NCBI GenBank assembly: GCA_036003885.1
Contig: DASYSA010000642.1
Span: forward strand, 1-40,812
Length of the DNA stretch: 40,812 nt
Direction: 5' to 3'
Source: Blastocatellia bacterium
Lineage (GTDB): Bacteria; Acidobacteriota; Blastocatellia; UBA7656
Shown: positions 1 to 40,812 of the stretch, in pieces
How the letters are laid out: each line of letters starts with the position of its first letter
Numbering within the stretch: the first letter of the stretch is position 1
The notes under the pieces: model-generated
Told to the model about the DNA's origin: nothing
Database searches by the model: none
Seen by the model: only the letters and a program-made list of their open reading frames with translations
Position numbers and translations under genes: made by a program

Positions 1-1207
1 CTTCATAGGCACGCGAGCAGGTCTGCTCGAGAGTGGCCGCCCGTGCCGTCACTCCAATGACTCGACCGCCGGCTGTCATAAACCGTCCCTGCTCATCGAA
101 AGCCGTGCCAGAATGGAAGACAACGACCCCTTCAACCGCCGCGGCTTCAGCAAGCCCTGCTATCGGCTTTCCCTTTTCGAATTTCCCAGGGTATCCAGCG
201 GACGCGGCGACGACGCAGACCGATGAATCCGTGCTCCATTTCATCGGCAGCGAACCGATGCGCCCGGCGAGGATCGCGTCGAATATCTCGACCAGGTCGC
301 TGTCCAGCCTCATCAGCACAGCCTGTGTTTCAGGGTCGCCCAACCGCGCATTGTATTCGATCACCATCGGTCCCTCGGCGGTGAGCATCAACCCGGTGTA
401 TAGCACGCCGCGGAAGGGTCGCCCCTCACCGGCTATTCCTTCGAGTGTCGGTTCGACAATTTCGCGAGTGATGCGCTCGAGCGTAGCGTTGTCAATGAGC
501 GCCGGGGTTGAAAACGATCCCATACCGCCGGTGTTCGGCCCAAGGTCTCCGTCATCGACGCGCTTGTAGTCCTGCGCCGGTGGTATGATCTGATAGTCCT
601 TCCCGTCGGTGAAGATCATCAGTGACGCTTCGCGCCCGAACAGGCACTCCTCAAGGACCACGGCAGAGCCGGCGTCGCCGAATACTCGTTCAACCATCAT
701 CGCATTGATGGCCTCATCAAACTCTCGTCGATCGGCCGGTATACGGACGCCTTTGCCGGCGGCCAGCCCGTCGGCCTTAACCACTACCGGTAAACTGTAA
801 TCGCGATCCAGGGCTTCCCTGGCAGCCTCGGGCGAGTGGCAGATTGTAAACCGCGCCGTCGGAATGGAATGACGAGCCATGAATTGTTTGGCAAATACCT
901 TGCTGCCCTCCAGCTGCGCGGCGCCGCTGGAGGGTCCGATTACCTTCAATCGTCGCTCGTGGAATGCCTCGGCCACGCCCGCAACCAGAGGTGCTTCCGG
1001 ACCGATCACCGTCAGCTCAGCGTCCAGCGACTCGGCAAGGCTTGCAAGCCCGGCGGCGTCATTGAGGTTGGCCGGATAGCAGGTCGCGATCTCAGCGATC
1101 CCCGCGTTGCCTTGCGCGCAATAGAGGTGAGAAGTCTGGAGACTTTGACTCAGTTTCCAGCAGATTGCGTGTTCTCGGCCCCCGGAGCCGATTACGAGGA
1201 TTTTCAT
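1..1207 (-). CDS. purD: Phosphoribosylamine--glycine ligase (GAR synthetase); the 3' end runs off the window
   Basis: It is absent from the ORF track because no stop codon lies inside the window. My reverse-complement translation from the ATG (complement of 1205-1207) reads MKILVIGSGGREHAICWKLSQS...LPVVVKADGLAAGKGV...EYNARLGDPETQ. This is the classic PurD N-terminus with ATP-grasp motifs. The + strand track ORFs 33-569, 609-800 and 836-1285 are its antisense. Confidence 0.9.
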   Translation of the reverse strand, partial: MKILVIGSGGREHAICWKLSQSLQTSHLYCAQGNAGIAEIATCYPANLNDAAGLASLAESLDAELTVIGPEAPLVAGVAEAFHERRLKVIGPSSGAAQLEGSKVFAKQFMARHSIPTARFTICHSPEAAREALDRDYSLPVVVKADGLAAGKGVRIPADRREFDEAINAMMVERVFGDAGSAVVLEECLFGREASLMIFTDGKDYQIIPPAQDYKRVDDGDLGPNTGGMGSFSTPALIDNATLERITREIVEPTLEGIAGEGRPFRGVLYTGLMLTAEGPMVIEYNARLGDPETQAVLMRLDSDLVEIFDAILAGRIGSLPMKWSTDSSVCVVAASAGYPGKFEKGKPIAGLAEAAAVEGVVVFHSGTAFDEQGRFMTAGGRVIGVTARAATLEQTCSRAYE

Positions 1208-1252
1208 ATCCGGGGGATTTTATCTTCAATTTCCGCGAGGCGCAAAAAAGAT

Positions 1253-1353
1253 CGTTGCTCGTTCCTCGTTGCTCGTTGCTCGTGAGGAGCCGAGAGTTGC
1301 CCTACACACAAAAACCGCAGAACGAGCAACGAGCAACGAGAAACGCGCAACGA
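1253..1353. repeat. Heptamer-array inverted repeat (hairpin module A), unit CGTTGCT; probable terminator for the upstream minus-strand gene
   Basis: The left arm (1253-1283) is CGTTGCT CGTTCCT CGTTGCT CGTTGCT CGT. The right arm (1321-1353) is AACGAGC AACGAGC AACGAGA AACGCGC AACGA, its reverse complement with a few mismatches. The loop is 37 nt. An A6 run at 1244-1249 gives a U6 tract 3 nt after the stem on the minus transcript. The module lies between the stop of the 1362-1895 gene and the purD start. Confidence 0.85.
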
Positions 1354-1361
1354 CTCTTTTA

Positions 1362-1895
1362 TTAGTCTTGAGGTGGGATTATTGGCTTGGACGGCTGCGA
1401 AACTGGTGCTTCCGAAGGGGGGTGATGCGTGGCGTTCACGTAGGCCTCGATTTCCAATCGGACTTCAGCATAAAGCCTGTCAACGGGTTTGTTCGCCTTG
1501 TCTCTCCACCCCTTGACGATTTCACCGTCGATCAGAAACTGGCCGTACTGAAAGTTCTGAGTGCGGAACAGGCTGTCTTCGAGCGCAAGGAAGACCAGCA
1601 TCTCCTGTTTCTCAATGTAGTTGTCTTCCGCGCATCGCACGTTCGCCCGCGCCAGCACGTTGACTTGCTTCAGGGTGAAGTCACCGTCAATCACATCAAG
1701 CGGCTTGAGGATCGCGAGCTGGCTGAACGCACCACGGTAGTTAGCCCGAACTGCTTTTTGGACCCTCACTCGCGCTATGAAGATTGAATTGCGTGTCAAT
1801 TCATCGATCGGCATTACGCGCAGGCAGTTGCGCGGCTGTGCGAGCCCCGTGAGTACCAGCAGGGGCATCGCAAGTATCAAGGCAAGCTTGTGCAT
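1362..1895 (-). CDS. Hypothetical secreted protein
   Basis: 177-aa ORF with an N-terminal signal-like segment (MHKLALILAMPLLVLTGLAQP). I recognise no family. Confidence 0.55.
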   Translation of the reverse strand: MHKLALILAMPLLVLTGLAQPRNCLRVMPIDELTRNSIFIARVRVQKAVRANYRGAFSQLAILKPLDVIDGDFTLKQVNVLARANVRCAEDNYIEKQEMLVFLALEDSLFRTQNFQYGQFLIDGEIVKGWRDKANKPVDRLYAEVRLEIEAYVNATHHPPSEAPVSQPSKPIIPPQD

Positions 1896-2003
1896 GTACG
1901 AAAACGGTCTCCTCTACAAGTTGATAATGCTACCACAGCGATTGGGGACCGCGAAAGAGTGTTTCCACCCATTGGTGAACGTCAGAAGGCTCTCGCAGTT
2001 CGA

Positions 2004-2591
2004 TTATTGTGCGCCCGAAGCTTCGTCGGTCGCAACAACCCGCGACCTTCGCAACCGCTGCCGATACAATGCCACTGCGAGGACGACCAGCAAAACCGCG
2101 CAAACCCCTATCAACACCTTGCCGCCGTGATCCTTCACAATTCGAAAGGCGTCGTCCCCAAACTCGATTGCAAGCCAGCCCTCGATCAGGAACCTGATCG
2201 CTCTTCCAATCAGTATGGCGAAGACAAACCGCACTGTCTTCAATTTGAAGACTCCAGCCCCGAGTACGAACGGCTTGAATGGAAAGGGAGGCGGAAGGAC
2301 GGCCGTGGTCATCACAGCCAGCATGTCGTAACGTCCAAGTAGATTCTGTATTCGCTCACGCTTTTGCGGGTTCACACGCCTCAGCGCGCTTTCACCCGCA
2401 CGGCGAGCTATCAGATACAGGATTGTGCAGCCGATTGTTGACCCCGCAGTCGCCGCAAGCGCATAGAGCGGCATCCGCGCTGGATTCACGGTGCTCAGCG
2501 TGATCATGATGAGATCAGGGCCGCTGGGCAGCGGAATCAACGCTGAGTCGAGCAGAGCGATTCCGAACAATCCGACCGCCCCAAAGGTCAT
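2004..2591 (-). CDS. DedA/YqaA (SNARE-associated) family membrane protein
   Basis: The sequence GLFGIALLDSALIPLPSGPDLIMI...LPPPFPFKPFVLGAGVFKL is typical of YqaA/DedA. The track ORF extends to 2837 and would overlap the upstream SpoIID-like gene, so I chose the ATG at 2591 (M83). The start remains uncertain. Confidence 0.65.
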   Translation of the reverse strand: MTFGAVGLFGIALLDSALIPLPSGPDLIMITLSTVNPARMPLYALAATAGSTIGCTILYLIARRAGESALRRVNPQKRERIQNLLGRYDMLAVMTTAVLPPPFPFKPFVLGAGVFKLKTVRFVFAILIGRAIRFLIEGWLAIEFGDDAFRIVKDHGGKVLIGVCAVLLVVLAVALYRQRLRRSRVVATDEASGAQ

Positions 2592-2737
2592 TAGCCATGC
2601 GCCCAGCTCGGCTAGGCTGCGCTTGATCCCTACCAGGGAGCCAAATGATAGCCCCGCCCGGCTTGAAGCCGAGCCGCCCGACTCGAAACCTTCGGCCAAG
2701 CCCGGCGCTTCTCCATTTCCAGTTCTCCGTCTGATTC

Positions 2738-3958
2738 TCACCCGACCCTCGTTACCTCGGTTTGCGGGTAATAGAAGCTGAGGATGTCGCGACAGCTTCG
2801 TCCGGCTACTGCCTGAGCTAACGCACCGGCCACACATAGTCCAACCTGACTGCCGAAACCGCGGCCTCTGAAGACGAATGCATTCCCCCGCCGCTGAACT
2901 GAAAAAGTTGGACTCAGAACAGTGTTCCAGCCGAGCCGCTGCCCGAGGCGGCGCCGAAAGTCGTCGGTAGGAAGTTCGACGCTACGGCCGCGGTCCCGGA
3001 TGCTGATAGAGCGAACGAGATCACTCGACCCTTCGGTTTGCGCGACAATCTCTGCCGCCTGAGAAAGCCTCCGCCCTGGCGCGGCCGATGCCAGCGCATC
3101 GAGCACCGACTGGGCCCGCGCCGTCCGCTGCCATGTGCAGTACCGTGAAGCCCGGCACCACTGGCACGCGATCCGCCGGTAGGGATAACCGCTTTGGACT
3201 CTGCCTCCCCACACCATCTCAGGCGTGGCTGAAAGGCCCCCGCAGGCAGCAGTATACTGGCCTTCGATCGCACGGCCTTGAAAGATAAGAACCTCACCTT
3301 CGGTCGACGACACAGCCATTGCGACAACCGGAGTCAACACTTCCGCTGAAAGATCTGCTTCTCCTCGGTACAGCTGGCAGTGAGTTGTGTCGCAAAAATC
3401 GAAGCCCTCGGCTCGATGCCGGCCGAGATGAGACTGCACAAATGTACGGACGACGATCGCAAGCGCCTTGATCGCCTCCGACTCGCGCCGCCCGGCAATC
3501 TCAGCTGCAACAATGGAGGCCACCGCCGACTCCATATCCGTCTCGAGAACGATCGAGAGCATCGCAGGCTCTAATCGGTTCTCCGCTCCAACGTACAGGC
3601 TACCGCGTACCGCGCGTTTCATTCGCGCAGGCAGGTTCAATTCGAGGCCGCCTGAACCATCGGGTTCCACTTTAGCCTCGCCCGCTGTTGCAGTTGCTTT
3701 GATGCGCCCGTAAGCATCGACCAGGACCACGTTGAGACCCGCACCCGATTTCCGAACTCGAATCGTCTGGCCCGGCTCAACAACTACTTCCGAGAGCCTG
3801 CCGGCATTCAGAATTGCGGTATGACCCGGGGAGGGCTGCACATTGAGCACATCGGGCTTGAATAAGCTGAAGAGTCCTATTCGCAAGGGTCGGCTAGCCG
3901 AATCGACGCCCGTCGCGGCGAAGGAGAGCAACGCTATGGTGGCAAGAGCGACCGGCAT
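2738..3958 (-). CDS. SpoIID/LytB domain-containing protein (peptidoglycan remodelling)
   Basis: Signal peptide (MPVALATIALLSFAATG) plus the signature FDFCDTTHCQLYRG and a CGG...PEMVWGG segment, both characteristic of the SpoIID/LytB domain. Confidence 0.8.
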   Translation of the reverse strand: MPVALATIALLSFAATGVDSASRPLRIGLFSLFKPDVLNVQPSPGHTAILNAGRLSEVVVEPGQTIRVRKSGAGLNVVLVDAYGRIKATATAGEAKVEPDGSGGLELNLPARMKRAVRGSLYVGAENRLEPAMLSIVLETDMESAVASIVAAEIAGRRESEAIKALAIVVRTFVQSHLGRHRAEGFDFCDTTHCQLYRGEADLSAEVLTPVVAMAVSSTEGEVLIFQGRAIEGQYTAACGGLSATPEMVWGGRVQSGYPYRRIACQWCRASRYCTWQRTARAQSVLDALASAAPGRRLSQAAEIVAQTEGSSDLVRSISIRDRGRSVELPTDDFRRRLGQRLGWNTVLSPTFSVQRRGNAFVFRGRGFGSQVGLCVAGALAQAVAGRSCRDILSFYYPQTEVTRVG

Positions 3959-4174
3959 GAGTCATGAATATGAACGATGAATCGGGAATGCACAATAACG
4001 GCACGACGCCGCGTCCCTGAAGGGGCGCGATTCGCACTATGCTCTGGCTTGAAGGCCGGGCGACGCAGTAGACTAACATTGACGCGCGACAACGACGAGG
4101 GACGACGTGTGCTGTTGTCTGACCTCGTCAGCAAAGGAGATCGCCGCTTCGTTCACACAAGGAAAAGCGCCACT

Positions 4175-5467
4175 ATGACTACAACTCCCTCGACCTCTTT
4201 CGCAGGCAGCCGGGTTGGGACTGATGAAGCTGACGATCTGCAGGCTCGCTACCACAGCGTAAGGGAGGCGACCGTAGAATTATGTAAGCCGCTGTCACCC
4301 GAAGACTGCGTGGTTCAGTCGATGCCAAACTGCAGCCCAGCGAAATGGCATCTGGCGCACACGAGCTGGTTTTTTGAAACCTTCATTCTCGAGCGCAGCA
4401 TACCGGACTATATCTCCTTCAACTCGCAGTTCCGAATGATGTTCAACTCCTACTATCAGTCAGTGGGCGAGCAGTACCCGCGTCCGTCGCGCGGGTTGTT
4501 GTCGCGCCCGACTCTGAACGAGGTGCTCGAATACCGAAAGCACGTCGATCGCTGCATGCTCTCGGTTCTTGAAGCCGAGGGCACGCGGGCCACGACGGCG
4601 AGTGTAATCGAGTTGGGCCTCCAGCACGAGCAACAGCATCAAGAGTTGATCCTGACCGATATCAAACACATGCTTTCGTTCAATCCGCTGCGTCCCTCGT
4701 ACGCAAGCGTTGTTGGGCCGGCGGGGGAGTCTCAACCGCTGACTTGGAGTCGCTATGATGGAGGCCTCCGGTGGATCGGCCACGAAGGGGACTCCTTTTC
4801 CTTCGATAACGAGGAGCCGCGCCATCGCGTGTTCATCGAGCCCTTTGAGCTTGCGTCGCGTCCGGTGACTAACGGCGAGTACGTGGCTTTCATAGAGGCT
4901 GACGGGTATGAGCGCCCTGATCTCTGGCTCTCAGATGGCTGGTACGCGGTTAGCGATCAGCACTGGCGCGCGCCCCTTTATTGGGAGTTTCTGGATGGCA
5001 CGTGGTTCCTGTTCACGTTGTCGGGACTGCGCGAGCTTCGCCCCGAGGAACCTGTTTGCCACGTTAGCTTTTACGAGGCGGATGCGTTTGCCCGTTGGGC
5101 GGGGGCGCGTCTGCCCACTGAAGCCGAATGGGAATCGGTGGCCGGCGAGGAGTCGATCGCCGGTAACTTTGTGGAGAAGGGCCTCCTGCATCCGGCTCCT
5201 GGAGCCGATCACAGGGAAGGCCCGGCTCAGATGTTCGGAGACGTCTGGGAGTGGACTCAGAGTCCATATATCCCTTATCCCGGCTTCAACCCGCCGGAGG
5301 GAGCGCTGGGTGAATACAACGGCAAGTTCATGTGCCACCAGATAGTGCTCAAGGGGGGCTCCTGCGCTACGCCACAGTCCCACATTCGCGCGACCTACCG
5401 TAACTTTCTCCCGCCGGACGCGCGCTGGCAATTCAGCGGAATAAGGCTCGCTCGCGATGCGAAATAG
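4175..5467 (+). CDS. egtB: EgtB-like sulfoxide synthase (DinB_2 plus FGE-sulfatase domains), ergothioneine-type
   Basis: WHLAHTSWFFETF and LQHEQQHQELI (DinB-like iron site) are followed by an FGE-sulfatase-like C-terminal half (VSFYEADAFARWAGARLPTEAEWE, GDVWEWT). The start is set at the ATG at 4175, which is preceded by AAGGAAAAG. The track start at 3977 adds a basic, non-homologous extension. Confidence 0.8.
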   Translation: MTTTPSTSFAGSRVGTDEADDLQARYHSVREATVELCKPLSPEDCVVQSMPNCSPAKWHLAHTSWFFETFILERSIPDYISFNSQFRMMFNSYYQSVGEQYPRPSRGLLSRPTLNEVLEYRKHVDRCMLSVLEAEGTRATTASVIELGLQHEQQHQELILTDIKHMLSFNPLRPSYASVVGPAGESQPLTWSRYDGGLRWIGHEGDSFSFDNEEPRHRVFIEPFELASRPVTNGEYVAFIEADGYERPDLWLSDGWYAVSDQHWRAPLYWEFLDGTWFLFTLSGLRELRPEEPVCHVSFYEADAFARWAGARLPTEAEWESVAGEESIAGNFVEKGLLHPAPGADHREGPAQMFGDVWEWTQSPYIPYPGFNPPEGALGEYNGKFMCHQIVLKGGSCATPQSHIRATYRNFLPPDARWQFSGIRLARDAK

Positions 5468-5518
5468 AGGTTTCCTGGGTACGCACGCTTCCAGCGTGCC
5501 CCGATTCTGTTTGCTCAC

Positions 5519-6406
5519 TCACGATGAAGACGACCGCTTGACATCAAGGTTGCCGCCTCGAATATGAAGATCGAGTTGCGGGTAGGGTATCTCTATCTGG
5601 TGTTGTCGGAATTTGTCGTGGATGGCGAAGTTCAGCCCGCTGACCAACTTCCCTTTCCGATGAACGAGACTCCGGCTCCAGGCGCGCAGCTCGAACTTTA
5701 ACCCGCTGTTACCAAACTCGAGGAATCGCACTCCGGGCTCCGGAACGTCGAGCACGTCGGCGTTCTCTCTGGCCACCTCAAGCAACAGCTTCTCCACCTG
5801 TCTTACATCGCTGCCATAGCCGACGCTGATCGGGATCTTGAATCTCACCGTCGAATCGGTATAGCTCCAGTTCACGACATTCTCAGTTACGAACTTGGAG
5901 TTCGGAACGATGATGGCGATATTGTCGTTGGTCACAACCGTCGTGCTGCGAGCTCCAACTGAAATTACATCGCCCTCGACTCCTCCCACCTCAATCCGAT
6001 CTCCAATCTTGATCGGCCTTTCAAAGAGGATGATCAAACCGCTTATGAAATTGCTCGCAATGTTTTGCAGTCCAAACCCGATTCCAATACCAACCGCTCC
6101 GGCGACCACGTTGAGCGTCGTCAGATTGATTCCCACGGTTTGAAGAATTATCAACAGGCCGACTAACAACACCACATAACGCGTGATGGACCCAATCGCC
6201 TGCTGCGCTCCCAAATCGAGCCTGCTGCGTGCCAGGACTCGGCCAACGAGGAGCTTCCTCATCTTGCCGGCAAGGTAAAAGAGCAAGACGAGAAGCACAA
6301 GGAAACAGATGATCGTCCATACAGTGATCTGCGCTTCCCCAAGCTTGACGATCGGAAAATCGAAAAAGCCCTTTATTCGTCCAAGCCAGCTTTGAAGACT
6401 CTCCAC
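5519..6406 (-). CDS. Small-conductance mechanosensitive channel (MscS family)
   Basis: TM helices followed by LFERPIKIGDRIEVGGVEGDVISVGARSTTVVTNDNIAIIVPNSKF, the conserved MscS beta-domain core. Confidence 0.85.
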   Translation of the reverse strand: MESLQSWLGRIKGFFDFPIVKLGEAQITVWTIICFLVLLVLLFYLAGKMRKLLVGRVLARSRLDLGAQQAIGSITRYVVLLVGLLIILQTVGINLTTLNVVAGAVGIGIGFGLQNIASNFISGLIILFERPIKIGDRIEVGGVEGDVISVGARSTTVVTNDNIAIIVPNSKFVTENVVNWSYTDSTVRFKIPISVGYGSDVRQVEKLLLEVARENADVLDVPEPGVRFLEFGNSGLKFELRAWSRSLVHRKGKLVSGLNFAIHDKFRQHQIEIPYPQLDLHIRGGNLDVKRSSSS

Positions 6407-6486
6407 CTTTATCCTCCACTCTCATCCCGCACCGGGGACTCGACCGTCGTCGAGCGCTAGCATACCGCCTGCCGCGACTCATGCGC

Positions 6487-6528
6487 CAGTTGTCAGTTGT
6501 CGCCTGTCCATGGTCAACTGTAGCAACG
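6487..6528. repeat. Short degenerate 7-nt phased array with an internal inverted element
   Basis: The units are CAGTTGT CAGTTGT CGCCTGT CCATGGT CAACTGT AGCAACG. Five of the six end in GT, and CAGTTG (6494-6499) is complementary to CAACTG (6515-6520). The array lies in the divergent spacer between the MscS gene and the debranching-enzyme gene. Confidence 0.3.
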
Positions 6529-6559
6529 TGGACCGAGGACCACAGAGTGCCCCAACATC

Positions 6560-8533
6560 ATGATTCAATTCGACCAGCAAGCGTGCGGAGACCTGGAAGC
6601 GGCCCTGACTCGCGAATGGCTGGAGACTAACGGGATCGGCGGGTTCGCATCGTCGACGATCATCTGTTTGAATACGCGCCGCTATCATGGAGTGCTGGTT
6701 GCCGCGACGACAGTGCCCTGTGGCCGAACGGTGCTGGTGTCGAAGGTTGAAGAGACCGTCGTTGTTGACGGACGGCGGTATGAGCTTGGGGCAAATCAGT
6801 ACCCGGGCGTCATTCACCCGACCGGCTATCAGTATTTGAAACAGTTCAGGCTCGATCCGTTCCCCACCTTCAGTTACGAGATCGAGGGGTTGGAGATAGA
6901 GAAGTCAGTCTTCATGATCCAGGGCGAGAACAGCACGGTTCTGCAATACAGGCTGCGACGCCAAGCGGGGTCCGCAACCGCCGTAGTAGTGCTCGAAGCT
7001 CGGCCGCTCCTCGCATTCCGTGATCACCACAGCACGACGCACGAAAACAGTTCTTTAAACCCCAAAGTGCAGATCGTAGATGGCTCTGTCAGGATTTCGC
7101 CTTACCCGGGGATGCCGCAGCTTAATGTTGCGCACGATGGCTCGGGGGTGGAACCAACCGGTCACTGGTATCGCAATTTCGAATACCGGGCGGAGCGCGA
7201 ACGGGGCCTGGATTTCGTGGAGGACCTGTTCAACCCATTCACGATCCGATTCGACTTTAACGACCGGGTCGAAGCAAACCTGATAGCCTCCACCGAGCCG
7301 CATCAGGCCGCCCAGGCTTCGACCTACCGCGAGGCGGAGATGAAGCGCAGGCGATCGCTCGCCTCATCCACGCCCGTTGAGGAGGAATTGATCACCACGC
7401 TCACAGCAGCGGCGGACCAGTACATCGTCGCGCGAGGCAATCTCAGGACCGTCATCGCAGGCTACCACTGGTTTGGCGACTGGGGTCGTGACACGATGAT
7501 CGCGTTGCCGGGGCTGGAGTTGGTCACCGGACGCTACGACGCAGCGAAAAGCATATTGCTCGAGTTCGCTCGTCACGTCGATCAAGGCATGATTCCCAAT
7601 CGCTTTCCCGACGAAGGTGAGCAGGCCGAGTACAACACCGTCGACGCGACGCTGTGGTTCTTTGAGGCGGTTCGGTCGCTGGGTCATTACACCGGAGACA
7701 CTGAATTCATCCGCGCCAATCTGTATGCGGTGCTGGCCGACATCGTCGACTGGCACGAGCGTGGCACTCGGTACGGCATTCACGTCGATGAGGACGGTCT
7801 GCTCAGCTCGGGAGAAGAAGGCGTTCAGTTGACCTGGATGGATGCGAAGGTTGGCGACCTGGTGGTGACGCCCCGGCGGAGCAAACCGGTTGAGATCCAG
7901 GCGCTATGGTACAACGCGGTTCGCGTGATGGAACAATTCGCCCTCGAGTTTGGGGATGGAATTAGTCGCGACCGTTACCGAACCCTGGCCGAACGCGCAA
8001 AGCGGAGTTTCAATCTGCTCTTCTGGAACGAGGGTGCGGGCTGCCTCTACGACTGCGTCAAGGGTGAGGAGCGCGACGGTTCGATCAGGCCGAACCAGGT
8101 CATAGCGGCGAGCTTGCCGTATTCAATGCTCGAGCGAAACAAAGCGAGGCGTGTGGTCGAAGTGGTTGAGCGCAGCCTATGGACGCCCGTTGGCCTGAGG
8201 ACTCTTGCGCCAGAGGATCCGCGGTACCGGCCGCGTTGCGAAGGAGGCATATGGGAACGGGATTTGGCTTATCATCAGGGTACAGTTTGGCCGTGGTTGA
8301 TGGGCCCCTTCATCACGGCTTATGTGAAATCACATGGGAAGACGAGAGCGAGCAGGCAAAGGGCAGCCGAGTGGCTGGGCGCATTTTGCGCGCACCTCAG
8401 TGAAGCCGGCCTGGGGCACATATCAGAGATCTGCGATGGGGAATCCCCACATACTCCGCGAGGCTGTATCGCTCAGGCATGGAGCGTGGCCGAGATTCTG
8501 CGCGCGACGGTAGAGGACATATTTGGAGACTGA
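6560..8533 (+). CDS. Glycogen debranching enzyme (amylo-alpha-1,6-glucosidase, GDE_N_bis plus GDE_C type)
   Basis: REWLETNGIGGFASSTI...NTRRYHGVLV at the N-terminus, followed by IAGYHWFGDWGRDTMIALPGL, and then YHQGTVWPWLMGPF...CIAQAWSVAE at the C-terminus. All are typical of the bacterial/archaeal GDE family. Confidence 0.85.
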   Translation: MIQFDQQACGDLEAALTREWLETNGIGGFASSTIICLNTRRYHGVLVAATTVPCGRTVLVSKVEETVVVDGRRYELGANQYPGVIHPTGYQYLKQFRLDPFPTFSYEIEGLEIEKSVFMIQGENSTVLQYRLRRQAGSATAVVVLEARPLLAFRDHHSTTHENSSLNPKVQIVDGSVRISPYPGMPQLNVAHDGSGVEPTGHWYRNFEYRAERERGLDFVEDLFNPFTIRFDFNDRVEANLIASTEPHQAAQASTYREAEMKRRRSLASSTPVEEELITTLTAAADQYIVARGNLRTVIAGYHWFGDWGRDTMIALPGLELVTGRYDAAKSILLEFARHVDQGMIPNRFPDEGEQAEYNTVDATLWFFEAVRSLGHYTGDTEFIRANLYAVLADIVDWHERGTRYGIHVDEDGLLSSGEEGVQLTWMDAKVGDLVVTPRRSKPVEIQALWYNAVRVMEQFALEFGDGISRDRYRTLAERAKRSFNLLFWNEGAGCLYDCVKGEERDGSIRPNQVIAASLPYSMLERNKARRVVEVVERSLWTPVGLRTLAPEDPRYRPRCEGGIWERDLAYHQGTVWPWLMGPFITAYVKSHGKTRASRQRAAEWLGAFCAHLSEAGLGHISEICDGESPHTPRGCIAQAWSVAEILRATVEDIFGD

Positions 8534-8536
8534 TCG

Positions 8537-8866
8537 TCACTCGCCGCTACCGCCCCTCTCATTCAGCTCTATCCCCAGAGCTAGCAGTTTCCTTTCAAAG
8601 CCCTCCTCGTCATTCAGCGTGTGCAAGTATGTTTTGTCGGTTCGGAGGTAAGAGATCAGTCCGCCTGTGTCCAGGCGGGCAACGACAACAGTGTCCTTCG
8701 CCGCTGGAACTTGAAACATCTTCACTTCGACGTCAGGCCCCAGGAGATATTCCGGCAATATATCATCGGGCGCGGAATTCAGGATGTATCTCCCCGGGCA
8801 GCCGCGGATCGGGTTCCATTTCCACCGTGTCATCAACTCATCGAACGTGATCATGGGCCTTTTCAC
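8537..8866 (-). CDS. Hypothetical protein
   Basis: 109-aa ORF with a GTG start at 8866 (alternative ATG at 8854). It is convergent with the debranching-enzyme gene, with only 3 nt between the stops. I recognise no family. Confidence 0.45.
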   Translation of the reverse strand: MKRPMITFDELMTRWKWNPIRGCPGRYILNSAPDDILPEYLLGPDVEVKMFQVPAAKDTVVVARLDTGGLISYLRTDKTYLHTLNDEEGFERKLLALGIELNERGGSGE

Positions 8867-9034
8867 GGTTTGCGTATCAGGATGAACAACCCGACGCCTA
8901 TAAGCTGACGACGAGCGAGAAAGCGCGAAATTGAAGGCATAAGAATTCCTTTCTGTCTGTCGAAGACGTGCGTGCGCCGTTGCATCCGATCGTCAGGTCC
9001 GGATTCTCCCACCGGCGATATACACCCAACCGTC

Positions 9035-9472
9035 TTATGCGGTAAGCCTGATCATTGTAGCCAGCATCGTTGCAACGAGTGTCTCTTCACCTCCGGCATG
9101 CGCGAAGACATCGCCTTCGCATACGGTCAGTGTTCGACCGGACTTCCTGACTCTGCCTATTGCCAGAAAGCGCTCACCTATTGCTGGTGCGAGCAAGTTG
9201 ACCTTGTATTCAACGGTAAGAACTCCCGACGTAGATGCCATCAGGCTAAATGCGGCATAGCCGCAGGCGCTATCCACGATGCTTGTTATGATTCCCGCGT
9301 GAATGAAGCCGTTTTGCTGCGTCAACTCCTGCTGAAAAGGGATCTCAATGTGCACCTCGCCGGGCATTACCTTTACGAGTTTGGCATTGATTGTCTTCAT
9401 CAGCCGTTGGAGATTGAAGCTTGAGCGAACGCGAGACTCGAATGCCGGATCAGGAAGACTGAAAGCTGGCAT
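9035..9472 (-). CDS. PaaI-family hotdog-fold thioesterase
   Basis: FNLQRLMKTINAKLVKVMPGEVHIEIPFQQELTQQNGFIHAGIITSIVDSACGYAA...GRTLTVCEGDVF is a typical PaaI/YigI pattern. Confidence 0.8.
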   Translation of the reverse strand: MPAFSLPDPAFESRVRSSFNLQRLMKTINAKLVKVMPGEVHIEIPFQQELTQQNGFIHAGIITSIVDSACGYAAFSLMASTSGVLTVEYKVNLLAPAIGERFLAIGRVRKSGRTLTVCEGDVFAHAGGEETLVATMLATMIRLTA

Positions 9473-9542
9473 CTGGATGGCTCCCGAATAAGATGATCAG
9501 CGAGAGCTTAATAGATTCAACTGTGAAACTCAAAAGAATGAT

Positions 9543-9633
9543 GCGTGATTCGTGATGCGTGATTCGTGATTCGTGATGCGTGATGCGTGATTCGCAATTT
9601 GTCACGGATCACGGATCACGAATCACGCATCAC
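9543..9633. repeat. Heptamer-array inverted repeat (hairpin module B), units GCGTGAT/TCGTGAT
   Basis: The left arm (9543-9594) has seven full units plus TCG. The right arm (9603-9633) is CACGGAT CACGGAT CACGAAT CACGCAT CAC. My manual pairing of 9566-9594 with 9605-9633 gives about 29 positions with about 4 mismatches or wobbles. About 3 left-arm units remain unpaired. The module lies in a divergent spacer, with the thioesterase start at 9472 and the kinase start at 9784. Confidence 0.85.
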
Positions 9634-9634
9634 T

Positions 9635-9662
9635 TTGCCCGGCATCCGGTCGTGTGTATAAT
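9635..9662 (+). promoter_or_regulatory. Candidate sigma70-type promoter for the kinase gene
   Basis: TTGCCC (9635-9640), a 16-nt spacer, then TATAAT (9657-9662). It begins immediately after the right arm of hairpin B. A 7-bp hairpin TGACCTC/GAGGTCA (9743-9765) lies in the presumed 5' UTR. Confidence 0.3.
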
Positions 9663-9783
9663 CGTCTCAAGCGTTTCGGCAGTTGGAGATCAAGGGTCAA
9701 AGAATAGACCACCCAGCGTCGATGGCTTCTGACACCTACCTTTGACCTCATCTCTGCAGAGGTCACGCTCAGGTTCAAAACTG

Positions 9784-12261
9784 ATGGTCGGAAAGACGAT
9801 ACTCCACTACCGCATCCTCAAAGAGATTGGGAAGGGCGGGATGGGTGTCGTCTATAAGGCCGAAGACACCAAGCTTCACCGGGCCGTCGCCATTAAAGCG
9901 CTCTCGGCAGACCTGGTCGGCGACCAAAAAGCGCGCAGCCGCTTTATGCGTGAGGCCCGAGCCGCTTCTGCCATCGATCATCCGAATATCTGCACAGTCT
10001 ACGAAATCAACGAAGTCGATGGGGTCCTCTTTTTTGTGATGCCATTTGTCGAGGGCAAGACGCTGAAGAAGTTCATAGGCGGGCGGCCGGTGCCGCTCGA
10101 TCTGGCGCTGGAGTTCTCACTGCAGCTCGTAGATGCTCTCGCCGAGGCTCACCGATCCAACGTTCTTCACCGCGACATCAAGTCTTCAAACGTGATGCTG
10201 AACGAAAGGAATCAAGTTAAGGTCCTCGATTTCGGTCTCGCGAAGCTCACCGACGCGGACGCACAGGGTGAGCCAGAGTTTCCAGGTGGAGGTGATATCA
10301 CCCAGCTTGGTACTCCCTTCGGCACGGCGAGCTACATGTCGCCCGAGCAAGCGAAGGGCGAAGCGGCCGACGCCCGTTCAGATCTATTTTCTCTCGGCAT
10401 AGTTATGTACGAGATGTTCACGGGCCGGCTTCCGTTCAAGGGCAAGTCCTCAGTGGAAGTAATGCACGCGGTCATAAACGACGAACCTGCGCCACTTGGG
10501 GACGAGGCGCCCCCGGGACTTCAGACGACAATGACCAGGTTGCTGGCGAAGAATCCCGCCGCGCGCTATCAAACAGCCGGCCAGGTTCTGGAAGATCTGC
10601 GCGCGCTCGTTCGCGGTCACTACGCTGAGAAGGGAGTCATTCCTGCCGACAAGTCCGCCTCGTTCGGGGCATCGACTCAGCGTGAGAAGGGCAAGGGCCT
10701 GATCGGCCGCGCAAAAGACTGGGTCCAACGAACCTTCAGCGTCGCGGCTCCGCAAAGGGATGAGGTCAGCTCGGGGACGCCGTCGGCCACTCCCGACCTG
10801 ACGCCTTCCGCCTGGCAGTCGCGAGACAAGCAGGCGATTGCGATTCTACCGTTCAAGAACCTGTCGGGAAGCCCCGAGACTGAGTTCTACAGCTTCAGCC
10901 TGGCCGACAGCGTCATCACCGAGCTTGCTCAGCTTCACGAGTTGATTGTCCGGCCCTCATCTTATATCGCTCAGTACCAGAACAAGGATGTCGATCCCCG
11001 AATCGTCGGCACGCAGTTGGCAGTCGATGCCGTGTTGATCGGCGGATACCTCAAAGCCGGCGACCGGTTTCGCGTGACGCCTCAACTGGTCGATGTGACT
11101 TCCGGCGAGATCGTATGGAGCGAGAAGATAGACGTGGACGCAAGAGACATCATCACCGTTCAGGACACAATCTCGCGCCGGATCGTCGAGGGCCTTCGGG
11201 TGAAGACCAGCTCCGACGAACAGGAGCGATTGGTGAAGAAGTCGCCAACCGAGAACGCAGAGGGCTACGAGAGCTACCTGAAGGGCCGCACCCTGCTATA
11301 CAAGTTCACCACTCAGACGCTCGATAAGAGTGACCTCGACTCGGCAGTATCGATGTTCAATAACGCAATCAAGCAAGACCCCAACTTCGCGCTGGCCCAC
11401 AGCGGGATTGGCGTCTGCCTCCTCGAGTTTGTGCTGAAGGGCATGGGAGGCCTCGACTACTTTGGTAGGGCGAAAAAGTCATTTCAGCTCGCCCTGCAAA
11501 CAGACTCGACCCTGGTCGAGCCGCGGGTCAGATTGGTCTACATCGATTTGATTGAGGGCAAGAGCGAGAGGGCTCGCGCGGAGATCGCCCGACTGCTCAG
11601 GCACGCGCCGAACGAGCCATCGGTCCATTCTGCCGCGGCTTATGTGTATCGTCTGTCCGGCCAGTACGAGCGCGCGCTGGAACAGTGGGACCTGCTCCTG
11701 AGAATCAATCCGACCGACGTGGTATTTGCAAGTTACAACCGCGCCCGAATCTACATCTACCAGCACGACTACGATAAGGCCGGGGCCTCGATCGCGACGG
11801 GTCTGGCCTTCGAGCCCAATCATCCAAACTTGCGCACCTATGGCGCGCTGGTTGACTACTATCGGGGCGAGATCGAGAAGGCGACGATTGTACTGGAAGA
11901 TGTTCTGGCGAGGAATCCGGACCTCCACTCGCACCCGATTTTTCTGGCATTCTGCTATCTGGCGAAGGGCGATCGGGAGCGGGCGCTGGGCTTGATTGAC
12001 GACCAGGTGCGAGCAACCGGTCTTGCCGATCAGGACGTGGCCTATCGGCTTGCAACCGTGTATGCGATTGACGGAGATTCGGAGCTCGCGTTTGAATGGC
12101 TCGACCGGGCTATTTCGATGGGCAACGAGAACTATCCCTGGTTCACGTCGGATCCCCACTGGACGTCGCTACGGGAGGATCCGCGCCACAAGGCAATAAT
12201 GGAATCGTTGAAGGCCAAATGGGAGCGGGTGATCAGCCAGATCGACTTAACTCAACCTTGA
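9784..12261 (+). CDS. Serine/threonine protein kinase with a C-terminal TolB-N-like and TPR region
   Basis: Hanks kinase motifs are present: GKGGMGVVYKA, VAIK, HRDIKSSNVML, DFGLA, YMSPEQ. These are followed by AILPFKNLSG...FSLADSVITEL and multiple TPR-like repeats. I prefer the ATG at 9784 (MVGKTILHYRI) over the track TTG at 9742. Confidence 0.85.
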   Translation: MVGKTILHYRILKEIGKGGMGVVYKAEDTKLHRAVAIKALSADLVGDQKARSRFMREARAASAIDHPNICTVYEINEVDGVLFFVMPFVEGKTLKKFIGGRPVPLDLALEFSLQLVDALAEAHRSNVLHRDIKSSNVMLNERNQVKVLDFGLAKLTDADAQGEPEFPGGGDITQLGTPFGTASYMSPEQAKGEAADARSDLFSLGIVMYEMFTGRLPFKGKSSVEVMHAVINDEPAPLGDEAPPGLQTTMTRLLAKNPAARYQTAGQVLEDLRALVRGHYAEKGVIPADKSASFGASTQREKGKGLIGRAKDWVQRTFSVAAPQRDEVSSGTPSATPDLTPSAWQSRDKQAIAILPFKNLSGSPETEFYSFSLADSVITELAQLHELIVRPSSYIAQYQNKDVDPRIVGTQLAVDAVLIGGYLKAGDRFRVTPQLVDVTSGEIVWSEKIDVDARDIITVQDTISRRIVEGLRVKTSSDEQERLVKKSPTENAEGYESYLKGRTLLYKFTTQTLDKSDLDSAVSMFNNAIKQDPNFALAHSGIGVCLLEFVLKGMGGLDYFGRAKKSFQLALQTDSTLVEPRVRLVYIDLIEGKSERARAEIARLLRHAPNEPSVHSAAAYVYRLSGQYERALEQWDLLLRINPTDVVFASYNRARIYIYQHDYDKAGASIATGLAFEPNHPNLRTYGALVDYYRGEIEKATIVLEDVLARNPDLHSHPIFLAFCYLAKGDRERALGLIDDQVRATGLADQDVAYRLATVYAIDGDSELAFEWLDRAISMGNENYPWFTSDPHWTSLREDPRHKAIMESLKAKWERVISQIDLTQP

Positions 12262-12313
12262 TCCGATCTTCTATTTTCGGCCTCGGACCCTTGAGGGATG
12301 GTCCGCCTGCCGC

Positions 12314-13285
12314 CTAAGCAGAAATGGGAACGACGCCGAGGGCGTTTTGGAGCCCCTCGATCACCCGGCGCTTGACATCCTCGTAATCACCTTCGATTCG
12401 ACATCCAGCGGCGTTGCGATGGCCGCCCCCTCCGAACGTCTCAGCCACTTTGGCGACGTTGCTCTTCCCTTTAGAGCGGAGGCTCACGCGATAGACTCCC
12501 GGAGCGAATTCCTTGAAGAAGGCGACCGCTTCTACTTCATCAATAGACAGCGCATGATTCACGATGCCGTCCGAGTCTTCTTCTGAGGCTTCCGCCTGGC
12601 ACATTGTCTCGCGGTCCATCGCGATCCAGGCAATCCGGCCCGATTCATCCCTTTCGATGGTAGAGAGAACCAAACCCAGAAGCTTGGTCCGAGAGAACGG
12701 ATAAGAGTAGAACAGCGCCTGTGATATCCGGGCAGGCTCGACTCCGCGACGAACGAGCTCCGAGGCGATCTTGAGCGTTCGCTCCGTGGTGTTCGAGAAG
12801 TGAAAGCTTCCGGTGTCGGTCAACAGGGCGGTGTAGATGCAGTCGGCTATGTCTTTGGTCACGTCGACGCCAAGCGCTTTACACAGATTGTAGATCATCT
12901 CGCCGACAGCCGCGGCGGTAGCATCGATCCAGTTAACATCACCGAAGGGAATGGTCGTCGAGTGGTGATCTATGTTGACCACGAATTGATTCTTGAGGCC
13001 CGGCAGGCCCGGACGTTCAACATCGCTGCACTCGATTATGAATGCCGCATCATAGATCTCCGCTACGTCGGATTGCACCAGGACCAGCTCAGATCCAGGC
13101 AGCACCATATAGGCTGGAGGCACGCGGTCTCTCAGTACGACATCGACATTCTTGCCAAGGCTCTTCAAGATGCAATAGAGAGCGAGACCTGATCCCAGCC
13201 CGTCGCCATCCGGCCGGATGTGCGAAGTGATCATGAAGCGATGCTTCTTTTCGATTAGTTCAACAACCTGACTAAGCATAGTCAA
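12314..13285 (-). CDS. nrnA: DHH-family phosphoesterase (NrnA-like oligoribonuclease/pAp phosphatase)
   Basis: HIRPDGDGLGS, NIDHHSTT and the C-terminal DHHA1 motif GGGGHRNAAG. It is the last gene of the rimP-nusA-infB-rbfA cluster. TTG start at 13285 (alternative ATG at 13279). Confidence 0.75.
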   Translation of the reverse strand: MTMLSQVVELIEKKHRFMITSHIRPDGDGLGSGLALYCILKSLGKNVDVVLRDRVPPAYMVLPGSELVLVQSDVAEIYDAAFIIECSDVERPGLPGLKNQFVVNIDHHSTTIPFGDVNWIDATAAAVGEMIYNLCKALGVDVTKDIADCIYTALLTDTGSFHFSNTTERTLKIASELVRRGVEPARISQALFYSYPFSRTKLLGLVLSTIERDESGRIAWIAMDRETMCQAEASEEDSDGIVNHALSIDEVEAVAFFKEFAPGVYRVSLRSKGKSNVAKVAETFGGGGHRNAAGCRIEGDYEDVKRRVIEGLQNALGVVPISA

Positions 13286-13379
13286 CCACTGACAGCAAAC
13301 ACCCTGACAACTTAACCTGACACCAAACTCTGAAACCTGGCTGAAAAGACCGGTTCCCGGGACCTACTCGAAATCGCAT

Positions 13380-13805
13380 TCACTCCTGACCGTGAGATTC
13401 GGCTAGTTCAATCTCGCCCTCTCGAAGGCCCTCCGGGTCCGCCTCCTGCTCCCGCTGCCTTGCCTTCTCCCCCTCCTCGGTCAGGATCTCCTCGATCCGG
13501 GCCGCAGTCCGAAGCGTATCATCGAAAGCGAAATGCAGTTCGGGGGTTCGCCTTATGCGCAAGGCCGCGCCAAGCTGGTAGCGGATGAAACCCGAAGCAC
13601 GATTAAGAGCTTGAAGAGACTGGGACACTTCTTCTTCGGAGCCAAGAATACTCACATAGATCTTCGCGTGGCGCAGGTCAGGGCTAATCTTTGCGTTAGT
13701 GACGGTAACGAACCCAATCCTGGGGTCGCTCATCTCGCCTGCGATGATCAGACTGACTTCTTCTTTGATCTGTTCGGAGATGCGCTCAGGCCTCCTGCCG
13801 GTCAT
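13380..13805 (-). CDS. rbfA: Ribosome-binding factor A
   Basis: RPERISEQIKEEVSLIIAGEMSDPRIGFVTVTNAKISPDLRHAKIYVS is canonical RbfA. The start is set at M25 of the track ORF (ATG at 13805). Confidence 0.85.
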   Translation of the reverse strand: MTGRRPERISEQIKEEVSLIIAGEMSDPRIGFVTVTNAKISPDLRHAKIYVSILGSEEEVSQSLQALNRASGFIRYQLGAALRIRRTPELHFAFDDTLRTAARIEEILTEEGEKARQREQEADPEGLREGEIELAESHGQE

Positions 13806-13888
13806 ACGTCCCCCGGTTGCCCCCACCGACCCAAGTGAACTGAAGATGCTACCCCGAACGAGCTGAACTTGCAACAACGCTCTCGTAC

Positions 13889-13961
13889 GGGCGGGCCTCC
13901 GTGCCCGCTCCTGATCGGTGCCGTGGTAATCACTCAGGTGGCAGGCAACGGAGGCCCGCCC
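13889..13961. repeat. Perfect 14-bp GC-rich inverted repeat in the infB-rbfA spacer
   Basis: GGGCGGGCCTCCGT (13889-13902) and ACGGAGGCCCGCCC (13948-13961) are exact reverse complements separated by 45 nt. The spacer contains a nested 5-bp helix CCTGA/TCAGG. No U-tract follows on the transcribed (minus) strand. Confidence 0.8.
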
Positions 13962-13979
13962 CTAAACAAGTCGGCAGCA

Positions 13980-16637
13980 TTACAGCGAAGTGGGCGCAAC
14001 CTCTTCGGTTGTGTATGCCTCGATGACATCACCGACCTTCACATCCTGAAACCGCTCCAGCGAGATGCCGCATTCGAACCCCTGTCTCACCTCGCTCACA
14101 TCGTCTTTGAAGCGCTTCAAGGTCTCTATGCGCCCCTCGTAAACAACCACGCTATCGCGCAGCAATCTCACAGTTGTGCGGCGAATTGTGCCGTCGATCA
14201 CGTAGCAGCCCGCTACCTGTCCCACCTTTGGAACCTTGAAGACCTGACGCACCTCAATATGACCTGCGATGACTTCGCGTTTGGTAGCATCAAGAAGTCC
14301 AAGCATCGCCGCCCGGATCTCTTCCTCGACCTTATAGATTACGGTATGCAGCCGAATATCGACGTCCTCTATTTCAGCGATCTCGCGCGCTCTCGTTTGA
14401 GGACGAACGTTGAAACCGATGATGACCGCCACGCGGTTCATGTCTTTTGAAGAGGCCGCAGCCAGCATCACATCCGATTCTGTTATGGCGCCGACGCCTG
14501 ACCTGATTATGCGAATCTTGACCCGTTCGGTAGACAGCTTGTTAAGGCCGTCGCGGACCGCTTCAACCGAACCCTGAACGTCACCCTTGAGGATGACAAG
14601 CAATTCCTTGATCTGGCTCTTGTCGGCAAAGAGCTGTTCGAGCCCTCGAGCTGAAGTTCGCGCGATGGCTGCCAGGCGCGCCTGCATCTGCCGCTGGCTC
14701 GCGATGTGTTGCGCCTGATTTGCCTCTTGCACAACCTGCAGTTGATCGCCCGCGAGCGGCACGCCCTGCAGACCCAGGACTTCAACCGGCGTCGAGGGAC
14801 CCGCGCGCTCAACACTCTCACCCCGATCATCGAACATGGCCCGGACTCGTCCGAACACCTGACCCGCAATGAACGGGTCGCCTATCTTGAGGGTCCCCTG
14901 CTGCACGAGCACGGTGCCCACTGCACCTCGGCCTTTATCGAGCTTGGCTTCCAGTACAACACCCGAAGCCAGGCGATCCGGGTTGCCCTTGAGCTCGAGC
15001 ACGTCGGTGGTCAGGATGATCATCTCCAGGAGGGAGTCGAGATTCTCCTGCTTCTTCGCGGACACTTCCACCATGACCGTGTCGCCGCCCCATTGGTCCC
15101 AGAGCAGTCCGCGGTCGGCGAGCCCCTGCTTCACCCGATCAGGTTGCGCTTCAGGCTTATCGATCTTGTTGATTGCGACGATCATCGGCACTTCGGCGGC
15201 TCGCGCGTGATCGATAGCCTCGAGAGTTTGTGGCATCACGCCGTCATCGGCCGCAACAACCAGCACCACAACGTCGGTGACACGTGCTCCTCTTGCTCTC
15301 ATCATCGTGAATGCTTCGTGACCTGGAGTGTCGAGGAAGACGATTCGACGTTTGCGCTCGGGATCGTCCGGATCGGACACGTCCACCGAGTAGGCACCTA
15401 TGTGCTGGGTGATGCCGCCCGCCTCGCCTTCCGCCACTCGCGTCTTACGAATGGCATCCAGCAACGAAGTCTTTCCGTGATCGACGTGGCCCATGACGGT
15501 AACAACCGGCGCGCGAGGCATTGAGCCTTCTTCGCCCGATTCGATGATCTTCTCTTCCTCGGTTTCGGTGATCATCTCCTCAAACGGGAGGAAGTTGATG
15601 TTGTAGCCGAACTCTTTGCCTATCTCCTTTGCGATATCCTGGTTCAGCGTCTGGTTGATCGTCGCCATCACGCCGCGTTGGAGCAGCATCTGCACAACAT
15701 CTTTGGCTTTGACTTCGAGCTTCTCGGAGAAGTCCTTAAGCGTGGTGCCTTCGATGAGCTTGATCGGTCTGAGTTCGGTAAACACCGGTCTGGTTCTTGG
15801 CTGTACCATGGTGCCGGGGCCGCGCATGTGGCGCGGCACGTCGACATGCTTGCCTTCCTCAGGTCCGCCCTCGCCATGTCCGCGCTTTCCTCTGCGAGTG
15901 CGCTTGCGTGGACGGCCGGTGTCCTGGGGTACGTAGGTGGTTTGCAGCTTGCGAGCCGGCGTATCCGGTACTGTTACGGCCTCGGCGCCGGAGCGAGCCG
16001 ATGCAACTCGTCCCGACCCAGCCGGACTTCCAATTGCGGCCTGAGGCTGCATGGGTCGACCGGGTTGCGGTCTGAGGACCCGAACCTGTGTGCGCGGGCG
16101 CTGTATTGGCGACGGCACGGAAATGCCTGGAACAGATGTAATCGGTTCGCGTGAAGAATCATCGCCTTCAGGCGCATTGATGGCCGGCTCAGGCGCAACG
16201 TCGCTTGATGGTTGTGGCGCGGCGGATACGCCCTGCGGCTGCGGCGGCGGAGCGGCGGCAGCCGGCTTCAATATGCGAACCTTTGGCCTGGCGACTTCCG
16301 GCTCTTGCGGCGCAGACGCAGCCGGCCGCTCGGCAGGCTGGGGTGCGGCGGACTCGGCCTCAACCTCTGTATGCTCGAGCTCGGGCCGGATGTCGACAGA
16401 GGTTTCGGCGGCCTCGGCACGCTTAATGACCTTGACGAGACGAGGGCCAACGGACGGCACCACCTTCTTGGGGAAGTATTTGGTGCGGATTCGCTCGGCC
16501 ACTTCCATCGGAACGGAGTTGGAGGGCACGTTCACATCTATACCCTCGCGCCGCGCATCGTCGATCACGCGCTTATTGTCCAGCTTCAACTCCTTAGCCA
16601 GGTCGTAGATTCTTATCTTTTGGTGTTGCACTGCCAT
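13980..16637 (-). CDS. infB: Translation initiation factor IF-2
   Basis: 885 aa with a Pro/Ala-rich N-terminal region. The GTPase core reads [29 protein letters not shown]. The C-terminal domain is conserved. Confidence 0.95.
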
Positions 16638-16688
16638 ATTTAATCCGGGGGCGTCGTGTTAAACAGGCGACAAGTGTCCTGTCGCACA

Positions 16689-18272
<1,584 letters not shown>

Positions 18273-18314
18273 ATCTCTTTCCCTGGAAGCGGATTGGGTT
18301 TCCAGTTCCGCGTC

Positions 18315-18776
18315 CTAAAACTCATACTCGATATTCGCCTTTACGATCTGATCGTAAGGTATTTCAACCTTGCCGACGCTATCGGCATCCAGCGTAACCA
18401 GATTCTGGTCGATGCCGACCAACCTACCCCGAAAATTCCTCTGCCCGTTTATGGGCGTCGAGGCTCTAAGCCTCACCTTCGATCCTGCAAAGCGTTCGTA
18501 ATCGGCCGGCTTGTACAGCCCGCGCTCAACGCCCGGCGAGGAGACTTCAAGGGTGTACCTTTGTTGAAGCACCTCCTCCACATCAAGAAGCAGGCCCACC
18601 TGATTGCTGACCTTTTCACAATCGCCGTGGTTGACACCGCCCGGCTTGTCAATAAAGATTCGCAACACGAAGTTGGCGGCCGGGCCGAGTGCTTCCCAAT
18701 GGACCAACTCCAGGCCCTCGCGGTGCGTTACGCGCGCCACTATTGTGGCTATTGCCTCTTGATCAGCTTCAGTCAT
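18315..18776 (-). CDS. rimP: Ribosome maturation factor RimP
   Basis: LELVHWE...LRIFIDKPGGVNHGDCEKVSNQV...YTLEVSSPGVERGL is canonical RimP. It lies directly upstream of nusA. The start is set at the ATG at 18776 (M31 of the track ORF). Confidence 0.85.
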   Translation of the reverse strand: MTEADQEAIATIVARVTHREGLELVHWEALGPAANFVLRIFIDKPGGVNHGDCEKVSNQVGLLLDVEEVLQQRYTLEVSSPGVERGLYKPADYERFAGSKVRLRASTPINGQRNFRGRLVGIDQNLVTLDADSVGKVEIPYDQIVKANIEYEF

Positions 18777-18786
18777 TATCGCTAAG

Positions 18787-18809
18787 AAAAAAAGTGGGCC
18801 AAGCCCACT
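18787..18809 (-). terminator. Intrinsic-terminator-like hairpin in the rimP-nusA-infB leader (candidate attenuator)
   Basis: Stem AGTGGGC (18793-18799) / GCCCACT (18803-18809) with a 3-nt loop. On the minus strand it is followed by the U-run encoded by A7 at 18787-18793, which ends about 10 nt before the rimP ATG. Confidence 0.55.
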
Positions 18810-18825
18810 TTCTAGCAAGCTTGTT

Positions 18826-18855
18826 ATGATACAACCACGGCCTTCGAAAATGCAA
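18826..18855 (-). promoter_or_regulatory. Candidate promoter for the rimP operon
   Basis: Read on the minus strand: TTGCAT (18855-18850), an 18-nt spacer, then TATCAT (18831-18826). This would place the terminator hairpin within a leader of about 40 nt. The match is weak. Confidence 0.25.
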
Positions 18856-19147
18856 GTACCGTTCAAGAACCCTCGAACCCTTCCCCGCGCTCCCTTCGAT
18901 CGACGACTATCATTCTTCGCTCATTCTTCGCTGGCCGGAAAAGGCACGCGAGCAGCATGCGAGGCTCACTCTCCGAGCCTGGCGCTGGTGGACCGTCAAT
19001 CCGAAACCCTACGCAGAGAAACGTTCGCCGCGGAGACCGCGAGAGGAATCGATGCTCGGCTTTGGCAGCACTCATCTCCTCACATCGACCAACCAGATTC
19101 TTGAATTCCGGCACTTGACCTACCCGCGGATCGAGCGGGCTTGATTG

Positions 19148-19176
19148 TTGACAAGCGATAAGTGCTGCGGGATAAT
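19148..19176 (+). promoter_or_regulatory. Strong sigma70-type promoter for the 19229 gene
   Basis: TTGACA (19148-19153), a 17-nt spacer, then GATAAT (19171-19176), about 50 nt upstream of the start codon. Confidence 0.5.
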
Positions 19177-19228
19177 CAGTTCCGCGAATGCAAGCCTCTC
19201 TGGAAGGCGGGAAACCAGTTCATAATGT

Positions 19229-20593
19229 GTGGGAGGAATCCAGGTGGAAGATGACCGTGAGGATCGGCTTCGGCGACAAATAGAGGAGCTTGTGCGGTCT
19301 CGGCTCGTCGTTCTCGAGCAAGACATCAGCCGCTTACAGAGGGAAGTAAACGAATCATTCACAAAGCTGTTGGAGCGCACCGACGTAGCAACTGCATTGC
19401 CTGAGTCCGATGAGTTGCTCGCTCGAATAGCCGCAGACATTACCACGCAACTGGATACAGCCGGAGCGGAGAGCAGTCGTCTTGGGGCGGACATCGCTCT
19501 GTTGAGAGACTCCATCGTCGAGCTCGATGCCCAGCACACCCAGGCAGAGGTGCTCAATGCGCTGGTCGCAAGGGCCGCAAACTTTGCACCGAGGGTTGTG
19601 TTATTCGTAGTCAAGGGAACAAACGCGCTGGCATGGGCTGCTCGCGGGTTTGAAGAGGGCAACACCGCCATCAGAGGGCTGTCGGTCTCGCTGCAATCCG
19701 ACACCGTACTTCGAGCGGCGCTCAACTCCCAACAGACGTTCTACGGCTCGTCGGATCAGCAGCCCGAGAACCACCTGATTTTCAGCCGGCTGAATAACAT
19801 CGAGCCGCAGCGAGTTCTCGCCGTGACATTGAGAGTACGTAATAAACCGGCGGCTGTCCTCTACGCGGATTCCGGAGAGGATGCCGGGGGCGCCGTCAAC
19901 GTCGAAGCAAACGAACTTCTGGTTCACACCGCAGGTTTGGTGATCGAGCTGGTGTCACTCAGGACACGCATGGCCGAGGGGACCTCCAACACGGGCGCTG
20001 CCGCCAAGGCGGCTCCACAGCCTGCTGTCAGCGGCCCACTGCCCCAACCAGCCCGGACCAGCGCTCCTCTGCCGCAGCCCGCTCATAGCGCTCCATTGAC
20101 GCAACCAACCGGGCCCATCCCTCAAACTCGACCTGGCTCCGGGGAGCTTCCACCTCGAACTGGAGGCTTAGGAGAGCTTCAACCACCTCCGCCGGTATCG
20201 GTAAGGCAGCCTGAGCCGGTTGTTCCAGTCTCAGAGCCGGCGGTTGCTTCGGCGCCATCGCACGCCGGCGAAGCCGCTGCCGTGACGGCGCGTACGGGGC
20301 CGCTCGATGAAGAAGAGAAACTCCACAACGACGCGCGCAGATTCGCGCGTCTCCTGGTCAGCGAGATCAAGCTCTATAATGAGCAGAAAGTTGCGGACGG
20401 CCGGCGCCACAGCGATCTTTACGATCGACTCAAGGAAGACATCGATCGAAGTCGGCAGATGTATGAGAAGCGAGTCAACGCGACGGTCGCGGCGAAGTTC
20501 GACTATTTCTACGATGAACTCGTCAACACCTTAGCTGAAGGTAATCCATCAAGGCTTGGTTCGGATCACCCCGGCCCTTCCGTAAGAGCTTAA
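19229..20593 (+). CDS. Conserved hypothetical protein (coiled-coil N-terminus, GAF-like core, Pro-rich linker, helical C-terminal domain)
   Basis: 454-aa ORF. The Pro-rich linker contains degenerate repeats (PLPQPARTSAPLPQPAHSAPLTQP). The C-terminal block DARRFARLLVSEIKLYNEQKV...DLYDRLKEDIDRSRQMYEKRV looks conserved, but I cannot name the family. An alternative GTG at 19244 has a better-placed GGGAGG. Confidence 0.65.
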   Translation: MGGIQVEDDREDRLRRQIEELVRSRLVVLEQDISRLQREVNESFTKLLERTDVATALPESDELLARIAADITTQLDTAGAESSRLGADIALLRDSIVELDAQHTQAEVLNALVARAANFAPRVVLFVVKGTNALAWAARGFEEGNTAIRGLSVSLQSDTVLRAALNSQQTFYGSSDQQPENHLIFSRLNNIEPQRVLAVTLRVRNKPAAVLYADSGEDAGGAVNVEANELLVHTAGLVIELVSLRTRMAEGTSNTGAAAKAAPQPAVSGPLPQPARTSAPLPQPAHSAPLTQPTGPIPQTRPGSGELPPRTGGLGELQPPPPVSVRQPEPVVPVSEPAVASAPSHAGEAAAVTARTGPLDEEEKLHNDARRFARLLVSEIKLYNEQKVADGRRHSDLYDRLKEDIDRSRQMYEKRVNATVAAKFDYFYDELVNTLAEGNPSRLGSDHPGPSVRA

Positions 20594-20603
20594 CCGATAT
20601 AGA

Positions 20604-20846
20604 TCACTTCGCAGCCATCTTATACGCCTTGCGATACAGGGCATAAGCTCCCTTGAAGTCACCGGCGGTCTTAGCGGCATTAGCCTGATTCAGGAATGCC
20701 TGCGCATTGCCTATGTTTTCCCTGCAGCCTGGATGTTGGCTAGCGTCTGCGTCACGATGGTCACGACCAGGTCGAGGTAACCGCCATTCGCATTCGGCGT
20801 CAAATACAGCAAGAGTCAAGCAAGACGAATCGCGTTGAATAGCCAA
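20604..20846 (-). pseudogene. Small ORF, probably frameshifted (or carrying a homopolymer sequencing error)
   Basis: Only the C-terminal half of the track ORF (NIGNAQAFLNQANAAKTAGDFKGAYALYRKAYKMAAK) looks protein-like. A second frame (20711-20812) reads LYLTPNANGGYLDLVVTIVTQTLANIQAAGKT-stop. Adding one A to the A4 run (complement of 20716-20719) would join it in frame to the rest. Confidence 0.3.
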
Positions 20847-20970
20847 TTACCCTTGTTCGCGGCAAACGAATTAAACGATAATCACATCGAAGCCCCACAG
20901 AATATCGTGCCCATCGGACGTTGCACGGTCGTTAGCCCGTGTCGGGGATCTGGGACGCCTGGGAGTTTTC

Positions 20971-23220
20971 ATGTTCAGATCAAGCTTTACTCGAAGACAC
21001 GCAAAGAAGTCGCTCACGCAAAAGAATCTCGCGTTACTCCCGATCGCGCTTATGCTGGTCACTCTGGTGACTCCTCTGACCGCCTCCTGCCAGCGCAACC
21101 GTGGCGACGCGGAACGGAGCGTCTCGGAGCTACGATCGCTCGTAGCTGGGTCAGGCGGCAAACCCACAGCCGCGGATCTGGTTCGGATCGAGAACAAGCA
21201 CGATAAGACCAGAGCCGCATCGCTGGCGAGGTTCCTGCGCGGATATCTGGCCTATTCCGCGCAGAACTATTCTGCGGCCCTCGAGGCGTTTGACCCCTCG
21301 ACGATCACTGCTAATTCCTCGCTTGGCGATTACGCGTTGTTTTATCGAGCTGAAAGCGAAGCCGCAATTAACGCGAGGGGCGACGCCCTCCGCGATTACA
21401 CCTCAGTTGCGACAAAACACGGGGACTCCCTTATGGTGCGGGCCGCCAGATTGCGAGCTGCTGAAATGTCGCTCGCTTCAGGAGATCCCAGTCACGCCAT
21501 CAAAGACCTGGGAAGGATGGTCGAATCCAAGGATGCAGACGCGATTTACATAACCGCCCAGGCTTATGAGGCAAGCGGAAAGACCGAGCAAGCCCTGAAG
21601 CTCTACAGGACCATCTACTATGAGCTGCCTGCAACAGCAGCGTCCCCGCAGGCGGAGACCAGGCTTGCGGCATTGGGAGCATCCCCGAAAGAGAAACCAG
21701 GTTCCGCGGAAGAAGAGCGCTCTCGGGTCGACGCGTTGTTCGACTCACAACAGTACTGGGATGCGGCGCGAGCTTATCAGGATCTCGTGACTGGTTTTCC
21801 GGATCTGGAGCGTAGAGATGAGATCCAACTGAGGCTTGGCGTTAGCCTTCTTAATAGCAAGCAGCCCGCCCAGGCAGTGCTGCCGCTTTCAAGAGTGAGC
21901 AGTCGCAGCCCCGAACTCCAGGCCGAAGCCATGTTTCGTCAGGCCGAAGCTCTGCGCCGCTCGAATCGGACGGCCGAGTCGTCCTCAGTTGTAGATCGTC
22001 TGTTGAGTCAGTATCCCAGGAGCCGATGGGCAACCGAAGCCCTGCATGACCTGGCCACTAATTTGGATAAGCAGGATCACACCAGCGAGGCGGCGGTGCG
22101 TTACAAACAGTTGCTCTCCGCCTATCCCAAGAGCGGATATGCGCCCGAAGCCTCGTATCAAATTGGGTGGCAGGCCTACGAGTCGAAGAGTTACGCGGAT
22201 GCGGCGCGACTCCTGGAACAGCACCTCGCGAGCTACCGATACCCGGAGACCAAGTTTACAGGTGAGGCATGCCTGTGGGCGGGCAAGGCCGAAGAGCGGC
22301 TCGGCAATCGGGCGCGTGCGCTCGCGCTCTACTCGCTGGTGAGCGAGCGTTATCGCTATGGCTATCACGGGTACATCGCCGGAATCCGAGCCAGGCAGTT
22401 GCAAAGCGCGGATCCGAAGCTCAAGGCCGAATTGCCTAAGCCGGATTCGGATCTGGAACGCATTCGCCGCAATGTCCTGCATGTCGAAAAGATTCAAGAG
22501 ACCGCTGACGGCTCCGAGACAGGTCGCGTCTCTCGCGCTAACGACCTCGAGGTCATTGGGCTAACCGACCTTGCGATCAAGGAACTCAACAAAGCCCTCG
22601 AGAGCTCGCCTGAATCACCGAAGCTCAATTTGCTCCTGGCCCAGATCTACTCCGGGCGCGGCGAAACCTTTCAGGCAACTCTCGTGCTCCGCAAGGGCTA
22701 TCCGGACCTCTACTCTTATCAGGATTCCGATCTTCCGCGGGAGGCATGGGAGATATTCTTCCCGCTCTCCGATTGGGAGACTATCAAACGGGAGGCGAAG
22801 CAATACGGCATCGATCCCTACGTCGCAGCCGGGCTGATCCGACAAGAGAGCGTCTTCAATCCCAACGCGGTGTCGCGCGTGGGCGCTCGAGGCCTGATGC
22901 AGGTGATGCCGGCGACCGGCCTATTGATTGCGAAGCGGCAAGGAACCGGCAGCATCACGGCAGCCGACCTCTTTAACCCTTCGCTCAATATAAAGCTGGG
23001 AATGAACTATCTCGCGCAGATGATCGGGCAGCTTGGCCGCATTGAATACGCGGCCGCCGGCTACAATGCCGGGCCGGGTCGCGCAAAGCGATGGGTCGCC
23101 GAACGAGGTTCTCTGGACATTGAAGATTGGATCGAGAGTATCCCCTTCACCGAGACTCGCGGTTACGTGCAGGGCGTTCTGCGATACGCCGCGAACTATA
23201 GGAGACTCTACAAAGAGTAG
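20971..23220 (+). CDS. slt: Soluble lytic murein transglycosylase (Slt70-like; TPR-like superhelical N-domain plus SLT domain)
   Basis: N-terminal signal sequence, a long helical repeat region, and the C-terminal SLT catalytic block AAGLIRQESVFNPNAVSRVGARGLMQVMPATG...AAGYNAGPGR. Confidence 0.85.
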   Translation: MFRSSFTRRHAKKSLTQKNLALLPIALMLVTLVTPLTASCQRNRGDAERSVSELRSLVAGSGGKPTAADLVRIENKHDKTRAASLARFLRGYLAYSAQNYSAALEAFDPSTITANSSLGDYALFYRAESEAAINARGDALRDYTSVATKHGDSLMVRAARLRAAEMSLASGDPSHAIKDLGRMVESKDADAIYITAQAYEASGKTEQALKLYRTIYYELPATAASPQAETRLAALGASPKEKPGSAEEERSRVDALFDSQQYWDAARAYQDLVTGFPDLERRDEIQLRLGVSLLNSKQPAQAVLPLSRVSSRSPELQAEAMFRQAEALRRSNRTAESSSVVDRLLSQYPRSRWATEALHDLATNLDKQDHTSEAAVRYKQLLSAYPKSGYAPEASYQIGWQAYESKSYADAARLLEQHLASYRYPETKFTGEACLWAGKAEERLGNRARALALYSLVSERYRYGYHGYIAGIRARQLQSADPKLKAELPKPDSDLERIRRNVLHVEKIQETADGSETGRVSRANDLEVIGLTDLAIKELNKALESSPESPKLNLLLAQIYSGRGETFQATLVLRKGYPDLYSYQDSDLPREAWEIFFPLSDWETIKREAKQYGIDPYVAAGLIRQESVFNPNAVSRVGARGLMQVMPATGLLIAKRQGTGSITAADLFNPSLNIKLGMNYLAQMIGQLGRIEYAAAGYNAGPGRAKRWVAERGSLDIEDWIESIPFTETRGYVQGVLRYAANYRRLYKE

Positions 23221-23327
23221 CAATGAACTGGATTGCAAAAGACAACACCCTTGGCATAGACAGTGGCATTTTCTGTGCGCCGTCTTCTGTTGACTCAGTA
23301 CCGGTTGGGACGGAGATGAGCAACAGA

Positions 23328-23362
23328 GAACGTAAAACGCGAAACGCGAAACGCGAAACGAT
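23328..23362. repeat. 35-nt A/C-rich heptamer array directly upstream of the ATG (module C-5')
   Basis: GAACGTA AAACGCG AAACGCG AAACGCG AAACGAT, then C and the ATG at 23364. It is complementary to the G/T-rich array that starts at 24252, after the same gene. Confidence 0.85.
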
Positions 23363-23363
23363 C

Positions 23364-24245
23364 ATGTGGCTGTGGCGCGCGACCCTCCTGGCTGCAGCGA
23401 TCGGTTCGCTCCTGGTGTCCCTTTCCGCCGCAACTCCTCCCGTTTCGGAACCTGCGACGTTGAAGGTAACGACGGGTCAGGCCGGCTCCGTAGTCTTCAT
23501 CAATAACGTCCGGCACGGAACCACGAATGAAGAGAGTGCCCTTGAACTGAAGATCAAAGCGGGCTCGTATTCGGTGAGGGTGAGAACAGTCGGCTTCAGC
23601 GATTGGAAGGGATCGGTTGTCCTTACATCGGGCGCCACACGAACTCTAAAAGTTACCCAGCAGCCAACTTCGGATGAAGCGTTGTTGCATTATCAAAAGG
23701 CGGATGATCTCCGAGACAAGTTGAAACACAAGGACGCAGTCAAGGAATACGAGCAAGCGATAACGTTGCGCCCGGTCTTTCCTGAAGCCCGCGTGGCGCT
23801 GACACGAAGCCTCATTCCTCTGCAGCGATTCCAGGAAGCCGAAGCCCAACTCCAACGCGCGATGAAAGACAATCGGGGACCTTTCCCGGAGGCGCACACA
23901 GTACTCGCGAACCTGCGCCGCCAGCAGGGTCTCACGGACGAAGCCATTGCCGAATATAGAAAGGCGCTGCGACTGGCGCGAGGTGTTTCGGCAGAGGCGC
24001 ACATAGGTCTCGCCATCGCGCTCAATGAGACAGACGAAATAGACGCGGCGGTCAGGGAATATCGCATCGGAATCGCTCAGGACATGGAGACAGAGCCGAT
24101 CCTCTACTACCAACTTGGCAGCATTCTCGAGAAAGCGGAGCGCAAGAAGGAAGCGGTTGAGGCCTATCAGAACTATTTGAGACTCGACCCCAAGGGAGAA
24201 TTGGCTTCGGCGGTAGAGTCGATGATAGAGATGCTGAAACGGTAA
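23364..24245 (+). CDS. PEGA domain plus TPR repeat protein (membrane-anchored or secreted)
   Basis: MWLWRATLLAAAIGSLLVSLSAA forms a hydrophobic N-terminus. A PEGA-like segment follows (GSVVFINNVRHGTT...GSYSVRVRTVGFSDWKGSVVL), then several TPR units. An in-frame ATG at 23316 would add MSNRERKTRNAKRETI, which would be translated from the heptamer array, so the start is ambiguous. Confidence 0.75.
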   Translation: MWLWRATLLAAAIGSLLVSLSAATPPVSEPATLKVTTGQAGSVVFINNVRHGTTNEESALELKIKAGSYSVRVRTVGFSDWKGSVVLTSGATRTLKVTQQPTSDEALLHYQKADDLRDKLKHKDAVKEYEQAITLRPVFPEARVALTRSLIPLQRFQEAEAQLQRAMKDNRGPFPEAHTVLANLRRQQGLTDEAIAEYRKALRLARGVSAEAHIGLAIALNETDEIDAAVREYRIGIAQDMETEPILYYQLGSILEKAERKKEAVEAYQNYLRLDPKGELASAVESMIEMLKR

Positions 24246-24251
24246 AAACCA

Positions 24252-24363
24252 GTTTCGAGTTTTGCGTTTCGAGTTTCGCGTTTCTGGTTTCGGGTTCCGC
24301 ATTTCCGCGTTTTCATGGTTCATTTGTCCTTTCTGGTTTTCTTGTCTCTGGTTTTGGTTTAGA
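24252..24363. repeat. Long G/T-rich heptamer array (about 16 units, GTTTCGN decaying to GTTTTCT-like)
   Basis: GTTTCGA GTTTTGC GTTTCGA GTTTCGC GTTTCTG GTTTCGG GTTCCGC ATTTCCG CGTTTTC, continuing to GGTTTTG GTTTAGA. It begins 7 nt after the stop at 24245. GTTTCGCGTTTC (24273-24284) is the exact complement of GAAACGCGAAAC in the 23328-23362 array. GTTTCGGGTT is complementary to the 24378-24412 array. Confidence 0.85.
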
Positions 24364-24377
24364 CTAAGGGACCCTAA

Positions 24378-24412
24378 GAACGCGAAACCCGAAACCCGAA
24401 ACTTAAAACGAT
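24378..24412. repeat. 35-nt A/C-rich heptamer array directly upstream of the ATG (module C-3' arm)
   Basis: GAACGCG AAACCCG AAACCCG AAACTTA AAACGAT, then CCC and the ATG at 24416. It has the same length, the same first unit type and the same last unit as the array at 23328-23362. Confidence 0.85.
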
Positions 24413-24415
24413 CCC

Positions 24416-25588
24416 ATGCCTAAACAGATAATCTCCCAAAAAGCTGAGCAGTTCACTGAATCGGTCATTCGAGAGATGACCCGGCAGGCGAATCTCCACG
24501 GAGCGATCAACCTCTCACAGGGCTTTCCGGATTTCGCGGCCCCCGAGGAGATAAAACTCGCGGCTTGCGACGCCATAATGGCCGACGTGAATCAGTATGC
24601 GATCACCTGGGGTGCCAAGAGGTTCCGCGACGCAATCGCCAGAAAATCTTCGTGGTATCTTGGCCTCGAGGTCGATCCCGAACGCGAGATAACGGTCACT
24701 TGCGGGTCAACCGAAGCAATGATCGCAGCGATGATGGCCATCGTTAACCCCGGCGACGAAGTTATTGTATTCGAGCCCTTCTACGAGAACTATGGCCCTG
24801 ACGCGATTCTGTCGGGAGCCACTCCCCGATATGTGACCCTTCACGCCCCTGAATGGAACTTCGATCCCGATGAGCTGGCCGCTGCCTTCAATGACAACAC
24901 CAAGGCTATCATCATCAATACGCCGAACAATCCCACTGGAAAGGTATTCAACCGCGAAGAGCTGGAGATCATCGCATCTCTGTGCCGGAAGTGGAATGCT
25001 ATTGCGATAACCGACGAGATCTACGAGCACATTCTCTTTAATGGCAAGAAGCACATTGCGCTGGCCGGCCTGGATGGAATGCGCGACCGCACGATCACGA
25101 TCAACGGTCTTTCGAAGACCTACAGCGTTACCGGCTGGCGAGTCGGCTACACCATCGCGCCGCCCGAGATCACCCAGGCAATTCGCAAAGTTCACGACTT
25201 CCTCACGGTAGGCGCAGCAGCTCCGCTGCAAGAGGCCGGCGTTCATGCCCTCAACCTGCCTGAGTCGTACTACGAGAAACTCCAATCGGATTACACGGCC
25301 AGGCGCGATCGGATACTTCAAGTGCTGAAGAGCGTTGGCTTCGTTTGTTTCGACCCGGACGGCGCCTACTACGTAATGACCGACATAAGCGCGTTCGGCT
25401 ACAAAGACGACCTCGAGTTCTCACAGTTTCTCGTCAAAGAGATTGGCGTGGCGGTCGTACCGGGCAGCAGCTTCTACCACGAGCCTCAACTCGGGCGCAG
25501 TCAGGTGCGATTCACCTTCTGCAAGAAGGACGAGACTCTTGCCGCGGCCGAAGAGCGTCTCCAGCGGCTAAAACCGCTCGCCCGCTAA
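24416..25588 (+). CDS. PLP-dependent aminotransferase, class I/II (YbdL / kynurenine-aminotransferase-like)
   Basis: NLSQGFPDF, NTPNNPTGKVF, and SKTYSVTGWRVGY (PLP lysine context). 390 aa. Confidence 0.85.
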   Translation: MPKQIISQKAEQFTESVIREMTRQANLHGAINLSQGFPDFAAPEEIKLAACDAIMADVNQYAITWGAKRFRDAIARKSSWYLGLEVDPEREITVTCGSTEAMIAAMMAIVNPGDEVIVFEPFYENYGPDAILSGATPRYVTLHAPEWNFDPDELAAAFNDNTKAIIINTPNNPTGKVFNREELEIIASLCRKWNAIAITDEIYEHILFNGKKHIALAGLDGMRDRTITINGLSKTYSVTGWRVGYTIAPPEITQAIRKVHDFLTVGAAAPLQEAGVHALNLPESYYEKLQSDYTARRDRILQVLKSVGFVCFDPDGAYYVMTDISAFGYKDDLEFSQFLVKEIGVAVVPGSSFYHEPQLGRSQVRFTFCKKDETLAAAEERLQRLKPLAR

Positions 25589-25700
25589 CCCTGAAAGGCC
25601 TCACTTAGCAGGGTCAAGGCCGCATTGCTTCCGACACTTAAGCCATATCATTCCTGCACATACGCTTCAAAGGACAATCCTGAGTGAATCGCTCAACATA

Positions 25701-25732
25701 AAACTTGACTTTTGGGGTCATGTATATAGAAT
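25701..25732 (+). promoter_or_regulatory. Candidate isc operon promoter with an overlapping IscR type-1-like operator
   Basis: TTGACT (25705-25710), a 16-nt spacer, then TAGAAT (25727-25732). The 25-mer AAACTTGACTTTTGGGGTCATGTAT (25701-25725) matches the E. coli type-1 IscR consensus ATASYYGACTRWWWYAGTCRRSTAT at 19 of 25 positions by my count. It also contains TGAC-N7-GTCA dyad symmetry. Confidence 0.4.
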
Positions 25733-25773
25733 GGGCATGTGCTTCAAGAGGGTTCCGAGAAGTCGGAGGGGCA

Positions 25774-26289
25774 ATGCAGATATCAACCAAAGGCAAGTAT
25801 TCGGTGAGGGCAGTGCTCGATATCGCCCAACACTCGAACGGGTCTCCGGTCCCCCTGGCGGCAATTTCGAAGCGAGAAGGTATCTCGCTTTTGTTCCTTG
25901 AGCAGCTCTTCCAGCAGCTTCGCAAGGGAGACATAGTGAAAAGCGTGAGAGGTCCCCATGGCGGGTACGTTTTGGCCCGGGACCCTTCTGAAATAACCAT
26001 CGGCAACATAGTGCGATTGATAGAGCCTCCGCTTTACACTAACTCCTGTTTCAAGAATGAGTCTGTTGAGAACTGCCGGATAGGTGAAACCTGCATAGGC
26101 GGCGCGATTTGGAAACAACTCGCTGAGCATATTGACGGCTTTTTGGATTCGATCACGGTGGCTGATTTGACGAATAAGCCCAAAGCTGAAGTCGTGTACA
26201 GCCTGAAGCACAGATCGAACCGAATTCTTGTCGACCGTCTTAATAAGATAGAAACGGCTCCTGAGCCTGAAACGGCCGAGGTTGCCTAG
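25774..26289 (+). CDS. iscR: Rrf2-family Fe-S cluster assembly transcriptional regulator IscR
   Basis: MQISTKGKYSVRAVLDIA...ISKREGISLLFLEQLFQQLRKGDIVKSVRGPHGGY forms the winged helix. It is followed by a three-Cys cluster (CFKNESVENCRIGETC). GGAGGG lies upstream of the ATG at 25774. It is the first gene of the isc operon. Confidence 0.85.
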   Translation: MQISTKGKYSVRAVLDIAQHSNGSPVPLAAISKREGISLLFLEQLFQQLRKGDIVKSVRGPHGGYVLARDPSEITIGNIVRLIEPPLYTNSCFKNESVENCRIGETCIGGAIWKQLAEHIDGFLDSITVADLTNKPKAEVVYSLKHRSNRILVDRLNKIETAPEPETAEVA

Positions 26290-26352
26290 ACGCACGTTGA
26301 ACGCGTCGAACCCGGCGAGAAGCCGGGACCTGATTCAAAGGAGAGATCGATA

Positions 26353-27573
26353 ATGTCGCTTAAGCTCCCAATCTACATGGACAATCACGCCACGACGCCG
26401 TGCGACCCGCGTGTGTTCGAGACGATGGCTCCCTACTTCACCGAAGTGTTCGGGAATTCCGCAAGCCGCAATCACGAATTCGGCTGGCGAGCGGAAGAAG
26501 CCGTCGAGACTTCGCGCAAGCAGATAGGCGATCTGATTGGCGCCAGCGCAAAGGAGATCGTCTTCACCAGTGGAGCTACCGAGTCGGATAACCTCGCGTT
26601 GAAGGGCGTCGCCGAAATGTACTACGAGCGCGGTGACCACATCATCACCGTTGTAACCGAGCACAAGGCGATACTCGACACCTGTAAAAAACTCGAGAAG
26701 CGCGGATTCAAAGTCACATATCTGCCGGTCGGCAGCGATGGCCTCATCACGCCCGACGACGTGAAGAACACGATCACCGATAAGACGATCCTCGTCTCGG
26801 TGATGATGGCAAACAATGAGATCGGAGTCATCCAGCCGATTGCTGAAATCGGAGCAGTATGTAAAGAGCGAGGCGTGCTGTTTCACACAGATGCGACCCA
26901 GGCGATAGGCAAGATACCGTTCGACGTGAATGAACTCAAGGTCGATCTGGCCTCTTTCAGCGGCCACAAAATCTACGGTCCGAAGGGCGTGGGCGGCTTG
27001 TATGTTCGACGCAAGGGCCCGCGAGTCATGCTCGTTCCAATGCTGGATGGCGGCGGGCACGAACGAGGCATGCGCAGCGGCACCTTGAACGTAACCGGCA
27101 TTGTCGGACTCGGCAAGGCCTGTGAGATTGCAAAGGCAGAGATGCCGGAAGAGAACGTCCGCACGCTCCAACTGCGTGAGAAGCTGCGTAAAGGGCTCAT
27201 GGACGAACTGCCGGATGTCTATATTAACGGCCATCCGGAACAGCGACTCGCGGGAAATCTCAACGTATCCTTTGCGTATGTCGAAGGAGAATCGCTGTTG
27301 ATGGGGATAAGCGACATCGCCGTGTCGTCGGGTTCAGCATGCACCTCGGCCAGCCTCGAGCCCAGTTATGTGCTCAAGGCGCTCGGCGTCGGAGAAGAGC
27401 TCGCTCACAGTTCGATTCGATTCGGCCTCGGCCGCTTCAATACCGACGAAGAGGTGGATTACACGATCGGCCGGGTCAACGAAGCAGTGAACCGATTACG
27501 CGAGCTTTCGCCGTTGTGGGAGATGGTTCAGGAAGGTGTCGACTTGAGCAAGGTGCAGTGGGCCGGTGAATAG
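26353..27573 (+). CDS. iscS: Cysteine desulfurase IscS
   Basis: [30 protein letters not shown] (PLP lysine), the active-site loop SSGSACTS, and a C-terminal WEMV...VQW tail typical of type I IscS. Confidence 0.95.
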
Positions 27574-27624
27574 TCCGAGGTTGTGCACGAGGAATTAGAT
27601 CAGAGAGATCGACAGGAGAGAGAA

Positions 27625-28047
27625 ATGGCATATTCAGACAAAGTAGTTGATCACTACACTAACCCGCGTAACGTTGGGAGCCTCGATAAGAAGGACCCGA
27701 ATGTCGGGACAGGTCTTGTCGGCGCGCCGGAATGCGGAGATGTGATGAAGCTCCAGGTCAAGATAAACCCGGAGACGAACATAATCGAGGACGCGAAGTT
27801 CAAGACTTTCGGGTGTGGCTCGGCTATCGCAAGCTCGAGCCTTGCAACTGAGTGGTTGAAGGGGCGGTCCGTCGACGAGGCCCTTGCCATCAAGAACACC
27901 GAGATCGTCAAGGAACTGAATCTTCCTCCGGTCAAGATTCACTGTTCGGTGCTCGCCGAGGATGCGATCAAGGCGGCCGTACGTGATTATCAACACAAGC
28001 AGGCTGAACCCGAGCAAAAGAGCGAAGAGGCTGCTGTGACTGTGTAA
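27625..28047 (+). CDS. iscU: Fe-S cluster assembly scaffold IscU
   Basis: MAYSDKVVDHYTNPRNVGSL, GAPECGDVMKLQ, FKTFGCGSAIASSS, LPPVKIHCSVLAEDAIKAA. All three Cys, the Asp and the LPPVK motif are present. Confidence 0.95.
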   Translation: MAYSDKVVDHYTNPRNVGSLDKKDPNVGTGLVGAPECGDVMKLQVKINPETNIIEDAKFKTFGCGSAIASSSLATEWLKGRSVDEALAIKNTEIVKELNLPPVKIHCSVLAEDAIKAAVRDYQHKQAEPEQKSEEAAVTV

Positions 28048-28059
28048 GAGGCGTTTGCA

Positions 28060-28389
28060 ATGGCAATTGAGTTGACTCCGGTAGCTATCGATAAGGTGCG
28101 CGAGATCATGCGCGAACAGGGCATCGCCGAAGGCGGACTCCGAGTCGGTGTGAAGGGCGGCGGCTGTTCAGGACTGGGCTATACGCTCGCCATCGACACG
28201 GAAGCGCATGCCGGCGACAAGGTATTTGAGTTCGGCGACATTAAGGTGTTCGTGGATGCAAAGAGCTTCATCTTCCTTAACGGTACGACGCTCGACTACA
28301 AGAACGAGGGGTTGATGCAGCGGGGATTCATGTTCGTCAATCCGAACGCGGCCGGGGATTGCGGCTGCGGAGAATCGTTCGCGGTCTAG
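28060..28389 (+). CDS. iscA: Fe-S cluster insertion protein (IscA/HesB A-type carrier)
   Basis: GLRVGVKGGGCSGLGY and the C-terminal CGCGESF. Confidence 0.9.
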   Translation: MAIELTPVAIDKVREIMREQGIAEGGLRVGVKGGGCSGLGYTLAIDTEAHAGDKVFEFGDIKVFVDAKSFIFLNGTTLDYKNEGLMQRGFMFVNPNAAGDCGCGESFAV

Positions 28390-28479
28390 AGATGATCGAC
28401 GACAACCGTCGATGGAGCTTGCAGAATGTAGAGGCGCGAAGCGAAGCAGCCGCGCCGCACCATTTCGAGAAATGAAGTG

Positions 28480-28517
28480 ATGGTTGGGTGCCGCGGCGAC
28501 TCAACCATTCTTTTTTT
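28480..28517 (+). terminator. Intrinsic terminator or attenuator inside the isc operon (between iscA and hscB)
   Basis: Stem ATGGTTG (28480-28486) / CAACCAT (28502-28508) with a GC-rich 15-nt loop, followed by TCTTTTTTT (28509-28517). Two further hairpins precede it: ATCGACG/CGTCGAT at 28395-28413 and GGCGCG/CGCGCC at 28433-28456. Confidence 0.6.
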
Positions 28518-28546
28518 GCTTCTCAGGTTGAGACGGGATTCAGGCG

Positions 28547-29215
28547 ATGGCTGAAGCACGGAAGATTTCTCAGGATGTTTGCTCGCACTGCGGCGTTTCG
28601 GCTCCGGATCATTTCTGCGCCGCTTGCGGACATATCCAGCCCGTTGGCCGGGACACCGACTACTTCGCCTTCTTCGGACTTCCGCGGAAGCTTCGCTTGA
28701 ACGAAGGCGAACTCGAGAAGTCCTTTTACGCGCTGAGCCGGCAGTTCCACCCGGACTTCTTCATGAACGCGAGCCCGGAGGAGCGGCAGGCAAGCATAGA
28801 ACGCTCTTCCCTGCTCAACGATGCATACAGAACCCTGCGGGACCCAATTTCTCGAACGCTTTATCTGCTCTCTTTGGAGGGCTACAAAGAAGCCGAAAAG
28901 AAAGCGCCTCCCGACCTGCTCGAAGAAGTCTTCGAACTGAATATGCAGATCGAGGAGATCAAGGCCGCAAAGAAGACGGGCGACGACGATGAAGTCGCCG
29001 AGGCGCGCCGGTCGCTCGATGAAGCTCTCGGAAACCTGCGGAAGAAGATGGCCGAAATTGACGGCAGACTGGGAGCGATGTTCGACGAGTGGGACACCGC
29101 ACTCGATAAAGGAACAGGAGATGAGCGCAAGGCTGTGCTCGATCGCATGAGCGAATTGCTGTCGCACAGATCGTACATTCGCAATCTGGTTCGGGACATC
29201 AAGGAGGAGATCTGA
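28547..29215 (+). CDS. hscB: Fe-S assembly co-chaperone HscB (J-type) with an N-terminal CxxC-X8-CxxC knuckle
   Basis: J-domain DYFAFFGLPRKLRLNEGELEKSFYALSRQFHPD, followed by the helical C-domain. It lies between iscA and hscA. The N-terminus is CSHCGVSAPDHFCAACG. Confidence 0.85.
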   Translation: MAEARKISQDVCSHCGVSAPDHFCAACGHIQPVGRDTDYFAFFGLPRKLRLNEGELEKSFYALSRQFHPDFFMNASPEERQASIERSSLLNDAYRTLRDPISRTLYLLSLEGYKEAEKKAPPDLLEEVFELNMQIEEIKAAKKTGDDDEVAEARRSLDEALGNLRKKMAEIDGRLGAMFDEWDTALDKGTGDERKAVLDRMSELLSHRSYIRNLVRDIKEEI

Positions 29216-29218
29216 CCG

Positions 29219-31102
29219 ATGCCGGTTATTGAACTGAGCATGAGCGGCCGACCAAGGTCTGAGCGAGTTGTCGGAATCGATCTGGGCACCACGAACAGTC
29301 TGATCGCCTATATGGGCGAAGGAGGTCCGCAGGTAATTCGCGACGAGACAGGAAACGGTCTCGTGCCGTCGATAGTCTATTACGATAGCCAGCAAAGGCG
29401 CTTGCTTGTGGGCGAAGAGGCGCGCGCCAAACTGATCACGGAGCCGCGAAAGGCGATCTACTCGGTGAAGCGCTTCATGGGAAAGGGCAGCGCGGACGTT
29501 CAGGAAGACCTCAGCCTCTCGCCCTTTAAGATCGCGTCCGGCAGTGACCAGGTAATTCGCTTTCAGATGGGCGACCGCGTCTTCACGCCGCCCGAGATCT
29601 CTGCTTTCATTCTTCGCGATCTCAAGGAGCGCGCCTCCAGGTTCTTCGGCGAAGAGGTGGCCCAGGCAGTCATCACCGTTCCAGCCTACTTCAATGACGC
29701 GGAGCGGCAGGCGACCAAGGACGCAGGCCATCTCGCGGGACTTGACGTCCTGCGCATCGTGAATGAGCCGACGGCTGCCTCGCTCGCTTATGGAATCGAC
29801 AAGCGCGCGGAGGCGGTCGTCGCTGTGTATGACCTGGGTGGTGGCACGTTCGACATCTCTATTCTGAAGTTGAAAGAAGGGATATTCGAGGTGCTTGCGA
29901 CCAATGGAGACACACACCTTGGCGGCGACGATATCGACAACCACCTGATCAGTCTCGTACTGAGTGAGATCGCCGAGCGGTCCGGTCGGAATCTCGATGG
30001 CGATCCAGGCGCATTCCAGGTTCTTCGAAAAGCCTGCATCGCGGCGAAGCACGAATTGTCGGCATCAATGACTGCCCTGATCGATGTCGATCTTGGTGAA
30101 GGGGGCGGAGGCCGATACCGCCGCGAGATTACTCGCGAAGAGTTCGACCTGTTGATCGACGATCTCGTTGAGCGCACGCTCGGCCCCTGCAGAAAGGCGC
30201 TGGGAGACGCGGACCTCGACCCGGAGCAAATTGACGAAGTCATCATGGTAGGCGGATCGACCCGCATTCCGCTGGTCCGTCGACGCGTCGAGGAAGTGTT
30301 CAAGCGCAAGCCTCACCTCGAACTGAACCCCGACGAAGTAGTTGCGCTGGGCGCGGCGATCCAGGCCGACATTCTGGGCGGCGGACGCAGAGATCTGTTG
30401 CTTCTGGATGTCACCCCGCTCAGCCTTGGAATCGAGACCATGGGCGGCGTAGTCGCGAAGATCATCAATCGCAACTCGACGATCCCGGCTTCCGCCTCCG
30501 AGATGTTCACAACCTGGGTCGACAACCAGACCGGGATCGACATTCATGTCTTACAAGGTGAACGTGAGATGGCCGACGACTGCAGGAGCCTTGCGAAGTT
30601 CACTCTGAAAGGGATCCCTCCGCAGCCGGCGGGGCTGCCGCGCATCGAGGTGCGATTCCTCATCGACGCAAACGGCATCCTGACCGTCAGCGCGCGGGAC
30701 CAGCGAACAGGACAGGAACAGTCGATAGAAGTGAAGCCGTCTTATGGTTTGAGCGACGAGCAGATCGAGCAGATGCTTATCGACTCGGTTGAGTTCGCAG
30801 AAGAGGACATCCGCAGGCGCCAGGTGATCGAATCACGTAACGAAGCGGAGACCGTTATGCGGGCGGCGGAGAAGGCGCTGGCGGAGCGGGCCGAAGCATT
30901 GGTCGGCAAAGAAGAGCAGGATGCGATAAGACACGCGCTTGATGAACTCCGGCTGGCTGTTGCCGGCGAGGATCACCTTTTGATTCGTGAAAGGATCAAA
31001 CAGCTTGATGACGCGTCTCAGCACCTTGCGGAGATGATTATGGATAACGCGGTGCTTGCGGCGCTTAAGGACCGCAAAGCGTCGGAGGTTGCCGAAGGCT
31101 AG
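29219..31102 (+). CDS. hscA: Fe-S assembly chaperone HscA (Hsp70 family)
   Basis: GIDLGTTNS, DLGGGTFDIS, GGSTRIP and other Hsp70 ATPase motifs. AAGGAGGAG lies upstream of the ATG. Its position in the isc operon fits. Confidence 0.95.
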   Translation: MPVIELSMSGRPRSERVVGIDLGTTNSLIAYMGEGGPQVIRDETGNGLVPSIVYYDSQQRRLLVGEEARAKLITEPRKAIYSVKRFMGKGSADVQEDLSLSPFKIASGSDQVIRFQMGDRVFTPPEISAFILRDLKERASRFFGEEVAQAVITVPAYFNDAERQATKDAGHLAGLDVLRIVNEPTAASLAYGIDKRAEAVVAVYDLGGGTFDISILKLKEGIFEVLATNGDTHLGGDDIDNHLISLVLSEIAERSGRNLDGDPGAFQVLRKACIAAKHELSASMTALIDVDLGEGGGGRYRREITREEFDLLIDDLVERTLGPCRKALGDADLDPEQIDEVIMVGGSTRIPLVRRRVEEVFKRKPHLELNPDEVVALGAAIQADILGGGRRDLLLLDVTPLSLGIETMGGVVAKIINRNSTIPASASEMFTTWVDNQTGIDIHVLQGEREMADDCRSLAKFTLKGIPPQPAGLPRIEVRFLIDANGILTVSARDQRTGQEQSIEVKPSYGLSDEQIEQMLIDSVEFAEEDIRRRQVIESRNEAETVMRAAEKALAERAEALVGKEEQDAIRHALDELRLAVAGEDHLLIRERIKQLDDASQHLAEMIMDNAVLAALKDRKASEVAEG

Positions 31103-31104
31103 AT

Positions 31105-31497
31105 ATGGAAGCAGCAGAGAAAAGCGGAGCCGCAGTCGCGGAGACCGACGGCCCGGAGACGGGAAAGAAGGCCTACAGGGTCACGTTCATTTTGCCCGAC
31201 GGCAAGACGGAGACGGTGGAATACGAGCCCGGTGTTACACCGTACCACGAGCACGGTCTGGAGGGATCGCTTCTGGATGTTGCGCTGAACTTCAGTATCC
31301 CTCTCGAACACGCGTGTGGGGGAAACTGCGCCTGCACGACATGTCACGTCATAGTGAAGCAGGGCGAAGAGAACCTCTCCGAGATGCAAGATAACGAAGA
31401 GGATCGCCTCTATTTGGCTGACGGGCTGACCCTGCACTCGCGGTTGGGTTGTCAGGCGGTCGTCAAGGGTGACGTGACGGTTGAAATAGCAGACTAG
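31105..31497 (+). CDS. fdx: [2Fe-2S] ferredoxin (ISC-type Fdx)
   Basis: CGGNCACTTCHV...LGCQ, an adrenodoxin-type Cys pattern. There is an N-terminal extension of about 20 aa. Confidence 0.9.
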   Translation: MEAAEKSGAAVAETDGPETGKKAYRVTFILPDGKTETVEYEPGVTPYHEHGLEGSLLDVALNFSIPLEHACGGNCACTTCHVIVKQGEENLSEMQDNEEDRLYLADGLTLHSRLGCQAVVKGDVTVEIAD

Positions 31498-31522
31498 CTC
31501 AATGTGACGCGGAGAAAAACTC

Positions 31523-31738
31523 ATGCGGGAATTGAAGTGGACTGACACAGAAGAGATTGCTATAAAACTCCTTGAGACACATCCGGACATCGATCCGCTC
31601 ACCGTGCGCTTCACCGACCTGCACCGGTACGTTATGGAGCTCGAGGGCTTCAGCGACGATTCAAGAGAATCGAATGAAAAGAAGCTGGAAGCCATCCAAA
31701 TGGCCTGGCACGAAGAGTGGACAGAAGAGAATGAATAG
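31523..31738 (+). CDS. iscX: Fe-S assembly protein IscX (YfhJ)
   Basis: MRELKWTDTEEIAIKLLETHPDIDPLTVRFTDLHRYVMELEGFSDD is a characteristic IscX sequence. It is the last gene of the isc operon. Confidence 0.8.
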   Translation: MRELKWTDTEEIAIKLLETHPDIDPLTVRFTDLHRYVMELEGFSDDSRESNEKKLEAIQMAWHEEWTEENE

Positions 31739-31876
31739 TCATTTGTCATTTGTCATTTGTCATTTGTCATTGGTCATTGGTCACTTGTCATTTGTCATTG
31801 GCTATTCGCGCGGGGCAGATGACCAAGGACAAGTGACGAGTGACAAGTGACAAATGACAAATGACAACCGACCAAT
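31738..31876. repeat. Heptamer-array inverted repeat (hairpin module D), units GTCATTT/GTCATTG versus GACAAGT/GACAAAT
   Basis: The left arm has 9 units (31738-31800) and starts with the G of the iscX TAG stop. The loop is 20 nt (31801-31820). The right arm has 8 units (31821-31876), and its last unit, GACCAAT, overlaps the ATG at 31875. In the best register the arms are complementary at most positions (every GAC/GTC triplet and about 23 of 32 variable positions, by my count). Confidence 0.9.
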
Positions 31877-33080
31877 GAAGGTCTATCTCGACAACAGCGC
31901 TACAACTGCCGTCGCTCCGGAAGTCATCGAGGCGATGCTGCCATTTCTGTCCGCAGACTTCGGCAACGCGCAGTCGGTCCACTCTTTTGGACAGGGCGCC
32001 AAAGCCGCTGTTGAGAAGGGGCGCCGCCAGGTTGCCTCCCTCCTGAATGCCGCCCCAGCCGAGATAGTCTTCGTCTCCGGAGGCACTGAAGCCGACAATC
32101 TCGCACTGCGCGGCATTTGCAATGCCCACATGAAGTATGGCCGGCACATCATCACCACGAGCATCGAGCATCCCGCCGTGCTTGCGACCTGCGAAGAGCT
32201 TGAACGCAGCGGCTTCCGCGTTACGTATCTGCCGATTTCGTCGAGGGGGCTCGTGAACGTCAATGACCTCCGCGCAGCAATCGCAGCAGACACAATCCTG
32301 ATCTCGGTAATGCATGCCAACAATGAGACCGGAACCGTGCAACCGATCGAAAAGATAGCCCACGTTGTAGCTTCAGCCCGTGCACAAGGAAGCAGGCACT
32401 TGCATTTTCATACCGACGCTGTGCAGTCGACCGGCAAGATATCTATCGATGTTAAGCGACTCGGCGTCGATCTGCTTTCGCTCTCCGGGCACAAGATTCA
32501 TGCCCCTAAGGGCGTCGGGGCGCTCTTCGTCCGAAAGGGCGTCAGGCTTGCCAGGATCTCTTTTGGGGGACACCAGGAGCGGGACCGCAGACCCGGCACG
32601 GAGAATGTTCCTGGCATAGTAGCCCTGGGACGGGCTGCCGAATACGCTTCCGCCAACTCAGACAGCGGCCCTGCGCGAATGCGTGAGCTTAGAGACTATC
32701 TCGAACAGCAGATTATCGCGCGATGCGAGGGCGTGCAGGTGAACGGCGACGTTGAGCGGCGGGTGCCCAACATTTCGAACCTGAGCTTTCGGGGGGTGGA
32801 TGGAGAGAGCCTGCTCATCGCGCTCGACTTAAGAGGGATCGCCGTATCGACCGGATCGGCGTGCGCTTCAGGGTCGCTTGAACCGAGTCATGTGCTCACG
32901 GCGCTTGGACTCAGTCGCCAGGAAGTTCGAGGCAGTCTGCGCTTCAGCCTGAGCGTATATACCACACGCGACGAGATCGATTATGCAGTTTCGGCGCTGG
33001 AGGAAACCCTCGAGCGGCTCCGCGGTATGCTGCCATCCGAAGGCCCGGAGACCAGGGAAAGCGTGGTCTCTGATCTGTAG
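31875..33080 (+). CDS. Second cysteine desulfurase (NifS/IscS-like class V aminotransferase)
   Basis: MKVYLDNSATT, SGHKIHAPKGVGALFVRKG, the active-site loop STGSACASGSLEPSHVL. The start is set at the ATG at 31875. The track start at 31854 lies inside the heptamer array. Confidence 0.9.
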   Translation: MKVYLDNSATTAVAPEVIEAMLPFLSADFGNAQSVHSFGQGAKAAVEKGRRQVASLLNAAPAEIVFVSGGTEADNLALRGICNAHMKYGRHIITTSIEHPAVLATCEELERSGFRVTYLPISSRGLVNVNDLRAAIAADTILISVMHANNETGTVQPIEKIAHVVASARAQGSRHLHFHTDAVQSTGKISIDVKRLGVDLLSLSGHKIHAPKGVGALFVRKGVRLARISFGGHQERDRRPGTENVPGIVALGRAAEYASANSDSGPARMRELRDYLEQQIIARCEGVQVNGDVERRVPNISNLSFRGVDGESLLIALDLRGIAVSTGSACASGSLEPSHVLTALGLSRQEVRGSLRFSLSVYTTRDEIDYAVSALEETLERLRGMLPSEGPETRESVVSDL

Positions 33081-33121
33081 TCACTTGTCACTTGTCACTT
33101 GTCACTTGTCACTTGTCACTG
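33080..33121. repeat. Solitary G/T-rich heptamer array (module E), unit GTCACTT x5 plus GTCACTG
   Basis: It starts with the G of the TAG stop at 33078-33080 and ends 5 nt before the ATG at 33127. It is complementary to the GACAAGT units of the right arm of module D, on the other side of the desulfurase gene. Confidence 0.9.
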
Positions 33122-33126
33122 AAGCA

Positions 33127-33486
33127 ATGTACACCCGACAGGTAGCAGATCATATTGCCAATCCCCGCAACGTGGGCGAGCTTCGAGACCCTTCGGGCAT
33201 TGGAGACGTGACGAACGCTGTCTGCATGGACAGAATCCGGCTCACCGTTCGCATCGAAGGCGATAGGCTTGTGGACGCGAAGGTGAAGGCGGACGGGTGT
33301 CCCCCGACCATCGCGGCGGCCTCGGCTTTGACCGAGTTGATCATCGGCCGATCGCTTGTTGAGATCCGGTCTTTCGACAGAACAACTGTGACCGAGGCGC
33401 TCGGCCGTCTTCCCGCCGCAAAGATGCACTGCGCGGTGTTGGCGATCGACGCGTTGCGCGCATCGATCGAAAGCGCGGTACGATGA
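33127..33486 (+). CDS. IscU/NifU-N-like Fe-S scaffold paralog
   Basis: ADHIANPRNVGEL, VCMD (Cys-x-Asp), DGCPPTIAAAS, KMHCAVLAIDAL. The three Cys, the Asp and the His are retained. The track start at 32983 reads through the heptamer array and overlaps the upstream gene. Confidence 0.8.
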   Translation: MYTRQVADHIANPRNVGELRDPSGIGDVTNAVCMDRIRLTVRIEGDRLVDAKVKADGCPPTIAAASALTELIIGRSLVEIRSFDRTTVTEALGRLPAAKMHCAVLAIDALRASIESAVR

Positions 33487-33528
33487 GTTCGACACACCGC
33501 CCGCAGTCCGTCTGCAAGTGGAGGCGTG

Positions 33529-34221
33529 ATGTTTGAGAGATATACAGAGAAAGCGCGGCGAGTGATCTTCTTCGCTCGATACGAAGCAAGTCAGTTCGGA
33601 GCGCTGGCGATTGAAGCCGAACACATTCTTTTGGGGATATTGCGAGAAGACAAGATACTGGTGCAGAGTCTCTTCCCCAACGCTCACGCGGCGCTTGACT
33701 CGATCCGCCGCGAGATTGAGTCACGCACGATAACGAAAGACAAGATTCACGCTTCGGTCGATCTGCCGTTGTCGCCCGGCGCCAAGCAGGCTATGACGTA
33801 TGCCGCTGACGAGAGAGAAAAGTTTCACAACCGCCACATTGGTACTGAACATCTGATGCTTGGACTGATCAGGGACAAGAAATCACTCGCGAGCGAGCTT
33901 CTACGCGCTCGCGGAGTCACGGCCGAAAAGGTGGTCGATTTCATCACCAACCTGGCGGGTGTTCATAACGAGGAGAAGTTCGACGCGATCTCGCGCGACG
34001 ACGCTCAGACCGCTGAACGACTCTCAAGCCCGCTGTGGCTGCTGGTGGACCTGCTCGCGCGGAAGGGACTCCTTACGCGGGAGGAGTTCATGGGAGAACT
34101 CCTCGGCAAGGACGCTTCTATTAATATCCTAAAAGCGTTCAATCGGCTGCTCGAGCTGCTCGTGCGCAAGGGCATCATCAGCGACGATGAGAGGCGAGAG
34201 ATATCAGCTGGGCAGAGCTGA
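33529..34221 (+). CDS. Clp N-terminal (Clp_N repeat) domain-containing protein
   Basis: MFERYTEKARRVIFFARYEASQFGALAIEAEHILLGILRE and a second repeat (AKQAMTYAADEREKFHNRHIGTEHLMLGLIRD) match the ClpA/B/C N-domain. No AAA+ module follows. Confidence 0.8.
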   Translation: MFERYTEKARRVIFFARYEASQFGALAIEAEHILLGILREDKILVQSLFPNAHAALDSIRREIESRTITKDKIHASVDLPLSPGAKQAMTYAADEREKFHNRHIGTEHLMLGLIRDKKSLASELLRARGVTAEKVVDFITNLAGVHNEEKFDAISRDDAQTAERLSSPLWLLVDLLARKGLLTREEFMGELLGKDASINILKAFNRLLELLVRKGIISDDERREISAGQS

Positions 34222-34905
34222 GCCGCACGACGGGCAGAATATTTCACCGGGCTCCACCGCCGCGCCGCAATCAGTGCACGACGGAGTTTCTATCACTTCC
34301 ACATCCGGCGTATCCGGCTCGTTAAGGAAGGAACCGCACCCGATACAGAACAGATCCTGGGGGTTCGAGCGACTGTTGCAGACGGGACAGACTATCAGAC
34401 CGCTGTCAGACTTTGGAATCCCTGGATCTATGAGGGGACCGGTAATTTTTAATTGGTCGTCCATCTTCACCTTCCGACCTGTGCTTTCAGGAGGCCTACC
34501 GACTGGCTGAGGCTCGGCTATCAACTCAGGTACCGGCACAGCTCTCAGTTCAGGTTCTGGCACGGGTATGAGCTCGGCTCTCAGTTCAGGTCCTGGCTCG
34601 GGTATCAGCTCAGCTTTCAATTCAGGTTCTGGCTCGGGTTCCGGCTCCTCTTCTTCAGGCAGTATGTCCTCTGCGCGAAGAATCACTGAGCCGGGAGTGT
34701 CGGCCATAACGTGCCCGGTAAAAGCAGCGGCCGGCGCGACCATAACCCGGGCCATCGGAGGCCTGGGCGGTGGCTTCGGCGGTGGCTCAGGCTGAACCAG
34801 AGCCGCTCGAAGGCGCTCCGCTTCTTCCTGTTGCTCCTCCGGAGTTAGAGCGTTGAAAGCAGCAAGGTCTGTATAGAGGTCTATCTCCATATCGAGTGGC
34901 CGCAC
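34204..34905 (-). CDS. Double zinc-ribbon protein with a Pro/Glu-rich repeat region
   Basis: The C-terminus has CPVCNSRS...FCIGCGSFL and CTDCGAAV...FCPSCGSAL. The middle has tandem PELKAELIPEPG / PELRAELIPVPE / PELRAVPVPE repeats. GTG start at 34905 (alternative ATG at 34890). It overlaps the 3' end of the Clp_N gene by 18 nt in convergent orientation. Confidence 0.6.
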   Translation of the reverse strand: MRPLDMEIDLYTDLAAFNALTPEEQQEEAERLRAALVQPEPPPKPPPRPPMARVMVAPAAAFTGHVMADTPGSVILRAEDILPEEEEPEPEPEPELKAELIPEPGPELRAELIPVPEPELRAVPVPELIAEPQPVGRPPESTGRKVKMDDQLKITGPLIDPGIPKSDSGLIVCPVCNSRSNPQDLFCIGCGSFLNEPDTPDVEVIETPSCTDCGAAVEPGEIFCPSCGSALPS

Positions 34906-35100
34906 CCCTCAAGGCTGAGGCGACCCTGGCAATGTCTTTGACGAACAGACTGTTACAAGACTTCTCTCAATGGGGATCAGATGGAGGCAGAGGGCTTCAT
35001 TCTACAACACGCCTTTCTGCATTTCTATACTAATTATTGGCGGGATTGGTTGGTCGGCGTTTCGGGACGAGTGATACTATCTCGGTTCCTGGTGTAACTT

Positions 35101-36114
35101 ATGCCAACAGAAGGTCAAATAATCTCTCGAATCAAGGCGCTCGTGCGGGACAGCCGCCGAGTGACCGTCGGCATAGGGGACGATGCCGCCGTTTTAAGCC
35201 TCGAAGAGGGCTCCGATTTGATCGCCTGCTGCGATTTGCTGGTTGAGGGCGTTCACTTTCGGGCCGGGTGGTCACCGCCGAAGTTGTTAGGTCACAAAGC
35301 GCTTGCGGTTACGTTGAGCGATGTGGCCGCAATGGGCGCCGTCGCACGCTTCGCCATGGTCAGCGTAGCCTTCCCGCCCTCAACCAGTTCCGAGTTTGTC
35401 GACGATCTCGTCAGCGGCATTGTCGAGCTGGCCGACCGGTCCGGAGTGACGATCATCGGCGGTGACACGTCCGGCTCTCCAGGCCCGCTGTTCCTCGACA
35501 CCAGCGTGCTTGGCGAATGCGCGCGAGGTCGAGCGGTCAGACGCAGCGGCGCGACGGCTGGAGACACCATCTACGTGACAGGCCACCTCGGGGCTTCGGC
35601 ACTCGGACTGCACCTGCTTGAAGCAGGGCATAGATTGGAAGATGAAATCTCTGATGATGTGAGCAGGGCGTGCCGGCGGGCATTGCTGAAGCACCTCGCA
35701 CCTGAGCCGAGGTTGAAGCTCGGTCAGGCGATCGGTGAAGCCGGGCTTGCAACGGCGATGATAGACATCAGCGACGGGCTGAGCACGGATCTGTGCCACG
35801 TACTTGAAGAAAGCGGCTGCGGCGCTATCATTCACGCCACCTCGCTCCCGACGGCAGAATGTGCGCTTTCACTCTCCCCGACCGATTCAAGCATCGACTT
35901 ACTGAGTCTTGCATTGCACGGAGGAGAAGAATACGAATTGCTTTTTACTTCTCGACCAGAAAGCGAAGGAGATTTACTTGAGCTTTCGAACTCCATGGGC
36001 GTACGAATCACTGCTATCGGCGAGACAGTCGTCGGATCGGGTCTGCAGCTGGAGCATAACAAGCTGACCGAACCAGTTCTTCCGGCGGGCTACGAACACG
36101 GGGGAAGGATCTAG
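35101..36114 (+). CDS. thiL: Thiamine-monophosphate kinase
   Basis: GIGDDAAVL, DLLVEGVHF, ALAVTLSDVAAMGA, GGDTS, DISDGL. These are the AIR-synthase-related fold motifs of ThiL. Confidence 0.9.
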   Translation: MPTEGQIISRIKALVRDSRRVTVGIGDDAAVLSLEEGSDLIACCDLLVEGVHFRAGWSPPKLLGHKALAVTLSDVAAMGAVARFAMVSVAFPPSTSSEFVDDLVSGIVELADRSGVTIIGGDTSGSPGPLFLDTSVLGECARGRAVRRSGATAGDTIYVTGHLGASALGLHLLEAGHRLEDEISDDVSRACRRALLKHLAPEPRLKLGQAIGEAGLATAMIDISDGLSTDLCHVLEESGCGAIIHATSLPTAECALSLSPTDSSIDLLSLALHGGEEYELLFTSRPESEGDLLELSNSMGVRITAIGETVVGSGLQLEHNKLTEPVLPAGYEHGGRI

Positions 36115-36189
36115 GATCTAGGATCTAGGATCCGAGAGGTCCTAGATCCCAGATCCTAAATCCTAAATCCTAGATCCTAGATCCTACCT
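36107..36189. repeat. Heptamer-array inverted repeat (hairpin module F), unit GGATCTA / CCTAGAT; candidate bidirectional terminator
   Basis: The left arm (36107-36134) is GGATCTA x3 plus GGATCCG. The right arm (36141-36189) is CCTAGAT CCCAGAT CCTAAAT CCTAAAT CCTAGAT CCTAGAT CCTACCT. Manual pairing of 36107-36132 with 36145-36170 gives 26 positions with 3 mismatches. The thiL TAG (36112-36114) and the TAG of the convergent gene (complement of 36184-36186) both lie inside the arrays. Confidence 0.9.
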
Positions 36190-38421
36190 TGACGTCACAG
36201 TAACCTTACTTGTCCCGACGTTCGCGCTTGAGTCCGCACACCTGAACGCGATGACATGCTCGCCTGATTTCTCAAACGTAACCTTTACGGTGAAGGTCTC
36301 GTGCGCCGAGTCCGCTATCCCATCCGCCGGATAGATCAGCCGCCATGCTCCTCCGTCCACGCTGTACTCGCCTCTGACGACGCGGCTTGTCGAATCGGTC
36401 ACATCAAATGTGGCCTCTACCGCTTGCCCGCTCACCGAAGGTCCGCTCACCCTTATCGACGGAGGCGTGTTGTCCACCTGGATCGCTTCGGTCTGATCCT
36501 CGTTCGTGAGCGCAACGTCGGCGGGGTTGCCGGGGGCATCGCACGCCTGCACCTTGAACACGTAGGACCCATCCGGCAGCTTGTTGCCATCAATCGTGTA
36601 ATAAGACTGCGAGAGATTCTCAGCCAGCACGTGCCAATCCTGGTCGCCGAGTGTGCGGTAGAACAACTTGTAGGTCAACGTGTCGTCATTGGGATCGCTT
36701 GCTTGCCAGGTAATTGTGCGCGCTCCTTTCTGAAAAAATCGGCGCGGCGGTACGTTCATCGTTAACCCAAACAATTGAGGGTCGAGTCCCGATGACGAAA
36801 TCGAAGGGTCAACCGCAAGCGGCAACTCCTGCAGGGCAACGCCCGGCGGGAGCACGTTGACCGAAGCGACTTCGGGAGCCTGGTTGCGAGGGAGATAGGC
36901 AATCACCACCGACTGCAACTGTGCCGGCCTTCCGGTCGAGTCGGCTCGGCCGGACTGGCTCCGCAGAGTCGCCCGCCATTGGATGAACCGAGCGCGCGGG
37001 CTGGCGATCTGGTCTCCCATCGCATTCTTGTAAGCGGCGGACCAATCGCTCCACGTTGTGTCCGGAGTCTCAGTGTTGCCGCTTCGAGTCTGAAGCTCAA
37101 CTCCTCCTTCACCCCGCCACGTCACGACGCCCCACTTACCGGCAAACTTCGTGTCGTGCACCGGCGAGCTATAGATCCCCTCAGGCACCGTCTGACTCCC
37201 CAGACGATACAACCGGCCGAGATTACTGGAAGTCGCGAACAGACTATCGCCAACGGAAATGATCGTAGACGTTTGGTCTTCCTGCGATTGAACCAGGAGC
37301 GTGTAGGATCGGTCTGCGGTGACCGAGTAGATGCGGCCCTTGTCCCCGGTTCCCACCAGTGTTCGGCCATCGGGGAGCGGCCTGAGTCCAAAGCCCACCG
37401 TCGAGTTTGAGCTCCAGGTAATCTCGCTCCCGCCGTCGGGCGAGATTCGAAAAACAGCGCTCTTCGCCCCCTCCGTCTTGCTGCGGCCTCGGGAGAGCGC
37501 GGCAGAACTGCTCATGTCGACAGTCTGAACGGTACCCGCAGGCTCTTGATCGTCGGAAGTCGAAATGGTAATCACGCCCTCGCTCGATACGCTTGTCGAA
37601 GACGATACACCCACATTGCCGGTTCTTTGCGCCGATGCCTGGGGGTTTATGCCGAGCGCGAAGATCGCTCCGTCTGATCCCACAACAAGGCTGTGAATCT
37701 CCTGCATCGGAGAGTCGAACAGAGCAAAGGTTTTTCCTTCGCGCGATACGCGGAGCACCAGGCCCGAGGGCTCGGTTCCCGCGATAAGATTTCCGCTCTT
37801 GTCGATCGCAAGCGAAACTATGTTGGTTTCGTTGGTGTCGGCCAAAACTGAGGCCTTGCCCGTCGAATCGATCTTGTAGATGATCCCCTTATCGCCGGTC
37901 GCGGCATAGAGTGTCGCGTTAGACGCATCAAACGCTAGCGACCAAATGTATTTGTCAGCCGGATCGCAGAAGACTGACTGATTTCCCTCAGGAGTTATTT
38001 TGTAGATCTTGCCTTCGGGCGAAGTCCCCGCGTACAGATTGCCCTGCGCATCCGTTGCCAGCGCGGTGACGTCCAGTTCCGGCGAATCAAAGAGCAGCTT
38101 ACCCGCCCCTTTCGTATCAACCTTGAAGATCCGCCCTTCGTGACCCGTGCCCAGATATATGTTGCCCGCGGTGTCGGCGGTGCTGGACCAGATATAGGCC
38201 TCTTTGGTGTCGTATACCAGCGTGAAGGCGGGAGCAAGAGTAATAGTCCCGTTCTCCGATATCGACACGCCGCGCGCATCTCCCTTCACAACGTCATCCT
38301 GCTTTGAAACTTCCCAGAAGACGGGACCGGCGGCATAAGCCGAAGCGCACAGAACGCAGAGTGCGAGAACGGCAACCCACATCTTTGACATCTTTGACAT
38401 AACCGAACACCTGAAGATCAT
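36184..38421 (-). CDS. Secreted beta-propeller repeat protein with C-terminal Ig/FN3-like domains
   Basis: Signal peptide (KMWVAVLALCVLCASAYAAGP). Recurrent blades of the type GN(I/L)Y(A/L)GT...GKIYKI..G. The C-terminal beta-rich region reads DGSYVFKVQACDAPGN...TFDVTDS. AAGGAAAG lies 5 nt upstream of the ATG at 38421. Confidence 0.65.
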   Translation of the reverse strand: MIFRCSVMSKMSKMWVAVLALCVLCASAYAAGPVFWEVSKQDDVVKGDARGVSISENGTITLAPAFTLVYDTKEAYIWSSTADTAGNIYLGTGHEGRIFKVDTKGAGKLLFDSPELDVTALATDAQGNLYAGTSPEGKIYKITPEGNQSVFCDPADKYIWSLAFDASNATLYAATGDKGIIYKIDSTGKASVLADTNETNIVSLAIDKSGNLIAGTEPSGLVLRVSREGKTFALFDSPMQEIHSLVVGSDGAIFALGINPQASAQRTGNVGVSSSTSVSSEGVITISTSDDQEPAGTVQTVDMSSSAALSRGRSKTEGAKSAVFRISPDGGSEITWSSNSTVGFGLRPLPDGRTLVGTGDKGRIYSVTADRSYTLLVQSQEDQTSTIISVGDSLFATSSNLGRLYRLGSQTVPEGIYSSPVHDTKFAGKWGVVTWRGEGGVELQTRSGNTETPDTTWSDWSAAYKNAMGDQIASPRARFIQWRATLRSQSGRADSTGRPAQLQSVVIAYLPRNQAPEVASVNVLPPGVALQELPLAVDPSISSSGLDPQLFGLTMNVPPRRFFQKGARTITWQASDPNDDTLTYKLFYRTLGDQDWHVLAENLSQSYYTIDGNKLPDGSYVFKVQACDAPGNPADVALTNEDQTEAIQVDNTPPSIRVSGPSVSGQAVEATFDVTDSTSRVVRGEYSVDGGAWRLIYPADGIADSAHETFTVKVTFEKSGEHVIAFRCADSSANVGTSKVTVTSR

Positions 38422-38454
38422 TGCGTCTTTCCTTTCAACGTTGGCAGCTGAGCG

Positions 38455-38490
38455 CTCAAAAAGTTGAAGCCCGCAGTCAACGCGGGCTTC
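38455..38490 (-). terminator. Intrinsic terminator after the S55-like peptidase gene
   Basis: 9-bp stem GAAGCCCGC (38466-38474) / GCGGGCTTC (38482-38490) with a 7-nt loop. On the minus strand it is followed by AAC then TTTTT (complement of A5 at 38458-38462). Confidence 0.6.
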
Positions 38491-38552
38491 TCGATCTCAT
38501 TTCAACGGATATGCGAGCAGCTGGAAGAGAGCACTTGTGAAGGGAGCTCCCG

Positions 38553-40400
38553 TTACTTGACCACATTAATCGTGATGCTTTGCTGCCCGCTGATGATGAA
38601 CTGCGAAGGCGCAAGCTCGTGTTCCATCAGGGTCGCGACGTTCAGAGGCGTGTAGCCGCCCGAGGTACGCCCCGAACCCAGCGTCGCCAACACCGACGGC
38701 GGCAGCGTCGGCATCTCTTCATTATTCACGATAGCGCCGGTGCTAGCCCTCAGCACCTTCACGTAGAGGCGATTGTTCTTCTTGAGCTTGTTGATGGCGC
38801 GCACGAGCTGGCCCAGATCCTTCGGGACGAAGTCGGCGGAAGCCTGCGCAGTGCGCTCGGCCTGGTTGATCGCGGAACCGTCTCCAACGAGAATCACTAT
38901 CGGCCCGACCGGAGCATCGGCCGGAATGACAAGCGGTATTCGCTCGACGAACTCGCTGCCGTTGTCGTTTCGGGCGAAGGCCTGGATCTCGATACTTTCG
39001 CCGGCGCGAACTTCAGTCTTGTCCACCCACAACCTGTTCAGCGAGCCGCTCGCGCGACTATCCAGTGAGCTGACGTCGAGTTCAATGCTGCTCAGATCCA
39101 CCGCATCAAACCCGCTGTTGAGCAGCGCGGCCAGCGGCCGTTCCACCGACGCTACCGCGAGGAATACCGCGCCGTTCGGCATTGAGAACGTGTTGTCGAG
39201 TATGACGTCAGGCTGGCCGTTCAGCGCGACGCGGCCGTTCAACTTGATCGTCTGGCTCCCAATCTGGCGTTCGGTTGCCGCGATGGCCGAGAAAGTCGCT
39301 ATCTTCATCAAGAGCGGGGTCAGGAACGAATCGCACACGATCTCGAACTTATATGTCTCGTTCTTGTTGCGGCTGGTATGGACCGTCAGGCGGACCGGTA
39401 CCATCCGGGGCTTGTCCCCGAGGCGTCCAAACACGCCAGTCGCGCGGTCCTGATTGATGGAACCGACAAGGTTTCCGCCCGCGGAGAGCTTGAATGAGTT
39501 GTTGAGATTCGGCACGACTGTCACAACAGATGATTCAGCCATTGGCCACGAAGTCTGGCCCGAACTCAGGAATGGGTGGCCGAACGCATAGATGCGGTCG
39601 CCGTCGCGGTAGGTCACGGTGCCTGCCGCATCGAGAGTGAAATCGCCGCGCACAAGCTGTACGCTGACCGACGAGCCGGCGGCCAGTGTGTTTTCATCAG
39701 ACGGCATCAGCGGGGTCATCCGCGATCCTCCGCCCACTCCAGCGATCGGTTGAATGCCGGCCTTCTTCAACTCGTCGGCAAACATGTCGACTACAGATTG
39801 GGGCACACCCGAGAAGGTCAGCGGCGTTGCGATTGGCGTGATGGTCTGACCAACGAAGGGTATCAGGGCAGGGTTGACCGCAGCGCCGGGACCAACCTGA
39901 GCCATCATCGAAGAGGAGACCTGACCTGAGCCGGTTGAGGCCGCGGCCATCAGCGTGTTGAAACTTACGCGCCGCCCGGATGGCGACTCGACTTCGCCTG
40001 CGCGCTCGAAGATGTCGATCATATACTTGATCGGGGTGATGCCGGCGATGGGCTCTTTTGCGAACGGAAAGGAATACGCGACCGCACCAACCAGCTTGCC
40101 GTCGATATAGACCGGACTGCCGCTCATGCCCGCAAATACAAAGGTGCGTTCGACGAGGGCGCCGCTGAGACGCGCAATAATCAGGCTCGTCTTGGGGTTG
40201 GGCACTCCTTCGAGCATACCGAGTATTTCCACCTCGAAGCGCTCGGGTCTCGATCCCTGAAAGACCGACATACCATAGCCCTTCATTCCGGAGCGAACTT
40301 CTTCGAGTGGCATGAAGGTGGGGTTTGACTTGAGGTCCGAACCGTGAGCGACAACGCTCAGGAAAGTAGCCAGACAAAATGCACTGAACAATCGTTTCAT
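38553..40400 (-). CDS. SpoIVB/S55-like serine peptidase domain protein (secreted)
   Basis: FAGMSGSPVYIDGKLVGAVAYSF closely resembles the SpoIVB catalytic-serine block GMSGSPI..NGK.IGAV. Signal peptide MKRLFSAFCLATFLSVVAHG. The start is set at the ATG at 40400 (AGAGG lies 5 nt upstream) rather than the track start at 40463. Confidence 0.6.
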   Translation of the reverse strand: MKRLFSAFCLATFLSVVAHGSDLKSNPTFMPLEEVRSGMKGYGMSVFQGSRPERFEVEILGMLEGVPNPKTSLIIARLSGALVERTFVFAGMSGSPVYIDGKLVGAVAYSFPFAKEPIAGITPIKYMIDIFERAGEVESPSGRRVSFNTLMAAASTGSGQVSSSMMAQVGPGAAVNPALIPFVGQTITPIATPLTFSGVPQSVVDMFADELKKAGIQPIAGVGGGSRMTPLMPSDENTLAAGSSVSVQLVRGDFTLDAAGTVTYRDGDRIYAFGHPFLSSGQTSWPMAESSVVTVVPNLNNSFKLSAGGNLVGSINQDRATGVFGRLGDKPRMVPVRLTVHTSRNKNETYKFEIVCDSFLTPLLMKIATFSAIAATERQIGSQTIKLNGRVALNGQPDVILDNTFSMPNGAVFLAVASVERPLAALLNSGFDAVDLSSIELDVSSLDSRASGSLNRLWVDKTEVRAGESIEIQAFARNDNGSEFVERIPLVIPADAPVGPIVILVGDGSAINQAERTAQASADFVPKDLGQLVRAINKLKKNNRLYVKVLRASTGAIVNNEEMPTLPPSVLATLGSGRTSGGYTPLNVATLMEHELAPSQFIISGQQSITINVVK

Positions 40401-40556
40401 AGGACCTCTATTCTTGCCGAGTGTGGCTTGCCCAAAAGAGCGACTGCTGGTTGTCGTCACCACGGGTTGGCGTTCTTGGGAAGCTCAGAGTGATGATAGC
40501 TGGCTGCAAATACTCCAGTCAAGAGTTGGTGCTACGAACAGACTGGTTTACGCGCG

Positions 40557-40653
40557 GGGTCAGGCCCCCCGGTCACACCGAATAAGAATCCGAATCACAG
40601 AATCGAGGGCCTGATCCCAGTCACACGAATCGCAGAATCGGGGCCATGACCCC
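40557..40653. repeat. Degenerate repeat cluster (GAATC-containing near-heptamers plus three copies of a GGGNCC-TGAYCCC-like motif)
   Basis: GGGGTCAGGCCCC (40557-40569, inverted orientation), AGGGCCTGATCCC (40606-40618) and GGGGCCATGACCCC (40640-40653). The second and third motifs are each preceded by a CACAC(C)GAAT...CAGAATCG stretch, and the first and second are each followed by a GTCACAC stretch. GAATC occurs at 40586, 40592, 40600, 40627 and 40635. The cluster lies in a divergent spacer. Confidence 0.35.
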
Positions 40654-40748
40654 GTCAATGTCCCTCGCAGAACCCCGAACTATTCTGTAGTATCCTCGAA
40701 ATCGAAAAGAGCTAAAGCCGCGTTACATTAATTGGAGGAGGCCAGCGA

Positions 40749-40812
40749 ATGGCAGACCAGTCACAGCAAGCTAAAGAACGTCCCCACTACGAACGCCTTC
40801 AGCCGCCCAGGC
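40749..40812 (+). CDS. 5' end of an unidentified CDS running off the window
   Basis: ATG at 40749 preceded by GGAGGAGG with about 8 nt of spacing. It reads MADQSQQAKERPHYERLQPPR. Too short to classify. Confidence 0.4.
   Translation, partial: MADQSQQAKERPHYERLQPPR

Follow-up and report, generated by a model that had tools for sequence, protein, structure and literature searches.

The window examined here is a 40,812-nt stretch of DNA (contig DASYSA010000642.1 of assembly GCA_036003885.1, positions 1 to 40,812 of the forward strand) from an uncultured soil lineage of Blastocatellia (Acidobacteriota). Tandem arrays of heptanucleotide units account for about 12-14% of its intergenic DNA. All the period-7 arrays named in an earlier note on this DNA were found by TRF. 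Five of them form modules in which one arm is followed by a loop and an inverted second arm, with z = -3 to -12 when folding energies on both strands are compared with those of dinucleotide shuffles. Module 1 (1252-1353) comprises 4.6 copies of TCGTTGC (1252-1283), a 37-nt loop and 4.7 copies of AACGAGC (1321-1353). It sits between two minus-strand genes, 8 nt past the stop codon of the one at 1362-1895 and 44 nt ahead of the purD start (1207). Its folds reach -67 and -59 kcal/mol, z being -8.5 for either strand, and with an A6 run and a T-rich run at its borders it is the only module whose sequence looks like a bidirectional intrinsic terminator. Module 2 (9539-9633) separates two divergent genes, a thioesterase gene on the minus strand (start 9472) and a Ser/Thr kinase-TPR gene on the plus strand (start 9742). 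Its arms hold 7.6 copies of GTGATGC/GTGATTC (9539-9594) and 4.6 copies of TCACGGA/TCACGAA (9602-9633), with z = -7.1 and -7.2. A promoter-like site, TTGCCC-16-TATAAT (9635-9662), starts 2 nt past this module, which may precede a promoter instead of being transcribed itself.

Two arrays stand at opposite ends of a TPR/PEGA gene, the unit of the one being the reverse complement of the unit of the other. The upstream array is single (23335-23360, AAACGCG, 3.7 copies). It belongs to the 5' leader if the gene starts at 23364, or encodes the residues RKTRNAKRET if it starts at 23316; either start is possible, since both positions have an in-frame ATG and alignments with homologues begin only near residue 55. 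The downstream array belongs to Module 4 (24252-24402), in which a degenerate arm of 8.6 copies of GTTTCGC/GTTTCGA (24252-24312) is separated by a 66-nt loop from 3.4 copies of GAAACCC (24379-24402). Module 4 starts 6 nt past the stop at 24245, ends 13 nt short of an aminotransferase ATG (24416), and folds with z = -3.0 (24246-24415). The earlier note had described arms of unequal copy number set at most 37 nt apart; the inequality and spacings of 7-37 nt were confirmed, except for the longer loop of this pair.

Module 5 (31738-31878) extends from the final base of the iscX stop codon to 7 nt before the nifS ATG (31875). It consists of 8.9 copies of GTCATTT (31738-31799), a 24-nt loop and 6.4 copies of AAGTGAC/AAATGAC (31824-31867, with degenerate units to 31878), and its predicted fold (-79 kcal/mol, z = -11.7) closes 2 nt from the nifS ATG. 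The following nifS-nifU spacer is filled by a single array (33080-33120, GTCACTT, 5.9 copies), which opens on the final base of the nifS stop codon, leaves 6 nt free ahead of the nifU ATG (33127) and is predicted to be unstructured (z = +2.2). Both spacers flanking nifS therefore share the GTCAYTT unit family. Module 7 (36106-36186) fills a convergent spacer with 3.9 copies of AGGATCT (36106-36132), a 7-nt loop and 6.7 copies of TCCTAGA/TCCTAAA (36140-36186), and folds with z = -5.0 and -6.7. Its arms contain the stop codons of an AIR-synthase-related gene (36112-36114) and of an SGL-propeller gene (36184-36186, minus strand). Two weaker traces had also been suggested. That at 6487-6501 holds 2.1 copies of CAGTTGT followed by degenerate units and has no hairpin (z = 0.08), and its membership in the family is doubtful; TRF resolves the other, at 40571-40640, as a 35-nt direct repeat of 1.9 copies rather than a period-7 array.

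The period itself is the defining property of these arrays. When the window was scanned at periods 1 to 30 for stretches of 10 bases or more that match themselves exactly, there were 14 runs at period 7, three at period 14 (the same arrays), one each at periods 9 and 11, and none at any remaining period. This excess, without which the finding of the earlier note would have failed, extends to 82 related loci totalling 1.2 Mb, with 126 runs at period 7 against 1-22 at other periods. Control loci from other phyla (518 kb) yielded only 15 period-7 runs, eight of them from one locus. Heptamer arrays are unusually dense in this Blastocatellia lineage. Among the relatives their distribution is patchy (40 of 81 loci), their background frequency is about 9% of spacers, and copy number peaks at 4 units, or about 30 nt. 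More than 60 canonical unit forms occur among the relatives' 147 arrays. What unites the family is its period, not its sequence, as the earlier note had proposed. The idea that every locus has its own unit was too strict: apart from the sharing around nifS, a common unit (at most one mismatch) joins 15% of module pairs within a genome and 5% between genomes. The arrays are not assembly artefacts, since they recur in an independent JGI contig from a near-identical strain (L002), and relatives assembled as MAGs from long reads carry such arrays as well.

Pairing between arms is the rule. Among the relatives, 114 of 147 arrays (about 78%) have an inverted partner, meaning a reverse-complement array within 150 nt, against only two with a direct partner, and against 4 and 21 in two controls. 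In the window, folding energies of the paired modules range from -49 to -79 kcal/mol and z from -5 to -12 on both strands (24246-24415, at z = -3, is the exception), and the other spacers are mostly unstructured. These predicted folds bear out the proposal that most arrays are modules of arm, loop and inverted arm whose pairing can shift between several registers. Folding energy is no different for the sense strand than for the antisense strand (13 modules versus 16, p = 0.7), so the G-U signature that selection on the transcribed strand would leave is absent.

None of 97 modules from the relatives lies deep inside a gene. The median gap is 1 nt on the side of the upstream stop codon and 5.5 nt on the side of the following start codon; the second figure depends on longest-ORF gene calls, with starts confirmed for nifS, nifU and a handful of others only. 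A typical module thus spans from the stop codon to a few nucleotides short of the next start. Co-directional, convergent and divergent spacers are represented among modules (56/10/11) in the same proportions as in the background (762/145/160), which is what a process of mutation blind to gene context would give. Filling of spacers up to the coding boundaries would also fit neutral expansion limited by purifying selection.

Comparisons between strains and species show both the instability and the persistence of the modules. Unit numbers differ between orthologous spacers, a comparison that the earlier note had called for: the nifS-nifU array has 4.9 units in strain L002 and 5.9 in the window, and over 7.9 kb the two strains differ at only 3 places, this one included. 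In sister species L001 and L003 both arms are present in this spacer, which indicates that the 3' arm was lost in the lineage of the window. The sister species keep their modules in the same spacers with the unit sequence altered in both arms. In the iscX-nifS spacer, the arms are GTCATTT/AAATGAC in the window and GTCCGTT/AACGGAC in L003, with an intermediate form in L001. More broadly, period-7 arrays of unrelated units lie upstream of nifS at 28 of 83 loci and in the downstream spacer at 22 of 83, compared with the background of about 9% of spacers. The spacer upstream of nifS folds with z of -3 or lower in about 22 of 30 species, and its helix mostly ends within 0-5 nt of the nifS ATG.

On the best reading, the arrays are palindromic heptanucleotide microsatellites of the same class as the heptamer SSRs of Xanthomonas, cyanobacteria (STRR), Beggiatoaceae and Geobacter. 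That they are SSR hairpin modules evolving in place is, we consider, very probable. Replication slippage in steps of 7 nt would expand and contract each arm independently, and complementarity would be maintained by selection on pairing, by occasional templating of one arm on the other, or by both. Variant units are significantly mirrored between arms in just one of 39 modules, so templating lacks general support. A transcribed module is predicted to form a near-perfect helix of 26-60 bp, which would take the spacer out of the way spatially, so that the stop codon on one side and the start codon on the other become neighbours. Long near-perfect helices are textbook substrates of the double-strand-specific RNase III, and the helix is a candidate substrate for this enzyme. 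Modules could then serve as processing, stability or translational-coupling elements in intercistronic regions and UTRs, with a stem length tunable by slippage. We advance such action at the RNA level tentatively, and regard the complete statement, in-place evolution of SSR hairpins together with RNA-level action, as evenly balanced. Overall, the modules are probably either RNA processing or coupling elements, or merely tolerated.

Mere tolerance would follow if some lineage-specific property of replication or repair caused frequent 7-nt slippage, and arrays grew in unconstrained intergenic DNA as neutral or selfish by-products. Self-complementary pairs would survive because a hairpin is the least disruptive insertion, with no positive function. 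We take this seriously while leaning against it. Slippage has already been proposed for such repeats (in PMC4679880 and PMC4692102, which cite Mrazek 2007), and a by-product is consistent with the background-like distribution among spacer types, the lack of strand asymmetry and of T-tracts after modules, the unequal arms that can be lost, the polymorphic unit number, the halt at coding boundaries and the patchy presence among relatives. Pure slippage, however, leaves unexplained why most arrays have inverted partners and why both arms change unit jointly between species. Nor does it account for an iscX-nifS hairpin kept in most species despite complete sequence turnover, or for a copy number that peaks rather than decaying monotonically.

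Rho-independent, possibly bidirectional, terminators built from repeats are unlikely. They would suit modules near stop codons, especially Module 1 with its A6 upstream and T-rich run downstream, and Module 7 in its convergent spacer. Yet the 10 nt after the hairpin of two-arm modules contain on average 3.3 T on the strand downstream of the stop versus 3.8 on the other (p = 0.2), and terminator-like sites are no commoner in the window than in shuffles. Further, 11 modules lie in divergent spacers, and several, such as those in iscX-nifS and nifS-nifU, sit within operons directly before a start codon. The modules are not canonical hairpin-plus-U-tract terminators, and the earlier view that simple termination is insufficient is upheld. 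The strictly constant period with variable sequence could instead reflect a protein recognising single-stranded nucleic acid or DNA at 7-nt intervals: a cold-shock-domain protein (one per heptamer, an idea raised in PMC4679880), a HutP-like reader of UAG-N4, or an iteron-binding regulator. Reuse of unit families within a genome, the unstructured single-arm array before nifU, and the enrichment of CTGA/TCAG tetramers in units (21 of 94 modules versus 6.3 expected, by statistics that ignore shared ancestry), which echoes TAACTGA in Beggiatoaceae (PMC4679880) and MTYCTGA in Geobacter (PMC2700814), all point this way. We nevertheless think such binding sites improbable, given the high diversity of units, the very stable duplexes that would sequester most arrays, and a window in which no candidate protein is linked to them. 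Least credible of all are copies of a mobile element of REP/BIME or MITE type. The modules do share with such elements an intergenic position, a palindromic form and multiple copies, and certain unit families are found repeatedly in one genome, but loops and flanks are unrelated among modules with a common unit, units vary from locus to locus, orthologous spacers change gradually in place rather than by presence or absence, and there are zero Rfam matches at gathering thresholds. The earlier note had likewise dismissed a single REP/MITE consensus, and CRISPR is rejected for these arrays, as it had been there.

Enterobacterial REP/BIME elements are nonetheless comparable as intergenic palindromes that often occupy operon spacers and are known to stabilise upstream mRNA. 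REPs have a family consensus, are not tandem 7-mers and are mobilised by RAYT transposases, whereas the modules described here have no common consensus and no sign of mobility. The supposition that heptamer arrays have no equivalent outside cyanobacteria does not stand, as they are described for Xanthomonas (PMC4692102), Beggiatoaceae and Bacteroidetes (PMC4679880), Geobacter (PMC2700814) and Haemophilus (PMC12721329). Heptamer hairpin arrays are thus known from Xanthomonas, cyanobacteria and others, and are apparently unreported for Acidobacteriota; the portions of the heptamer-repeat literature consulted make no mention of Acidobacteria among described hosts. As cited in PMC4679880 and PMC4692102, Mrazek et al. 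2007 found long heptanucleotide SSRs over-represented in many bacterial phyla, with Burkholderia, cyanobacteria, actinobacteria and Xanthomonas the richest. According to these accounts, the repeats resemble ours in period, intergenic position and attribution to slippage, and systematic hairpin pairing was not the survey's focus.

Cyanobacterial STRRs are also tandem intergenic heptamers with several unit families per genome, but these families are few and genome-wide, whereas in Blastocatellia pairing is the rule and units are diverse. The TAACTGA repeats of Beggiatoaceae, cyanobacteria and Bacteroidetes (PMC4679880) and the MTYCTGA sites of Geobacter share the CTGA core enriched here. Like the arrays described here, they are intergenic, hold 2-6 units and lie near start codons, but they have one conserved unit per genome, unlike in Blastocatellia. 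Geobacter sites occur, as here, in pairs on opposite strands (PMC2700814); those of Maribeggiatoa are almost all direct, with 169 direct sets against one inverted (PMC4679880). Experimental precedent for the proposed action comes, by analogy, from the (ATCTTTC)n repeat in the 5'-UTR of Haemophilus influenzae hmw, a transcribed heptamer SSR. Its RNA folds into a long hairpin that RNase III cleaves, and its repeat number tunes expression (PMC12721329). That repeat represents one contingency locus, ahead of an adhesin gene, and has a G-rich non-repeat segment as its right arm; the predicted Blastocatellia hairpins occur at many loci next to housekeeping genes, and both their arms are arrays. Xanthomonas, although of a different phylum, offers many parallels. 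There, 70-75 inverted pairs occur among about 185 GGGAATC arrays (Rehm et al. 2015, PMC4692102), and one dominant G-rich unit is able to form G-quadruplexes. The many units found here mostly lack G-tracts, so a G-quadruplex explanation is inapplicable. In both groups, intergenic 7-nt arrays with a modal length of about 4 units show a strong bias to adjoin or overlap stop codons, about 75% form convergent inverted pairs (70 pairs among 186 arrays in Xanthomonas, 114 of 147 arrays here), and position and type, single or paired, are conserved between species while length and sequence vary (PMC4692102).

We regard the period-7 arrays of the window, with high confidence, as heptameric SSR hairpin modules that evolve in place. 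Every strong locus named in the earlier note, a sequence-only reading that proposed a family of intergenic arm-loop-inverted-arm arrays, was recovered by TRF, which returned 12 array rows with scores of 41-103. Paired arrays lie at 1252-1283 with 1321-1353, 9539-9594 with 9602-9633, 24252-24312 with 24379-24402, 31738-31799 with 31824-31867, and 36106-36132 with 36140-36186, and arrays at 23335-23360 and 33080-33120 stand without an inverted partner. Their units (CGTTGCT, GTGATKC, AAACGCG, GTCAYTT and GGATCTA) run head to tail beyond chance length, as in heptanucleotide long SSRs, and together occupy 482 nt, about 12-14% of the approximately 3.5 kb of intergenic DNA in the window. A period-blind count of exact self-match runs of at least 10 bases gave 14 runs at period 7, three at period 14 (from the same arrays) and one each at periods 9 and 11; the remaining periods from 1 to 30 gave none in the window. 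Paired arrays are predicted in silico to form helices of 26-55 bp, with energies of -49 to -79 kcal/mol and z scores of -5 to -12 on both strands against 200 dinucleotide shuffles, and the degenerate module at 24246-24415 has a fold z of -3. The structural description in that note was right, and the sequences read as it described them. Two weak traces that it listed fell away: the one at 6487 has only 2.1 copies and lacks a hairpin, and the one at 40571-40640 is a 35-nt direct repeat with no period-7 array. This direct repeat (40591-40657, 1.9 copies) lies in the spacer ahead of a gene with a start at 40750 and a strong GGAGGAGG Shine-Dalgarno sequence. CRISPR arrays were ruled out, since the units here are 7 nt long and contiguous, whereas CRISPR repeats measure 23-50 nt and alternate with unique spacers of comparable length.

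The arrays lie among ordinary chromosomal genes. Pfam searches identified purD, an FGE-sulfatase-like protein, a glycogen debranching enzyme, a Ser/Thr kinase with TPR repeats, infB, nusA, an SLT transglycosylase, an aminotransferase, an AIR-synthase-related protein and the run hscB-hscA-fdx-iscX-nifS-nifU, whose order is unlike that of the Escherichia coli isc operon. An exact-product look-up of NifS under two start choices gave no database record, and the locus was reached through homologues. These relatives are annotated as Blastocatellia or Acidobacteriota, the best species-representative genome being a Blastocatellia MAG with 92% NifS identity, so the host is not a cyanobacterium, in keeping with what had been read from the gene content.

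Array context in the window was taken from a codon-usage gene map. The modules at 1252-1353 (minus strand), 24252-24402 and 31738-31878 and the array at 33080-33120 are in co-directional spacers, the module at 9539-9633 is in a divergent spacer, and the module at 36106-36186 is in a convergent one, with both stop codons inside its arms. A sigma-70-like promoter match (TTGCCC-16-TATAAT, 10/12; 9635-9662, plus strand) begins 2 nt past the divergent module and 80 nt upstream of the Ser/Thr kinase gene. The array at 23335 is either the leader or the first codons of a TPR/PEGA gene, with in-frame ATGs at 23316 and 23364; for this gene (at 23223), alignments to homologues begin no earlier than about residue 55, so homology does not settle the start. 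Two neighbouring genes have similar array-to-start-codon junctions, GAAACGATC-ATG (23328-23366) and AAAACGATCCC-ATG (24378-24418), and the intervening gene has arrays of a single unit family at both ends, oppositely oriented, which hints that arrays can spread locally. Only one strongly structured spacer in the window lacks a 7-nt array. It lies at 13878-13979 on the minus strand, directly past the infB stop (13980), and contains a long GC-rich hairpin without heptad periodicity (-65.5 kcal/mol, z = -7.2). A tandem repeat of another kind, with a 36-nt period and 3.2 copies, occurs at 34525-34639 within the minus-strand gene 34204-34905 for a DZR/zinc-ribbon protein, where it would encode 12-residue repeats; it is also present in the related contigs L001 and L002.

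Close relatives show how the arrays change. The comparison drew on L002, a JGI contig almost identical to the window; on the congeneric contigs L001 and L003; and on 80 genome loci from Blastocatellia and other Acidobacteriota, centred on nifS. Over 7.9 kb, L002 differs from the window by two substitutions and one 7-nt indel, with 99.9% identity elsewhere. The indel is a single unit of the nifS-nifU array, which has 4.9 copies in L002 and 5.9 in the window; in this one strain pair, therefore, unit number is polymorphic, as expected of slippage in heptanucleotide long SSRs. At 85-91% DNA identity, L001 and L003 have a heptamer module in each of the same three spacers; unit numbers vary there, and the units themselves differ in part. 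Between iscX and nifS, the consensus has moved from GTCATTT/AAATGAC in the window to GTCCGTT/AACGGAC in L003; the two arms changed together, and L001 is intermediate. The nifS-nifU spacer has both arms in L001 and L003 and the 5' arm alone in the window, so that single arrays can arise from pairs via arm loss. The window and L001 differ in which arm of the convergent AIRS-SGL spacer is the longer. Unit-number changes between orthologous spacers, which the earlier note had named as a check, were thus found in all three relatives. Assembly artefact is excluded, because independent assemblies agree and arrays are likewise present in relatives with multi-Mb contigs. A pattern scan of metagenomes with the exact flanks of the nifS-nifU array, meant to yield copy numbers in populations, gave no matches, and a follow-up protein scan found no close relatives, the best having 71% identity. 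Many metagenomic contigs with close NifS relatives (P0003-P0008) are only 1.4-3.4 kb long, barely above gene length, the pattern that breakage of short-read assemblies at the flanking arrays would produce.

The predominance of period 7 extends through the lineage. In 82 relative loci of 21 kb, totalling 1.2 Mb, there were 126 exact runs at period 7 against 1-22 for the periods from 4 to 12, and TRF found 147 arrays at period 7, 64 at period 12 and fewer at other periods. At least one period-7 array was present in 40 of 81 loci, and more than 60 canonical units were represented. Inverted pairing is the rule: 114 of the 147 arrays (78%) have a reverse-complement partner array within 150 nt, compared with two that have a separate direct copy and with 4 and 21 in two controls. 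As an out-group we used 518 kb around nifS from other phyla, at loci taken from the follow-up protein scan. This yielded 15 period-7 runs, eight of them on one contig of 42% GC, and 0-10 runs at other periods. The period-7 excess is therefore weakly general and strongly amplified in this lineage, and the excess over other periods on which the original reading depended is present in the relatives' loci. The low-GC out-group contig (L119; QQTW01002436.1, 3975-6428) is a non-acidobacterial-looking metagenome contig with a NifS 51% identical, and has heptamer arrays of up to 18 units just upstream and downstream of nifS. Its arrays are direct, with differing units and no inverted pairs, in the style of cyanobacterial STRRs.

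Of the 97 modules in these loci, not one is deep within a called gene. Spacers with modules are co-directional, convergent and divergent in 56, 10 and 11 cases, matching the background of all adjacent gene pairs (762, 145 and 160), and hence there is no preference for gene ends as such. Within co-directional spacers, the median distance is 1 nt between the upstream stop codon and the start of the module, and 5.5 nt between the end of the module and the next start (longest-ORF starts). Copy number per arm peaks at four units, or about 30 nt. A unit family is shared by 15% of same-genome module pairs and 5% of pairs between genomes, making sharing three times commoner within genomes. The loops and flanks of same-unit modules are unrelated, so these modules are not copies of a mobile element. 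Across the window and L001-L082, the most enriched unit tetramer is CTGA/TCAG, found in 21 of 94 modules against 6.3 expected (z = 5.8, uncorrected for shared ancestry). Units containing AGTGA and AGTC also recur across genomes.

The strongest argument that pairing itself is maintained comes from the persistent structure of the iscX-nifS junction, set against the mostly unstructured remainder of the window spacers. Heptamer arrays occur upstream of nifS in 28 of 83 loci and in its downstream spacer in 22 of 83, against a background of about 9% of spacers, with units that vary among species. In the clade where iscX precedes nifS, the spacer between them folds with z of -3 or below in about 22 of 30 species, including some in which heptad periodicity has decayed or the hairpin has another sequence. 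The base of the helix usually lies within 0-5 nt of the nifS ATG and 0-3 nt of the iscX stop, and in this clade no Shine-Dalgarno-like sequence was found outside the stem. In the window, the longest ORF of nifS runs back into the array, so that the gene is called from 31854, inside the repeats and seven codons too early; the ATG at 31875 is the conserved start. That ATG has no Shine-Dalgarno-like sequence and, in most species (window and L003-L037), lies at the hairpin's 3' foot. Three relatives (L013, L015 and L026) have iscX-nifS spacers of about 188-280 nt with very long hairpins that lack heptad periodicity (-93 to -145 kcal/mol, z = -5 to -9); here, the heptad module may have been invaded or displaced by a different palindromic sequence. 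The idea that all spacers are structured was rejected, as most non-array spacers of the window have z between -2 and +1.

Several explanations might account for such modules. Intrinsic (Rho-independent) terminators are less likely, since shuffles yield terminator-like sites at least as often as the window does, the 10 nt past a module are not T-rich (TRF boundaries; on average 3.3 T where the strand follows a stop and 3.8 T on the opposite strand), and modules are not depleted from divergent spacers. The module at 1252-1353 alone has the A-run and T-run flanks of a bidirectional terminator, and modules as a class are not canonical intrinsic terminators. REP/BIME or MITE-type mobile elements are likewise less likely, as are protein-binding arrays. 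A mobile element should leave a shared consensus, and there is none; the unrelated loops and flanks also speak against it, an Rfam search of the whole window at gathering thresholds returned no match, and no transposase was found among the approximately 18 of 34 or so window genes scanned against Pfam. The main rival holds that modules are tolerated products of slippage with no positive function, a view that could be correct though we would not call it probable. It agrees with the background-like distribution of spacer types and with the lack of strand asymmetry in folding, the sense and antisense folds being equally stable (13 vs 16 modules, p = 0.7) with no G-U signature, in a test whose power is low because the stems are nearly perfect. 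It accounts less readily for the inverted pairing of 78% of arrays, for the two arms changing together and for the persistence of the iscX-nifS hairpin. Stop triplets showed no polarity between 5' and 3' arms (15 vs 14). Arm-to-arm copying should mirror the order of variant units, and of the 39 informative pairs one did so significantly, with a conspicuous mirror of 6+3 units in L006, so general templating between arms is unsupported. The joint change of consensus in both arms must reflect selection on pairing, rare templating, or both.

Tentatively, we propose that slippage alters the length of the arms and that modules, once transcribed, would form 26-60 bp helices that bring the flanking stop and start codons together. 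Such helices would be plausible RNase III substrates, and may therefore act as intercistronic processing, stability or coupling elements; we consider this possible, though not probable. A bolder reading, which we think unlikely, is that the heptad hairpins are selected, lineage-wide "evolvable" RNA structures and not mutational debris. Stems of the iscX-nifS type would then have been kept through the divergence of Blastocatellia while slippage repeatedly rewrote the sequence of both arms. Each stem would juxtapose an upstream stop with a downstream start lacking a Shine-Dalgarno sequence, allowing termination-reinitiation coupling, and/or would provide an RNase III processing site, and stem length would serve as a heritable tuning knob of housekeeping operons.

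Ever since cyanobacterial STRRs were described, it has been asked why repeats of 7 nt, of all periods, build up between the genes of bacteria, and outside Haemophilus we know of no established function for heptamer repeats. The class is already known and its function is a long-standing loose end, which this lineage makes testable. Its arrays are dense, diverse and almost always hairpin-paired, and the iscX-nifS junction above all, where structure is kept across dozens of species despite sequence turnover, offers a concrete place for testing processing or coupling against tolerated slippage. In practical terms, short-read assemblies of Acidobacteriota probably fragment at these arrays, and the calling of start codons is probably skewed by them.

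The earlier note knew of no equivalent outside cyanobacteria, which proved wrong, as heptamers have been described in Xanthomonas, Beggiatoaceae, Bacteroidetes, Geobacter and Haemophilus. Among the papers searched, none connected such repeats with Blastocatellia, Chloracidobacterium or Pyrinomonas. According to the passages of two later papers that relay an earlier survey, heptanucleotide long SSRs are the commonest long-SSR class in many bacterial genomes, their abundance is put down to polymerase slippage, and the 10 genomes richest in 5-11 nt repeats belong to Burkholderia, cyanobacteria, actinobacteria and Xanthomonas (Mrazek 2007 via PMC4679880, PMC4692102). The lineage-wide, mainly intergenic excess of period 7 in our 21-kb loci fits this class. 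TAACTGA arrays lie upstream of start codons in Beggiatoaceae, cyanobacteria and Bacteroidetes, and have been tied, speculatively, to heptamer-binding cold-shock proteins (PMC4679880); Geobacter has paired heptanucleotide sites on opposite strands (PMC2700814). The CTGA/TCAG enrichment in our modules recalls both TAACTGA and the MTYCTGA of Geobacter. Cyanobacterial STRRs comprise a few unit families at many loci in cyanobacterial hosts, whereas the arrays studied here occur in Blastocatellia, with diverse units and modest reuse within genomes. In Haemophilus, (ATCTTTC)n repeats are transcribed into a long hairpin that RNase III cleaves and on which expression, as well as changes in repeat number, depends (PMC12721329). 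As in that hmw-type hairpin, the SSR here is predicted to form an arm of a long RNA hairpin.

The closest likeness is to Xanthomonas, where about 185 GGGAATC arrays per genome, mostly of four units and including 70-75 inverted pairs, lie near or overlap stop codons (PMC4692102). Here too, most arrays are in nearby inverted pairs, and in the three spacers compared between the window and L001, L002 and L003 they adjoin stop codons and keep their position between species while varying in length. The Xanthomonas unit is G-rich and capable of forming G-quadruplexes, in contrast to the diverse units of the window and its relatives, and this diversity rules out explanations based on G-quadruplexes or a single motif for this lineage. 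The arrays belong to a class best described in Xanthomonas, in a host phylum that is apparently new to it and with unit diversity as the main difference.
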